Shown: positions 1 through 64,000 of the stretch, piece after piece
How positions within the stretch are numbered: the stretch's first letter is position 1
Layout of the letters: the number at the start of each line of letters is the position of its first letter
From: Candidatus Bathyarchaeota archaeon
GTDB taxonomy: Archaea; Thermoproteota; Bathyarchaeia; Bathyarchaeales; Bathycorpusculaceae
Length of the DNA: 64,000 bases
Direction: 5' to 3'
Assembly: GCA_963782525.1 (NCBI GenBank)
Contig: CAWAKC010000003.1
Span: 256,001-320,000 of the forward strand
Notes under the pieces: generated by a model
Told to the model about the DNA's origin: nothing
Database searches by the model: none
The model's input: only the letters and a program-made list of their open reading frames with translations
Position numbers and translations under genes: made by a program

Positions 1-1
1 A

Positions 2-616
2 AAGAAAGGTAACTCGAAAGTCTTAGTCTTTGCATTAATTTCGATATGTGTAATTCTTGCAGGCAGTTTAGTGGGAGTCATTGCGATTTATCAACCACTC
101 GATTCACAGATGATTACGAAAGATAACACCATTAACGGTTTGCATGCAACGATTTCTCAGCTAGAAAGTCAATTAAATAACTCAACAAGTAACACTGAAA
201 CCACTCAAGCATACGTGAGTCAAATAGCTCAACTAAATCAGGAATTGTCAGACCTAAATTATTCCTATGTAGCAGCTAATAGTATTGCTCAGCTTCAAGA
301 GTCAGGAATCCTCTACGATTCAAGTTCAAGTGGTGCAAGTACCATCACCCAAGCAGCAAACAGCACTACAAACCTCTGGAACGACCAGTTAGATTACGCT
401 GGCTACGTTGTTGTTCAAGCATCAGCCACCGCAGACACAACCTATGCTGAAGCAATCTACAGTTTTTCAGGAGTCAACTTTGACCTCAATCAAACGACAG
501 GAACATCAGGAATCGCAATATTTCCAGTCTTGCCAGGACCAGTTCAAATCAACATTGGCAACATAAACCAGAACGATACAAATACAATAACCGTAACAGC
601 CACATACTATTACTAA
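2..616 (+). CDS. Membrane-anchored/secreted coiled-coil hypothetical protein (5' end off the window)
   Basis: The frame is open from position 2 (KKGNSKVLVFALISICVILAGSLVGVIAIY: basic plus hydrophobic signal). A coiled-coil and a beta-rich tail follow. Confidence 0.7.
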   Translation, partial: KKGNSKVLVFALISICVILAGSLVGVIAIYQPLDSQMITKDNTINGLHATISQLESQLNNSTSNTETTQAYVSQIAQLNQELSDLNYSYVAANSIAQLQESGILYDSSSSGASTITQAANSTTNLWNDQLDYAGYVVVQASATADTTYAEAIYSFSGVNFDLNQTTGTSGIAIFPVLPGPVQINIGNINQNDTNTITVTATYYY

Positions 617-684
617 ACATTTTTTCTTTTTTGTTAACAGCTAAATGCTTCTAAGCGTATTGTAGAGTAGGAGACTGTTTTTCA

Positions 685-2766
685 ATGGAAAACGCTTCTG
701 AAACACGGAGAAAACCGAACCGGCTAATTAAAGAAAAAAGTCCCTACCTGCTTCAGCACGCCTACAACCATGTCGATTGGTACCCATGGAGCCAGGAGGC
801 ATTTGAGAAGGCTAAAGCTGAGGATAAACCAGTCTTTGTTTCAATCGGTTACTCTACGTGCCACTGGTGCCACGTTATGGAGAAAGAATGCTTCGATGAT
901 TACCAAGTAGCTCTACTCATGAACCAAACCTTCGTCTCCATCAAAGTTGACCGCGAAGAACGCCCCGACCTCGACGCAGCTTACATGGCGGTTTGTCAAT
1001 CGATGGGGCGAAACTGCGGCTGGCCCCTAAACGTGATAATGACCCCCGACAAAAATCCGTTTTATGTCGCCAGCTACATACCAAAATACGATCGGTACGG
1101 CGTGGTTGGCATGTTAAGTCTTGTGCCCCAGATTGGTGCTATATGGCGAACCAGAAAAACAGAAATGGAAACGATTGGTAAGGAGCTCAAAGAGCAGATC
1201 TCCGTGTTAGTTCAAGCTGAACCAGAAAGTCAACTCGACAGGAGCACACTTGATGACGCTTATGAGCAGTTGTTCTTGCGTTTTGACCGGGAAAACGGTG
1301 GATTCGGAAGGGCACCCAAATTTCCTTCCCCGCACAATCTGTTGTTTTTGTTAAGGTATGCGAACCGATCAAAAGAAAAGACCGCATCTACGATGGTTGA
1401 GAAAACCCTGCGCGCCATGAGGTTAGGCGGCATCTTTGACCAAGTAGGATTGGGCTTCCATCGTTACTCCACGGATGCGCAGTGGCTGGTTCCGCATTTT
1501 GAGAAGATGCTCTACGATCAAGCGCTATTAACGCTAGCTTACCTTGAAGCTTACCAAGCTTTGGGTGCTCCAAAATTTATGGCAAGCGCTAAAGAAACAA
1601 TCGAATATGTTTTAAGAGATTTGGCTTCACCGGAAGGCGGGTTCTACTCGGCTGAAGATGCCGACAGTGAAGGGGAAGAAGGCAAATTTTACCTCTGGAC
1701 TCTTGAAGAGGTCAAGCAAACCACAGGGGAAGATTCGGATTTGGCGATCAAGCTTTTAGGTGTGAAGACTGAAGGCAACTATTTTGAGCCGCCCAATGGA
1801 AAAACCGGAAAAAATATTCTTCATCTTGCTTTGCCGCTGGAACAAGTTGCTGAAGAATCAAACCTAACAATGGATCAACTGATAGGTAAACTTGCAAAAA
1901 TAACAAACAAACTTTTCCAAACTCGCGAAAAAAGAGTGCACCCAGCAAAAGATGACAAGATACTGGTTGATTGGAACGGATTAATGATTGCAGCCCTAGC
2001 TCGGGCAAACCAGGTTTTAGGCAACTCCAAGTATCTGCAGGAAGCAACTAAAACTGCAGACTTTATCCTCAAAGAAATGAAAGAATCCGACGGCAAACTC
2101 TACCATCGATATGCAAAAGGCGAGAAAGCAGTCATAGGGTTCTTGGATGACTATGCTTACCTTGTGTTTGGTCTCTTGGAACTCTATGAGGCAAACTTCG
2201 ACAATAAATACTTGCTCGACGCCGCAGAATTAACTAAAACTATGGTTGAGCAGTTTTGGGATGAGAAAAACAGCGGTTTCTTTTTCACAAACAAGAATGG
2301 GGATGATTCCGTGCCTAGACTCAAGCAGACTTACGATGGAGCTGTGCCCTCGGGAAACGCAGTTGCTCTTCTAAACTTGTTGCGTTTAGCGCGTTTAAAC
2401 GGGGAACCAAGCTTTGAGAAATATGCAAACAAGTTGCTTAAGACATTCTCAGAAGAAATCAAGATGCAACCGCTTGGACACACGTTTATGCTTGTAGGAA
2501 TGGAGTTTGCTTTTGGACCAACCTTCAACGTTGTTTTGGTAGGCGACCCATCTGAAAAAGGCACAGTTGAGTTGCTTACGGCTTTAAGAAAAAATTACTT
2601 ACCCAACTTAACAGTGACTTTATGGTCGCCTCAAAAAACCTCACCTGTTCCAGGCGTTGTTTACGAGAAAATCGATGGCAAACCCACAGCTTATGTTTGT
2701 CGAGATCAGACCTGCATGCCACCAACAAATGTTGCTGAAAAAATGTTAGAATTACTTAAAACCTGA
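685..2766 (+). CDS. Thioredoxin-domain protein, YyaL/SPATA20 (DUF255) family
   Basis: [56 protein letters not shown] motifs. Confidence 0.95.
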
Positions 2767-3677
2767 AAAAAAAGCTGAATACTATGACTGACTCAATTAT
2801 CAATTTACCATTTCAAAGAAACAAACAAAACATGACAACCTAAAGACCCCTAAGGCGAATTTACATAATTGGAGCAGCGACAAGAATAGCAACTCGCAGT
2901 ACGATGCGTCCGAGATTTAGCGGCAACGCTTTTCTCCAGTCGCTTGTTTTCCCAAATAAGAAATGGTAAAAAGACAAGTATAGTAAGATTACCCAAACCA
3001 ACCGTAAACATCGCCTATTGAGAGACCCAAATCAAATGCTTGAAGGAATTCATACCCATAGATCAGAGATTTTAGCGCTCGGCTCTAAAACAAAAAAGTA
3101 TAGCAGCAAAAATGGCTCACTTGCATCGGTCGCTATAGCGATGGAATTTTTCAACTGTAACTTTTGATTGACAATCGTATGGCTGATGTAACATTAGAGA
3201 GCTGCCAAAGCTAGCGAGAGGTTTAAAGGCACATTAGCAACATAAATGAGAAAACCACTTCCATAGTTGGTTCTATGGAAGATTTCTTGAGTTACATGTT
3301 CAAGTAGCAGACCCCATACAAGAGCAGGTGGAAAGAAAATGGTTGTTGCGTAACTCCCTTTTTTCTCACTGAGAAACCTATCACGAGAGCTAATATAAAA
3401 AACCAGATAAACTCATTTAACAAAAAATCGTTTGCACCAATGGTGATCACCCAAATTCTTAGTCCAAAACGATTGGGTTTCCAAGTGCCCTTTTTGTGAT
3501 GCATATTTGATGTTGAGGCGGAAAAGTGTGCGGCATTCATTAAATAATCTCAGGTTAGACTTCTTTTAAACGTTAAGAAGAATCTTTTTCTTCGCTATAT
3601 GTGCACTCAAAAGGATGAGGGATTAATTCCTGGTTAGCAGAGCTTATTCGTTAAAAAAAAGAAAAAAGGTATGTAAA

Positions 3678-4616
3678 TTACTTTTTGGCTTTGCCGCGAT
3701 ACATTACAGCCAGTGCAAGCCCAATTATAGCAATTATGACTAAAACAGCAATTATTGCATAGAAATACAGGTTTGGTATGCTTCCATTAGACGTGCTAGT
3801 CCCCGCAGGTGCAAACATTGCCTGATATGAGTAAGTGTAGCCAAATCCACAGTCTATATTGGTTGGATTATCGCTGATTGTCGTTGGGTGTCCATCTGTT
3901 CCTACTGCAACCCAATACTGGAAACTGTATCCTGAGTTAGCTGTAGCTTGAAGGTGAATATTCGTGCCGTTTGCATAGTGATAAGTTCCTGACATTGGGT
4001 TTGTTGTTCCGCCGATGGAGTCAAGGACCGTTACGATGGCGTCGCTTGTTGGAGCTGCATTAGTTGTTGGGATAAAAACAGGTTGATACACGTATGTGTA
4101 GCCGTACCCACAAATAATTTGCAACGGGTTAGTTGAGGTTATTAGGCTATTTTCAGCTATGGTTGCAGGGGATGGAAAAGAGGGCGCAAAGTTTGGGTCA
4201 GCAGCTGCGTTATCAGGGTAGAGTATTGGAGGTTGGTTGTGACCTGGAGTATACGCTCCACTTATTGTCCAGTACACGAATTTGTAGCCTGTGCTTGCTG
4301 TAGCTTGTAGTTTGATGGTAGCACCGTAATTGTAAACGTACGATCCAGGTGTAGGGTTAGTTGTTCCACCCGCAGAGGCAGCTACCACCACGTTGGCGAC
4401 TTCAGCGGTTGCCGGTGGACTAGGAGTAGTATACGGATTTGGGACCGGGGGGTACTGCTCAGGGGGGATCGTCTCTACAGGTTGGTCTTGGGCTGCGACA
4501 AGTGTAAAAGAAAACATTGCCAAAACCAGAAGCATCAAAAGAACGATAGTTGAATAGTTTATTTTTTTCATATTTAATCTCCATAAAATCTGAGACGAAT
4601 TTGTCTCATTAATCAT
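3678..4616 (-). CDS. Cell-surface protein with two InlB B-repeat-like domains and a C-terminal membrane anchor
   Basis: Signal peptide, two GGTTNP..G.Y.Y..G..I.LQATA..GY.F.YW repeats, C-terminal TM plus basic tail. The true start is probably ATG at ~4571. Confidence 0.8.
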   Translation of the reverse strand: MINETNSSQILWRLNMKKINYSTIVLLMLLVLAMFSFTLVAAQDQPVETIPPEQYPPVPNPYTTPSPPATAEVANVVVAASAGGTTNPTPGSYVYNYGATIKLQATASTGYKFVYWTISGAYTPGHNQPPILYPDNAAADPNFAPSFPSPATIAENSLITSTNPLQIICGYGYTYVYQPVFIPTTNAAPTSDAIVTVLDSIGGTTNPMSGTYHYANGTNIHLQATANSGYSFQYWVAVGTDGHPTTISDNPTNIDCGFGYTYSYQAMFAPAGTSTSNGSIPNLYFYAIIAVLVIIAIIGLALAVMYRGKAKK

Positions 4617-4728
4617 ATTTAGCCCTAAGTGTATTTAAGACTATCCACAAATTGTAACAGCGTTATAAAATGTTAAGGGAAATTGGTACGGCAAACAGAG
4701 TTTGAACCACGTTGATTTTAATATTTTC

Positions 4729-4781
4729 GCGCCTAATATGGGATTCGAACCCATGCGGACTCGAGAGTCCACGGGGGCTCA
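4729..4781 (-). pseudogene. Degenerate 3' half of a tRNA-Ser (att-site-like remnant)
   Basis: The reverse complement GAGCCCCCGTGGACTCTCGAGTCCGCATGGGTTCGAATCCCATATTAGGCGC matches the variable arm, T arm and partial acceptor of the tRNA at 6967-7051. Confidence 0.75.
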
Positions 4782-5354
4782 GTGCAAAAACCTATCGTTT
4801 GGATAGAAATTAGAGTGATTTTACAACTTACCTCTAATCCAAGGTATAGCAAGGTTGCATTGGCGAGATCATTCGCGACCTCGACAAATATTTAAGCATA
4901 ATAACTTTTCTAACTGATATTATGCGCTCCTTCGCTAAAATGGAGAAAGGTCAAAGACATCTTTGGCTATGCTTTAGAATAGTCTTCAACTTATGGAAGC
5001 AGTTAGATTTGCCGTTGAACCTATAGCAATATACCGTAAAGCATTGCCTATTTTTACTTGCGAAATCGACTTAAAAGTTCCTGAAGAACATGAAATAGCC
5101 AAAAAGGTAACCACTCTCAGAAATGCTCGACGTAAATATCTTCGTTTTATAATCTGATAATCGATTCTGGCGTGCAGATAATCAATTTTGCATAGAATAT
5201 CCCGATTAAATCGAAGAGCACATTTCATTTGTTATGTTTGCTAAGAGCTTCTCACAACTTCATTTAGCATCTTAAATTAACAAGAATCAGTTAAGCTGCT
5301 GGCGTCATACCAACTATTATAGTTCTAGCATATTTAGTATTAACACGAGAAACA

Positions 5355-6719
5355 TTGAATCTTTTCAAGAAAGCTTTTACTTGTCTGGTTATCATTATTT
5401 TAGTTTGTACTATCTTCTCATCAAGTATCAAAGCTGAGTCTTCAAGTAGATATCCGATTTATTGGGGTGCATGGGTCGGAAACAGCCATATTGGTAACTA
5501 CAATTTACTTACAACTTTTGAAGGGCAAGTCGGTAAAGATGTGTCAATCTGGAACTGGATACAACTGTGGAACAGACCGGAAGACAGCGAAAATATCCCC
5601 AATTTTGACAATGCTTTAATGGATCAATGCAGAAACCATGGAGCAATACCTATGGTTAGCTGGTCACCTGAAGCAGGAAATGGAGGTATGTTTTCAAGTC
5701 TCCAAGATATAATTGATGGTAAATGTGATGCTTACTTAACTGCATGGGGTCAAGCTTCGTCACAATGGGGTCATCCATACTTTGTTCGTTTAATGTGGGA
5801 ATTCACTGGAAGCTGGACGGACTACACAACTAATAATGGTTATGGAATTTATCCATGGGATAGCGGAATAGGCAATACGCCTGCTAAGTTTGTTCAAGCA
5901 TGGCAACATATAATAAATGTTGTCAGGCATGCAGGTGGAAATCAAATAAGCTGGGTTTGGTGCCCAGGTGATGTTGGAGATTCAGTTAACACATTGCAAT
6001 CTGTCTATCCAGGCGACAACTACGTAGACTGGGTTGGCACAGACATCTATGGCGACCTGGTCCATTCAGGTGACGTTGAACTTGCAAATATTCATGCAAT
6101 GACAAATAAGCCTGTAATGATTCCAGAAATAGGCTGGTCTGGCGCAGATAAAGGACACTATTGGAACACGTTACTAACTAATACGCTGCCAAATCAGTAC
6201 CCTTACATTAAAGCCGTTGTTATATGGGAGATGCCTTCTAATGGTTTAACAGTAGTAAACTCTGCAACTCTATCGTCTTTTAAAGACTGCATCGGAACAA
6301 ATTATTACCTCTCAAACAACTATTCCTCTCTGAACGCTTCTCCTCTTAACGCATTAAGTCTAACAAACCCTATCCCGGATTCACCGTTACAAACCCCAAC
6401 AATAACGGCTGCACCATCAAATGGCATTAATTTACCAATTATCGCAACAATCACCGTTTCAATAACAGTTGCAGGAGTTGCACTACTGGCATTAGCGAAG
6501 GCGCAGATAAAAAGTCAAAAAAAAAATCAAAAACTTCCTAAATTGGTTCAATCAATTTTCGTCCAAGATGGTACTTTGGAGCAAGTTGAAGATTTTTTGG
6601 TTATTGAGGAGCTTAGGTTCAAGCTTCAGATTAGCATAATGTCAGTAAAATCCCATCTTCCCCTACATATATTCGGTGAATTTAGGTTTACTTACTTTAG
6701 TAGATTATTTTCGGGCTAA
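5355..6719 (+). CDS. Secreted/membrane-anchored glycoside hydrolase family 26 (beta-mannanase-like)
   Basis: Signal peptide, RLMWEF (acid/base Glu), WVWCP, YPGDNYVDWVGTDIY, KPVMIPEIG (nucleophile Glu), Pro/Thr linker and TM. Confidence 0.85.
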   Translation: MNLFKKAFTCLVIIILVCTIFSSSIKAESSSRYPIYWGAWVGNSHIGNYNLLTTFEGQVGKDVSIWNWIQLWNRPEDSENIPNFDNALMDQCRNHGAIPMVSWSPEAGNGGMFSSLQDIIDGKCDAYLTAWGQASSQWGHPYFVRLMWEFTGSWTDYTTNNGYGIYPWDSGIGNTPAKFVQAWQHIINVVRHAGGNQISWVWCPGDVGDSVNTLQSVYPGDNYVDWVGTDIYGDLVHSGDVELANIHAMTNKPVMIPEIGWSGADKGHYWNTLLTNTLPNQYPYIKAVVIWEMPSNGLTVVNSATLSSFKDCIGTNYYLSNNYSSLNASPLNALSLTNPIPDSPLQTPTITAAPSNGINLPIIATITVSITVAGVALLALAKAQIKSQKKNQKLPKLVQSIFVQDGTLEQVEDFLVIEELRFKLQISIMSVKSHLPLHIFGEFRFTYFSRLFSG

Positions 6720-6966
6720 TAGAGGTCAAAGGATAAATTAACCGGAAATATTTTTTTAGAAAACATGAAATTTTGTTCAAACTACAGATGAGTTATATGC
6801 ATGAATGAAACGAAAAGCTGAAAGTTTTCCTAGCTTAAATCGAACATTTTAAGGTTTGAATATCAAAAGGTAGCGAATTGCGCGTTTCAGAAGACTGTAA
6901 CATACTACGAAACGCTAAAGCTAAATATAACAAGGTATCGCAAGTCAGGCTTAATAATAAATTGAG

Positions 6967-7051
6967 CGCCGAGGATGGGATTCGAACCCATGCGGAACGG
7001 ATGTTCCACGGGCTCTCAAGGCCCGCGCGTTAACCACTCTGCCACCTCGGC
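6967..7051 (-). tRNA. tRNA-Ser(TGA)
   Basis: GCCGAGG acceptor, CGGGC-CTTGAGA-GCCCG anticodon arm, long variable arm, GGTTCGAATCC, discriminator G. Confidence 0.95.
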
Positions 7052-7091
7052 ACTATGAGTCAACAATTCTAGTTCACTGTTTCTTAAATGT

Positions 7092-7580
7092 TTGTCGAAA
7101 CTCAGACAAACGGTTCATGGGGAAAAAGTACTTAACCCACAAAACATAACCCTTGATTGCATGACAGCAGACCTAACCGTACATATCCCAAGCAACATTT
7201 TAGACGCCGTCTACGCAGGCGCCAAAGAACTCTATCCGCGCGAAAGCTTTCTGCTGTTACGAGGTAAAAAAAAGAAAGGCGTCATAAGCATCACCGACTT
7301 GGTTTTAGCGCCGTTTGCTGCTCACGAAGAAGACGCTGTCCACTTTAACCCCTACATGTTTGCAGGAGACTACTCCTTAGTCGGGACAATTCACTCTCAT
7401 CCCTCAGGCAACATTTCGCCAAGCCATGTCGACTTAAACTATTTCTTTGGTCGTGTCTTGATTATTGTTGGTCCTCCCTTTGAGGGGAAAGGTTGTATTG
7501 CAGCGTACGATTCAAACGGGGATAGAGTATCAATTGAAATAACAGATCCAATAGAATGCAAGGATGAAGATTTTTACTAA
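7092..7580 (+). CDS. JAMM/MPN+ (Mov34) metallo-isopeptidase
   Basis: PRE...GTIHSHPSG...PSHVDL JAMM motif. The likely start is ATG 7161. Confidence 0.9.
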   Translation: MSKLRQTVHGEKVLNPQNITLDCMTADLTVHIPSNILDAVYAGAKELYPRESFLLLRGKKKKGVISITDLVLAPFAAHEEDAVHFNPYMFAGDYSLVGTIHSHPSGNISPSHVDLNYFFGRVLIIVGPPFEGKGCIAAYDSNGDRVSIEITDPIECKDEDFY

Positions 7581-7942
7581 AAAGAACCCTGAGATTTTAT
7601 TACGAATAATTGATATTCAGATATGAAGTCTAAGGCGAATTTATCAGCACCTCCCTCAGTGCCCTTATGCATCCTATCCACAGACTTGCTTCGTAAGTGG
7701 TGATAGAATTCGTGGAGAATGACAAAGGGGTTAAGCAGCACATCGCTGTTTAACACTGAGATAGTCTGGTTTTTGGATGTGTAACAGCCAAACGCCGTTA
7801 TCTTGTGTCCTTTTGGTAAACCTACTTTGAGGGCAGGAACCTTAACTTTATAGTTTTTCGCTAGCAACTCAAGAGCTTCTTCAGGTTTCCCACTTAGAAT
7901 AAGCCAAACCATAAGGGGTTTAAAGTTATCCTGCACCATCAC
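7577..7942 (-). CDS. Small zincin-like metallopeptidase
   Basis: ILHEFYHH (HExxH) with a downstream E..AD.FA motif. Confidence 0.7.
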   Translation of the reverse strand: MMVQDNFKPLMVWLILSGKPEEALELLAKNYKVKVPALKVGLPKGHKITAFGCYTSKNQTISVLNSDVLLNPFVILHEFYHHLRSKSVDRMHKGTEGGADKFALDFISEYQLFVIKSQGSF

Positions 7943-7980
7943 AAATCACGTCTACTTTGTTTGCTGCCTAATTAATTGGT

Positions 7981-9231
7981 TTATTGGCCATAGGTTCCCC
8001 TTCTAATCTTCTCCGCCAGTAAATGAACAAATTCAATCGGCCAAACATCATCACAAACATCATCCGTCAAAATTTTGCGCTCATGATACATAGAAATCAA
8101 ATCGTTCTTAAGCAAAAGAATCAGAATAAATTTGTGTCCATAAGTGCGCTTGAACAACGCATATTTTCGCGCCTGCTTCTTAGTCATCTCAAAATGCGGT
8201 TCAAGAATGATTTTTCTGCCCTGAACCGTCTTCTCCAAAATAAAATCAGGTGTATACACTTCGTTTGGCAAAGGAAAACTAATGGTTTCATACCCATATG
8301 GAATGTGTAGCCGCAGAAGCGTGAGGGCAGTTTTCTTTTCCCATCCGCTCTTGTAGCGGCTCATCTTTTGATAATAAGCTTGAGATTGCCCAGTGATTTT
8401 TTGCATGCGATCCAGAAAGTCGAGGGCAGTTTTGAGTGTGTACCGATTAAGTGTTTTTTGTTTAAGCCACCGACCCAACAAGAAAAACGGGTAATCCACC
8501 TTCGCAGGGTCTTGTGGAAAAAGTCGTTTGGCAAAATCAGTTAATTTCTGCCGTGCTTCTGCAGCGGTTTGTTCATCTCGCCAAAGTGAGGGCGAAGCCG
8601 AAGTTATAACTCCTAAACTTGCGGCAACATTAGCGTTCTCCTTTGTTAGGGGCACATAGAGGTCTTCGGGGAGAAGGTGGTCATAGATTTGCAGGTCAGG
8701 TTGAGGGCGCACCATCCACCGCATATAAATCCAAGCTCGGTCCTTGTGCGGTCCGCTGAGAGCAGTCAAGTTTTTTGCCATGTCTTCGATGAAGTCTTTG
8801 GGTTTAGTGAATTTTTGTGCATATTTCAGCATGTTCCTTTCTGCTTTTTCCCTCACGAATAGGTTGATTTGGGCTAGAATTTCTGATGCCGCTTTCTTGT
8901 TTGGGCCAAGGTCGTGGTAGAAGTCGGCTTTTACGATTTCTTCTTCGAAAAGATGAGCTTTTTTGATTTCGAAGAAATTGCTCCCAAAAGCTTCATGCAA
9001 GTACACCATAAGCATCCGTGCGTTTTCAGGGTAACCAACAACAGTGTCATCAAGAATTGAGGCAGCGAGCAAAAAATAATGGGCTACAATTTTTCTATCT
9101 TCATATTTTTCTGAGTATGGGTTGAAGAGTAAGCGTGGGCTCATGCGGCGGTCCCATTGAACGTCAACGACGTTGGAGTTTTTGTTTATGAATTCGACTA
9201 GTAAAGAGAGCACTTCGTCGTTGTTAGCCAT
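7981..9231 (-). CDS. DUF2400/HhH-GPD glycosylase-like domain fused to a C-terminal PD-(D/E)XK-like nuclease
   Basis: RAWIYMRWMVR...LYVPL...LG...FPQDPAKVDYPFFLLG (DUF2400-like). C-terminal SGWE...YGYE...YTPDFIL...ILEPH. Confidence 0.65.
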   Translation of the reverse strand: MANNDEVLSLLVEFINKNSNVVDVQWDRRMSPRLLFNPYSEKYEDRKIVAHYFLLAASILDDTVVGYPENARMLMVYLHEAFGSNFFEIKKAHLFEEEIVKADFYHDLGPNKKAASEILAQINLFVREKAERNMLKYAQKFTKPKDFIEDMAKNLTALSGPHKDRAWIYMRWMVRPQPDLQIYDHLLPEDLYVPLTKENANVAASLGVITSASPSLWRDEQTAAEARQKLTDFAKRLFPQDPAKVDYPFFLLGRWLKQKTLNRYTLKTALDFLDRMQKITGQSQAYYQKMSRYKSGWEKKTALTLLRLHIPYGYETISFPLPNEVYTPDFILEKTVQGRKIILEPHFEMTKKQARKYALFKRTYGHKFILILLLKNDLISMYHERKILTDDVCDDVWPIEFVHLLAEKIRRGTYGQ

Positions 9232-9398
9232 AGCCTCTTACCCAATCAGACATAATATGTGTGTGGTGCCTTAAAACTGCTATCCTAGCAAACAGCCTTT
9301 GAGAAATAGTTTAATATAAGCTGGAAAATCAAGTATTGCAAGCATCCAAGGCGAAGCGCCTATATAGGAAGGCCGCATAGGAAAAGATGCAAACGTGT

Positions 9399-9476
9399 GG
9401 ACCGGTCGTCTAGCCTGGTTAGGACATCTGCTTGACGTGCAGAAGGTCGCCGGTCCGAATCCGGCCCGGTCCACCA
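9399..9476 (+). tRNA. tRNA-Val(GAC), CCA encoded
   Basis: GGACCGG/CCGGTCC acceptor, TCTGC-TTGACGT-GCAGA anticodon arm, ends in ACCA. Confidence 0.95.
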
Positions 9477-9742
9477 CAACTTCCATTTTCTAATGTTACA
9501 CCATTCTGTGTAGATTGGTTGATTATTAACTGAAAAATCAAGTGCTTTAAGTGATTTTCGAATGTTCTACTATGTTGAAGCCTAACTCTTTGGATTTATC
9601 GACCAATCCCTTGTCTAAGTACAACACGACATTGCCCTTGTTCGCCATTGAATTCGCATCCAAGAGCATATCTAAGATGAAAACTTTAAAACGCGGGACA
9701 AAACTTTGAAACTATGTAATTTGCAATGCCCCGTTTTCAAAA

Positions 9743-9994
9743 TTAATGTACTTGTTGAGCAAATTTTCGATTTTGCGTGAGAGGACCAAAATTGTTTGAG
9801 GAAACTATTTTTTGTCCATATTGTATTCCTTTCTTTAACAAATTCAAAGCTTCAACGTCAGTAATTCCAAAAGGAAGAAAATCTTTGTGAAAGCGATCAA
9901 AGTGTAATCTTACCTTGACTATGGCAGCTTTTTCGTCATCGAAAGTACCAAAAGTATAACCGCAAGGGCATTGTCCACTTAATTTCTTTTTCAA
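9743..9994 (-). CDS. Small metal-binding protein (DUF1059-like)
   Basis: CPCGYTF...H...H pattern, and a palindromic operator plus TATA-like box upstream. Confidence 0.6.
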   Translation of the reverse strand: MKKKLSGQCPCGYTFGTFDDEKAAIVKVRLHFDRFHKDFLPFGITDVEALNLLKKGIQYGQKIVSSNNFGPLTQNRKFAQQVH

Positions 9995-10054
9995 ACAGGT
10001 TCACTTTACCAAGATTGTTAAATCTATTATCGTTAAATTAACATATTAACTTCA

Positions 10055-10076
10055 GTGACTGGAACCACACAGTCAC
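10055..10076. promoter_or_regulatory. Perfect palindromic operator GTGACTG-N8-CAGTCAC (site 1)
   Basis: GTGACTG GAACCACA CAGTCAC. On the minus strand it is followed after 5 bp by TTAATA. Confidence 0.7.
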
Positions 10077-10361
10077 AACTTGCAGTTTTTAATGGGTTAT
10101 ATAGAGATTTTATTTATTTTACAAATCTTCTTTCAACCTTCCCACAATTAAAATAAATGGAGAACTCTGATCACCTGATAAAACGCGTTGTTCTTTTTTC
10201 ATAAAAATGGTGTTGAGCAGACGCAACAAACATTAAGGTCGGAAGGGTAAATATTCAAAGAGGCAAGCAGCAAGTTAGAGCCTCAACCAGAAACTACCTC
10301 AATTCAGTTCGTCGCTGAAACTTCCAGTCGCTTTAATCTTGAGAAATCTTGCTCTCCTGAA

Positions 10362-11585
10362 TTGCAAAAGAGGGAATTTTTGGGTTATTTAACATTAGAA
10401 AAAGTGAGCTTATTTAAAATGATTCAAAAACTCGTTTTGGATAGTAGCGCAAAGCGCATCGGGTATTTTAGCACTTATCCTCCAAGAGAATGCGGTATTG
10501 CAAACTTCACAAAAGACCTTATCGATGCTATAGGCGACTTAGGTGGCCTTAAGTCGTCTATAATTGCTATAAACGAAAAAGGCGCTCTTTACGATTATGA
10601 TAGGCGAGTCAAATGGAATATTGATCGAGATGATGCCGAAGACTACGTGAAGGCAGCTGAATACGTTAACGCTTCAAATATCCAGCTTTTAGTTGTTCAA
10701 CATGAGTTCGGCCTCTACGGAGGCGACTATGGAGAATACATTAAACTCTTCTTAGATAACGTCAAAATACCAGTCATCACAACCCTTCACACGGTGCAAC
10801 CTAATTTTGACAAAAAAGCGATTGAAGTCCTAAAATACATAGTTGAAAGAAGCGAATCAATTATTGTGATCGCACACGCCGCAATTGATATGCTAAAACG
10901 CCAAGGAATACCTTACAAGAAATGCGCTGTCATTCCACACGGTTGCCCAAGTATTGACTGCACAAACAACAAATCAATCAAAGAATCACTTGGTCTAGAG
11001 GATCGTCTGGTTGCATCCACTTTCGGCCTTATAAGCAGCGGAAAAGGAATTGAATATGCTATTCGCGCTCTCCCCGAGGTTATTAAAAAAGAACCGCGAA
11101 TAATTTATCTCATCATCGGAGAAACTCACCCAGAAGTTAGAAAGCACGAGGGTGAAAAATACCGAAATGAATTAACGAGGCTTGTTAGTGAACTCGGATT
11201 GGAAGAACACGTCAGATTCACAAACAGATTCATTACCAAACGTGAACTAATCAAGTTTCTTCAAGCAACCGACATTTACATAACTCCTTATATTTCACCC
11301 AACCAAATTAGCAGTGGCACCCTTATCTATGCTCTTGGTGCTGGAAAAGCAGTTGTGTCTACTCCATATTATCACGCTATAGAGGTCTTGTCCAACGATA
11401 GAGGGATACTGTGCAAATTTGAGGATTCAGCTTCGATTGCTGAAGGCATAAACAGACTTTTAGACGAAAACTTCCGTAACGAAGTCCAAAGAAGAGCATA
11501 CAAATATAGTCGACGCTTCCTCTGGAAAAACGTAGCGAAAAAATACCTAAATCTCATTAATACAATAACTGAGAAGAACGAGTGA
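10362..11585 (+). CDS. Glycosyltransferase family 4
   Basis: STYPPRECGIANFT, QHEFGLYGG, TFGLISSGKGIE, SSGTLIYALGAGKAVVSTPY. The likely start is ATG 10419. Confidence 0.9.
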   Translation: MQKREFLGYLTLEKVSLFKMIQKLVLDSSAKRIGYFSTYPPRECGIANFTKDLIDAIGDLGGLKSSIIAINEKGALYDYDRRVKWNIDRDDAEDYVKAAEYVNASNIQLLVVQHEFGLYGGDYGEYIKLFLDNVKIPVITTLHTVQPNFDKKAIEVLKYIVERSESIIVIAHAAIDMLKRQGIPYKKCAVIPHGCPSIDCTNNKSIKESLGLEDRLVASTFGLISSGKGIEYAIRALPEVIKKEPRIIYLIIGETHPEVRKHEGEKYRNELTRLVSELGLEEHVRFTNRFITKRELIKFLQATDIYITPYISPNQISSGTLIYALGAGKAVVSTPYYHAIEVLSNDRGILCKFEDSASIAEGINRLLDENFRNEVQRRAYKYSRRFLWKNVAKKYLNLINTITEKNE

Positions 11586-11592
11586 GCTCAAG

Positions 11593-12648
11593 TTGCCAAC
11601 TTTTCCAATAAACCTAGATTTTGTAAGAACAATGACTGACGATGTAGGAATGCTCCAGCATTCGAAATATGCAACACCTAACAAAAAAGAAGGATACGCA
11701 ACAGATGACAACGCAAGAGCTCTTATTGCAGCTACAAATTACTTCATGTTGTTTAACGATCTAAGTGTTAAGAAACTGATTGATACTTATCTGAGCTTAT
11801 TGCTCTACATGCAGAGATCTGACGGCAAAATGCACAACTTCCTCAGTTATGATCGTCAGCTTTTAGATGAAATAGGATCTGAGGATTGTATGGGCCGAAC
11901 ACTCTGGGCATGTGGATACTGCTTGAACTCAAAATTGCCTGAAGAAACAAAACATCTCTCCAAAGAGGTTTTTGACAAACTTTTTTGCTGGACTTCCAGC
12001 TTCACATCACCAAGAGCAAAAGCATATTCAATTATGGGATTGTTTCATTACCAGAAAGCCCATCCAGAGGACCAAAATATCAAACTAAATATCATATCAC
12101 TCGCTGATCAATTAAACGGGCAATTTAGACGGGGATCTTCACAGGGATGGGATTGGTTTGAATCCATTCTTACTTACTCCAATCCGCGATTACCACATTC
12201 GCTTTTTTTAGCCTACGAAGCCACAGGAGAAGATAGGTTCTTACAAGTAGCCTCAAAATCCATGAAATTTCTAATAAATACCCAAACAATAAACAAAGTG
12301 TTCGTTCCCATAGGAAATCGCGGTTGGTATAAAAAAGGTTCTGAGCGAGCAATCTACGACCAACAATCTGTTGAAGCAGCATGCACAACAGAAGCAGCAA
12401 TTGCAGCTTTTAGAAACACCAACGAAGAAAGCTATCTCCAAGCAGCCTACAAAGCTTTTGAATGGTTCTTCGGCGGGAACTTAAAAGGTATAACGCTATA
12501 CTGCCCAGAAAACGGGAGCTGCTGCGATGGCATAACACCTGAAGGATTAAATCAAAACAAAGGCGCAGAAGCAACCATATCTTACCTCCAAGCTCGACTA
12601 AACCTCGAAGAATTAAAACAACAGGAGAATCTATTAAGAGCAACATAA
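11593..12648 (+). CDS. Six-hairpin glycosidase-like protein (domain often fused to GT4 in bacteria)
   Basis: MTDDVGMLQHS, GYATDDNARAL, HNFLSYDR, SEDCMGR, YDQQSVEA, NQNKGAEAT. Confidence 0.8.
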   Translation: MPTFPINLDFVRTMTDDVGMLQHSKYATPNKKEGYATDDNARALIAATNYFMLFNDLSVKKLIDTYLSLLLYMQRSDGKMHNFLSYDRQLLDEIGSEDCMGRTLWACGYCLNSKLPEETKHLSKEVFDKLFCWTSSFTSPRAKAYSIMGLFHYQKAHPEDQNIKLNIISLADQLNGQFRRGSSQGWDWFESILTYSNPRLPHSLFLAYEATGEDRFLQVASKSMKFLINTQTINKVFVPIGNRGWYKKGSERAIYDQQSVEAACTTEAAIAAFRNTNEESYLQAAYKAFEWFFGGNLKGITLYCPENGSCCDGITPEGLNQNKGAEATISYLQARLNLEELKQQENLLRAT

Positions 12649-12748
12649 TAGATCCAAAAGTTTGGTTGACAATTCTTCAAGACAACAACATAATTCTTAT
12701 TTCATTTATTAGCTCGGAAACCTTTCTTAAAGAAGGAGAACAAACTAA

Positions 12749-13123
12749 ATGATGACCCGCGATTTAATGTTAAAAGATGTAGTTACTGCAAATGGAAACG
12801 TTCCTGCTAAAGATGCAATTGAGCTCCTTTTCAAAAGGCACGTTGGGTCAGTAGTGATTATCAATGATGCGGATCAATGTATAGGTATTTTCACTGAACG
12901 AGACGCTATTAGGGTCGTGGCGCAAAATGTTCCTTTGGATGCACCGGTAGAAAAAATCATGACTAAAAACCCTTTTACTGTTAACGAAGATACCATCTTT
13001 CAAGAAGCAAAGAGCATCATCAAATCCGCTAAAATTCGGCATCTTCCAGTGATAGACACAAATGGAAAACTAGTTGGGCTGATATCCGTTAGACATATAT
13101 TAGATGAGATGAGTGGACTCTAA
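12749..13123 (+). CDS. CBS-domain pair protein
   Basis: GIFTERD, IMTKNP, IRHLPVID..GKLVGLIS. Confidence 0.9.
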   Translation: MMTRDLMLKDVVTANGNVPAKDAIELLFKRHVGSVVIINDADQCIGIFTERDAIRVVAQNVPLDAPVEKIMTKNPFTVNEDTIFQEAKSIIKSAKIRHLPVIDTNGKLVGLISVRHILDEMSGL

Positions 13124-13159
13124 CTTCAAAACAACGGCACACCCGGAGAAGACACACAA

Positions 13160-14053
13160 ATGAAACGGTACTCGCACAATCCTATACTTGAGCCTATAGG
13201 CGCACATGCTTGGGAATCAAACTTAGTTTTCAATGCTGCAGTCTTTGCCGCAAACAACCGCGTCCACATTCTCTACAGAGCAATGGGCACTGATAATATT
13301 TCACGCATAGGCTTAGCATCTTCTTCTGATGGCTATAACATAGATGAACGGTTACCCCTTCCTGTTTTCAGTCCAGCCAATGACATAGAAAATCAAGGTT
13401 GCGAGGACCCAAGGCTAAGTCTATTTGGCAATTCCCTAATTATGGCATACACCGCATTTGGAAGCCATTTTCAACATCAAGTCTACCAAATTGCCTTAAC
13501 ATCAATAAACACCGAAGATTTTCTAGCAAGAAGGTGGCAATGGGGCGAAAGAATTTTGGCATTCCCAGGAATCCACAATAAAGATGCTGTGCTTTTCCCC
13601 CAGAAGTTCGATGGTGATTATGTAATGTTTCACAGATTGGAACCTGACCTTTGTATCGCGCGCTCTAACGACTTGCGTCGTTGGTATGGGTTAAAATACA
13701 TCTTGGGTCCACGTGAGAAAGGTTGGGATTCTTGGAAAGTGGGAGCTGCAGGACCGCCCATGTTAGTAAATGAGGGTTGGCTTCTAATCTATCATGGAGT
13801 GAGTGTGGACCGAGTTTACTCCCTAGGAGTTGCATTATTGGATAAGAATGACCCCGAGCAAGTTCTCTATCGATCCGAAGAGCCAATACTGACGCCGACT
13901 GAAGATTATGAACGCTATGGAAAAGTTCCTAACGTAGTTTTCAGCTGTGGGCAGGTTATGATGGACGGCCAGCTTCTAATTTACTATGGTGGCGCTGACA
14001 GTGCATTATGCGTAGCTACTGTTGAGCTTTCTGAACTTTTGCCAAAAAAGTAG
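13160..14053 (+). CDS. Glycoside hydrolase/phosphorylase family 130
   Basis: NPIL, VFNAA, GCEDPR, NKDAVLFP, KVGAAGPP, WLLIYHGV, VPNVVFSCG, YYGGADS. Confidence 0.9.
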   Translation: MKRYSHNPILEPIGAHAWESNLVFNAAVFAANNRVHILYRAMGTDNISRIGLASSSDGYNIDERLPLPVFSPANDIENQGCEDPRLSLFGNSLIMAYTAFGSHFQHQVYQIALTSINTEDFLARRWQWGERILAFPGIHNKDAVLFPQKFDGDYVMFHRLEPDLCIARSNDLRRWYGLKYILGPREKGWDSWKVGAAGPPMLVNEGWLLIYHGVSVDRVYSLGVALLDKNDPEQVLYRSEEPILTPTEDYERYGKVPNVVFSCGQVMMDGQLLIYYGGADSALCVATVELSELLPKK

Positions 14054-14483
14054 TGGGTAGCGATCTGTGATTTCACAAATTAGAGTGATAAAATATGATT
14101 CTATTAATGAAATGATAACGTAATTAGAATGGTTCGCCTTATAAGTATACATTCTCGAGGGCGTAATTTTCTGGGCGCTACAATCGGTCGCTAATATAAC
14201 AAACTACGACATCAATAATCCAACTGTTATCATCACTCATCAGCAGTGGAATTAACAATTCACCAAATGATCAATTCATAAAGTAATTATTTAGCGCCCA
14301 ATAATCTTACTGTGCTTTAGGTAAATCGAGTAACCCTCTTTGAGAGCCCTCCTCGCAAGCAAGCTTTTTCTTGTAATATTTTACTCCAAATGGTAAATAA
14401 ATCGTGAATTAAGCTTGTCCGCCCACGCAAAAGGGAATAAAAAAGATAAGACATATATTTAGAACAAATCAACATAAATATAA

Positions 14484-14777
14484 GTGAATTATATGATAAA
14501 TTTTGAAGAAATTGTGGGTTTACAGGTAGTAACTTCAGGGGCACACATTATTGGAGAAGTAAAAGGAGTAAAAATTGACACCGCGACTTGGGAAGTAAAG
14601 TATTTGAACGTGAAACTTACTGGTGATGCTGCTGAGAGTCTCGGAATGAAGAAGAGGTTCAGAAGTTCCAGTATATGCCTTCCAATTAGCATGGTTCAAG
14701 CAGTTGCACATGTGGTAACGATATCTAGATCTTTAGAAGAGTTGGAAACCTCTCAAGAGATTACAGAGTGCAAATAG
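14484..14777 (+). CDS. PRC-barrel domain protein
   Basis: IVGLQVVTSGAHIIGEVKGVKIDTATWEVKYL. Confidence 0.8.
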   Translation: MNYMINFEEIVGLQVVTSGAHIIGEVKGVKIDTATWEVKYLNVKLTGDAAESLGMKKRFRSSSICLPISMVQAVAHVVTISRSLEELETSQEITECK

Positions 14778-14924
14778 CAGAAAATTACTAAGCTCACAGG
14801 CAGGTTAGCCCCGTATCCTTCGGACGAAGGGAATTTTCTCTTCCCAAGGGAATCTAACATTTCTTCCCTAATCAGAATAAGAAACTCGTCTTTGCCAGTA
14901 TCAAGCGGTTCTCGATGAAAAAAA

Positions 14925-15630
14925 TGCATCGACATTGCCACACAATGTATCATCGCAAAAATTAAAGGGCAAAACACAGTTCTCAAAAAGTACAAATTTG
15001 ACACCTCTCGAAACTTGGAAAGTCTTCTTCAAATTGAAAATTTAAAATTTGAAAACTTGAAGCTAACAAGGATAAACTGATGGCTATTGAATCCCATAAT
15101 GCCAAAGACTAGTTCTCCCAAATTTTCAAGTTATTTCCTGAAAAAATCAGACCAGAAACCAGAGAGACATACAACGCCTATGATGGGCTAAACAATGTTT
15201 TCAATTTTGCATATTACATCTTAGAATGTAGAGTACACAAGGCATTATTGAAGGCTAAATTAGAACCCTATCTCGGCTTTCTACATTCGGTTCAACATGG
15301 TAAACCCAGTTTAGTATGTGATTTTCAAGAGCTATCCCGCTATTTGATTGATGATTTCTTGATTGAGCGATGCCAAAAGCTACGCAAGAAAGACTTTGTG
15401 TTTGTGACTGATTTCATGATGCGCTTAAAAATGGGCAAAAAGATTCACCTAAAAGAATATGAGACTGACAGTTTAGCTGAAGATTTGAACGCTTTCTTTG
15501 ATCGTATAGTTGATGTTGAAAGAATAAGGTTGGAAAAAGACAAACTATTGATACGTTGATTAGTGAAGAAGCTCTACTGTTTGTAAAGTACTTGAGACAC
15601 GAAAAAAGACTGGATTCCAAGAATTAGAAA
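14925..15630 (+). pseudogene. cas1: Cas1 (solo/casposase-like) remnant
   Basis: Joined fragments read IAKIKGQNTVLKKY / KLMAIESHNAKD*FSQIF...AYDGLNNVFNFAYYILECRVHKALLKAKLEPYLGFLHSVQHGKPSLVCDFQE / VGKRQTIDTLISEEALL. There is an in-frame TAG at 15110 plus frameshifts, and the N-terminus is missing. Confidence 0.85.
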
Positions 15631-15648
15631 AGACTTTGAGGAATTAAA

Positions 15649-15831
15649 ATGATAGAACCCAGACCTTTTCTTAAATGGGCTGGCGGTAAAAGGCAATTAT
15701 TAAGTGACCTCAAACGGTCTTCTCCACCAAAGCTTAATGAATATTATGAGCCTTTCTTGGGAAGCGGAGCCCTGTTCTTCAAACTTTCCGCACTTGCCAA
15801 AATAAAATGTACCCGCCTAAAACAATTGTAA
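15649..15831 (+). pseudogene. Truncated Dam-family DNA adenine methyltransferase
   Basis: [13 protein letters not shown]...[13 protein letters not shown], then ends after 60 aa. Confidence 0.85.
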
Positions 15832-16043
15832 CAAATTATTAATAGATACCCAAAAGACTGTAAAGGAAAAACAGCCCATTTGTTCCACTCACCGGTAATC
15901 AGTGCAACCTTATAACCATGAGTTGGAATCTATCTGAAAAACTTCTATTTTAGTCATAAGTCTGACTGCGCTACTCGCGTCGCTCGTCGTGCTTCGCATC
16001 TCCAAAGTCGTAAAACAGAGAATTTATAAAAGAAGATATTAAT

Positions 16044-17219
16044 TCAAACCTTTTTTGGTAACGGAGCACTCTTTCTTTTTGTCGTATATACTTTCTTCAG
16101 TATTGGCATCGCTATGAAGGTAGTCAAAATAACGGCCATTACAGCTACAGAATAGGTTCCCGTCGAAATTAATCCACTTGTTAATCCAAGGCTTGCAATT
16201 ATTAGACCCATTTCACCTCTAGGCGTCATGCTGATACCTATTTTGAGGGATTCTTTAGTCGAGAACTTTGTCATGCGCGCAGCCACAAAACTACCCAAGA
16301 TCTTGCCTATGAAAGCCATAGCCGTGATAACTAACCCTAAGAATGCGGCTTCGCCAAAAACGCTAAGGTTTATCAGAGTTCCTATGGAAATAAAGAATAT
16401 TGGTACGAAGAACATATAGAGACTTTTTGTTTTTTCAAGAACCATCTGAACCTTTACCTGTCTTGTTGATAACGGTAAACCTGCAGCAAACGCCCCAACA
16501 ATTGGCGATAATCCAACTGTTGCAGAGATGTAGGCTGCGAAGAAACCGTATGCTAACACCAAGAGAATCAAATATTCGTCATCAAGTCTGACCTTGTCGA
16601 TGGCTCGAACTATAACCTTTGAGCCTATTAGAACTATCACAGCCCAAAAAATAACCGCTTTAACTATGACAAGCCCTATTTCAAAGGAATTAACTTGACC
16701 AGATAAAATACTTAAAACCACGGAAAGGAGAACAACAGCCACAACATCATCAACAATACCTGCCCCCAGAATCGTCAACCCAGTTGGATTATTTAGTTTA
16801 CCCATGTCTTTTAGCAGTCGAATGGTTATGCCAATGCTCGTTGCTGTAAAAACAACGCCTATGAAAAGTGCTTCATTGTTTGAAATTCCAAAATACAGTG
16901 CAGTATAGTAGCATAGAGCTAAAGGCATTATTGCACCAAGAATCCCTATAGAAAGTGATGGTAAGAGTTGTTTTTTTAGGTCACGCATCTCTGTTTCTAG
17001 ACCAATATAGAACAACAAAATAATGGCACCTAACTCGGCAAAAACGCTTACAATAGCTTGGTTAGAAATTAAATTAAAAATCGACGGTCCAAGGAGAATT
17101 CCAACTAAGAGTTCACCTAAAGCGACAGGATACCCGATCCTCTTTATCAGTAAGCCACCGACTATTGCGGCTACCAATAGTATAGACAACTCAAGCACAA
17201 ACGAGTTTGGATCAGTCAT
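16044..17219 (-). CDS. Cation:proton antiporter (CPA2/Kef/NapA type)
   Basis: AELGAIILLFYIGLE, TSIGIT, GAGIVDD, FFVPIFFISIG, PRGEMGLI. Confidence 0.92.
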   Translation of the reverse strand: MTDPNSFVLELSILLVAAIVGGLLIKRIGYPVALGELLVGILLGPSIFNLISNQAIVSVFAELGAIILLFYIGLETEMRDLKKQLLPSLSIGILGAIMPLALCYYTALYFGISNNEALFIGVVFTATSIGITIRLLKDMGKLNNPTGLTILGAGIVDDVVAVVLLSVVLSILSGQVNSFEIGLVIVKAVIFWAVIVLIGSKVIVRAIDKVRLDDEYLILLVLAYGFFAAYISATVGLSPIVGAFAAGLPLSTRQVKVQMVLEKTKSLYMFFVPIFFISIGTLINLSVFGEAAFLGLVITAMAFIGKILGSFVAARMTKFSTKESLKIGISMTPRGEMGLIIASLGLTSGLISTGTYSVAVMAVILTTFIAMPILKKVYTTKRKSAPLPKKV

Positions 17220-17412
17220 TATTACAATATCAAAATTTTGATTATTTAAATCTGAAGTATCGCTGTTACAAATTTATCATAAATAAAACAGCAAGAGAAC
17301 GTTTTGTCTTCTTTTCATTTTACATCATTCAACTTTACTGTAGAGTTGTTGAGCAATTGCTAAAATGGGTTTTTTATACTATAATGTTATAAGTACAGAT
17401 TACTAAAAGTAA

Positions 17413-17598
17413 TTGGGAATGTCTTTGGAGACTTGGGTCTTCGTCGCTATCTTGGTACTGTCTGGTGCCTTATTAATAACCTGCGGCTTGAAAGAAGCAG
17501 AACTCAGTCTTGTGTTTATAGCAGCTGGAACATTTACTGCAAGTATTAGCTCCTTAGCATTTTTCAAGAAATTCAGAAAAGTGATAGAGCTCCTTTAA
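17413..17598 (+). CDS. Small two-TM membrane protein
   Basis: Two hydrophobic segments and a basic tail. Confidence 0.45.
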   Translation: MGMSLETWVFVAILVLSGALLITCGLKEAELSLVFIAAGTFTASISSLAFFKKFRKVIELL

Positions 17599-17817
17599 AA
17601 AAGTGTTTTGTTGCGTTGAGTATAATCGATTTGGTCGTAAATGTAACTAACTAGGTTTCTTATCGGTAACTCCTTTGCCCGAAAGTTTACATGGAAAAGA
17701 GATAACCGAAGAACTGACAGAAGAGAAAATTTTAAGTCAACTACATCTCATAATATCTGAAGGTAGAGACTTTTCGTTTAAAAAGCAAGTAGTTCAAGAA
17801 AAAGAAAGATGGAAAAG

Positions 17818-18087
17818 TTATTTGTGTTTTCTTCTACCTTTAATAATAGTTATTACTCCTACGATGAAAAAAAATAGTGATGCCAGAAAAATCGTTTCAT
17901 CAATTTCGGTTTCAAGGACAGTTTGTGGATGAAATGCTACGATTCCTAAAATAAATAAGATAATGCTAATGATTAACAATCTTATGCCCAGAGTTTCAGT
18001 ATTTTTTGACAAGCTGTTATCCACCATATTTATGTTTTCAAGTGTTCTAAATATTGTTATCTTATCAATAGCAAACATGAAAACCAT
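17818..18087 (-). CDS. Small two-TM membrane protein
   Basis: Two hydrophobic helices and a KGRRKHK tail. Confidence 0.45.
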   Translation of the reverse strand: MVFMFAIDKITIFRTLENINMVDNSLSKNTETLGIRLLIISIILFILGIVAFHPQTVLETEIDETIFLASLFFFIVGVITIIKGRRKHK

Positions 18088-18477
18088 TTTATTTTTACTC
18101 TGGGCTTGAAAAAGATGTTAATATTGAGCTTCTATGGTTTTTTGGCTTTTGGTTTTAGATATTGGTTGGTGACTACAGACGTTAGGCACGCACGCGGGTG
18201 CGTGGGAGTGTGAGAGTAGTCGTATGCGTTCAAGAGAGAGAAAGATTAAATTTTAATCTTGATTCTCAACTTTGAAGTACTTATCAAAAAAAAGTTCAGA
18301 AGTAACTGAAGTCTGAATATCTGAAAAGCCAAATACTACTATGCATAATCGTGTACACTTGAATGTGAAAAAAAGAAAAGAGCAACCTTTATGCTTCATG
18401 AATGCTAAAGCTTTTTCGTTTTCTTGAAAAATTTGTTTGCGGCTGATTTTAGAGGCGTTGAAAAATTGAAGGCTTTG

Positions 18478-18642
18478 TTAGAGTTTTCTTTTGGCCTTGC
18501 CGACGTCTTCTTGGATTTTTCCTTTAACTTTTTCAGCTTCGCCTTTAATTATTTGACCAGTGTTACCCGTTACTTTGCCAGCTGCTACGCGGGTCTTTCC
18601 TTCTTCTTTTTTGAGTTTACCTTTAACTTCATCTTTACTCAT
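18478..18642 (-). CDS. CsbD-family general stress protein (54 aa, not in ORF track)
   Basis: MSKDEVKGKLKKEEGKTRVAAGKVTGNTGQIIKGEAEKVKGKIQEDVGKAKRKL. Confidence 0.85.
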   Translation of the reverse strand: MSKDEVKGKLKKEEGKTRVAAGKVTGNTGQIIKGEAEKVKGKIQEDVGKAKRKL

Positions 18643-18688
18643 AAAATCTCACTAAAGACTGGTGCCTCCGCCATTCTATTAAACATAT

Positions 18689-18710
18689 GTGACTGCTATC
18701 TGGCTCTAAC
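18689..18710 (-). promoter_or_regulatory. Operator site 2 plus TATA upstream of the csbD-like gene
   Basis: Minus strand GTTAGAG-N8-CAGTCAC-ATATG-TTTAATA. Confidence 0.65.
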
Positions 18711-18937
18711 AAACAACAAGCCATATACTCTAAGGAAACCTATTTTTTTGTGGGCTGTTCTAAGGTCAATAATTTAATGGAACTACCAAACGAGAAACCC
18801 TGGCGGATAACGTGCACTGATAAATAATTATCTCAAAAGCAGTGGATTACCTAAAAGCTACTTACACAAACGTGATGTCTTTGTTTACAAAAAAATTGGT
18901 AAGCAGCTTATGGCGCTGCTAATACGTCTTTGGTTGA

Positions 18938-19096
18938 TTATATTCTGCGTCCTGAAAGCAGTCGGACAAGTATTATGATTACAGCAATGACAAGCAGTAC
19001 CCATATGATTGTACCAAGGTTGAAGAATACAAAGCCCAAAAGCCAAAGGACAATAAGAATCACAGCAACAACGAAAAGAAAATCAAGCGCTCCCAT
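18938..19096 (-). CDS. lmo0937-like small membrane protein (52 aa, not in ORF track)
   Basis: MGALDFLFVVAVILIVLWLLGFVFFNLGTIIWVLLVIAVIIILVRLLSGRRI. Confidence 0.8.
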   Translation of the reverse strand: MGALDFLFVVAVILIVLWLLGFVFFNLGTIIWVLLVIAVIIILVRLLSGRRI

Positions 19097-19144
19097 TTTC
19101 AAAAAACCTTACTTGCCTTAACTCGCCGGACTATTTTAAGATGT

Positions 19145-19166
19145 GTGACTGCCAATAACTAGCAAC
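19145..19166 (-). promoter_or_regulatory. Operator site 3 plus TATA upstream of the lmo0937-like gene
   Basis: Minus strand GTTGCTA-N8-CAGTCAC-ACATC-TTAAAATA. Confidence 0.65.
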
Positions 19167-19200
19167 AGCTACCTCAACTTTTTATTTCAATTATACGCTT

Positions 19201-19222
19201 GTAACGACAGCTTTACAGTCAC
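19201..19222 (+). promoter_or_regulatory. Operator site 4 plus TATA
   Basis: GTAACGA-N8-CAGTCAC-ACACAC-TTAAAT upstream of 19291. Confidence 0.6.
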
Positions 19223-19290
19223 ACACACTTAAATCAACCAATGACTAGCTGTAAACTTAGTCTTGTGCAATTTTTTAGGTTTTTTAGGAG

Positions 19291-19512
19291 GTGCAACAAA
19301 TTATGCCAGAACAAAAAATAGACGTCAAAGAACAGATACAGAAGATGGGCGAGAAATGGAGTGAATTCCAGGAGACTTGGGTTTCGCACTTCAAAGACAT
19401 GGAAGTGGATGTATTAGAATGGAACTTTGGTGTGGGGAAAACAGGCGAAGACACCATCTTTGAAATGAAAGCTAAGGTCGCTGTAAGACAAAAAAAAAGT
19501 AGAACTCCTTAA
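19291..19512 (+). CDS. Small hypothetical protein
   Basis: GGAGG RBS before the start and plausible globular composition. Confidence 0.6.
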   Translation: MQQIMPEQKIDVKEQIQKMGEKWSEFQETWVSHFKDMEVDVLEWNFGVGKTGEDTIFEMKAKVAVRQKKSRTP

Positions 19513-19644
19513 TGCGTTTTGGGGTAAACAAACACCCTATTTCATTAAGACAAGGATTCATTTTTTTGATGTCGTTGGCTTAACCCCTCTTTTATCGGGT
19601 CATTTTAGTAATCTCAATAGCTAAAATCTCTGTTTGGGTACACA

Positions 19645-20148
19645 TTGGTAACTAAAGATATGAAATTAAAAAAAACAAATGATGAAATAGACAAAATAGC
19701 ACAGAGGATTTTGCTAGAGCTTGAATCCGCAAGTTCCACAGATTTATCCGACGCCCGTTATGCAAAAATGATGCTACGTATATCAGACGCCCACTACGCA
19801 AAAGGGGTGCTCCAAAAAATGACCGATTATAAATCTGGAGCTGAAAATGAGTTAGAGAAAAGGGCAATGATCAAGGTTCTGTTGTTTTCTACGTGGTTGC
19901 AACGACTTTATTTTATAATAAGGTCTTTTCTCATGGGGCTCATAAGTGCTGCGGTAACTTATCTTATCATATGGTATCTTGGTTCAATAAATGTTATTGG
20001 AAGCATAGTAATCGGCACTTTTGTGTTTGTATTTTCCTTGGCTGTAACCAGATTATTTGATACTCAAATAACGCAAGCTACAAAAAAGATAGTGGAACTC
20101 ATGACTAGTCATAGAGGCATTAGGGATTTTATAATGAAACACTTCTAA
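19645..20148 (+). CDS. Hypothetical membrane protein (2 TM)
   Basis: 167-aa ORF with two C-terminal TM helices. Confidence 0.6.
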   Translation: MVTKDMKLKKTNDEIDKIAQRILLELESASSTDLSDARYAKMMLRISDAHYAKGVLQKMTDYKSGAENELEKRAMIKVLLFSTWLQRLYFIIRSFLMGLISAAVTYLIIWYLGSINVIGSIVIGTFVFVFSLAVTRLFDTQITQATKKIVELMTSHRGIRDFIMKHF

Positions 20149-20187
20149 TACAAAAGTTTGATAGCCAAATCATGTTATCGCCATCTT

Positions 20188-20209
20188 GTTGTTGCATGTT
20201 AACAGTCAC
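20188..20209 (+). promoter_or_regulatory. Operator site 5 plus TATA
   Basis: GTTGTTG-CATGTTAA-CAGTCAC-ACATG-TTTAAT. Confidence 0.65.
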
Positions 20210-20406
20210 ACATGTTTAATTCCCCTACTAACCATAATTAAAGTTAAGTTGCTTGATAAGCTTGAAGAGAGGATACGTTGTGAACACTATATGGGCCATT
20301 ATTTCGCGCTGGAAGGAAAGTTTGGAAATAATCACAATTCCCTTCTTTGTTGTTTTATCAAATCAAAAGAAAGTTAGATTAGAAAATGTATTGAGATGAA
20401 AGTAAG

Positions 20407-21180
20407 ATGACAGTTTTAAAAAGTTTCGAATCATCAGTAGACTTTGTAGACAGGAGTAAGGATTTGAAGTTTCAATATCCGATTAACGAAAAACACAATC
20501 CGATGTTTAGCTCAACTCATGTAATCGTTGCAGCTTTAAATGAAGAAGCCGGAATTGGACTTACAATAGCAGAGCTTAAAGATAATCTTGATTCGCCTCA
20601 CATTTTAGTTGTTGATGGCCATAGCAGCGACAGGACCGTGGAGATTGCGAAAAATCTTGGTGCGGATATTGCCTTCCAAGACGGAGTTGGCAAAGGAGAT
20701 GCTATCGTGAAAGCGCTGAAACTTACAGACGCCGATGCAGATTATGTTGTGCTAACGGATGCTGATTTCACTTACCCTGCTAAGCATGTTCCTGAGATGA
20801 TTAAAATTCTTGAGGAGAATCCAGAGGTGGGTATGGTTTGTGGTAACCGATTTAACTCTCAATTAGACAACAAAGCGTTGATCAACCGATTCTATTTGGG
20901 AAACAAGCTCCTTGCGTTCAGCCATAATATTCTAAACGGCGTAACCCTTCATGATCCATTAACGGGTTTGCGTGTCATTCGAGCAGAAATACTTAGGAAC
21001 TTGAAGTTGAAATCGAATGGCTTTGACATCGAAGTAGAACTAAATAGTATAGTTCAGAAGAGAGGCTACAAAACAATTGAAGTCCCTATACAGTACCGCC
21101 AGAGGCTAGGTGAGAAAAAACTTAAAATGAAGCATGGAGCAACGATATTAAAAAGAATAATGACTGAGATGGAATTCTAA
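20407..21180 (+). CDS. Glycosyltransferase family 2 (dolichol-phosphate hexosyltransferase-like)
   Basis: ALNEE, VVDGHSSDRT, GKGDA, TDADFTYP, GNRF, GFDIEVE, YRQRLGEKKL. Confidence 0.9.
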   Translation: MTVLKSFESSVDFVDRSKDLKFQYPINEKHNPMFSSTHVIVAALNEEAGIGLTIAELKDNLDSPHILVVDGHSSDRTVEIAKNLGADIAFQDGVGKGDAIVKALKLTDADADYVVLTDADFTYPAKHVPEMIKILEENPEVGMVCGNRFNSQLDNKALINRFYLGNKLLAFSHNILNGVTLHDPLTGLRVIRAEILRNLKLKSNGFDIEVELNSIVQKRGYKTIEVPIQYRQRLGEKKLKMKHGATILKRIMTEMEF

Positions 21181-21474
21181 TTTCAAAAATCTGTATAGCA
21201 GTTTGCTGAATTAATTTTTAGTCATATTTTTACTTGTATCTTGTTTTGTTTTTCTTAAAGTGAAGAATCTATTTTGAGCTAGAGCATAAATGGGTATTTG
21301 AACGAGTATTTCGCTGGTTGATTGTAGTTACAAGAGTGGCTTGTTTTTTGCTTTTTCTCTTTTTTGTAGAACTACATTTTTTGTTTGGTTTCCGCAGATA
21401 ATACACACACGATATAATCTCAAACCTCCTTTATGCCGATTATCAGTAGCTTTCCTACAGAGAAGAATGTTTGC

Positions 21475-21801
21475 TTACGATAATACGAAGCCTATGACAA
21501 AACCAACGATTAGTCCTAAACCAAGTGGTAGTATACCCATGAGAAGTACTCCATATTGAACTGCAATAGGACCATACGTATCAGCAACACCTTTCAAGGC
21601 ACCAAGACTTAAACCGAAAAACCCAAAGTAAGCAACTATGACCAGTATAATGGCCGCTATAATAGCGATCTTTAACATTTTGTGAACTAGATAGCCCACG
21701 ACTAGTCCGATGACAAATGGAATAATCATCAAAACTAATGGTGGAATACCGCCGATGCTTCCAGAGGTGATAAAATTAATAACTTGATCTAACGCACCCA
21801 A
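21475..21801 (-). CDS. Small membrane protein (FUN14-like)
   Basis: GLVVGYLVHKMLKIAII...GFVIGF. Confidence 0.6.
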   Translation of the reverse strand: MGALDQVINFITSGSIGGIPPLVLMIIPFVIGLVVGYLVHKMLKIAIIAAIILVIVAYFGFFGLSLGALKGVADTYGPIAVQYGVLLMGILPLGLGLIVGFVIGFVLS

Positions 21802-21854
21802 AAATCAGCAACTCCAAACAAGTAAGGGATGACTACAGCGACTATTAAACACAC

Positions 21855-21876
21855 GTTGTTGCAATCACACAGTCAC
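21855..21876. promoter_or_regulatory. Operator site 6, bidirectional, with a TATA-like box on each side
   Basis: GTTGTTG-CAATCACA-CAGTCAC, followed by AATC-TTAAAATA on plus and GTGTG-TTTAATAG on minus. Confidence 0.7.
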
Positions 21877-22006
21877 AATCTTAAAATAGCTACTAAGCTA
21901 AACTAAATATAAGAATCTTGAAACACTTTTACTCAGCCAGCATGTGTGAATAACATGATTTTTAAGGTTCGGTAAATCTGTTTTCTGGAAGAGGCGTAAT
22001 TATTAG

Positions 22007-22366
22007 ATGTCAGAAAAAATTTCAGTGAGGGAAATAATTGGAGCAATTCTAAGTGAGATAAAAGCCATCCTCAAAGAATACATGAATGAAACAGAGGCTG
22101 CTGTAAAGAAACGCCTCAAAAAACTTATAATCATAAGCATAATTAGCAGTGTTTTGATGGCGCTGGGAATTTCATTTATTGGTTCAGCTTCCTTGTTCAT
22201 ACTTATCGGTTCGTTCAAGTACCTCAGCACTTCTATGCCGGCGTGGGAGGCATTGTACATCATGGGCATCACTTCAGGCATCATAGCAGGTGTGCTCTTT
22301 TTTGGACTTTTCATCATCATACGAAATCAATTGAGATCTCCCGAAAAACCTGATAAGCAAAATTAA
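22007..22366 (+). CDS. Two-TM membrane protein (phage-holin/YqjE-like architecture)
   Basis: N-terminal amphipathic helix, two TM segments, charged tail. Confidence 0.55.
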   Translation: MSEKISVREIIGAILSEIKAILKEYMNETEAAVKKRLKKLIIISIISSVLMALGISFIGSASLFILIGSFKYLSTSMPAWEALYIMGITSGIIAGVLFFGLFIIIRNQLRSPEKPDKQN

Positions 22367-22524
22367 TCCTTGAGCTTTTTCATACAAATGGTTGCATGAA
22401 ATCTCACATTTAAAACTGGGTTCAAATCCAAGTTGAATGTACGAAAAATTATGTGTTAACTCGAAATGCCCACTGCATGTACGCACCAATGTCTTTTGAA
22501 CCCACCAAGGCATAGCTTGCAGTT

Positions 22525-23475
22525 CTATACGATAAGTGGCTCTTTCTTGCTGTCTACAGAAAAACCTCTTGTAGAAAATCTCAGAACCCCCAACGAGACC
22601 AAAACAACAACGACTATTCCAACAGCAATGTATGGCAATATGCTTAGTGTATTGGATACAGCAGTTGGATTCATTATCCCCCCAAGAACTATTGCAAAAA
22701 TAATAATTCCAATTGACAAGACAAAAGAAAACTTGTAGGGTCTATCTGTCTTAGTCTTAACAAGTTTTTTCCTGTCAAGTTCGCCGACAAAAAAATTCAA
22801 GAAAATTCCTATTGACGCTATCAGCAATGGAAGGATAAGTGAAAGAGTTATGTTTTGTAAGCGTAAATCGATGAACTGCCGCAAGCCAAGAACGGAAAAA
22901 AGAAGCAGTAGGAAAAAAAGAGCTATAGATCCGAAAAATATGCTTCTGTCAAGAAACTTTCCTGAGAGAGCGGGACCGTAAGTTCGTCTATTGGGCACTG
23001 GAGTTTCTCCTGGTTTAATATCTTTTGTAGTTCTTCGTGTTAGTCCGGGCAGGTCATTTGAAAGAAAATAGATTTTATGTTTTGGGTCAAGAGGTAATTT
23101 ATTTCCGTTCGAATCATATACTGCTTTGGTCACCATTCTTGAAAAGGGGTATAGCCACTCGACGCCTCGGTCCCTTGTTGTTGTGAATGAATCTAGAAAT
23201 GAATGTAGAAAGACTCCGATGCCAAAAAACGGGTTTATCAAATACACTATTCCGATAAACAAGAAATTGTGAAATAATGCGCGATGTATTTGTCGGCGTC
23301 GAAAGGACTCTTTGCTAAAAAAACCGTATTCTCGATCAAGATCATTAATTGCAGAGCCGATTCCAACCATTAGCGCTATTTCTGGTCTTCCAAACAACAA
23401 AGCTCCAACAATTATGCCAAACACTATGTGAGTAGAAAGATTCATGAGAACAACCGTCGAATTCTGACTGACCAA
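22525..23475 (-). CDS. Membrane metal-dependent hydrolase (YdjM/DUF457-like)
   Basis: THIVFG, NDLD, HRALFHN, HSFLDSFT, GVEWLYPFS. Confidence 0.8.
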   Translation of the reverse strand: MVSQNSTVVLMNLSTHIVFGIIVGALLFGRPEIALMVGIGSAINDLDREYGFFSKESFRRRQIHRALFHNFLFIGIVYLINPFFGIGVFLHSFLDSFTTTRDRGVEWLYPFSRMVTKAVYDSNGNKLPLDPKHKIYFLSNDLPGLTRRTTKDIKPGETPVPNRRTYGPALSGKFLDRSIFFGSIALFFLLLLFSVLGLRQFIDLRLQNITLSLILPLLIASIGIFLNFFVGELDRKKLVKTKTDRPYKFSFVLSIGIIIFAIVLGGIMNPTAVSNTLSILPYIAVGIVVVVLVSLGVLRFSTRGFSVDSKKEPLIV

Positions 23476-23593
23476 TTAATACTGGGTAATTTTAAGAATA
23501 TAAAGGTAATTAGCCTCGGAACCTCACTTTTTCTTAGCCAATTCTAGCCCAGAATCCTATAACGGTTACAGTAGGCTTGACAGGAGGATTTAC

Positions 23594-23761
23594 TTAATTT
23601 TGAACTATTCCAATAATGATTATTATGATTCCAAATGTTGTCCTTATCGCTCTAATTAGTTGTTCAGGAAAACTCTGCTTTGAATATTTAATTATGCTCA
23701 AAACTCCATCTATGATTAGCCAAAGACCTAAACCAACCAGAACCGTAGAGAGAGCATTCAA
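23594..23761 (-). CDS. Small two-TM membrane protein (55 aa, not in ORF track)
   Basis: TTG start after GGTGA RBS. MNALSTVLVGLGLWLIIDGVLSIIKYSKQSFPEQLIRAIRTTFGIIIIIIGIVQN. Confidence 0.55.
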   Translation of the reverse strand: MNALSTVLVGLGLWLIIDGVLSIIKYSKQSFPEQLIRAIRTTFGIIIIIIGIVQN

Positions 23762-24057
23762 TAACCTTCACCTTCTCAACTTATTCTTTTAAGGCAACAT
23801 TCTCTCAATAAGATAATTCTCAATTAAGTTAATCCTTTCGGATTCTCCAAAGATTAAAAGGAACATCAGTTCGGACATTGGCGATTAAAGATTTAGCTGC
23901 TAAACCTGGTTTCTAATTTAACTTAGGGCTAACCTTTTTATTCGCGGTCACCTAAAAGGTATTATAGAATTTTTGTTTGCAGCATAAACTAAGTCCTAAT
24001 GAAAAACAGAATTCCGTTCTGGTCAAAAATGACTGAAAACTACGATATACAGGCATT

Positions 24058-24438
24058 ATGTTGCCTTCAAACAGTTCTAAATCCCTTATTTATTGGATAA
24101 GGGAGGTGAATTCATATATGGCAGACTCGTCAATTTCTCGAATAGCATACATTTTAGCCCTTATAGGTGGAATACTGCTAGTAATCTTTGGATTATTGGA
24201 TCTGATTGGTTTCACCGGATTGGCAATAGTCCATTTTAGTTTCTATGCTTTTACTTATGCGGGGATTGTTTCTCTAATTTGCGGAGTTATTGCAATCATC
24301 GGTGCCAGAAGCGCAAGTACTCTCGTCTGGGCAATCGTACTCATAATAGTAGGAATCATTGGCGGAGGACTAGGCGGACTATTAGTTGTTTTGGGAGGAT
24401 TACTTGGACTAATCGTAGTGATAACCAAAAGGACATAG
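24058..24438 (+). CDS. Gly-rich small membrane protein
   Basis: GGAGGTGA RBS before ATG 24118, and 4 TM helices. Confidence 0.7.
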   Translation: MLPSNSSKSLIYWIREVNSYMADSSISRIAYILALIGGILLVIFGLLDLIGFTGLAIVHFSFYAFTYAGIVSLICGVIAIIGARSASTLVWAIVLIIVGIIGGGLGGLLVVLGGLLGLIVVITKRT

Positions 24439-24565
24439 GTATGCTCTAATACATCATGAATTTTTTATAATCCCTTTTTAGTTTGTGTGAGTCAAGTTAG
24501 CGAAATCGAGTTTTGACAAAAAAACAAGCCAATCCGTTGAGTCTTGTTAGAAATCAGGGGAAAAA

Positions 24566-25537
24566 ATGAACGAAATAATAAACCAGCCTTCTATAAAAGA
24601 AGAGGACCTAACGGTAAATAATGAAAAAAAGCAAATGCGATCAGAAGGCGAAATTAGGAAGGCGATAAAAGATTCCAAGGTTCTTTATCTTAGTTTGAGT
24701 GGTGGCTGGGGACAGACAAGACATTGGATAAAACAATGGGAGAAAAATAACGGCAAAAAGATAGATGAAGCCGCTGATTGGCACGACTCCGGATACATAT
24801 GTCCTTATTGCGCAGAAATAATTGCGGAATTTGATTTGCCTCCGCCGATTTCGACTACAATTTACAAATGTTGCAACAATCATAGATTTTCTCACAAAAT
24901 GATGACCGTAAAAGAAAAACAAATGCTGAAGGATGAAGAAAAACAAGATATATTATATGAAGCCCGCGCTGCAAAAAAAGCTGAGCAAGAACAGGTAGGC
25001 AAAAAGTTTGTTGAAAATGTCAAGTACGCTTTCCGCATGGTTAGAAGGACACCCTACATAGACGCTACGATCATAAAACGTGAATATCAGGAGCATCGAG
25101 AGTTCTATCACCAAAAAATGAACAGCGCATTCAAAAGTAGAACAAACAACATTTCGATTGGAGCTTTCGATAGCCTATTTAGTGCAGTTGACTTCAGCGA
25201 TACATCAACTCTTTGGGAAAGAAAAGCAGGACTTGCCAAGAGTATAAATGACAATAAGATTGATGTTATGGGAGCATTAATTGGGGCAATGTCAGCGTAT
25301 ATCGGTTCTCTTGGGGTACTTTTTCCAATTATACTCTTAGTTATTACTGAAGGAATTGCAGCTTTTGGCAATTATCTTGTGTATGGGTTCTTTGCAATCA
25401 TGTTCTTCGGATTCTACGAAGGCTACTTTAACCAAAACAGACTCAAAAGATTGGTAAAGGAACATAAAGACTACACAAGTGAATTTGATGAAATCACAGA
25501 CTTGATTGAAAGGAAAAAGGATTTACGAATCCGATAA
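24566..25537 (+). CDS. Hypothetical protein with Zn-ribbon and two C-terminal TM helices
   Basis: CPYC...CCNNH and a hydrophobic hairpin near the C-terminus. Confidence 0.6.
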   Translation: MNEIINQPSIKEEDLTVNNEKKQMRSEGEIRKAIKDSKVLYLSLSGGWGQTRHWIKQWEKNNGKKIDEAADWHDSGYICPYCAEIIAEFDLPPPISTTIYKCCNNHRFSHKMMTVKEKQMLKDEEKQDILYEARAAKKAEQEQVGKKFVENVKYAFRMVRRTPYIDATIIKREYQEHREFYHQKMNSAFKSRTNNISIGAFDSLFSAVDFSDTSTLWERKAGLAKSINDNKIDVMGALIGAMSAYIGSLGVLFPIILLVITEGIAAFGNYLVYGFFAIMFFGFYEGYFNQNRLKRLVKEHKDYTSEFDEITDLIERKKDLRIR

Positions 25538-25655
25538 TTTTCCTGATTTTCAAAATTTAGTCCCTCATCTAATGAGTTTATTCTGTTCACTTGAGGTTAA
25601 AAACCAACAAACCCAGCCCCAGCATTTCACTTAGCATCATTTTACGAGGGAGGTT

Positions 25656-28187
25656 TTAGAATTTCACCCGCTTGTAGAAAATTTCTTTCACCACTTCGCC
25701 CAAGATTATGTAGAATACAACAATTATTGCCATCAAAACAAGAACCAAGAGCGACGGTTGGGCAAAACCAAATAGTTTTCCAAGTGGAGTGAAGGGGAAA
25801 ATAAGAGTGGCCACAACAATCGTTATGGTGGTTAAAAGCAAATACTTCCCAGGATAACTTTTGAAGAATGGTCTTCTGCTCCGAATAACGAGTACAATTA
25901 GACTTGCGGAAAGGACCGATTCTATGAACCATCCGGTCCTAAATAGCTCCTTAGGACTTTGCAGAATAAAAATCAGCACGCCAAATGCAATATAATCAAA
26001 AACTGAACTTAGGACGCCGAAAACTATCATGAAATTGCGGATGAATTTGACGTTCCAGCGCCGGGGTTGTTCAACCATTTCACTGTCTACGTTGTCTGTG
26101 CCTATGGTTGTCTCTGGGAAATCTGTCATTAGATTGGTAAGTAAAATCTGCCTAGGCAAAAGAGGCAGAAATGACAAAAAGAGCGATGCGCCTGCCATGC
26201 TGAACATGTTTCCGAAATTTGCGCTTGTTGCCATAAACACGTACTTTAATGTGTTGGCAAATGTTTTTCTTCCTTCCTTTACTCCATTAGCCAGAACAGC
26301 TAAGTCTTTTTCAAGCAAAACAATATCGGCGGCTTCTTTGGCAACATCCACTGCGCTGTCAACCGATAGACCAACATCAGCGGCGTGAAGGGCAGAAGCA
26401 TCGTTGATTCCATCACCCATGTAGCCAACCACGTTTCCTGCTTTCTTGAGTGCAAGAATGATGCGTTCCTTCTGGTTTGGCTCGACCTCTGCGAAAACAT
26501 TTACTTCATTTACTTGACGAAGCAGCGCCTCATCACTTAAGATGCGGAGATCTGGACCTGCAAGAATTTTTGGCGTTGGAAACCCTACTTGTTGACTGAT
26601 GCTGGCTGCAACCAATCGGTTGTCTCCAGTTACAATTTTTAGGGAAATTCCTAACTGTTTTAACTCTTTGACAGTTTCGGCGATTTTTGGCTTGGCAGGA
26701 TCAAATAGAACAAGGAACCCTCAGAAAGTCATGCCTGCTTCACTGTCTTTGGCGATAACTTTGTCGGAGCCGATGTCTTTGTAGGCTATCCCCAGAACGC
26801 GAAAACCTTTACTACTTAGTTCTCCAAAACGTTGTTCAATCTGGTTTTGAACCCCAGCTATCGGGACAATCGTCGCTTCGGAAGTTTTAACCAAGGTGCA
26901 TACGTCAAGCACATTTTGAAGAGCACCTTTGGTGACCATCAAATTCTTGTTGTCTTTTGTCACTAAAATGCTTAGACGCTTTCGAATAAAATCGTACGGC
27001 ACCTCATCCAGCTTCATATACCCAGAAGCATCGACCTGAGCACCACAAATAGCATCATCAATCGGATTTGTAAAACCTGTCTGATTAGAAGCATTAAGAA
27101 ACGCGTAAAGTTGCGCTTTTGGGCTTGGGTTCCCGTTAAAGTCAACTATAGACTGTATTTTTATGATGCCTTCTGTGAGGGTTCCTGTTTTGTCGGAGCA
27201 GAGTACGTTCATGCTGCCGAAGTTCTCGATGGATGCAAGCCGTTTAACAATCACCTTCTGGGTTGCCATGATCTTGGCGCCGTGAGCTAAGTTAATGCTG
27301 ATAATTGCTGGCAATAGTTGAGGGGTTAGTCCAACGGCGAGCGCTAAGGAAAAGAGAAGAGAATCTAGCACAGAACGGGCAAAATACACATTTATAGCTA
27401 AAGTAACGACCACAAGCACCAACGTTACTTCCATGAGGAGATAGCCGAAATGCCGGACTCCAAGTTCAAACTCTGTTTCAGGCGGTCTGAGTTTTAGTCG
27501 TGCAGAGACTTTGCCGAACTCTGTTTGTAACCCAGTTCCTACAATAACTGCTTGGGCGTCACCACTAACCACGTTGGTTCCCATGAAAAGACTGTTTGTC
27601 CGCTGACTAAGACCCGTTGCTTGAGGCAGAACGCCAGCAGTTTTTTCAGCAGGAAAAGTTTCGCCAGTTAAGGATGATTCGTTAACGAAGAGATCCTTTG
27701 ATTCAAGAATTATTGAATCTCCAGGAATCAAATCCCCAGCATTGAGGTGAATGACATCGCCCGGCACAATTTCCTCAACAGGTATTTCCTTTTGGTTTCC
27801 ATCGCGAAATACACTTGCTTTGGTCTGAACGATGGCCAGCAGTTTATCGACAGCGTTTGCAGCACCCCTCTCCTGCCAAAATCCGAGAAGACTGCTTATG
27901 AGGATAATCGTCAGGATAATGGCAGAATTCACGGAATCGCCTAGGAAGAATGACAGAGCGCCTGCAAAGATGAGGATGAGTATAAGTGGACTTTTAAATT
28001 GAGTTAACAAGAGTGTTAGCGTGTCTGATCTTTTCTTGGGCTTAAGAAGGTTGGAACCGTATTTTGTGAGCCTTTTTTGAGCTTCATCTTGAGTCAAGCC
28101 TTTTGAGGTCGTCTGCAGTTGCTGAAGAAGCTCAGAAGTAGGAACACTCCAAAATGAAGATTGATTCTGGCTATCTTGATTACTCAG
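25656..28187 (-). pseudogene. mgtA: Mg2+-transporting P-type ATPase interrupted by one in-frame TGA (26721-26723)
   Basis: LTGE, DKTGTLT, KGA, TGDN, GDGIND, SANFGN motifs. The two ORFs are in the same frame: GMTF*GFLVLFDP. Confidence 0.85.
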
Positions 28188-28525
28188 AGAAAACGCCTGG
28201 CAGTTAACTGCTATGCCTGAAACGATTAATTGAAAGCTAGTCTATAAACCGTTTTATTGAAGGTTCAGCGTTGGGCATCTACCAGTGGTTATAACTTATT
28301 TTCAAACATAATTTTCGCTTTACGAAATTAACACGAAAGGATCCAATGAAAACTAAAATGCTCCATCGGAATTTTCCGCAACAGATATATTATTAAAAAC
28401 CCGAGTTAAATTAGGTGTTTTTCAAAATATATTGAAATTACTATTGTTGGGGACATTTGATCATGATAATTCATTAGTTCATTCAATATCTTTTGATAAA
28501 CCCATATTATTAGGGCTGTGATGCT

Positions 28526-29041
28526 TTGGAAAAACGTGTTTTAGATATCGTGGATTCGTTAAGATTAAGAATTATGCGGTTGACTAGGCATAGAGCACGA
28601 GAAATTAACATCGATGTGTTTGCTAATCCCGAGAAGTACTTGCTACGGTTGCCAATAGAAAAAATCGTCGCCGATTCAAAAGTTGATCCGGAAGCCATAG
28701 AGATGTACAAGAAGAAGATCAAAAACGGAGAGAAAATTGCACCCTTAATCGTTGTTAAGCATCCAAAATTTGATGTATACGCAGTTTTAGATGGTCATCA
28801 CCGGTATTACGCTCTTTTAGAATCGGGAAAGAAAGAAGTTGATTGCGCCCTGGCCGGAGATTTCTCTAGCCTAATGTTTTACATGACTGAACAAGGTTAT
28901 TTTCAACCAAAACCGCAAACCAAAGAAGAAAACCAAAAAAAGATTATCCATTTACACGAAAATGTCCAAGATTTTCTTCAGAATTTTCTGAAAGACCCAA
29001 ACAAATTACAAAAACCCAAGAGAGAAAACCAACCAATCTAA
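28526..29041 (+). CDS. ParB/Sulfiredoxin N-terminal domain protein
   Basis: IAPLIVVK...YAVLDGHHRYYAL. Confidence 0.8.
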   Translation: MEKRVLDIVDSLRLRIMRLTRHRAREINIDVFANPEKYLLRLPIEKIVADSKVDPEAIEMYKKKIKNGEKIAPLIVVKHPKFDVYAVLDGHHRYYALLESGKKEVDCALAGDFSSLMFYMTEQGYFQPKPQTKEENQKKIIHLHENVQDFLQNFLKDPNKLQKPKRENQPI

Positions 29042-29179
29042 TGGTTAGTTCAGAATTTTGAACCCCTAAAAAAAGTTGACTTTGGGAGCAAGCGGAAAAA
29101 AATTGTAATGACGACTATAAGAGTGCTGAGGAAAGAATCATATGAGGGTAAAGCAAAAAGAACTATGGAGAAATGACTT

Positions 29180-29938
29180 TTGGTTGAGCAAGGTATAGAG
29201 AAAGTCGAGAACATGGTTCCGACAAAAAATGCGCCGACTAAAGTCAAAAATGAAAGGCATTCACGCCCCACTCTTCTATCCAATTTTATTCTTGGAAGTC
29301 AGGATGGTCTGGTAAATGTTTTGGGTATTCTTCTGGGCTTGACGGCGGCAACCACTGATGTCCGAATTTTCTTCGTAGCCGCTCTCGCCGCTCTGGGAGC
29401 TGAATCTATATCGATGGGAGCTGTTGCTTACACGTCGACTTCGGCGAGGCGGAGAGTCTATCTAAAAGAAGCCAATAGAGAAACTCAAGAGATGAAAGAT
29501 GTTCCAGAAATTGAAAGAGAAGAAGTACGAGGGATCTTTAGACGTTGGGGTTATGAGGGGAACGATCTTGAAGATTTGACAGAGCATATTGTCAAAAATT
29601 CGAAGGCCATGCTTGATTTGATGATGTCTTACGAACTCGATCTTGCACCGGTTGAAAAGTCTGAAGCTCGTCGAAGCGCCTTTGTTGTCGGTTCTTCCAC
29701 AATATTTGGTTCTTTCATCCCTTTATTGCCATATCTTTTCGTTGGAAAAAATATTCTTCTAGGAACCGAAGCTTCAGTGATTTTCAGCGGTGTTGCTCTT
29801 TTCTGCATCGGGATCTACGAAGCGAAGACTACAGTTGGCTCTCTCTGGAAGAGTGGTTTGCAAATGGCAACAATCGGGTTGACTGCCGGTCTTGCAGGAT
29901 TCTTGATCGGTCACTTCATAGGTGCTTTACCCCTGTAA
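29180..29938 (+). CDS. VIT1/CCC1 family Fe/Mn transporter
   Basis: ILGSQDGLV, AESISMGA, ERE-rich cytoplasmic domain, GSFIPLLPY. Confidence 0.9.
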   Translation: MVEQGIEKVENMVPTKNAPTKVKNERHSRPTLLSNFILGSQDGLVNVLGILLGLTAATTDVRIFFVAALAALGAESISMGAVAYTSTSARRRVYLKEANRETQEMKDVPEIEREEVRGIFRRWGYEGNDLEDLTEHIVKNSKAMLDLMMSYELDLAPVEKSEARRSAFVVGSSTIFGSFIPLLPYLFVGKNILLGTEASVIFSGVALFCIGIYEAKTTVGSLWKSGLQMATIGLTAGLAGFLIGHFIGALPL

Positions 29939-30110
29939 ATCCAGAGACTTTGTGGATTTAGTTTTTCAGATTTTTTCGCAGGATTTGTTTGGGCGATGCC
30001 ACCTTCTCCTTCAACAACGACTTTGATTCGTATTCGATACCCTGGCCACGACCGTTTTAAAGTATCTAAAGTCAATGAAATTTTGATCTATTCTTGATTC
30101 ATTATAATTT

Positions 30111-30132
30111 GTGATTGACACACCACAATAAC
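30111..30132 (+). promoter_or_regulatory. Operator site 7 plus TATA
   Basis: GTGATTG-ACACACCA-CAATAAC-AAGAG-ATTATAT upstream of 30206. Confidence 0.6.
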
Positions 30133-30205
30133 AAGAGATTATATCGACGCTAACTTACTCATGGTAATATAAGACCAATATGACCTGTAACCGGAGATTA
30201 TCTAA

Positions 30206-30610
30206 GTGGCAAAATCAAAATCAGTCATTGCTGTAGCGGCAATCGTAGTTATCATAGTCGCAGCTTTTGCGGTCTACGCAGGTGAAACATACCCCCGAAC
30301 TATAGTGAACACGCAGTTTTCTTTCACAATAGGCGCTGACACAAAGACAACAACGTTTAACCAACCATTCCTAGACGACAAAGTGCAAGTTATAGTGACT
30401 GTCCAAAATGGAGCGGCATTATGGCGAGCCCAAATCCGAAGCGGCGACCAAGTTATCTGGGAACATGCGGCAGCACAAGGAGAGCAGCAAAGCTACAACA
30501 GCGGCGGAATCCAATTGCCCAGCGGGAACTATAATTTCACCTTCGGAACAATCGGCTTCGGTTCACTAGATGCAACTGCGACAGTCACATCTAAAGGCGG
30601 CTTCTGGTAA
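30206..30610 (+). CDS. Secreted/membrane-anchored beta-sandwich hypothetical protein
   Basis: N-terminal basic plus hydrophobic segment, and GGAG RBS. Confidence 0.65.
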   Translation: MAKSKSVIAVAAIVVIIVAAFAVYAGETYPRTIVNTQFSFTIGADTKTTTFNQPFLDDKVQVIVTVQNGAALWRAQIRSGDQVIWEHAAAQGEQQSYNSGGIQLPSGNYNFTFGTIGFGSLDATATVTSKGGFW

Positions 30611-31075
30611 AAAATGAGGTTTTTTGAAAGAAGTCTATTTTTCTTATAATTTCTCTTTCCATAGTTGTGCCAAGGAGTTTTCCATTATCACTCAAATTGC
30701 ACGAAGGGCGTGCAGGTTTGTCAAAAGACTTTTGTAAAATTCAAGACTAACTAATTTCTACTAACAGTTGCAATGGTAATCTCTATAGAAAATTTCTGGA
30801 GGTTTTCTGAATTGGAGCTTCATGCACCCACACAATCAAATTTTCGGGAATCACAGTACACGTACCAATCCTCTTGATTTCGTGCTTTTCTTCAAAGGCG
30901 TAGTTTTTCTGGCAACTCCAGTGTTATTTTTTTTTCATTTGTTCGGGGCGTCAAAATATGAGGAAGAGAGAAAAACCGAGAGTCCTTCGGAGCTATTGTT
31001 AACTCAGATTCGCCAAATTAGAATTTCTTTCTGCGCCTTCTTTGTTTCTCCTTACGGTTTAGTTTGAATAAAAGT

Positions 31076-31097
31076 GTGACTGGCACCATGCAATAAC
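31076..31097 (+). promoter_or_regulatory. Operator site 8 plus TATA
   Basis: GTGACTG-GCACCATG-CAATAAC-AAAAG-TTTATG upstream of the DUF5752 gene. Confidence 0.65.
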
Positions 31098-31112
31098 AAA
31101 AGTTTATGGGTT

Positions 31113-31496
31113 TTGATGGGAGTGGTAGGAAGGCGAAAAAATGTAATGAGTCAAATTACAAAAACAGTTGATACCTCAATGGTTCTGCGTACAGTGCCCT
31201 TTGAAAACAGCTTTCAGTTTTGCACCAATGTTGGAGTTTACACAAACGTGGCGGCTACAAGCTTGGTGGATTTTGCTGCAAAATTAGATGTCGTTGATGT
31301 TGTTTCAGTTGAGTTTCATTATCCACGAGGTGACTTCCAGTTTTGGATAACAAAAACTCTTGGAGATGAAGAACTCGGCAACAGAATGTGCCTGATAAAG
31401 AAAGGTTTGCATTGGGAACAACTTAGAGAGGAACTATTAAGGCTTGTTAATGAACGAATAAGCGAACTTACCGGTTCAATTGAGAATGAGAAATAG
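31113..31496 (+). CDS. DUF5752-family protein
   Basis: LRTVP.E.SF.F...G.YT...A.SL.DF...L..V...SVEFH..RGDFQ.WI...LGD.EL. Confidence 0.75.
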   Translation: MMGVVGRRKNVMSQITKTVDTSMVLRTVPFENSFQFCTNVGVYTNVAATSLVDFAAKLDVVDVVSVEFHYPRGDFQFWITKTLGDEELGNRMCLIKKGLHWEQLREELLRLVNERISELTGSIENEK

Positions 31497-31741
31497 AGTG
31501 CCTTGTTTTTAAAATTAATGTGACGTTGCATGATAGGGCTTTTTTTCCAGAATAAGTAAACTTTTGTTTGCAGGTCTGCAACTCGGCGACCGCATGATAA
31601 CCGCACCATAATTCAGGTTCAAATCTCGATGATGTTATTTCCTAGTTGAAAAATTCCCTACTGAATGAAAATTAGAAATAATATATAATGGGCGTGCAGT
31701 TATTTTGGGCAAGTTCGGTGGAGACTTAAACTGTTCAAATG

Positions 31742-32300
31742 AATGACCGCAACCTTACGGTTGCGGTATCTCAAAAAAACTATTGATGCTTAGACTGTTC
31801 TATATAGCGTTTGATTGTTTCAGCGTTAACTTGGCCAATTGAACGATAGAATTTACCCCTAGACCAAAGATGCCCCTTCCAAAGCTTACTCTTAAGCTCA
31901 GGATGCTCCAAAAACAACCTCCTTGCACTGTTACACTTTAAGAGGCAAATCATTTCAGACACCGAACAATCCGGATGCAACCCGACGAAGATATGCACGT
32001 GATCAGCACCAACCTGCAAAGCATACACTTGACAGCCAATTCTAGAAGCAGTCTCCCTCAAAGCCCTCTCGCAACAGCTTTTAATGCCAAGATCCACAAA
32101 TATCCTATGCCTATACTTAGGCACAAGCACAATATGGAACGCACATTGCCCATAGCCATGGCTTAAAGACTCCAAACCCATTTTGTGACACCTCCTAGAC
32201 GGTAGACGCAAACTGCCGTCTAGGAAACCCAAAATAGCAAGTTGGCAAAAAGAGCTTACGGACGATTCATCTGCAGCCTACGGCTGCAGTATTCTCGTCG
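31742..32300 (-). mobile_element. IS200-type element (tnpA only)
   Basis: Subterminal hairpins ACCGCAACC-TTAC-GGTTGCGGT (~31746) and CTGCAGCC-TAC-GGCTGCAG (~32271) flank a Y1 transposase. The exact ends are approximate. Confidence 0.85.
31780..32181 (-). CDS. tnpA: IS200/IS605 family HUH (Y1) transposase
   Basis: HIVLVPKYR, DHVH (HUH), LWSRGKF, catalytic YIEQ, and GGAGGTG RBS before ATG 32181. Confidence 0.92.
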   Translation of the reverse strand: MGLESLSHGYGQCAFHIVLVPKYRHRIFVDLGIKSCCERALRETASRIGCQVYALQVGADHVHIFVGLHPDCSVSEMICLLKCNSARRLFLEHPELKSKLWKGHLWSRGKFYRSIGQVNAETIKRYIEQSKHQ

Positions 32301-32332
32301 AATTTTAATAAATAGATTATAGAGGTTGTTGA

Positions 32333-32896
32333 ATGTCTTTAGAGTCAGGAAAAAATTTAGCAGGCATTGGATCAATTTTACTGGTAATTCCGGTTCCATT
32401 TCTAAGCATTGTAGGCATACTACTAGTCCTCATTGGAATGAAAAACTTGTCGCAGGCGTACAATGACCAAAGCATCTGGAAGAACACTCTCTACGCAGTG
32501 ATCTTTGGAATCATAGGAATAGTCGCTTCTGGATTAACTTTGGTATCGTTGTTTTTCGGCGGGATTTTTTCTGCAGCAACTTTCGGAGTAACTGATGCCA
32601 CAGGCTTAGCAGGATTCTTTGCAGGACTGATCGTATTTCTTTTCATAGCATTCGTATTCTACATACTCGAAGCCATCTATATCAGAAGAGCATTTGATTC
32701 CCTTGCAAACAAATCGGGTGTCGGGCTGTTTAGAACTGGAGGAATGCTGCTGCTCATCGGTGCGATTCTTACAATAGTTATAGTTGGTTTGTTCTTGATC
32801 TTCATCGCTTGGATACTGATACTTGTAGCATTCTTCCAGATTCCCACTGCACAGCAAGCTCAGATGCCACCACCGCCACCACCAATGAACCAATAA
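32333..32896 (+). CDS. DUF996 membrane protein
   Basis: MSLESGKNLAGIGSILL, SGVGLFRTGG.LL.IGAIL, poly-Pro tail. Confidence 0.85.
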   Translation: MSLESGKNLAGIGSILLVIPVPFLSIVGILLVLIGMKNLSQAYNDQSIWKNTLYAVIFGIIGIVASGLTLVSLFFGGIFSAATFGVTDATGLAGFFAGLIVFLFIAFVFYILEAIYIRRAFDSLANKSGVGLFRTGGMLLLIGAILTIVIVGLFLIFIAWILILVAFFQIPTAQQAQMPPPPPPMNQ

Positions 32897-33023
32897 CCTA
32901 AACCCCTTTTTCTTTTTTTAGAATCCAACCTTTTAAATTGAATAACCTTACTCGTTAAGTAACATAGTAGCAGGTAGTTTGGATGTAAAATTTAATGCAG
33001 TTAACCTTTTGATAACCTTTAGA

Positions 33024-33899
33024 TTACATTATAAATTCGCTACTGAGCTTTTGTATTTGGTCAAATAGGACACAGTGCCCTTCATCGGCAAAGATTTCCA
33101 CACGTGTTCCGTTTATGGCGTGCGCGATTTTTTGTGCATTGCTAACTGGACAAGTTTTATCTTGCGCCCCCTGCCACAGGGTCAGCTTCCCCATAGGAAT
33201 CCGCCCTATATTCTCGCTCCAAGGATTCAAAAATAACTGGTGCTCTTGAAAAATTGTTTTCACACTACTCTCTTGCCTAAACCCCTCAGCCATCGCAGCA
33301 TACATCCCTTTTAACCAAGCAACATCCCCAAAGAATTTTCTATCGGGTTTAGGCCAATCCTCAACCATATTTTTGCCACTATTAGACTTCAAGTAGCGAT
33401 CAACGTCCTGATTCGCTTGAATGATTGAATTTCGAAAGAACTTAAGTCCCCATATCGCAAGGAAACGGTTTTTCATGGCGACTTTTGCGAGGAGATTGCC
33501 GTTGTGCGCTTGTGCGGCGTCAAAGGGCAAAGCAGGTGAACCCACAACGACGGCATGAGTTACCTGCTCAGGGAATAACGCAAGGTAAGTTAATGCGAAG
33601 GGTCCGCCTCCTGACCAGCTTAAAATCGCAAAACTACCCAGGTTTAAGTGTTCAATCAGCGCATTGACATCTTTGGCAAAGTCGGGTAGCCCGAGTTTTG
33701 CCTTAAAAGTTGATAAGCCATATCCAGGTCGATCTACACCAATTAGCTGGAACTTGTTTGCACGGACGAATTCTTTCAAGAGAAGAATTTCCAGTCTGCT
33801 ACTTGCGGTGCCGTGAAAGTAGATGACGGGTTTTCCCTCGCCTTCTACTGCGTATCCTAACTGGCGATTATCTGGCAATTTGAGTGTTTGGCTGCTCAT
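33024..33899 (-). CDS. Alpha/beta hydrolase
   Basis: YFHG, DRPGYG, WSGGG nucleophile elbow, WQG..D, EGH. Confidence 0.9.
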   Translation of the reverse strand: MSSQTLKLPDNRQLGYAVEGEGKPVIYFHGTASSRLEILLLKEFVRANKFQLIGVDRPGYGLSTFKAKLGLPDFAKDVNALIEHLNLGSFAILSWSGGGPFALTYLALFPEQVTHAVVVGSPALPFDAAQAHNGNLLAKVAMKNRFLAIWGLKFFRNSIIQANQDVDRYLKSNSGKNMVEDWPKPDRKFFGDVAWLKGMYAAMAEGFRQESSVKTIFQEHQLFLNPWSENIGRIPMGKLTLWQGAQDKTCPVSNAQKIAHAINGTRVEIFADEGHCVLFDQIQKLSSEFIM

Positions 33900-34058
33900 T
33901 CATTCTTGACCTTACGCTTCAGTACAATTATTACGCCAGTATTCAAAATAATCGTTTTCACCCCATCTAATTCCCTATAAAAATTAGCTTAAGGAAATGA
34001 CACACCCCAAAGTATTCTCACGCCATAGTTTTTAGAGAACAAAAAAGAAAAGAATAGT

Positions 34059-34313
34059 TTAGTGTTTTCTCGATTCGATGATTCCGCGACATTTATCAGC
34101 GTATTGACAATATTCTAGGCATGCGGCAGTTTTATCGGGGCGTTTCCATTCGGCGCCGCAGCTTGGGCAGGTGGTTTTGTCTTCGTCTGTCCAGATTTCA
34201 AGGTCGCCTCCACAAACGTGACATTTAATGTAGGCTGGTTTGGGTTGGAGTAAGTCTCGGAGTCCGGGGCAGGTTTCAGGGTTTTTCTGTATGGGTTTGT
34301 CTTTAGAGCTCAA
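34059..34313 (-). CDS. Small Cys-rich Zn-ribbon protein
   Basis: CPG, CHVCG..EIWTDE...CPSCG, CLEYCQYA..C. Confidence 0.75.
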   Translation of the reverse strand: MSSKDKPIQKNPETCPGLRDLLQPKPAYIKCHVCGGDLEIWTDEDKTTCPSCGAEWKRPDKTAACLEYCQYADKCRGIIESRKH

Positions 34314-34935
34314 CTATTTCACCTCCAATCTTAACCTCAAACTCTTTAGTGGGAATTTGTTTACCTGAGCCTTCGAGCGCCTTGTTTACTGCCCATTTCA
34401 AGCCTGTGCAGCAGGGAACTTCCATATGTACAACGGTCACGGAAGCGATGTTGTTTTGTTGGAAAATCTCGGTTAGTTTTTGGGCGTATGCACGGGCATC
34501 GTTGAATTTAGGGCAGCCAATGATGACTCGTTTTCCAACCGTTAAGTCGTGGAAGTTTTTTAAAGCAACTGGAGCACAGTCAGCAGCGAAGAGAAGGTCA
34601 GCATTTTCAAAGAAGGGTGCCTTTGGTGGGACTAGATCAAGTTTTATGGGCCACTGGGGCTTCTGGGGTGATGTGGTGGTTGGGATTATGGGTGCCTTGC
34701 TTTTTTGGTGTTCATGGACTTCGGTTTCGCTAAAAGCTGGGGCTTCTCGTTCTGTTATCGTAATTGCACCTTGCGGGCACTGACCTAGACATGCGCCGAG
34801 TCCGTCGCAGTAGGTTTCCTTGATTATTTTTGCTTTGCCGTTAACGATTTGGAGTGCGCCTTCTGCACATTTCGGGATGCATGCTCCGCATCCGTTGCAG
34901 AGGTTTTCGTTTATGTTTACTATTTTTCTTTTCAT
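34303..34935 (-). CDS. 4Fe-4S dicluster protein
   Basis: CNGCGACIPKC, CDGLGACLGQCP, QWPIKL, AADC, GCPK, MEVPCC. Confidence 0.9.
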   Translation of the reverse strand: MKRKIVNINENLCNGCGACIPKCAEGALQIVNGKAKIIKETYCDGLGACLGQCPQGAITITEREAPAFSETEVHEHQKSKAPIIPTTTSPQKPQWPIKLDLVPPKAPFFENADLLFAADCAPVALKNFHDLTVGKRVIIGCPKFNDARAYAQKLTEIFQQNNIASVTVVHMEVPCCTGLKWAVNKALEGSGKQIPTKEFEVKIGGEIVEL

Positions 34936-34936
34936 G

Positions 34937-35281
34937 TTAGTTTTCCTCTTTTAGGCATTTTCCGCCTGTGGGGCAGAATTTTTGGGCGTGAGTTTGGATG
35001 GCTTCAAAGATGGGCTGGAGGATTTTTTGGTTGGCTGTGTAGATGTGTTTTTTGCCTTGTTTTTGGATGGTGATGAGGTTGCATTCGAGGAGGGGTTTGA
35101 GGTTGTGGGATATCATGCTTTGTTCTTGTCCCAGAGCTGTGGCGAGTTCGTTAACGCTTTGGGGTTTTTCCATCAGTTGTTCGATGGCGGCGAGTCTGGT
35201 GGGGTTTGCTAGGTTAGTGAAGAAGCGGTAGCAGATTTTTGTTAGTCCTTTTTTCATTTGTTTCCATCTTCGCATGAACAA
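34937..35281 (-). CDS. ArsR/SmtB family transcriptional regulator
   Basis: LANPTRLAAI, SVNELA, QSMISHNLKPL, and a Cys/His tail. Confidence 0.9.
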   Translation of the reverse strand: MFMRRWKQMKKGLTKICYRFFTNLANPTRLAAIEQLMEKPQSVNELATALGQEQSMISHNLKPLLECNLITIQKQGKKHIYTANQKILQPIFEAIQTHAQKFCPTGGKCLKEEN

Positions 35282-35638
35282 TTACTCATATGAATATTTA
35301 TTCATATAAAGTTAATGGCTCACCAACACCAAAATCCACTCCCACAAGTGCAAAAACTGTTAAAGGGTTACTCTCCTATGATCCACAACCAAGCACATTC
35401 AACATACCTCAACACTGCACCCACACAACCCAAAATAGCATCCACGATAACAGTGTGGACCAACCCATCTCCCCCACTCAAACCACAAAAGAGAAACAGC
35501 CCAAACCAAAAACCGAACAAACCCAAACCCCCAAGTGCAGTATACAATTATTAGCCCACCCCACCCACACAAAACAAAAAAGAGTCAAAACTTCTTAACA
35601 CATTAACTCAATTTTGAAATAACTGTTAAAAATAGTTC

Positions 35639-35803
35639 TTAGAGCTCGTACCTACCCAAATCATCTTGTGCCTGCGAACCACACCGCGGGGTAACAAAAT
35701 AAAAAATTTTTCCACACTTCGAGCAGCGACACTCCTGATTCCTCGTCCGCTCAACTGAAGATGAACCACATTTTGGACAATGAATTTCAACGTTAGATGC
35801 CAT
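35639..35803 (-). CDS. Small Zn-ribbon protein (54 aa, not in ORF track)
   Basis: MASNVEIHCPKCGSSSVERTRNQECRCSKCGKIFYFVTPRCG... Confidence 0.65.
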   Translation of the reverse strand: MASNVEIHCPKCGSSSVERTRNQECRCSKCGKIFYFVTPRCGSQAQDDLGRYEL

Positions 35804-36036
35804 TCTTTTCCCATTTATGCTTGAACGGGTTTGCTATTAAATTTATCGTCAGAGCAATGTATTTGAGTGCCGATGTTTTCTATTGCTTGCTAAGGTTGAA
35901 AGATTTGTCTAAAAAAGCGAAGAAAGCCGAAGGTTTAGAACAGCACAAGAAAATGGTACGGGAAAAAGAACAGAAACGCAAAGAAAGAAAACAAGTTGCC
36001 CTTCCAGCTAAACATCAGGGCAAAGGCAAAAAATAG
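35797..36036 (+). CDS. Small basic hypothetical protein
   Basis: Lys/Arg-rich C-terminal half. The true start is probably the TTG at ~35905. Confidence 0.45.
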   Translation: MPFFSHLCLNGFAIKFIVRAMYLSADVFYCLLRLKDLSKKAKKAEGLEQHKKMVREKEQKRKERKQVALPAKHQGKGKK

Positions 36037-36085
36037 CCTTGCCATCACACACGGTTTATCTCAAATCCACTTTTTACTTCCCAAT

Positions 36086-37966
36086 TCAAGTAGACTTATT
36101 TTTATTCATTGATTTTTTTTGACTCTTGAAATGGAGTACCAAACCGGTTCCAGCTAAACCAGCAAATACAATTGCGGTCCAAAGCCACCATTGCATCCAA
36201 AGCGGCTGCCCTATCTGTTCAGCGGTGTTGCTGATTTGGAGTTGGTCGATTTCAGTCATTGAATCGTGCCCTATGTAGATGTCAGTTGGTTTAAGTATTG
36301 GTCCTGTGGGGTTGACTGTTCCAGCGGCAATTGTAACGGCTTGTTCTTTTCCATCAACGTAGATGTGCATTCCCGATGTTGTGCTTCTTACAAAAACTAC
36401 GTGAACCCACGTGTTAAGTGGAAGTGAATCTTTTGTATCTATCTCGTTAAGTCCACTCGAAGTTGCCACATATGCGCGGAGAGCGCCCACTGGTGGGGAG
36501 CTCGCATTGCTGGGAGCTTCACCGTTAACTGCCACTCCAAGAGTTCTTACTGGATAAATAGTCGTTGAAGTTCGAACAGCTTCAATGAGGATGTTGTTGT
36601 AGGATACGTTTTTGATTTCTGGCACGTTCACCCAGGCGTCAATGGTTACGTCGTTTGGAGTTTCAAGAGTTGGTGAAGTGTTGACCGCGGCGAAGGTGTT
36701 TCCGTCGAAGCGAAATGCATTGCCAAATTTGCCTGTGACCACTGCAGGAGTGTAGTTGTAAACTTTTGTCATCGAGCCCAAAACGGCTGGGTTGTTACCT
36801 GTTTGGTCCGGAGTTGCGAGACCTGCGTCAACGCTATCAAATGACCATGATGCTACAATGCTGTCGGGTTTGGGGCTTGAAGCGGTAACGGTTGGCAGGT
36901 CGCCGGGGCTTGAGATATTGAACGGCTGGGTTAATGGGTAATTATCCTGGTTGCTATTGTTAATTACGTAAGGTGAGGTTTGGTAGTCACTCCAAAAGTT
37001 TCCGCCGCCAACAGAGCTGTTATCCCAAACCTCGATTAAACCTGAAGAATTATCGAACGCGTTACAATAATTGTCGGCAAAGTTGTTGTGGAATATTCTG
37101 TTTCCCATTGGACCCGTCAACTGCAGCGTGACGTAGACGCCGTATTTGTTGCCTGCAAAGTTGTTTTCTGCGATTGCGTTTTGGGAGCCGTCAAGGAAGA
37201 TCCCTGATTCCTGGTTGGATTGGATGTTGTTGCCGAATATTACCGAGTACGAGGCGCCTAAACCTATTCCTCGGAAGTTATTTGTGATGGAATTGTTTGT
37301 GATTGTGTTTAAGTAGCCGTTAATTGCGATGCCTGACACGGCGTTGCCTGTGATGTTGTTACCTGAAATGGTGTTTTGGGAGCTGCCGTAGAGGCGAATT
37401 CCGTCTTTGATGTTTCCCGTTATCGTGTTTTGGGTGATTGTTGTTGACGTTGGGGTTGAGCCCCAGAGACCAATGTAAGTGTTCTCGATAGTGTTGTTGG
37501 ATATTGTGCAGTTGTCTCCTTCAGCCCAAATGCCGTAAGCGTACTGAGATGTATTTGAGTAGCTTTGGCTCGTAATCGTGAATCCCGAAACTTTCACGAC
37601 GTCGGCTTCCAACGTAAGAACCGCATTTGGGGTTGAGCCACCAGTTCCCACAATTACCGTATCCGCTTGGTTCTGTCCCTGCAGTGTTAACGGCTTGTCT
37701 ATCTGGACATTTTCGTTGTATACGCCGCTTTGCACAAGGATGGTGTCGCCTGATGACGCATGACTGATTGCATCGCTGATAGTTGGATAATCTTGCGGAA
37801 CCACAATTGTTTCTGATGCATGGCTGGACCGTACACCAAACATCAAGATTGCTGAAAACAAGATTACCGTTAAGGTTAGAGTTGTTAGGATTACTCTTTT
37901 TTTCGGAACAAACATCCGACTGAATTGAACTTTCATTTCAACTTCCCGTGAGGGTAATGATGCCAC
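36086..37966 (-). CDS. Cell-surface right-handed beta-helix (NosD-like) plus LamG/ConA domain protein
   Basis: IVVPQDYPTISDAI, N.I..N repeats, GGGNFWSDY, DNYPL, LamG WSFD...WVHVVF...IYVDG, C-terminal TM. Confidence 0.85.
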   Translation of the reverse strand: MASLPSREVEMKVQFSRMFVPKKRVILTTLTLTVILFSAILMFGVRSSHASETIVVPQDYPTISDAISHASSGDTILVQSGVYNENVQIDKPLTLQGQNQADTVIVGTGGSTPNAVLTLEADVVKVSGFTITSQSYSNTSQYAYGIWAEGDNCTISNNTIENTYIGLWGSTPTSTTITQNTITGNIKDGIRLYGSSQNTISGNNITGNAVSGIAINGYLNTITNNSITNNFRGIGLGASYSVIFGNNIQSNQESGIFLDGSQNAIAENNFAGNKYGVYVTLQLTGPMGNRIFHNNFADNYCNAFDNSSGLIEVWDNSSVGGGNFWSDYQTSPYVINNSNQDNYPLTQPFNISSPGDLPTVTASSPKPDSIVASWSFDSVDAGLATPDQTGNNPAVLGSMTKVYNYTPAVVTGKFGNAFRFDGNTFAAVNTSPTLETPNDVTIDAWVNVPEIKNVSYNNILIEAVRTSTTIYPVRTLGVAVNGEAPSNASSPPVGALRAYVATSSGLNEIDTKDSLPLNTWVHVVFVRSTTSGMHIYVDGKEQAVTIAAGTVNPTGPILKPTDIYIGHDSMTEIDQLQISNTAEQIGQPLWMQWWLWTAIVFAGLAGTGLVLHFKSQKKSMNKNKST

Positions 37967-38092
37967 TTAGATATTACTCTCCCCAAAGAACACCCTGTTC
38001 TCCGAGCGGAACAGAGAATTGCAGACGGACTTAAATGGAAAACTCTTGATTACTTTAAAGAATAGAAAACTGGGGATTTTTTCCCCAACTAA

Positions 38093-38596
38093 TTATCGCC
38101 GTATTGCTGCCCGCATTAGCAAGGTGTAGTTTGTGTTGTCTGTTTGCAGTTTAGCGCCGATGCGAACGACGTAGAGGTTTCCGCCCATCCAGAAGTAGCG
38201 GCCAGCCAGTTTGAAGGTCATGGTTTGTCCGTCAGGACTTGTTCCCTGCGCCTGTAGAAGGATAGCGTGTCTTCCTGTTAATACTCCGCCGTTTCCGCTT
38301 GTAACAGTGTAAGTGACGCCGTTTACCTCAACTGATCCCCCGGTTACATCGAATAGTTTAGCTGAACCGTTGGTGCCTGTTGGAACCAAAGTGAGGGTGA
38401 GGTTTGCAGGGTATTTTTTGATGGTTGAGCTGTCTATAGATTGGTAGGCGTATCCTTGGGCTTTGAAGGTTTTTGCGTTGGCGATTGGGTTAGCTGAGGT
38501 TTGAGCACTTACATAAGGAACTGTGATGGCAAGAACAATGGCGATTGCGACTATTGATGTGATTAGGATTTTGCTTTTTCTGCTTAGTTTGTTCAT
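38093..38596 (-). CDS. Secreted hypothetical protein
   Basis: Signal peptide and beta-rich domain. Confidence 0.7.
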   Translation of the reverse strand: MNKLSRKSKILITSIVAIAIVLAITVPYVSAQTSANPIANAKTFKAQGYAYQSIDSSTIKKYPANLTLTLVPTGTNGSAKLFDVTGGSVEVNGVTYTVTSGNGGVLTGRHAILLQAQGTSPDGQTMTFKLAGRYFWMGGNLYVVRIGAKLQTDNTNYTLLMRAAIRR

Positions 38597-38669
38597 TTTT
38601 TCACCTCGGCTTATCTTTCATCTATGGTTTCTTTGGCGTGCTCTTTAAAAAGAAAGCCGCACTTTTGAT

Positions 38670-38686
38670 ATGCACCACAAATGAAC
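38670..38686. promoter_or_regulatory. Operator ATGCAC-CACAA-(A/G)TGAAC, copy 1
   Basis: 17-bp near-identical repeat of 39094-39110, upstream of 38596. Confidence 0.6.
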
Positions 38687-38687
38687 A

Positions 38688-39050
38688 CTAAGCAGCCTTG
38701 GCAGGTTTGGTCTCGTCTAGTTTTTCCGTTAACATTTGTTCTTCCATATGCAAAAGTAAGCCTACTCGCCGTTCCCACCTGTTAAAGAAGCGGTATTGAG
38801 AGTACATGGCGTAGATGCTGTACGCTAAAAATGCGCCAGCGAAAATCAGCAGAACAAAATCCAACAAGCCTAAACCTAAATGCCTTATGCGAAGTATCAG
38901 CCAAACAACGAGTAGAAACAGGAATCCAGAAGAAACAAGGCTTATTAGAGTGCCGTTTCTAAATTTTGTCCATTCCTTGTCGAGTTCAAATAGAAAGTCA
39001 TGCAGAGATTTGACTGGGTACTGTTTGTCTTCATGGGATTCTTGAGTCAT
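38688..39050 (-). CDS. Two-TM membrane protein
   Basis: Two TM helices and the W..R..LL..EE tail. Confidence 0.7.
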   Translation of the reverse strand: MTQESHEDKQYPVKSLHDFLFELDKEWTKFRNGTLISLVSSGFLFLLVVWLILRIRHLGLGLLDFVLLIFAGAFLAYSIYAMYSQYRFFNRWERRVGLLLHMEEQMLTEKLDETKPAKAA

Positions 39051-39093
39051 TGGTCTTCCTCATTTATTGAGATTGTTTTTGGTTTTATACTTG

Positions 39094-39110
39094 ATGCACC
39101 ACAAGTGAAC
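39094..39110. promoter_or_regulatory. Operator ATGCAC-CACAA-GTGAAC, copy 2
   Basis: Lies 4 bp upstream of a minus-strand TATAAAA box of gene 39050. Confidence 0.6.
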
Positions 39111-39119
39111 TTTACCCCC

Positions 39120-39377
39120 TTAGAGTATTGAGGGCAGGGACTTGCGAAGTTCAATATACAACGCCCTTCCCTGCTCAGTTAACATACAGTAGCCTTCAGG
39201 GGTTTCTTTGATGAGTTGCTTTTCCTTCAAAAACGCCAGATGCTTAAGAAAGTCATCGTAGGAGACGTTAGTGGATTTGCGCCAAATCACTGTTCTTAAC
39301 TGGTTCTTTGAGTTAAAGAACAGGTACTCCAAGATTTCAAACCTTATTTGAACGGCGCTTTTACGGATTTTCCCCAT
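39120..39377 (-). CDS. Winged helix-turn-helix regulator
   Basis: RKS..QI..EIL...T.I....NVSY..F.KHL..L....LI......Y.LTE.G. Confidence 0.8.
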   Translation of the reverse strand: MGKIRKSAVQIRFEILEYLFFNSKNQLRTVIWRKSTNVSYDDFLKHLAFLKEKQLIKETPEGYCMLTEQGRALYIELRKSLPSIL

Positions 39378-39795
39378 TCCAACGATGCACCAGTATATGT
39401 GGTATTATGTGATAGTGAAGACCCTTATAATAAGGCACTTTTCGCCGAGTTCCTTGGTCAAAAAGTGATTTTTTTTAATCTTTGCAAAAAAGTGACAAGT
39501 GGGGTCTGTCAAATTTCGTTCTTCATCTTTCCCAATCAGACTGGGACGGCGACATCATTCCCCGTTGTTAGAACAGCATCCCAGTCTATTAAAGGGCTTT
39601 TGTGAAGGTGAAGAAAATAAGCATCCCAAATTTAATGCTTTGGATGATGAAAAAAGCTTATGAAAAATCAACCATAAAGCAAACAGCAAAGTTACTAAAA
39701 ACACTTAGAATGAAATTATAACATAACCGACCAGAATTACTCTATTATCTGCAAAAGAGTAATCAGAAAGCCGTTTTCTTATCACCCTAAGACCA

Positions 39796-40215
39796 CTATT
39801 TGATAATCTCTTTTTCAAAAAGATCGGCTGTCGATTCTTTCAAAATATAGGAACAAATGTTGTTTTTTTCACAAATTAATTCTGCTACACTTTTGTCAGT
39901 ATTGGATTTCTGTATACAGAGGCGATAATAGAGCGGATCTGGTCCATCGAAGATGTGTAGAAACATCTTGTACTCCCAGTTATCTCCAATAGGAAACCTG
40001 ACTTCTGGAAATTTATTATCAAGCGCTGCGTCCTTTAGATATAGAAGTGCCCTTTCTATCGTGGTGGACGATCCCTTCAGATCTCGGAGTATTACTTCCT
40101 TTGCTGGCGTCGTTACGTTTTCTCTCGTATCCCAGTAAATAACACAATCTGTAATTGAAAATTTGGCCATTTTTATCAAGTTTAGTCTGTAAGTTTTGCA
40201 TATAAATTTTGGCAC
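39796..40215 (-). CDS. Hypothetical protein
   Basis: Long ORF with plausible composition and no recognised motif. Confidence 0.45.
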   Translation of the reverse strand: MPKFICKTYRLNLIKMAKFSITDCVIYWDTRENVTTPAKEVILRDLKGSSTTIERALLYLKDAALDNKFPEVRFPIGDNWEYKMFLHIFDGPDPLYYRLCIQKSNTDKSVAELICEKNNICSYILKESTADLFEKEIIK

Positions 40216-40323
40216 AATAAACGTCTAAGCTGCCGGAAAAAACTTTGGGTAGAGAGTCACCGCCTAAAGCGCCTCCTCGCACCCAAGCACTATGTTTTGC
40301 ATTATGTAATAAGGGGCTGAAAG

Positions 40324-40794
40324 CTACCAAGCTCCTTCTGTTCCCAAAATTTCAAAGTAGCCCGTTCCCGAGAAAGGGGGGTTATATTCGAATGTCCTTT
40401 GCAGCGAGTTGTGGGTGCCATTGTTCGTGAGGATATAGCTGTCGGGATTTTGCAGGTAATATTTCCAGACAAGCGAGATGTTTCCCCAAAGCAGGTCGGT
40501 TGGAATGGTAATGTTGTAGGAGATGGTTTTTTTGCTTCCCCCAAGGAAATAAAGCTCTATAGCATGCGGAATATCAGATGAATTGATTAGGGAGACTGTT
40601 GGCGCACGCTCTTCATTCCAGTTGGTTTCCACGGTCACAATGTAGGTTTTCTCTTTAACTGAAAGGGGATAAGTGAACAAGTTGGTTTCTCTTTCTTGAA
40701 CTACTTCTAAACCCGCCAATAATATTCCAGTTAACAGGGAAATAATAACAAGCGATATTGCAGCAGCTACTATGATTTTTCTCTTCACAGCCAT
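40324..40794 (-). CDS. Membrane-anchored hypothetical protein
   Basis: N-terminal TM and beta-rich extracellular domain (YNITIP..LL.G). Confidence 0.65.
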   Translation of the reverse strand: MAVKRKIIVAAAISLVIISLLTGILLAGLEVVQERETNLFTYPLSVKEKTYIVTVETNWNEERAPTVSLINSSDIPHAIELYFLGGSKKTISYNITIPTDLLWGNISLVWKYYLQNPDSYILTNNGTHNSLQRTFEYNPPFSGTGYFEILGTEGAW

Positions 40795-40956
40795 CAGAAA
40801 ATTACTGGTTGAGCCGGCATATAATTCTTCTCAATTACTGAGCTATTTGGTTATAGATAAATTAGAACAAGGAAATGATATCGCTCCCGACTCTACCTTC
40901 TTCGACTTGGTGTAGAATTCACTAACCGCCTCTAAGGAATGGGTCCATAGAGGATT

Positions 40957-41345
40957 ATGATGCAACCCCAAGTCTCCAAATACGAAAAAGTGCTCAAACG
41001 CGAGAAAAAGGCCTCTGCATACATGATTCAAGTGTACTGTGAAAGCCATCATATAGGAAACGGTGAGCTTTGTCCCGAATGCGTCCAACTTAAGGAATTT
41101 TTGGTCTCATCTTTGAGAAATGTCAGGACCAAGAGAAGAAAAGCGGTTGTGGTCGATGTAACTTGCGTTGTTACCCGCCCGAAAGGAGAGAAGAAATAAC
41201 CAAGGTTATGGGTTACGCTGGTCCAAGGATGCGTACTATTCACCCCATTGTAGCAATACAGCTTCTTTGGGATACACGAAGAGAGCCGAGGCAAATAGAA
41301 GAGAAGCAACCACAAACATCTAAGCCTCAAACCTCTTCAAGATAA
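40957..41345 (+). pseudogene. YgbA-family (nitrous-oxide-stimulated promoter) protein, frameshifted
   Basis: MIQVYC..HH...LCPEC..L in one frame, and KC....KSGCGRC..RCY...REEI.KVM.YAGPRM...HPI.AI in another. The shift is at ~41100-41115. Confidence 0.75.
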
Positions 41346-41639
41346 CTTTTAGTCGGGTCCACACCTAAAATACCCGTTGAAGCGCACACTTAGACTCTGT
41401 TTTGCAAACTTTAGCCATACGGAAATAGCAAGACAAATATTCTGAGGAATTTGAAACCAAGAATTCGGTGTGGTTTTACACAAGCTATCAAAAAAAGAAA
41501 AGATGCATTTATCATGAAGATTGACAAAGCTTAGTTTCCCAGTACATACTTCAATATTAAGAGGCGCATATCGCTCCACCTTGTTTCATTAAGAAAATAC
41601 GTTTTTGTTTAGCTTAAAACCAAAAGTAGTCGTTTCGCA

Positions 41640-42077
41640 CTATTTTTTTTCTTCTGTGGGTTTTTGTCCTTCTGATGTGGGTGTTCCTTGCTGCGGAAGT
41701 TGCGAAGTATTAGCATACCCTGTTGAGAAAGGTGATTGGAATTTGCCAATGTTTTCTCTGATGATTCCGTATGCTTGTTCCGCAAGCGAATTTGGTAATT
41801 GACCTAACTCCAAAATTTTTTCGTCCCGTTTAACTGTTAGCTTGATGGTGGACCGCAAGATCCCTTTGTCTAACACTACATTTGTGATGTCTCTGTAACT
41901 GTAATCAGTGTAATCCTTCTTCAAGCCAAGCGCATGGGGATGCCGAAGAATTACCCGTTCGTTGGTAATTATTACGGAGTCTATGTTGATTTGGGGGTGG
42001 AATATTTTTTCTTTAATGTATAGCTCAACTTTTTCGTTTGAGCCAATTATGTTTTTGATATCGTCGGGAGTAGACAT
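41640..42077 (-). CDS. Bacterial-type PH domain protein
   Basis: SVIITNERVI...GLKKDYTDYSYRDI..V.LDKGILRSTI. Confidence 0.8.
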   Translation of the reverse strand: MSTPDDIKNIIGSNEKVELYIKEKIFHPQINIDSVIITNERVILRHPHALGLKKDYTDYSYRDITNVVLDKGILRSTIKLTVKRDEKILELGQLPNSLAEQAYGIIRENIGKFQSPFSTGYANTSQLPQQGTPTSEGQKPTEEKK

Positions 42078-42098
42078 TATAAGATCACCTTACAGTTC

Positions 42099-42506
42099 TT
42101 AGATTTTTGGGAAAAACGGCGCCGGATATGCTAATCCGAACAGAGCCCCAATTATTATGCTTAAGACGATAAAGATGACCCATGCTAGAATTGCTATGAG
42201 AATTGCTCTAAGCCAGCCTGTTTGGAAACTTGCTTTGAAAACCCAAATCCAAGCGATAAGCGCTAAAATGTAGCCGAAAATCAAAGCCGAAGCTCCTAGG
42301 AAAAAGCCCACCAAAAAGACCACAACGAAGTAGACGATTGGTCCGGCAAGCGTTGCCAGTAAAGCATCTCCAAAAGTCGCTTTTCCACCAGTTACCGCCT
42401 TTCCCGCAAGCCAAACTGGAATAGAAACAATTATCCAAAGAATAATCAGCCCTATTAAAGTATAAAGTATGCCTGGAAAAGACACATCAAAACCAGCTAT
42501 AATCAA
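42099..42506 (-). CDS. Four-TM membrane protein
   Basis: WLAGK...KATFGDAL...WVFK..F.TGWLRA, a paralogue-like match to 56548-56970. Confidence 0.75.
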   Translation of the reverse strand: MIIAGFDVSFPGILYTLIGLIILWIIVSIPVWLAGKAVTGGKATFGDALLATLAGPIVYFVVVFLVGFFLGASALIFGYILALIAWIWVFKASFQTGWLRAILIAILAWVIFIVLSIIIGALFGLAYPAPFFPKI

Positions 42507-42652
42507 TTAAAAATCCTCAAGTTACCTTAAGTTAGACGCTTTAGTTAAAGTTTGCTGTTGTAGATAGCCACAGCAGGCTGAGTTTGAGATAAGCCTTACT
42601 CTTTACTTAGTCACCAGAAAGAAATGAGTAATAAAAATTAATAATGCCATGG

Positions 42653-44080
42653 CTATAGCGAAGATAGTAATTTACTGCGCATTGGTCTCAACAAATGCCC
42701 GAAAAAATTAAGTACGTATTTTCTGGCTGCCCACAAGAGCCCTGATAACAGCACCAGAAAACCCAGAAACTGAACGGTTAAGAGTATATTGTTTTGATTG
42801 ATTGGGGAATCTACGTGGAAGGCGTAGCCGAAATCTATGTTGGGTTGGACTCGGAAAATCATGTATGATGCGGTTGCAAGTTTTTGTGCGGTTGCCATGT
42901 TGGCGAGAAGCGTCGTCGTTACCAAGAATAAACCCACAGCGCTAATCGCAACTAAGAGGGCTCTCTTTGCTTTCGTTGAATGCTTAGCTGATTTTAAAAG
43001 CAAAATCGTTTTGGTCGCCAACGAGCCTGCTGCTAAACTGAAGAAGGGCAGAGATTGGTAGATGTATTTGATGGCGCTGTTGTAGGGGGCTTTCAAGTTG
43101 AGGTTAACCGCCATATACGCCACTAAACCCAACGTGAAGAGTATGGTTGCGATGCAGATTAGGTCGGAAATAGCAGTTTGCTTTGAGAGACGTTTCCAAA
43201 AAACCATCCCAACACCGAAGGAAAAGATGACCGCTACTACAAAAAAGACGCCTAATCCGTCGCTTAACAAGAAATTTGGTATGAACATATAGGAGACGGG
43301 TATGTTTGGAAAATTTAGGTCATTGAAGTCGTTGTGCTGAATCAAGTAGAAAAAACCTTTTCCCATAATGATTTGGTACCACAGCACAGTTGAGAACAAT
43401 GCGGGCAAACTAAATACGCCAAGTTGACCGACGATTTGTCTTTTATTGTTTGGTCTATGAGTGAGGTATAGAAGCAGCAAGGGAATAAGCATGAAAACAG
43501 CAAACAGCTTAGTAAGCAGTGCAGCTGCAAAGAATATGCCTGCCACTCCTGCAAACTTCACTGAGTCTTTGCGGATGGCCAAGATTCCAAAAAAGAGGTA
43601 AATGAGGCTGAAAAGCAGGCATTGGACGTCTATGAGAAAACTGCGGCTCAGGATGAGTTCCCAAGGCGCCAGAGCAAAGAAGACCGCGGCAAACAAGCCG
43701 GTGGTTTCGTTGTAGAGTTCCTTTCCGACCAAATATACTGCGACGATACAAGCTAACCCAAACAGTGTAATCAACGCCACTCCATTCGACACTGAGAAAC
43801 CGAAAACGTGGAAGACTGCGGCCTCTGTGTAGAATCCCAATGGTGGCTCGTTGAAGAGATTGCCCCATGCATTGATGTATGGGTAGCCCCATCTGAGGAC
43901 ACCTTGGGCAGTAGAGAATTCTAGGTCAGTGTCAAGGGTTAGGTAGGGACCCATCGCGATGGAGATAAGTGTTACTCCGATTAAGATGGCTAAGAGGGGA
44001 TAATATTTTTTCAGTAGGTTCCTTAGGTTATGCTTGCCCAACATATGTATTATTTTATTTTGGAGCTTAACGGTCTCCAT
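42653..44080 (-). CDS. GT-C fold membrane glycosyltransferase (family 39/ArnT-like)
   Basis: DLE, NEPPLGFY, SRSFLID, AALLTK, multiple TM. Confidence 0.8.
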   Translation of the reverse strand: METVKLQNKIIHMLGKHNLRNLLKKYYPLLAILIGVTLISIAMGPYLTLDTDLEFSTAQGVLRWGYPYINAWGNLFNEPPLGFYTEAAVFHVFGFSVSNGVALITLFGLACIVAVYLVGKELYNETTGLFAAVFFALAPWELILSRSFLIDVQCLLFSLIYLFFGILAIRKDSVKFAGVAGIFFAAALLTKLFAVFMLIPLLLLYLTHRPNNKRQIVGQLGVFSLPALFSTVLWYQIIMGKGFFYLIQHNDFNDLNFPNIPVSYMFIPNFLLSDGLGVFFVVAVIFSFGVGMVFWKRLSKQTAISDLICIATILFTLGLVAYMAVNLNLKAPYNSAIKYIYQSLPFFSLAAGSLATKTILLLKSAKHSTKAKRALLVAISAVGLFLVTTTLLANMATAQKLATASYMIFRVQPNIDFGYAFHVDSPINQNNILLTVQFLGFLVLLSGLLWAARKYVLNFFGHLLRPMRSKLLSSL

Positions 44081-44145
44081 AGCGAGTTAGCTTTCCCGAC
44101 TCCTAAAGGCGTGCGATTAAAAAATAAAACTTTCCTATAAATGGG

Positions 44146-44622
44146 TTAGCCGAATAAGCTGAATATTAGCTGACCAAGAAAATGGCTGATGACGATTACG
44201 GGGATTGCGATGCCGAGGTGGATAATTACTTCTCTTATAGTGCTGGTTTTATTTTGAACGCCTATCATGTAACTCAGAAAAACCAATATCCCCAACCCAA
44301 TTATCGTACAGAAAACAGCGGCGTAATCCAGCGGCAGAAACGCAAACAGAACAACGAAAGTCAGGGTGATTCCAAAGCGGGTGATGAAGTTGCTGATGGT
44401 GAACATTCGTGTGTTCTCTTTTTTGGTTGCAGTTGATTCTCTGTAGATGTGGATGCCCAAAGAATCGGCGATGTTATCTGCGACTGCTATAACCAGCAAA
44501 GAACCAATCACGCTGGCTTGGGGGTTGCCTGAGGTCAGTAGCCCAAAAATTATTCCCAGGCTTGTAACGGTTGAGGACGTGGCGCCGAAACTAAATTTGC
44601 TAGGATCCTTGGGCATTTTCAT
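44146..44622 (-). CDS. VIT1-like membrane protein
   Basis: FSFGATS..VT, IAVADNIADSLGIH..ES. Confidence 0.75.
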   Translation of the reverse strand: MKMPKDPSKFSFGATSSTVTSLGIIFGLLTSGNPQASVIGSLLVIAVADNIADSLGIHIYRESTATKKENTRMFTISNFITRFGITLTFVVLFAFLPLDYAAVFCTIIGLGILVFLSYMIGVQNKTSTIREVIIHLGIAIPVIVISHFLGQLIFSLFG

Positions 44623-44703
44623 AAAATTACCTTTTTCAGTTATTATGATTAAAACTGGAATTTATTCAATTGCATTTTTTTTAAAAAAAAATAAGGGGAA
44701 TTT

Positions 44704-45345
44704 TTAGACGGTTGTAGATTGAGCAGGGGGCATCATTGATTGCATCGATTGTTCCTGAGGTTTCAACGTAAAGAAAGCAATCGCCAGTATCAACGCGGAT
44801 ATCCACATCAAGAATATCCCAATGACGGGAATTATTGCACCTATGAGAAGGATAAGCCCGGCAGTTCCGAATAAGCCCACACTTGATTTGTTTGAAACCT
44901 GTTTTAACGAACGCCAAACGAAGAAAGCAGCGATTATAGCGAAAATCCAAACGATGACTAAAACCACAAGTATCCCTGCGATGAATGGAAAGATTGCGGT
45001 TGGATCAATATTATTCGTGTTTGGGGTCATGCCTTGAAGTGTTGACCAGTCACCGTTCCAGCCAGGATAGATTTGGGTTATAAAATCCTTTATGTTCGTT
45101 AGGACAACTGCAAAAGCGAGAACTGCCGCAACAATTCCGCCTATGATGGCTATAGCTACACCATACATTGCGTTGCTGAAGATGCCGCTTTCCTTGTAAA
45201 CGTTTGCGAAGTTATGCAAAGCAACCAGCACTAGAATTACGCCTACTAACCCGATTACCCACAAGTACTGTAGGAAGGGGATTACACCGATGAATAGCAG
45301 TATTGCACCAATGCCGCCTAAGGTTTTGCTTGATTCTAAAGTCAT
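44704..45345 (-). CDS. DUF996 membrane protein
   Basis: MTLESSKTLGGIGAILL, GLFGTAGLILLIGA. Paralogue of 32333-32896. Confidence 0.85.
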   Translation of the reverse strand: MTLESSKTLGGIGAILLFIGVIPFLQYLWVIGLVGVILVLVALHNFANVYKESGIFSNAMYGVAIAIIGGIVAAVLAFAVVLTNIKDFITQIYPGWNGDWSTLQGMTPNTNNIDPTAIFPFIAGILVVLVIVWIFAIIAAFFVWRSLKQVSNKSSVGLFGTAGLILLIGAIIPVIGIFLMWISALILAIAFFTLKPQEQSMQSMMPPAQSTTV

Positions 45346-45455
45346 TTGTTATTCCTCTATATTTCTGTCACAGGACTAAAGATAAAAGCTTTTTTATGCA
45401 ACACCATGGCGATGAAAATTAGCTTTATTAAAAGTATGTTACAGAAAATGTTGGT

Positions 45456-45773
45456 CTATGTGCTCGCCAGTTGCCCCTGCAGGATGCTGTAATATGTTTG
45501 AAGGTAGATTTTGCCGTTTTCCGTTACAGTGTACACTTTTCTGGCGCGTCCATCTTTTTGCTGTTTTTTGCTTTCTACAAGGCCTTTGCGTTCTAATTCG
45601 TTTAGCGTGGGGTAGAGTGCGCCGTGGCGTAGTTTGATGTTAAAGTCAGTTTCTACCTGTTTTTTTATCTTATATCCCCATGTTGGCTCAGCTTGGATGA
45701 TGCGTAATAGCTGGATGTCTAGGAGGTTTCTGATTATGTGTTGTACAATTTCTTTTTTGTAGGTTTCTGACAT
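45456..45773 (-). CDS. PadR family transcriptional regulator
   Basis: P.WGY.I, GALYPTL..LE..GLV, RARKVY.VT..G. Confidence 0.9.
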   Translation of the reverse strand: MSETYKKEIVQHIIRNLLDIQLLRIIQAEPTWGYKIKKQVETDFNIKLRHGALYPTLNELERKGLVESKKQQKDGRARKVYTVTENGKIYLQTYYSILQGQLAST

Positions 45774-46025
45774 TTGGTTTCCTTGTTCGGGGTTGTTTGT
45801 GTATGGGTTGTATGGGTTGATGTTTGGATTTATTTAGGTTATGTTAATTTTTTTGGTGGTTGTATTGCGGGGTTATGTTTTGGTATGCTTTGGTTATGTC
45901 TGAGGCTTTATATCGGGGTTCAGTATAACTATGTAATCAAGATATGTCCGAATAAAGACATATTGTATACAAGTATAACAGAAAAACTGTTCTACAAAAA
46001 TACACAAAGTCGGGGAGAAGAAAAA

Positions 46026-46433
46026 ATGTTTAAACCAAACTCACAAAAAGAGGTTTCAACCAAACTAATGAAAGGACTGCTAGATCTAATAATCCTGCAA
46101 TTCCTCAGCACCGAACCCATGCACGGCTACCAAATCATCACAAAAATACGCAAAACCTTCGGCGTCTACTTCGGACCCAGCACCATCTACCCACTGCTAG
46201 GCACGCTGGAAAAGAAAGGATTCGTAGACAGCGTTTGGAACACCGATTTTGAGCGACCTAGAAAAGTCTACAAGCTAACAGCTGATGGACAGAGCATGCT
46301 AAACTACACTGAAGACTCATTGAATTTGATTCGCAGAAAAATAACGACAACAACCAACTCAGAAATAATGCAGCCAACCGTCAGCATGATAGCCACCAAG
46401 AGCAGAAAAACCTTAACATTAGAAGTACCTTAA
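46026..46433 (+). CDS. PadR family transcriptional regulator
   Basis: KGLLDLIIL, PMHGYQII, STIYPLL..LE..GFV, RPRKVYKLT. Start reassigned to ATG 46026 after GGAGAAG. Confidence 0.9.
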   Translation: MFKPNSQKEVSTKLMKGLLDLIILQFLSTEPMHGYQIITKIRKTFGVYFGPSTIYPLLGTLEKKGFVDSVWNTDFERPRKVYKLTADGQSMLNYTEDSLNLIRRKITTTTNSEIMQPTVSMIATKSRKTLTLEVP

Positions 46434-46570
46434 AACTGGCAAGTAATCTCAAGCTTGCAAGCAATTTTATCTCCAAACTGAATTTCTAAAATATAAGAAT
46501 CAGTTCTCTTTCCAAAAACTTGTTTTAAATACATCTACATATAATTGCTATGTACGTTTAGGGTGAACAG

Positions 46571-48292
46571 TTGAAGGAAGCAGAAAGTGAAACCTCCGAT
46601 TTAACCAGCCAAACTCTTGAGTTTTGTAGACACATCGCTGGTTCATCCAAAATCGCTTCTATAGCAATTGTAGATAATTATTCAATGAAAAATCCAAGCG
46701 AACGGCCAATCCACGAAGTAATGCTCATTATCCACAATTTTCAGCCTCGACTGATGCGTTACTTCAAAACAATCAATAACAAAACCATTTTTGTCTTTGC
46801 TGTTGACCAATGGATATTTGAGCGTGACGTTGACAGGGGGTTTCTAGGTGAAGCTATTGCGAGTAAACTTATTTTTCCTTATTCAAGCATTCAAGGCGAG
46901 GGCTATTTGCATGAAAAAGAGGTTGCGCTTAAGAAACGTTTGATTGTAGAGTTACTGGAGAATCTGGTTGTGAATTTTCCTGAGCTTGCCGAGAGCATCC
47001 AGATTAAACCCCAGTACTTCATGTATGAAATATTTTCTAATCGAACCAGAGTTTTCCCATTAATCGCTTATGACCTTGCAAAATTAACTAGTTGCCTTCT
47101 GCAAGATGAAGAGGAAGCGCTCAAAGGGTATAACCAAGCACTAAAACAGCTTGAAGCAGAAGAGAAAATCGTCAGCGTAAACGGCTACATAACTATATCA
47201 AAGAAATTCATCAATCAATGCCAAGACCCAAGAATAAAAATAATCAACCTTTCCAAGAATATGCCTCGCACACTCTTCACATCCATCTTCGGCGTCCTCC
47301 CTCAACTCATGAACATGGTCTCCGAAAACATCGAGGCTTTTCTCAGGACACAAAAAATCAATTGGAAGCGCCAACCTGATTCAAGCTGTTCGTATATTGA
47401 TCCGCAGAAATACGTTTTTTTCCCAACCTCAGAAGGGCTTGTTTCACTCTCCGATAAGATTGACATCAAAGGCTTTGCGGAAAAGATGCTCCTTAATGGA
47501 GAGAACACAAACATCGAGGTTGAACCTGTCGGCGGCATGTTAAACGACGTTTACTTAATCAAAACTTATGGGAAAGGCAGTGAAACCAAAGTCTTAGCGA
47601 AGCGTTTTAAAGATTGGTCGGGTCTAAAATGGTTCCCCTTAACACTGTGGTCTTTTGGAGCCCGATCGTTTGCCGTTGCAGGTCAAGCTCGTTTGGCAAA
47701 GGAATATGCGATAAGTGAGTTTTTGTACAGCGAAGGATTTAATGTCCCAAAAATTTTGCATGTAAGCAATGCAGAACGCATTATTTTCATGGAGTACATT
47801 GATGGGGAAAACCTTAGTGAAGCCATTAAAAGGTTGGCAACGTCAAAAGACCCCGCAACAACTGCGAATGTTTGTGATACAGTTGGCAGAGTAGGCGAGA
47901 TATTTGCCCTTGTTCATTCCCACAACGTTGCCTTAGGCGACACCAAACCAGATAATGTACTCATAAAGGAAGATGGCACAATTTTCCTGATTGATTTTGA
48001 GCAAGCGACAAAAGACGGCGACCAAGCATGGGACGTAGCAGTTTTCCTCTATTACAGCGGGCACTATCTTCAACCGTTCTACAGCAACGCTAAAGCTGAA
48101 GCCGTCGCCAAAGCATTCATAGCCGGCTACCTAAAAGGCGGCGGAAACATAATCAATGTTAAAAAAGCCGGGTCACCCAAATACACGAGGGTTTTCAGCA
48201 TCTTCACACCGCCTCCAACAATGCGCGTTATTTCAGATATCTGCAAAAAAACAGGAAAAAAGGAAGAAAAAATACTTGGTCAATTAAACTGA
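46571..48292 (+). CDS. Protein with degenerate nucleotidyltransferase-like N-terminus and RIO/Bud32/Kdo-like kinase domain
   Basis: VLAKRF, MEYIDG, H...GDTKPDN, LIDFEQ, WD. Confidence 0.75.
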   Translation: MKEAESETSDLTSQTLEFCRHIAGSSKIASIAIVDNYSMKNPSERPIHEVMLIIHNFQPRLMRYFKTINNKTIFVFAVDQWIFERDVDRGFLGEAIASKLIFPYSSIQGEGYLHEKEVALKKRLIVELLENLVVNFPELAESIQIKPQYFMYEIFSNRTRVFPLIAYDLAKLTSCLLQDEEEALKGYNQALKQLEAEEKIVSVNGYITISKKFINQCQDPRIKIINLSKNMPRTLFTSIFGVLPQLMNMVSENIEAFLRTQKINWKRQPDSSCSYIDPQKYVFFPTSEGLVSLSDKIDIKGFAEKMLLNGENTNIEVEPVGGMLNDVYLIKTYGKGSETKVLAKRFKDWSGLKWFPLTLWSFGARSFAVAGQARLAKEYAISEFLYSEGFNVPKILHVSNAERIIFMEYIDGENLSEAIKRLATSKDPATTANVCDTVGRVGEIFALVHSHNVALGDTKPDNVLIKEDGTIFLIDFEQATKDGDQAWDVAVFLYYSGHYLQPFYSNAKAEAVAKAFIAGYLKGGGNIINVKKAGSPKYTRVFSIFTPPPTMRVISDICKKTGKKEEKILGQLN

Positions 48293-48948
48293 CCTTCTAT
48301 AGCTGATACAACGAGATAGGTGGAAGCAAAAACTCCTCCAAAGACCAAGGAACCAAGTTTTCTTGGATTTTGGCCAATCCTTCAATTTAGCGACAAATTC
48401 ACAAATAGTCGAAATGGTCAAGGAAATTAAGCCAAACCCACTTTATGGTGCACACTGAAAATCAGCAACTATTCAAAAAATACTAAAACAACGTGCTACC
48501 GATTAATGAAGCAAAAGAGTATTTCTTGGCTTAATTAACAATCAACTATCCGGCATCACGGGTAGCGGTCGTCACACTGCCAAGGCTCAGGCTGCTCAGC
48601 TGTTGACGTTTCAGCACTTTCTTCAAAGCTGCCAAGAAGAACAAGGTGTTTCTTGCTCTTCACAGGAACAAACTTTTTGGATTGTAATTTCTAGCAAACA
48701 ATTGCAATATAAGAGCTCAACAATGTTGGCTGTTGATTGTTCGATGCTCGAAGAAGCCTGACATTAGGTAGTAGAGACAACTTGCTTGAATTTTTTAATG
48801 GCGGAAAACATGTTTTCGGCGTCTTCGAAGTTTCGAAGCAGCTCAGAAATACGGGTGTCTCCTCGACTTGAGGAGAACTAAGAATAAACCACCTCCCGCT
48901 CGGAAGAGTTATTTACCTAAATTAGAATTATTTACTTGAGGATTTTTC

Positions 48949-49233
48949 ATGAGTCAATTCTATTATAAGGGCTTATACAGAGTTAAGGTTGTAACGGAAA
49001 GTGAAGGCTACTGGATTGTTGAAGCGTTAGAAGACTTTAAGGATTGTATTGAAGGCGAAAAGGTCCCTGTTAAAGTAGGCGAAACACGTATCGTGCAACC
49101 GAACGATGTGATAAAGAAAGATGATTTGCCGCCAATGGTGCCTGAACATGCTTATGAGCTACAGTTGGAAAAGAAAGTAAAACGCATGGTTACAGAATAC
49201 GAAAAAGAAAAGAAAAAAGAGACCCAAGGTTAA
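48949..49233 (+). CDS. Conserved hypothetical protein
   Basis: GAGG RBS, ATG start, compact beta-rich N-terminus and coiled C-terminus. Confidence 0.6.
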   Translation: MSQFYYKGLYRVKVVTESEGYWIVEALEDFKDCIEGEKVPVKVGETRIVQPNDVIKKDDLPPMVPEHAYELQLEKKVKRMVTEYEKEKKKETQG

Positions 49234-50451
49234 CTTTGGAGATTTTGCGGAATGGGAAATCTGAGAGTGAATTTTACGCCCTTTCCTTTCTCGCTCTCGA
49301 AACCTACAGTTCCACCCATCGCTTCAGTCAATTTTTTAACTACAGGTAAACCGAAGCCCTGACCTTTGGCCTTTGTAGTGAAAAGGGGAGTGAAAATTTT
49401 AGCTTTAGCTTCATCAGACATGCCGTCCCCAGTATCCTCAACGCTGATTAACGCTTTATCTGGATCGCATACGGCAGAGACAATTAATTTTCCTCCTTTA
49501 GGCATAGCTTGTATTGCATTGGAAATCAGGTTTGTAAGAATTCGTTTTAAGTAGGAAGCGTCTATTTTAAGATTTGGATAATCTTTCTGAATGGTAAGGG
49601 AACACTTAATGTCTGAGGTTAGAGGGATGAAAGTTAATACTTCTTTAATAGTTTTTTCAACGTCGACTTCTGCAATTTGCGGGGCAGTCGTTCTGGCGAT
49701 GTCTTGAAGATCGGCCACTATCTTGTTTATATAAAATAACTGTTCCTCAATAAATGCAATACTTTCTTTAAGGTTTTTCTTAGAGCCATCATCAGACAAC
49801 TCTTCCACTTCGGCCTTTGCCAAGTAAAGCTCGCTGACAATTGATTGAAGCGGGTTTCTGATGTCGTGACCAACCATGCCTGCAGTTTTGCCGATGGTAG
49901 CTAAGCTTTCAGATTGCACTATTTTTTGTGCTTGCTCTTTAACAAGCGTCTCCAAGTCTTCAGTATGGAGCTTCTTCTCTGCTTCCCATTTTTTCATCTC
50001 AGTGATGTCTGAAAAGGATAGGACGGCTCCAAAGATTTTCTTATCGCCAGTTATGTAGGGTCGGATTCGCATTTGATACCAGTGGTTTCTATCGTTAATT
50101 TCATGTCTAACAGTACTTAGCCTGCGAATCGATGTCAGGAGTAGCTTTTCCAAGTCTTCTACGTGAATTGCCAGGCGCACTTCAGTGATTGGATGTTCTA
50201 CATCTGAGGGCGTAACGCGTAAAAGTTCTTGAGCTGAAGCGGTAAACCGTTTTATTTTAAGGTCGGCATCTACGATAACTACGGCAGTATCGATGTTGTC
50301 CATTAGGTTAGCAAGGTCATCGTTTAAATGAGAAAGGGTTTGGTTTCTGTTCTTGAGTTCATCGTTTAATGTTGTTAATTCTTCGTTAGCGGACTGCAAC
50401 TCTTCTTTGGATGTTTCCAATTCTTCGTTTGTGCTCATAAGCTCTTCATTA

Positions 50452-52127
50452 GAGACTGTGTGAAAAGTCTGCTCTAACTCGTCTATTATGCCGTTAACCT
50501 TAAATCTAGACCCTTCGCCCATAACAAACAAGACCAAAATAAGTGAGCAGACAATGAACGATGAAACCGACAGCTATGTAGAAGGCTTATCCAGAAACCA
50601 AACGTTCCTACTGCCCAAAACCATAGAAGAATACGTAGAACCAGACAACCCAGTCAGATTCATAGACGCCTACGTAAACACGCTGGACATGGAAAAGTTA
50701 GGCTTCACCCACTCAACACCACAAGACCTTGGAAGACCATCATACAACCCAAAAGATCTCTGTAAACTCTATCTCTACGGAGGCCTAAACCACATCCGAT
50801 CAAGCAGAAAGCTAGAACGAGAATGCAAAACAAACCTTGAGGCAATGTGGCTGCTCAAAGGCTTAGCACCCGATTTTAAAACCATAGCGGATTTTAGAAA
50901 AGACAACCCAGCAGCCATATGCGCCTTGTTCAAAGATTTTGTAGCTTTCTTAAAAGATCTCAGTCTCTATGGAGCAAAACAAGTAACCGTAGATGGCACC
51001 AAACTTCGGGCCGTCAACTCCAATGATAAAGCCTTTACCCAACGAGCGCTTGCAAAGAGAATAAAGGTCATGGAAAAATCAGTAAAACACTACCTAGACG
51101 AGTTAGATGCTGCAGATGAGCAGGAAGCATCTGACGAGCAACAAGCAAGTAGCGAGTCAGGTGAAGTGGCGAAGGCTTTTATGGTAGACAAATTGGCTGC
51201 GTTGCTTGAGAAAAAAGAAAAGAGCCAAGAAATCCTTGGTAAAATAGAAAAGAGTGGTCAAAAGGAAGTTGCTCTAACTGATCTGGATTGTCGGCAGATG
51301 ATGAATCATGGCAGAGTTGAATCCTGCTATAACATGCAGGCAGCAGTGGATTCAAAAAACCATCTCATCGTCAACTACCTGGTGACTAACGAAGCTTCAG
51401 ACCTAAATCAGCTCAGCGGAGTAGCTATAAGCGCAAAAGAAACACTAGGAGTAGAGCAGATTGATTGTATTTCTGATAAAGGTTATTTTGACTTCATGCA
51501 GATTAAGCAATGTGTTGACAGTGGGGTTACGCCTTATGTTGCAGTGAAGAGATCTGGAAGCGGTGGCGGTCTTGTGTCTCCGGAGTTTACTGCTGACAAA
51601 TTCCGTTATGATAAGAGTGCTGATGTGTATGTTTGTCCAGCTGGGCGGCGTCTTTTGTTTTATTGTTTGAGCGTTCGTGAAGGGATTGAGATGCGTATTT
51701 ACAGATGCCAGAAAGGTGTTTGCTCTTCATGCCAATTTTTTATGACTAAGTGCACAGGCAATAAGGTAGGTCGGGTAATTTGGCGGTGGGTGCACGAAGA
51801 AGTTGTCGATGATATGAGAAAGCGGATGAAATTGCATCCAGAGATTATGGGTGAACGCAAAAAAGTGATTGAGCATACGTTTGGAACTTTGAAGAGAGCG
51901 TTTGGTGCTCCATATTTGCTGCTTAAAGGTCTTCGCAAGGTTAGTGGGGAGGTTGGGTTGCTTTTGTTTTCTTATAATTTGAGGAGAGCTCTAAACATTC
52001 TTGGGGTTGAAGCTCTAATCCAAGCGCTTGTTAAAAAATAAAGAATAAGAGAAAGTAAAATCTCAAAAAGTATTAAGTACTTTTTCAAGTTAACAACTGG
52101 CCGCTGCGCTATTTTTTACACGGTCTC
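50452..52127 (+). mobile_element. IS1182-family insertion sequence, 1676 bp
   Basis: Inverted repeats GAGACTGTGTGAAAA / TTTTTACACGGTCTC, and a 4-bp target duplication ATTA (50448-51, 52128-31). Confidence 0.93.
50488..52041 (+). CDS. IS1182 family DDE transposase
   Basis: GRPSYNP, RSSRKLE, PDFKTIADFRK, VDGTK, YNMQ, SDKGY, RKKVIEHTFGTLK, YNLRR. The likely start is ATG 50554. Confidence 0.92.
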   Translation: MPLTLNLDPSPITNKTKISEQTMNDETDSYVEGLSRNQTFLLPKTIEEYVEPDNPVRFIDAYVNTLDMEKLGFTHSTPQDLGRPSYNPKDLCKLYLYGGLNHIRSSRKLERECKTNLEAMWLLKGLAPDFKTIADFRKDNPAAICALFKDFVAFLKDLSLYGAKQVTVDGTKLRAVNSNDKAFTQRALAKRIKVMEKSVKHYLDELDAADEQEASDEQQASSESGEVAKAFMVDKLAALLEKKEKSQEILGKIEKSGQKEVALTDLDCRQMMNHGRVESCYNMQAAVDSKNHLIVNYLVTNEASDLNQLSGVAISAKETLGVEQIDCISDKGYFDFMQIKQCVDSGVTPYVAVKRSGSGGGLVSPEFTADKFRYDKSADVYVCPAGRRLLFYCLSVREGIEMRIYRCQKGVCSSCQFFMTKCTGNKVGRVIWRWVHEEVVDDMRKRMKLHPEIMGERKKVIEHTFGTLKRAFGAPYLLLKGLRKVSGEVGLLLFSYNLRRALNILGVEALIQALVKK

Positions 52128-54548
52128 ATTACTTGACTGAACTTCCTCGCTTGCTGAGCGTAACTCTTCATTTGAGGCTTCCTGTTGTTCAATGACCGTT
52201 TGCAGCGTTTGTTTAGTTGAGTCTAAATCTTCGATAAGATCTTTTATTTGTTGATCCTTAGCCAACTCTGATTGGGTGCTGGCGTGTTTTGGCAACTTTT
52301 GCAGTTCTATTGGCCTTTTTTCCTCAAACAAAACGAGAAAGAAAGGTTCTTCTTGTTTTGCTACTTTAAAAGGTTTAACTTGAACGGTAACTATTTTTGT
52401 CTGTCCATCCTGTTCATACCGTACCGTCTCGCAAATGTCTTTTTTCGATTTTTTTGCTCTGTAGATTGTGGTTTGAACAGTAGGTCTCAGTTCTTTTCTA
52501 ACTATGTTAGTTACGTTAAAACTTGCGTTTCCAGGTTCAATTGAGACATAAGGATTAACTTGCCCGCGAAAAACAAGGATGTCTGAATTGCTGTTAACTA
52601 GCAGCGTAGCTGGAACATACGCTTTCATTAACAACTGGTCAACTTCCTCTTTTAACTTAGTTACAACATCATTCGTTTTAGGCAAAATAAGTGGATTTTT
52701 TTCAATAGAATAACCGAATGGAAGTTGCAAGGGTAATTCGGCTGGGGGTTGACCACTTTTTTTCTTGAAGATTACGCCCCTTTTCATAATTGAATCAAAC
52801 AAGGTTGCAAATTTACCAACTGTTTCAGATTCGCCTAAAACAAGGTATCCGTTGGGTTTTAACGTGTAATTGAATACTGATATTATTCTTTCTTGGAGCT
52901 GAGATTCCATGTATATTAACAAATTGCGGCAGACAATTAAATCGATGTTAGAGAATGGAGGATCCTGTGTAAGGTCGTGTTTTGCGAAAACGCACATATC
53001 TCGAATCTGCTTGATTACTTGGCAGTTTCCATCAAAGCTTGTGAAGAATCGTTTTATTCTGGTGTCGGAAACATTGTCTTGTATGTTATTGAGATAGATT
53101 CCTCGCCGGGCTCTCTCTATGTTCTTTCCGTTAACGTCGGTGCCGAAAATTTGGGTTGGAACATTTAGCAAGTTTTTTTCTTCAAGGAATTCTGTAAGTG
53201 CAATAGCCAAAGAGTAAACTTCTTCGCCTGTTGAGCAAGCTGGAATCCACACTCTTATGGGTTGATGGCTAGATTGTCTGTTCTCAACGAGTGCGGGGAA
53301 CACTTTCTCTTTTAGAACCAAGAAGGTGTTGGGTTCTCTAAAGAAAGTTGTCACGCTTATCAGAAGGTCATCAAATAATGCTTGTTGCTCTTCAGGATGC
53401 GCCCGTAGAAACAAAATGTATTTTTTAGTGTTTTCAATCTTATTTAAGATCATTCGGCGGCTAATTCGCCGATTGATTGTGGCCTTCTTGTAGTTAGAGA
53501 AATTTACGCCGAATGCAGCTTTCAGTATAGTGAATATTATTTGAGGTTCTTTTTCATCTTCATCTGGAAGTTTTGATTCTTCCATTTTTTGTCGAGTAAT
53601 CTCAGGATGTCGGGAGATTATGGATAATTCTTCTGCTATATGTTCTGGACTAAGGACAAAGTATACTGTCTCCGATGCAATAGCGCTTTTGGGCATGTCA
53701 GGGTACTGGGCTGATTTTGGATCTTGCGCAAAAGTGATTCCGCCTTCGGCTTTTATGGCTTTTAACCCGTCAGTTCCATCAGTTCCAGTGCCCGAGAGTA
53801 TTATACCGATTGATAGCGTTTTGAGCTCATCAGCTAAGGACTTTAGAAACTCGTCTATGGGTTTGAGGGATGACGTTTTAGGATGAAGCTTGAGGTCGCC
53901 ATTCTCAATGGTCATTGACGCTCCGGAAGGAATCACATAGACATTGTTCGGGTTGACTTGCATGCCATTCTCAATTTTTGAGACGGGCATTTTGGTTGAG
54001 CGTGCAAGTATTTCAGGCAACATGCTTTCTTGATTTGGAGCGAGATGCTGCACAACCACGAAAGCTAAACCAGTGTCCACAGGTAAATTTTGCAGCAAAA
54101 TTTTAATAGCCTCTAGGCCACCTGCAGACGCACCTATACCGGCAATCGGGAAAGCCTGCATAATCTTATCTCTGTTTTTGCTTTCCGGATTTGATTCGCT
54201 GAAAACAATCACCTGTTACCGTTACTTTAGCTCCTAAGTAAGTTATAAGGTTTTTTAAGAAATATTTTTCCAGTCATGTGAAATTTTTGGTTTAAAATAA
54301 ACAAATGGGCCTATTTAATGTGGTTTCTCGGTTGTTTGTTTTTATCGTGTGTCAGCCTGATGAGTTTTTAAAGTCGCCTGTCAACAGAGTTTTTGTAACT
54401 GAAAAATTTTGGTTCTAGGACTGAGTACTTTTAAAAGACTACGTTTTTTAATCCAAAATATTTCCGCTCGCTGTCACCTTTTTTATTTTTGTTAGTAATT
54501 GTTATTTAATTAAATGTGCAGTTTTGCCCTTGTTGGCTGAGTTTGGGA

Positions 54549-55118
54549 ATGGATACGTTCTCGTACATTTCCATAGTTCCATCAATAATCATTGCTCTAG
54601 GCTTAACGAGGCTTCTAACAGGCATCGGCAAAATACTTGAACGTCGCGACCAAGTCCAAAATTACTGGGTTCATATCATGTGGGCGCTCAACCTGTTTTT
54701 GTACATGGTTTTGAACTGGTGGGTGCTGTAGAGATGGAACATTCAATCAACATGGAGTTTTCCGCTTCTCATATTCCTCCTCTTAACCCCAATAGTAACG
54801 TTCCTTCAATCCGTGATTCTGTTCCCGGACCACTTTGAAGAAAAAATTGATTTCAGGAAACATTTCCACGAAGACAACCGCTGGTTCTTTACCCTCGCCG
54901 CCCTGCTTCCGCCGCTGGACTTCTTAGACACCATACTAAAAGGCGTCCCACACCTAATAGCCCAAGGCCCAATCTATATAGTAACCATCGTTTTAATAAC
55001 CGCATTAAGTATCGTTGCCCTCTTAACCAAAAACCAAACCTACCACAAATTCTTCGCCATCTTCTTTCTCGTCTACATATCAGTCTTCATAAGCATAAAC
55101 CTCAATACTTTGGATTAA
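54549..55118 (+). pseudogene. Multi-TM membrane protein with one in-frame TAG (54729-54731)
   Basis: MDTFSYISIV.SII.ALGL..LL.G...YWVH..W...WWVL*RWN...ILFP....DF..HF....RWFF is continuous in one frame. Confidence 0.7.
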
Positions 55119-55344
55119 AACCGAGGAAGCTAACGAAAGCGGGTTAGCAGCATCTTTGGATCTAAAATCAGTCTCAAAAAGCTAAATAGTGATAGAAAAG
55201 CCCCAAATTCGATTTCAATAGAAAACCCAAAACGATAATCATTCAAACCCCAAAAAACAGTCTTAGCTGGGGAAATGGTATAAATTACAGTCCTGATCAT
55301 CCTTATAAAGCGTTAATAAAAATTTAATTTAGCGGTAAACTTGC

Positions 55345-56460
55345 ATGGCTGAAAAACGAGATTACTACGAGGTTCTGGGGGTACAAAAAGGGGCATCTAA
55401 GGACGAAATCAAGGATGCTTACCGAAAACTAGCTATGCAATTCCATCCTGACCGCAATAAAGATGCAGGCGCTGAAGAGCGGTTCAAAGAAATCAGCGAA
55501 GCATATGCCGTTCTCAGCGATGACCAGAAACGGCAAACATACGATAACCTTGGGCACCAAGGCTTCGACCAACGCTACACCAGTGAAGATATTTTCCGTG
55601 GAGCGGACTTCGACTCGGTTTTTCGTGACATGGGTTTCGGTGATATATTCCGCACCTTCTTTGGAGGCGGAGGATTTCAAGGGTTTGAGGAGCGCAATCG
55701 TGGACAAGACCTCGCTTACAACTTGGAAATAACTCTTGAAGAAGCAGCCAGAGGCACGGAAAAAGAAATCGAAATCCCAAGAACTGAACGCTGCGACGTT
55801 TGCGGCGGTTCAGGTGCAAACCCAGGCACGTCCGCTAAAATCTGTCCCAGATGCGGCGGCGCAGGCAAAATCCAGAACATACGTAAAGCGGGCTTCGCCA
55901 CATACATGCAGGTTTCTGTTTGCCCCGTCTGTAAAGGCAAAGGCAAAATCATAGATTCTCCCTGCACAAACTGCCGTGGCGCGGGATTGGTGAGGAAACG
56001 GCGTAAGATCACGGTTAAAGTGCCAATGGGCATCGACGAAGGCTATCAGCTTCGGTTGAGGGGCGAAGGCGAAATGGCTGATCCAGAAGGCGAACCAGGG
56101 GACCTCTACGTTGTCGTCCACGTTAAACAGAACCCTCAGTTTATTCGGGAAGGCGACGACTTATGGCACGTGGCAATGGTTACTTATCCGCAGGTGGCAT
56201 TGGGCGCAGACATTACGGTTCCCACCCTTGAGGGACCAACAACCGTTAAAGTTCATCCTGGAACGCAAGTTGGCGAAACCATCACACTTCGTGGGAAAGG
56301 CATGCCAAGGTTCCGCGGCTACGGAAGAGGCGATTTGCAAATACGCATCGGAATTTCAGTTCCTGAGAAACTTACGGCACCGCAAAAAGCACTTTTGGAG
56401 CAATTGGCTAAAGAGTTCGGTTCAGATGTGGCTTCTAAAGGTCGCAAATTCCATCTCTGA
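55345..56460 (+). CDS. dnaJ: Molecular chaperone DnaJ
   Basis: J-domain HPD, G/F region, four CxxCxGxG repeats, C-terminal domain. Confidence 0.97.
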
Positions 56461-56547
56461 CCCTCTGACCCAAATGGTAAGCGGCAACAAAAATTTTTAA
56501 CCTCAAAAAGAGATAGTGGGTTTAATAGTTTTAGGAAAGGAAAAACC

Positions 56548-56970
56548 GTGTTTGATTTAGAAACCATAGTAGTCATTCAGCTTATCGTCAACATCTTGAT
56601 TAACTTGATTTTTGTGTCGCCCTTCCTCTGGATTGCCGGAAGACTCTTAGCAGGCAAACAAAAAGCCAAATTCACCGATGCACTCTGGATCGTTCTAATC
56701 GGCACTGTCGTGTTTTACTTCTTCAACTAGTTCCTAACCAGCTACATCACTGGGTTCATTGGAACCGCAATTGCTTACTTCATCATGCTCATCATCTGGC
56801 TGGGTCTGGTGAAACATTTCTTCGACTGCGGCTGGCTCAAAGCCCTCGCTATAAGCATCATCGTCATAATCATTGCTGTCATAGTATTAATCATCATAGC
56901 CATAATAATAGCGGCAGTAGGCATAGGAACAGGCTGGCTACCCACCGCCAATCCCTTCAACAGCATCTAA
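56548..56970 (+). pseudogene. Four-TM membrane protein with one in-frame TAG (56728-56730)
   Basis: WIAGR...KAKFTDALWIV...FFN*FLTS...WLGLVKHFFDCGWLKA is continuous in one frame. Confidence 0.7.
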
Positions 56971-57056
56971 CACCCCAAATTTTATTTTCTTTTGCAGAGG
57001 GAATTTAGATCTTTTAGACTTTTAAATTCTCTTGATGGGTATTTTCATTTACATTT

Positions 57057-57187
57057 GAGACTGTGTGATAACTCAATTGCTTTTCAAAAAATTGCTGATT
57101 TGCTCGCAAAAAGCAATGGCTGATAAAACGGCTTTTAACAACAATGAAGCAATTTTCAAAATCCAAACTGACTTTTTACACAGTCTC
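57057..57187. mobile_element. 131-bp MITE with IS1182-type ends
   Basis: GAGACTGTGTGATAA...TTTTTACACAGTCTC flanked by an ATTT duplication (57053-56, 57188-91). Confidence 0.85.
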
Positions 57188-57279
57188 ATTTCTTGACTAA
57201 AAATCAATCAACCCCAAAACCCCTTGATGCATAGCTTGAGGTAAAACTTAATTGATGGTTTCCTTTCTAGGATAGTTAG

Positions 57280-57777
57280 TTGGGAGGTGAATTTTTGGAT
57301 TTTTTCAGTCACAAACCACAACTCAAAGTAATATTATCTTATGACGTCATAACAAAATGTCAATGTGTTAACTGCCCCGTTCAAGCTAACAGTCCATGCA
57401 TCAAACCCAAGATTGCAAAAAGAACCGAGATGATTAACAACATGAATTCTGGAAACTTGCAGAACCTTCTGGGTGAAGGAATGATGAAGAATATGGAAAT
57501 GATGAAAAACATGGCGCCTGAAACGATGCGAAACATGTCGCAAGAACAGATGAAGAGCATGAGCGATGAAATGATGAAAAACTCGCCTCAAGACTCGTCG
57601 AAGATGCCTAAGCTTGAGGATATGCCAGGTCCCTACTGCGCCAACGGTGTTGCAACCTGCACAGACCTTGATTTTAGCAAGATGTGCATTTGTCCCAGCT
57701 GCCAAGTTTTCAAGGATTTCAATTTAATGAAAGCTAAACCTACAAGCTACTTCTGCAAAGACGGCAAAGCCACATAG
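57280..57777 (+). CDS. DUF2769-like Cys-rich protein with Met-rich insert
   Basis: CQCVNCPVQ..S.C ... YCA.G.A.C.D......CICPSCQV........YFC..G, with a central Met-rich run. Confidence 0.7.
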   Translation: MGGEFLDFFSHKPQLKVILSYDVITKCQCVNCPVQANSPCIKPKIAKRTEMINNMNSGNLQNLLGEGMMKNMEMMKNMAPETMRNMSQEQMKSMSDEMMKNSPQDSSKMPKLEDMPGPYCANGVATCTDLDFSKMCICPSCQVFKDFNLMKAKPTSYFCKDGKAT

Positions 57778-58186
57778 TAAAATAGCGTATCGGAAATCTC
57801 TTTTTTTCTTTGTATTCTAACTTTTTTTAATTACTCCAAACTGTATCCCTCTAAGGTGGGAAGAGAGTTGCTAAGAATAGCAAAGCCAAATTCACAACAA
57901 GCAAACCCTTCTTCACAGATCTAGCAAACAATCCTTCTCAAAAACCATTATTTCCTACCAACGCCACCTTGCTACCATGAACAATCACAAAACGCCCCCA
58001 GAAAACCAAACTCACTATGGCGGCATCTATATCTATCTCATGCACCAAAAGCTCGCAAACACTATAAAAAACAAGGAAACTCCAAACAAATAAGGGCATT
58101 ATTCACTGAACCCTCCACTACTAAAGAATGTCTTTTCATCTCTTGGTTTAAATGAAGTTTATCCTACAAAGTCGTTTATAGTTGAT

Positions 58187-58357
58187 TTGTCTCGTGCTTG
58201 TGATGCTTGCGGTGGGATGATTGGGGGCGGATTCAAGTGTTGCTCAAAATGCAAGATCTACCTCTGCTGCCTATGCAGTTACCACCTGATGTGCATGCAA
58301 CATAAAACTCCGATTGTTTGTCCGATGTGCGGAGCTGAAATGGTTGGTCCCTATTAG
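58187..58357 (+). CDS. 56-aa RING/PHD-like double Zn-finger protein (not in ORF track)
   Basis: MSRACDACGGMIGGGFKCCSKCKIYLCCLCSYHLMCMQHKTPIVCPMCGAEMVGPY, with a TTTAAA box ~35 bp upstream. Confidence 0.65.
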   Translation: MSRACDACGGMIGGGFKCCSKCKIYLCCLCSYHLMCMQHKTPIVCPMCGAEMVGPY

Positions 58358-58453
58358 CGAGTGGGAAAGGAATCTGCTATTCCAAGATTTTCGAGTTAAC
58401 CATTAATAGAATCACAAGTTTTATTTTACACCGTATGTTTCGCTGAGTAAGGA

Positions 58454-59737
58454 TTGGGAAATTTGAGGGATTCGTTAGTCGTTGTTTTTTTGGCGATTTT
58501 AATTTTATCCATGTTGTCGGTTTCTGCGTCGAAAATGAACGCTCAAGCGGTTTCTAGGGATTGGCCGATGTTTCATGGGAGCCTCTCGCATAGTGGATTG
58601 GGAACAGGCGATCCAGTGCTTACGCCCACACTGCTATGGAATTTCAGTACTGGGAACTGGGTTTTGTCGGCGCCCGCAGTTGTAGGTGCAGTTGTCTATG
58701 TGGGTTCTATTGATGGTAACGTTTATGCCCTGAATGCTGCAAGCGGCACTCGACTTTGGAGTTTTAATACCGGCAACGGGGTTTGGTCGTCTCCAGCTGT
58801 AGTGGATGACGTAGTTTATGTGGGCTCTTGGACTAACGTTTATGCTTTGAATGCGACCAGTGGAACCCAACTCTGGAATCACATCCTCCTCAATGGTGAG
58901 GGCGACTATGTTGTTTCATCTCCAGCTGTTGTTAACGGCGAAGTCTTCATTGGTGCTGATGACGGCAGCCTTTATGCACTGAACGCCACTGACGGAGCAC
59001 TGCTCTGGAACTACAAAACTGGCAATGAGCTCGCTTCTTCGCCTGCAGTCGTCGACGGAGTGGTCTATGTCGGTTCGTGGGACGACAACATCTATGCTTT
59101 TAACGCCACCAACGGCTCCAAACTCTGGAGCTTCCCCACGAGAGACGTAGTTAATTCGTCTCCAGCCGTCGTCGATGGAGTAGTCTATGTTGGTTCGTGG
59201 GACAATTATGTTTATGCACTGAACTCGTCTAACGGCGCCAAACTCTGGAATCACAATGCAGGCGGCATGGTTGCTTCATCTCCAGCGGTTGTAGGAGGCA
59301 TAGTATACGTGGGGTCATGGAACGACAACTTTTATGCATTGAACGCTTCTAGCGGCAGCCAACTTTGGAACTATACTACAGGCGACGTGGTTGGTACAGC
59401 GCCTGTTGTTGTAGGCAACGTAGTTTACGTCGGGTCGAATGATGATAACCTATATGCTTTCAACACAACTAAAGGCGCTAAACTCTGGAATTTCACCAGC
59501 GACGGCGTGGCTGGTTCTCCCGCGTTTGTCAACGACGTAATCTACTATGGCGGCGGCAACGATGTTTACGCTTTGGGCAATTCACACGCATCTTCTTCGA
59601 CTTCAAACTCTAACTCTTTACCCATCATAGTTGGATTAGTAGTTACGGCTGTTATTGTTGTCACAGCGATTTTATTAGCATCTAAAAAACTAAAAGCTAA
59701 ACCGGAAAACCCCGAGTCCAGATTACACTCAAGTTAA
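58454..59737 (+). CDS. PQQ-like beta-propeller repeat surface protein
   Basis: DWPMF, repeated SSPAVV.G.VYVGS.D..VYALNA..G..LW, signal peptide and C-terminal TM. Confidence 0.9.
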   Translation: MGNLRDSLVVVFLAILILSMLSVSASKMNAQAVSRDWPMFHGSLSHSGLGTGDPVLTPTLLWNFSTGNWVLSAPAVVGAVVYVGSIDGNVYALNAASGTRLWSFNTGNGVWSSPAVVDDVVYVGSWTNVYALNATSGTQLWNHILLNGEGDYVVSSPAVVNGEVFIGADDGSLYALNATDGALLWNYKTGNELASSPAVVDGVVYVGSWDDNIYAFNATNGSKLWSFPTRDVVNSSPAVVDGVVYVGSWDNYVYALNSSNGAKLWNHNAGGMVASSPAVVGGIVYVGSWNDNFYALNASSGSQLWNYTTGDVVGTAPVVVGNVVYVGSNDDNLYAFNTTKGAKLWNFTSDGVAGSPAFVNDVIYYGGGNDVYALGNSHASSSTSNSNSLPIIVGLVVTAVIVVTAILLASKKLKAKPENPESRLHSS

Positions 59738-59779
59738 AATAGATTATAAAAAAATAAAAAAAGAAATGTTGTTTATGTT

Positions 59780-61750
59780 TTAGGCTTTTTTATCGAGTTG
59801 TTTGCGTAGTTCTGCGTATGTTGCTTTGATGTCTTCGATGCTGCCTTCGTCTTCGATGGTGGATGTGTCGCCTAGTGGTGCTCCAGTTAGGACTGCTTTG
59901 AGGAGTCTGCGCATGATTTTGCCGCTGCGGGTTTTGGGTAATTTGTTAACGATGATGACAGCGTCGGGGGTTGCGATTGGGCCGATGGTTGTGCGGACGT
60001 GTTTTGTGAGTTCAGCGCGTAGTTCGTCTGATGGTTGGAATCCTTGGCGTAATACTACGAATGCTACTGGGACTTCGCCTTTGACTGCGTCTTCTTTGCC
60101 CATGACTGCTGCTTCTGAGACTGCTGGGTGAGATACAAGTGCGCTTTCGAGTTCGACGGTGCCGATTCTGTGTCCTGCAACTTTTAAGACTTCGTCTGCT
60201 CTGCCAAGTAGCCAGAAGTATCCATCTGGGTCACGGATTGCGTAGTCGCCGACATAGTAGATACCTGGCCATTTGCCAAAGTATGTTTGTTTGAAGCGGT
60301 CAGCGTCTTTCCAAACGGTCTGTAACATTCCTGGCCATGGAGACTTTATGACTAGATAGCCTTTGTTACCTTGTGCCACTGATTGTCCTTTTTCGTCGAC
60401 GATGTCAGCGTTAACTCCAGGCAAAGGCAACGTTGCTGAGCCCGGTTTGAGCGGTGTCATTTCTATGCCTGCTGCGGGTGAAATCATGAAGCCGCCTGTT
60501 TCTGTTTGCCACCAAGTGTCGATGATTGGTAAGCGATCTTTGCCGATTACGCGGTAATACCATTTCCAAGCTTCTGGATTGATAGCTTCGCCTACTGAGC
60601 CGAGTTCACGTAGCGTGGACAGGTCGTGTTTGTTAACCCATTCTTCACCGAATTTCATGAACATACGAACTGCGGTTGGGGTGCCGTAGAGTATTGTGAT
60701 GCCGTGGTTTTCAATCATGCTCCACCAGCGGTCTTGTGCTGGGAAGTCTGGGGTACCTTCGAAGAGGAACGCGGTTATGCCGTGGCTAAGTGGCGCGTAA
60801 ACGTTGTATGTGTGACCGGTAATCCAGCCGATGTCTGCAACGCACCAGTAGATGTCTTCGTCGTTGGGGTTAAATGCCCATTTCAGGGTCCAGTAAGCCC
60901 AAACGAGGTAGCCACCGGTGCCGTGTTGGACGCCTTTTGGTTTGCCGGTTGTTCCTGAAGTGTAGAGGATGAACAGTGGGTCGGTTGATTTCATGCTTTC
61001 TGGTTCAACGTAAGCATTTGCGCCTGCTGCTGTGAGCGCGTCGTGGTACCAAACGTCTCGTCCTTCTTTCATTTGGACGTTTTGACCTGTGCGTTTGACA
61101 ACGAGGACTTTCTCGATGTTTGGCATCAAGGGTGCTGCCCGGTCTGCGTTGTCTTTGATTCCAACTGGTTTGCCTCTGCGGAAGCTGCCGTCTGAGGTTA
61201 TGAGGATTTTTGCTTCACAGTCGTTAACACGGTCTGCAAGTGCTTCTGCGCTAAATCCTGAGAAGACAACGGTGTGAACTCCTCCGAGTCTTGCGATTGC
61301 AAGCAAGCTGATTGGCAACTCTGGAATGACGGGTAAGAAGACTGCGACGCGGTCGCCTTTTTTGACGCCTAGGTCTTTTAGTGCTTTTGCAACTTTGTTT
61401 ACTTCACGGTATAGTTGGTAGTAAGTGTAAGTTTTTACTTCACCCATCTCGCCTTCCCAAATGTAGGCAAGCTTGTTTTTGCGTGCGGTTTTCACGTGGC
61501 GGTCAAGTGCGTTGTAGCAGATGTTGAGTTCTCCATCGGGGAACCATTTAAAGAACGGCGGGTTCGAGTCATCTAACATTTTGGTTGGCGCTTTGAACCA
61601 GTCGATGGCTTTCGCTTTTTCTGCCCAGAACTCATCCGGGTTCTTTATGGATTCTTCCCATACTTTTTTGCGTATTTCTCCAGAAGAAACCTTTGCAATA
61701 CTTGGACTGTATCTTTCATTGAAAGGTAAACTATCTGACATGTCTATCAT
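59780..61750 (-). CDS. acs: Acetyl-CoA synthetase (AMP-forming)
   Basis: YTSGTTGKPKG, DIGWITGH, VGEAINPEAW, DTWWQTETGG, PKTRSGKIMRR. Confidence 0.96.
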   Translation of the reverse strand: MIDMSDSLPFNERYSPSIAKVSSGEIRKKVWEESIKNPDEFWAEKAKAIDWFKAPTKMLDDSNPPFFKWFPDGELNICYNALDRHVKTARKNKLAYIWEGEMGEVKTYTYYQLYREVNKVAKALKDLGVKKGDRVAVFLPVIPELPISLLAIARLGGVHTVVFSGFSAEALADRVNDCEAKILITSDGSFRRGKPVGIKDNADRAAPLMPNIEKVLVVKRTGQNVQMKEGRDVWYHDALTAAGANAYVEPESMKSTDPLFILYTSGTTGKPKGVQHGTGGYLVWAYWTLKWAFNPNDEDIYWCVADIGWITGHTYNVYAPLSHGITAFLFEGTPDFPAQDRWWSMIENHGITILYGTPTAVRMFMKFGEEWVNKHDLSTLRELGSVGEAINPEAWKWYYRVIGKDRLPIIDTWWQTETGGFMISPAAGIEMTPLKPGSATLPLPGVNADIVDEKGQSVAQGNKGYLVIKSPWPGMLQTVWKDADRFKQTYFGKWPGIYYVGDYAIRDPDGYFWLLGRADEVLKVAGHRIGTVELESALVSHPAVSEAAVMGKEDAVKGEVPVAFVVLRQGFQPSDELRAELTKHVRTTIGPIATPDAVIIVNKLPKTRSGKIMRRLLKAVLTGAPLGDTSTIEDEGSIEDIKATYAELRKQLDKKA

Positions 61751-61927
61751 TCCTGTGATGCTGGGAAGAATTAGGCTTAGAGAATATAAGTTTTTTCAGT
61801 GGTTTTTTGTAAAACAAAAAAGCGAAGACCATATTTGACATATTTATGTTAAAAAACAAACTCCTTTAATCAAGCATGCAACCGAATATTTTAAAAGATT
61901 TAAAAAGAAAAAGGGTAATTTGGAAAT

Positions 61928-62527
61928 TTATTTTTTGACTGGCAGGATTGGAAGAACGGTTTTGTTGTGGGCTTCGTTTAAGACTTCAGCGAGACCAAGG
62001 TAGACTGCACTTGCGCCGCATATAACGCCTTCGATTCCGGTGATTGTGTTGAACCAGGTTGGGTTGCCGAGTAATTCACGTGTCATAAGCATGAAGAAGA
62101 GTACAAAGAGGCTTCCGAATACGAATTGTAATGCACGATTAGCTTTGAGGGTGCCGAAGAACATTGCGAACGTGAATATTCCCCACATGAAAAAGTATGC
62201 TGCCATTGATGCATCATTAGGCGCTGCGAATCCAGGAACCAAAAAGCTCACTTTTGGCAGAACTAACAAGAGAACAAGTGACCACCAGAAGAAACCGTAA
62301 GAACTGAAAGCAACCATACCGAATGTGTTGCCTTTTTGGTACTCCATTACGCCGACGATTATCTGTGCTAAGCCGCCAAAAGCAATGCCCATGGCTAGAA
62401 TCATTGTGTCGAGTGGAAAAACGCCAGCATTATGCAGGTTTAACAGAACAGTTGTTAGTCCGAAGCCTAATAGTCCGAGTGGAGCAGGATTAGCTAATTT
62501 TTGTGTTATACTCATTATTGTTTTCAC
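61928..62527 (-). CDS. satP: Acetate uptake transporter, SatP/GPR1/FUN34/YaaH family
   Basis: [25 protein letters not shown]. Confidence 0.92.
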
Positions 62528-62536
62528 CGATTTGTT

Positions 62537-64000
62537 TTAACTGAATTCAGCTTTCTTTTTTATAAAGCTTTGGAAATTGAGCGTTTGCCTGCGGGAAGAA
62601 ACAAATTTGCCGATTTCGATGAATGCAAAAACCGTTCCGGCGAATAATGCAGCAACCGCCCAATCGACAAGTTCAGGCGTGTGAACGTCAAAGAGTGATT
62701 GCAGACCAGGCGTATAGAGAATCACCAGTTGTAATGCAAAGGAGGAGAGAACTGCATACCAGAGGAACCTGTTCTTAAAAATACCTACTTTGAAAACTGG
62801 GTACCTGAGGGAGCGGCAGGTTATGGCTACAGTTAACTCCATAACTACCATTGCAGTGAGCAGTTGGGTTCGTGCCTCCATGAGCCTGAAGTTGCTTAGC
62901 CAAGGCATATGGGAATAGAATGCCACTAACAATAGCACCGTCATCAAGATAGGTACTGTGCTTAGGTAGACTTTGACGTCTTTGCTAAAGATACTCTCGT
63001 TAGGTTTTCTAGGTTTACGCTGCATCAAGTCGGGGTCACCGGGGTCAACGCCTAAAGCGATTGCGGGCAAACCGTCTGTAACAAGGTTAACCCAGAGAAT
63101 CTGCACTGCTGTTAAAGCGATAGCCGCACTATTTACGAGTTCCACATCTGACCCAGGCGACAAAAACCGTGCAATATAGGGCACGCTGACTATGGCAAAG
63201 AACATTACGAGGATTTCCATTATGTTGCATTGGAGCAGGAAGGTAAGGTATTTTTTGATATTATCAAAGATTTCTCTGCCTTCCCTGACGGCTTTAACGA
63301 TGCTGGCGAAGTTGTCATCAGCTAAAACCATGTCGGCAGCTTCTTTGGTTACTTCGGTCCCGCTTATACCCATGGCGATGCCGATATCACTCATTTTGAG
63401 GGCAGGTGCATCGTTGACGCCGTCTCCTGTCATAGCGACGACTTCGTCTTTTGCCTTCCAAGCCATAACAATGCGGGTTTTGTGTTCAGGAGCAACACGA
63501 GCATAAACCACCACTTTCTCCACCACCTGCGCAAGTTGCTCATCCGTCATTTGCTCCAGGTCCTGACCCGTCAACACTTGTCCACCCTGCACCTCATCAT
63601 CAAGCAACTTTAGTTCTTTGGCGACGGCAGTAGCAGTAAGCTTGTGGTCGCCTGTAATCATAACAACACGGATACCGGCAGACTTGCAGATGCCGATAGC
63701 GTCTTTGACTTCTGGACGCGGCGGATCAATCATGCCCATGACGCCGACAAAAACAAAATCTGTCTCCATTTTATCGTCAAACTTTTCAGAGCGACGGGGT
63801 AATTCTTTGTATGCAAATCCGAGGTTTCGAAGTGCTTGTAGAGACATGACTTCGGTGATTTTGTGGTGTTTCTCTCGAATTTCTTTTGTGAGCAGTTGAA
63901 CTTTGCCGTCTAAGAAGATTTGGCTGCACCTCGCCAACACGGTTTCGGGTGCTCCTTTCATGTAAGCGATTCTTTTGCCTTCAACAGAATGTATAGTCGT
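62537..64000 (-). CDS. Ca2+-type P-type ATPase (C-terminal part, 5' end beyond the window)
   Basis: KGAPE, DPPR, MITGD, TGDGVNDAPALK, QILWVNLVTDGLPAIALG. Confidence 0.93.
   Translation of the reverse strand, partial: TTIHSVEGKRIAYMKGAPETVLARCSQIFLDGKVQLLTKEIREKHHKITEVMSLQALRNLGFAYKELPRRSEKFDDKMETDFVFVGVMGMIDPPRPEVKDAIGICKSAGIRVVMITGDHKLTATAVAKELKLLDDEVQGGQVLTGQDLEQMTDEQLAQVVEKVVVYARVAPEHKTRIVMAWKAKDEVVAMTGDGVNDAPALKMSDIGIAMGISGTEVTKEAADMVLADDNFASIVKAVREGREIFDNIKKYLTFLLQCNIMEILVMFFAIVSVPYIARFLSPGSDVELVNSAAIALTAVQILWVNLVTDGLPAIALGVDPGDPDLMQRKPRKPNESIFSKDVKVYLSTVPILMTVLLLVAFYSHMPWLSNFRLMEARTQLLTAMVVMELTVAITCRSLRYPVFKVGIFKNRFLWYAVLSSFALQLVILYTPGLQSLFDVHTPELVDWAVAALFAGTVFAFIEIGKFVSSRRQTLNFQSFIKKKAEFS

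Follow-up and report, generated by a model that had tools for sequence, protein, structure and literature searches.

TrmB-family regulators are described in PMC4158304 as binding palindromes and as activating transcription when the site lies upstream of the BRE/TATA. The same source gives the Thermococcales glycolytic motif as TATCAC-N5-GTGATA and the site of VNG1451C as TACT-N7-8-GAGTA, and cites Ptr2 as an archaeal activator which binds beside the BRE. OxsR is presented in PMC9426492 as a single-domain TrmB-family regulator of oxidative stress; activation is associated with a motif 5' of the BRE/TATA, and repression with one 3' of it.

The window analyzed here is a stretch of 64,000 nucleotides from a bathyarchaeal genome (G000), in which a first-pass annotation had listed eight copies of a palindrome and read them as operators of an archaeal general-stress regulon. 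Bathyarchaeia are abundant and uncultured, and to our knowledge almost nothing is known about their gene regulation. The literature search found no published description of the motif or regulon, no paper joining Bathyarchaeia with a regulon, and no paper on CsbD-type general stress genes in archaea.

The operator and its position

All eight sites are present where they had been reported, the first at 10055 and the last at 31076, and they belong to a larger regulon with some 75 sites in all. The genome-wide consensus is TGTKRYTG-N8-CARYMACA, an inverted repeat common to many promoters, with half-sites of 8 bp whose centers are 16 bp apart. Perfect dyads occur at N8 spacing only. Conservation is confined to the dyad; the spacer and flanks vary between sites. 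There are 87 sites of at least 14 bits genome-wide and 76 of these are intergenic. In 517 kb of intergenic DNA the PWM, which is genome-derived and trained on the same sites that it scores, gives 75 matches of at least 14 bits, whereas dinucleotide shuffles average 1.7 and never exceed 4. The exact 24-mer pattern is not so trained and has 18 intergenic matches in the same 517 kb, with none in 20 dinucleotide shuffles. Within the window, the degenerate 22-mer of the annotation has 5 exact matches (0.01 expected) and a perfect palindrome with up to 3 mismatches has 8 (1.58 expected; maximum of 5 in 100 shuffles). A count centered on the heptamer CAGTCAC is an independent check on the dyad: among the 56 intergenic copies in the genome, T, G and T occur at -16, -15 and -14 in 36, 38 and 37, G occurs at -9 in 31, and A occurs at +7 in 35. 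The enrichment over shuffled intergenic background, which had been proposed as a check, is strong (75 versus a mean of 1.7).

The motif is located just upstream of the TATA core at about 75 promoters of this genome. Of the 152 oriented flanks in this genome, 34 have a TTAW core that begins exactly 4 nt past one end of the 26-mer, and 47 of 152 do so in relatives, against a background of 1.8% per position. The peak at offset 4 bears out the claim that one half-site keeps a fixed distance from a TATA-like box. The final conserved ACA ends 5 nt ahead of TTAW; therefore, the site overlaps the BRE position. The half-sites also differ, since G is found at position 3 in 60/75 TATA-proximal halves but in only 26/75 distal halves. 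This asymmetry suggests an extra constraint beside TFB.

Sites and genes in the window

Site 1 (10055..10076, no strand assigned, 18.9 bits) is the perfect palindrome GTGACTG-N8-CAGTCAC. On its left flank a TATA-like TAATAT is at the canonical offset towards an 83-aa gene (9743..9994, minus strand). This target encodes a Cys/His protein (CPCGY...H..FH) with no Pfam family, and its label as DUF1059-like is without Pfam support. A paralogous site and gene are found at G000 C1:382108. On the right flank a GT4 gene is 284 nt away. The GT4 gene, a 351-aa gene, a CBS-pair gene and a GH130 gene (10362..14053, plus strand, from Pfam) probably form an operon that is a more distant target of this site, and a divergent GT4/GH130 pair bears the motif in G017 and G007.

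Site 2 (18689..18710, minus strand, 20.2 bits) has its CAGTCAC half nearer the TATA TTTAATA (plus-strand 18677-18683). The target is a CsbD-like gene of 54 aa (18478..18642, minus strand; PF05532, E 3.4e-10). Site 3 (19145..19166, minus strand, 16.7 bits), with the TATA CTTAAAATA (plus-strand 19132-19140), faces a DUF5670 (lmo0937-like) membrane micro-protein of 54 aa (18938..19102, minus strand; PF18919, E 7.6e-9). Site 4 (19201..19222, plus strand) is the weak one of the eight at 13.1 bits and its distal half is degenerate, with a TATA CTTAAAT at the canonical offset (19228-19234); a full site is present at the G020 orthologue (L092). The target is a 73-aa protein with no Pfam family (19291..19512, plus strand), which has a paralogue, also a target, at G000 C3:233121.

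Site 5 (20188..20209, plus strand, 25.6 bits) has a TATA TTTAATT at 20215-20221. A GT2 glycosyltransferase gene (20407..21180, plus strand, Pfam) is the target 196 nt downstream, and a 48-codon ORF (20253-20399) lies in between. Site 6 (21855..21876, no strand assigned, 22.3 bits) is between divergent genes and has TATA-like boxes on both sides (21843-21850 and 21880-21888). One target is a 108-aa membrane protein (21475..21801, minus strand), whose G013 orthologue also has the motif. The other is a membrane protein of 119 aa (22007..22366, plus strand), with the motif also at the G020 orthologue. The holin-X/YqjE-like label of the latter comes from a match to PF07332 (Phage_holin_3_6, E 5.6e-4), whose score of 20.4 bits is below the Pfam cut-off of 28.4.

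Site 7 (30111..30132, no strand assigned, 22.1 bits) has TATA-like boxes at 30101-30107 and 30138-30144. The target is a 134-aa secreted or membrane protein with no Pfam family (30206..30610, plus strand), and a 54-codon ORF is on the other side (29911-30075, minus strand). Site 8 (31076..31097, no strand assigned, 22.9 bits) has TTATGG at the canonical offset on the right and TTTTATTC on the left, with no ORF behind the latter. The target is a DUF5752 gene (31113..31496, plus strand, Pfam), which probably starts with MSQITK near 31146, and G000 has another DUF5752 target gene at C9:239632. Pfam agrees with the earlier labels CsbD, lmo0937-like (DUF5670), GT2, DUF5752, GT4 and GH130.

Target genes and conservation in relatives

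The called targets (n=61) have a median length of 108 aa compared to 205 genome-wide. Pfam families among them include CsbD, DUF5670, KGG/LEA-like, MsrA, thermosome, dodecin, glyoxalase, CDGSH, cupredoxin, TatA, Hsp20 and MscL, and there is also a Dps-like protein. As judged from their sequences, the genes behind the motif seem to encode mostly small proteins of general-stress type, with predicted functions linked to desiccation or osmotic stress, to oxidative stress and to protein damage.

Within the genus, 22 of 24 genomes have the motif, compared to 1 of 16 genomes from other families of the order. A scan of the class also found it in four other genera of this family and in two outliers, genomes that belong to other families. 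Orthologous targets have the motif in six relatives. Among 20 CsbD homologues of the genus, 15 have it upstream, arranged as at site 2. It is also found at -65 to -79 of 19 of 23 DUF5670 homologues and upstream of all 21 homologues of an unnamed small protein (L045 family); a search upstream of orthologues in related genomes, the annotation's other check, is thus positive. The motif-linked genes of G102 include Hsp20, DJ-1/PfpI, AhpD-like and glyoxalase, and a motif island in G219 holds SOD, Dps-like and photolyase genes together with a TrmB-MEDS regulator gene. Stress-like gene content is therefore found behind the motif in three separate lineages. The enrichment, TATA spacing, orthologue conservation and stress-like targets support the reading of an archaeal general-stress regulon, for which stress would be the signal.

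Candidate regulator

The palindrome is probably read by a dimeric transcription factor. No regulator had been named before. Among the regulators profiled, the best candidate and most likely reader appears to be a TrmB-CBS protein encoded outside the window (G000 C9:188643-190307), and the chances that it is the actual reader are about even. The product of about 570 residues combines a TrmB winged helix (PF01978, E 9e-14) with a TrmB regulator domain and ends in a CBS pair. Orthologues with 60-84% identity are found in 24/26 motif-rich genomes versus 1/12 motif-poor genomes, and the lone motif-poor copy has an in-frame TAG. Across 22 orthologues the winged helix (residues 21-80) is 99-100% invariant, compared to 66-90% for the remainder.

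An orthologue was not found in motif-rich G021 (65% complete) and G285 (100% complete, 5 matches), nor in G102 (40 sites) or G219 (7 sites). In the last two, another protein must read the motif, perhaps another TrmB relative. Few independent loss events are behind the co-occurrence. Because the motif-less genomes are small and missing much of the accessory gene set, this profile is not unique to TrmB-CBS but is shared by other genes; the L045 family nearly matches it. The motif occurs at the TrmB-CBS gene's own promoter in 0/22 loci and therefore gives no signal of autoregulation. The distance of 16 bp between half-site centers is wider than in the known TrmB sites TATCAC-N5-GTGATA and TACT-N3-AGTA.

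Alternative explanations

A degenerate half-site at some window sites is the sole point for regarding the matches as a chance pattern or as copies of a repeat element. The shuffle controls contradict this, only the dyad is conserved while spacer and flanks vary, and the motif keeps its position upstream of orthologues in dozens of genomes; both are refuted and their probability is negligible. The 24-bp palindrome is very probably a genuine regulon operator. The TATA-side half could be a special BRE for an alternative TFB paralogue, a counterpart of a sigma factor with no separate regulator, which would agree with the fixed TATA-side position, the better conserved proximal half and the roughly four TFB genes of G000. 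However, conservation extends to the distal half, which is 8 bp further upstream and mostly has no TATA of its own; this is beyond what a BRE would need and argues for a dimeric factor. The TFIIB-repeat matches do not track the motif (4 in six motif-rich genomes, 4 in motif-less G018 and 3 in G006), and no dedicated alternative initiation factor that tracks it is seen among these counts in the genomes compared, so this explanation is highly improbable. One or several Sso10a-like HTH_45 proteins (winged helix plus antiparallel coiled coil) could read the motif in place of TrmB-CBS. G000 has 28 copies and motif-rich G102 has 27, but motif-less G006, G018, G118 and G307 have 0-1 (about 4 weak in G307), and the motif is present at 9/9 type B, 6/6 type A and 3/22 G102 genes. 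These proteins are homologues of Sso10a (1R7J, E 9e-13), which has two winged helices at opposite ends of a rod as described in PMC4941522 and would suit widely spaced half-sites. Types A and B, on the other hand, are each restricted to one subclade, the motif is found at 0/10 HTH_45 loci in G022, despite that genome having the motif, and at 1/11 in G020, and only 2-3/72 motif loci of relatives have such a gene nearby. HTH_45 genes also occur without the motif in other families of the order. No orthologue is conserved between G000 and G102 (maximum identity of 46%), nor is any single one present wherever the motif occurs among G000, G102 and the relatives compared. It is unlikely that HTH_45 proteins are the readers.

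The same site and regulon might instead belong to a repressor that occupies the BRE position, excludes TFB and is released by stress. The site overlaps the 6-7 bp immediately upstream of the TATA, where TFB binds, and in the G219 island one site is between a TATA-like box and the TrmB-MEDS gene start, the classical repressing position. TrmB-family proteins are also known to act both ways (PMC4158304). Simple occlusion, however, needs neither the exact one-position TATA spacing nor the half-site asymmetry, both of which fit protein-protein contact, and the sites upstream of the BRE/TATA that are characterized in PMC4158304 and PMC9426492 activate. Repression is possible, but rather unlikely.

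Mode of action and significance

The site is upstream of the BRE/TATA and abuts it, a position that goes with activation in the archaeal regulators characterized in PMC4158304 and PMC9426492. Activation is the likelier mode for the predicted factor, which would be a stereospecific activator that helps TFB/TBP onto target promoters. Through the CBS pair the regulon may respond to a signal of the adenosyl-ligand or ionic-strength type, for example energy or osmotic state. The operator of a dimeric factor, stereospecific activation and TrmB-CBS as predicted reader are together the best explanation and a reasonably probable one. Much more tentatively, a family of soil Bathyarchaeia may have a true general stress response that uses no sigma factor. 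A TrmB regulator would sense energy or osmotic state by means of its CBS pair, dock at one fixed position beside the TATA, make contact with TFB and turn on some 75 promoters together. Their products would be the same small protective proteins which sigmaB governs in Firmicutes, and hairpin small RNAs of one family, with a CU-rich loop, that could provide a translational arm.

The analysis supplies a sharply defined operator, about 75 listed promoters, a set of core genes kept across genera, and a candidate regulator that bears a ligand-sensing domain. With its exact TATA spacing and asymmetric half-sites, the system is a good model for the way in which an archaeal factor can contact TFB/TBP. 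In addition, dozens of unnamed micro-proteins can be labelled as probable stress proteins.

Comparison with known systems

The regulon resembles those of Tgr/TrmBL1 (Thermococcales glycolytic motif) and Halobacterium TrmB VNG1451C, which PMC4158304 describes as global, palindrome-defined regulons with the site upstream of the BRE/TATA at activated promoters, the same position as here. The site thus has the TrmB-type position, and its promoters would likewise be activated. The N8 spacer resembles the N7-8 of the VNG1451C site (PMC4158304), and the candidate reader shares the TrmB winged helix (PF01978) and TrmB regulator domain with both systems. In contrast to both, the operator has another sequence and wider half-sites (8 bp, centers 16 bp apart), the targets are stress genes and not sugar metabolism, the candidate's sensor is a CBS pair and not a known sugar-binding function, and the regulon here is predicted from sequence. 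Identity with the Thermococcales glycolytic motif is ruled out; the GTGAT/ATCAC-like halves are in reverse order and further apart.

OxsR of Haloferax volcanii is a TrmB-family factor of a stress regulon, as is proposed here, but PMC9426492 describes a small thiol-switch protein with a CG-rich CGGnCGnGCG motif, unlike the 570-residue candidate with its CBS pair and AT-balanced 24-bp palindrome. The binding sites of Ptr2, TFB-RF1 (PMC5937170) and EarA (PMC5512572) abut the BRE/TATA as here, with TBP/TFB recruitment proposed; they serve one or a few operons each and belong to other protein families with other motifs. Overlap with the SigmaB regulon includes CsbD, DUF5670, a KGG-repeat protein, a Dps-like protein, a small heat-shock protein and methionine sulfoxide reductase. 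These families are sigmaB-dependent in Bacillus and Listeria. Unlike SigmaB, there is no sigma factor here but a site-specific factor on a TBP/TFB promoter; the regulon could be called SigmaB-type by analogy only. The arrangement appears to be an undescribed form of a known kind, the TrmB-type site upstream of the BRE/TATA.

Motif and promoter geometry

The motif TGTKRYTG-N8-CARYMACA is a real and conserved operator of a sizeable regulon, with a precise promoter geometry. The eight sites reported in the first-pass annotation (10055, 18689, 19145, 19201, 20188, 21855, 30111 and 31076 in the window) were all found in place. The degenerate 22-mer used to describe them has five exact matches compared with 0.01 in shuffles, and the perfect palindrome with up to three mismatches has eight compared with 1.58 (maximum 5). 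The eight sites lie within 21 kb and form a local cluster, the genome average being about 0.6 per 21 kb.

The genome under study (G000) comprises 2.87 Mb in 12 contigs, the window being C3:256001-320000. The heptamer CAGTCAC alone is not over-represented there (267 copies on both strands). Crude gene calls place 56 of these copies in intergenic DNA, and the unselected bases around them are T, G and T at -16, -15 and -14 in 36, 38 and 37 copies, G at -9 in 31 and A at +7 in 35; an AT-rich hexamer follows at +13 to +18. Across the whole genome N8 is the sole spacing among 0-20 with perfect dyads, and near-perfect dyads (at most two mismatches) number 18 at N8 compared with 0-15 over spacings 0-20. 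The spacing N15 between GTGACTG and CAGTCAC is second to N8, with 15 near-matches at the same threshold.

Iteration gave a 26-nt matrix with the consensus tTGTKRYTGy-N6-rCARYMACAa. At a threshold of 14 bits the matrix finds 87 distinct sites in G000; 76 of them are intergenic by our own gene calls, which class 18% of the genome as such. The predicted enrichment over shuffled intergenic background was borne out: in 517 kb the exact 24-mer occurs 18 times and never in 20 dinucleotide-preserving shuffles, while the matrix at 14 bits or more has 75 matches compared with a shuffle mean of 1.7 (maximum 4). Since the matrix was trained on these very sites, the exact-pattern count is the cleaner test. 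The sites are concentrated, together with genes of the Sso10a-like winged-helix family HTH_45, on contigs C2, C3, C9 and C11, where G+C (0.41-0.42) and coding density (0.77-0.79, own calls) are lower; the large contigs C1 and C7 have few of either.

A rough model built on 1,160 upstream regions gives YTTAAR as the core TATA signal of G000, about 40-45 nt before start codons, and shows a weak A at -3/-4 in the BRE region and nothing more. The spacing between motif and TATA-like box proved to be fixed, as had been claimed. TTAW starts exactly 4 nt past the 26-mer (5 nt past the conserved ACA) in 34 of 152 oriented flanks in G000 and 47 of 152 in relatives, compared with an intergenic background of 1.8% per position; offset 6 gives a minor peak. 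A strict TTAW box is found on one side of 39 of the 76 intergenic sites, on both sides of four and on neither side of 33, many of which have other AT-rich hexamers. The start codons of genes behind the box are mostly 40-80 nt past the motif; together with the box offset, this places the motif at roughly -34 to -57, so that it abuts or overlaps the BRE, where the annotation had put it. The two half-sites are not equivalent. At sites with a one-sided box, the third position is G in 60 of 75 TATA-side halves and 26 of 75 far halves, and the outer flanks likewise differ between the TATA-proximal and distal halves.

Conservation

The exact 24-mer has 1-25 matches in 22 of the 24 other genomes of the genus (0-1 for the reversed control) and none in G006 (96% complete) or G018 (88%). 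Sixteen genomes from eleven other families of the order contain a single match, in one genome. Among 301 genomes drawn from the class, matches cluster in this genus (26 of 30 genomes), with four further genera of the same family having matches: g21 (6 of 8), g37, g38 and g39. Outside the family just two genomes of this draw have more than one match, G102 (40) and G219 (7).

In six relatives, 57 loci among the motif matches listed were examined along with six loci of HTH_45 type A, and the motif repeatedly precedes orthologues of the G000 targets. The KGG protein is found at seven loci, mostly in a back-to-back arrangement with a B12-radical-SAM gene, the L068 family at four and fasciclin at three. 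CsbD, DUF5670, a holin-like protein, the families L039, L045, L033 and L004, the L059/OTCase pair and an ABC ATPase also occur. The proposed link between the first site and the nearby GT4/GH130 cluster gains support from a motif at the divergent GT4/GH130 pair in G017 and G007.

Most homologues of two stress-type genes keep the motif upstream, as the annotation would predict, at a narrow range of positions. For CsbD it lies upstream of 15 of 20 genes in other genomes of the genus, at -69 to -81; of the other five homologues, three have a site scoring 14 bits or more at another position within 200 nt, and two have no site. For DUF5670 it lies upstream of 19 of 23, at -65 to -79, the remainder being one gene with a 12.7-bit site and three from a divergent subfamily. 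This subfamily (L282, L296 and L297; G003, G322 and G013) has no motif and instead a conserved upstream TAAAAGTTTCAAAAGATCAACTTCAC at about -61 to -73.

Target genes

The 61 called targets have a median length of 108 residues compared with 205 for all called genes, and 69% compared with 37% are no longer than 150 residues. A Pfam scan covered 76 target proteins, the window genes and some neighbours. Targets related to stress, redox balance and protein damage are CsbD, DUF5670, a KGG-repeat/LEA-like protein, methionine sulfoxide reductase, thermosome, Hsp20, MscL, dodecin, glyoxalase, cupin, cupredoxin and a CDGSH protein. Others are TatA (two), fasciclin plus C2H2-finger (two), DUF5752 (two), four stand-alone RAM/GYD-type proteins, a P-type ATPase, BrkB and two ABC ATPases. 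Regulator-type targets are two small HTH_45 proteins and one PadR; housekeeping targets are OTCase, SUI1 and the urease gamma subunit, whose site is in called coding DNA. No Pfam family was found for 37 of the 76 proteins.

One small-protein family without a Pfam name (CxCG...ILVVPDLKAM...H..H(K)) has at least six copies in G000, at C2:34024, C2:64549, C9:87268, C9:148209, C2:60844 and C2:63694. In two cases the motif separates the gene from a divergently oriented HTH_45 gene, and a further member is close to an HTH_45 gene. The gene labels of the annotation stand under Pfam, apart from "DUF1059-like" for 9743-9994, which has no support even at E 5; this gene belongs with the pair L011/L029, which has no Pfam family. 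Elsewhere in the window, a P-type cation ATPase at 25656-28097 (-) is read as two ORFs of 458 aa (N-terminus, E1-E2 domain) and 319 aa (hydrolase, C-terminus), a possible frameshift or split gene. There is also a solitary Cas1 C-terminal fragment of 103 aa at 15248-15559 (+) and an IS200-type transposase gene at 31780-32232 (-).

L045 (C5:72216-72482 in G000; L317-L340) encodes an 88-residue protein without a Pfam name, with the sequence FQVLLLDND..DVEVQE..VDF..VK.HL.NGGSVFITSK and a basic C-terminal helix. The family has 433 clusters in the global protein library. The gene is single copy and always lies behind one of the strongest sites, and the motif is upstream of all 21 homologues in the genus, mostly at 23-27 bits.

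A promoter form of the motif, CACAT-catt-ATTTAT, has no reading frame behind it. Its copies are at C1:381167(+), C1:314767(-) and C11:121933(-) in G000, L104:800-1055 in G019 and L112:800-1055 in G013. A conserved hairpin of about 20 bp follows, in which stem changes compensate between copies and the loop keeps CUCUCUCUUCC. It matches no Rfam family and is a candidate small RNA of the regulon.

Two genomes from other families also link the motif to protective genes. In G102, 15 loci were examined; the sites are separate, with the TATA offset of G000, and visual inspection and BLAST identify the downstream genes as Hsp20, DJ-1/PfpI, AhpD-like, glyoxalase, ElaB-like, GYD and an L045 relative. 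In G219 all seven sites are packed in one 10.6-kb island (C5:21462-32104; L299-L304) with a Dps-like ferritin, Fe/Mn superoxide dismutase, class II photolyase, GYD and an L045 relative. The product of the island's one regulator gene combines a TrmB winged helix with a MEDS sensor domain (Pfam), and a motif site lies 23 nt before the reading frame. The island looks like a transferable oxidative/UV stress module. The association with protective genes in three lineages is the best support for reading the regulon as a plausible stress response.

Candidate regulators

The factor was first sought among regulator genes that themselves carry the motif. HTH_45, which is homologous to Sso10a, has the motif at 9/9 genes of type B (L008/L054) and 6/6 of the longer type A (RRGKLDIIAEILLFCEQQ...). 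Its copy number is 28 in G000, 27 in G102 and 0-1 in four motif-less genomes of the genus (a few weak ones in G307). Types A and B are restricted to subclades that complement each other, and G016, G020 and G022 have many sites yet neither type; none of the ten HTH_45 loci in G022 has the motif, and no HTH_45 orthologue is common to G000 and G102. We conclude that these proteins are favoured targets rather than the master factor, and they may be stress-induced DNA-binding proteins. At C5:13497 in G000 a strong site and canonical TATA face an empty stretch of 81 nt next to RNase HI. Since six relatives have a type-A gene at exactly this place, the gene seems to have been lost in G000 and its promoter kept.

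Other candidates were rejected on occurrence. PadR (L015) has orthologues in just six other genomes, a TrmB-PAS protein (C10:120475) has full-length ones in G002 and G023 only, and the G219 TrmB-MEDS protein has no close orthologue elsewhere. An alternative TFB was also dismissed, as TFB copy number does not track the motif. L045 was likewise turned down as the factor: its occurrence fits the motif except in G017, and the predicted model of its protein (pLDDT 78) has neither a DNA-binding fold nor a structural or sequence match.

The lead came from G017, which has the motif, few regulators and five TrmB-family genes. Two of the five have no counterpart in the motif-less G006, G018, G118 and G307 among the matches listed, and the longer has an orthologue of 74% identity in G000 (C9:188643-190307). 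This protein, TrmB-CBS, has Pfam domains TrmB (10-77) and Regulator_TrmB (289-400) and a C-terminal CBS domain; its orthologues are of about 570 residues at 60-84% identity. They occur in 24 of 26 tested family genomes with at least five exact matches (one cut by a contig end in G009, one with an internal TGA in G023), the exceptions being G021 (65% complete) and G285. One of 12 genomes with 0-2 matches has the gene, with an in-frame TAG (G011, 58% complete), and none of 16 genomes from other families of the order has it, bar a 38% homologue in G040 whose recognition helix differs. Within g21, G244 and G318 have motif and gene, and G169, G181 and G242 have neither. Residues 21-80, which form the winged helix, are 99-100% invariant across 22 orthologues, compared with 66-90% for the rest of the protein. 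The motif is absent from the gene's own promoter at all 22 loci, with two weak or distant matches elsewhere, which is why neighbourhood searches passed it over.

The co-occurrence involves related genomes that are not independent, with perhaps three losses in all. Motif-less genomes are small, and many accessory genes are missing from them; therefore other genes must share the TrmB-CBS profile, as L045 nearly does. The motif also occurs without a TrmB-CBS orthologue in G102, G219 and G285. In G219 the TrmB-MEDS protein would be the obvious substitute, which points at least to the same protein family. Given these points and the partial sampling of regulators, TrmB-CBS as the reader of the motif has, on genomic evidence, about an even chance.

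Proposed mode of action and comparison with known systems

The upstream position of the site, its single exact TATA register and the specialised TATA-side half suggest a factor that would touch TFB or TBP and aid their binding. TrmB-family proteins are documented as binding palindromes (TATCAC-N5-GTGATA, TACT-N3-AGTA and TACT-N7-8-GAGTA), with sites upstream of BRE/TATA giving activation and downstream sites repression (PMC4158304); the same position rule is described for OxsR, a TrmB-like stress regulator (PMC9426492). By analogy, activation of the motif promoters is somewhat favoured. The main alternative is repression by occluding the BRE, which the motif abuts or overlaps.

If the factor is TrmB-CBS, its sensor domain may indicate the signal. 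CBS pairs typically bind adenosyl ligands or sense ionic strength, so an energy or osmotic signal could be imagined. Such a signal would suit MscL, the transport ATPases, the GT4/GH130 sugar cluster and the LEA/KGG-type targets.

A literature search outside subscription journals found no paper on a Bathyarchaeia regulon, on a promoter motif for Bathyarchaeota or on CsbD-type stress genes in archaea. The regulon now has a regulator candidate open to testing. The G000 motif system works like a TrmB-type global regulon. Its motif is distinct in sequence and spacing from the Thermococcales glycolytic motif (TGM). It shares gene families with the sigmaB regulon; unlike that regulon, it has no dedicated initiation factor.
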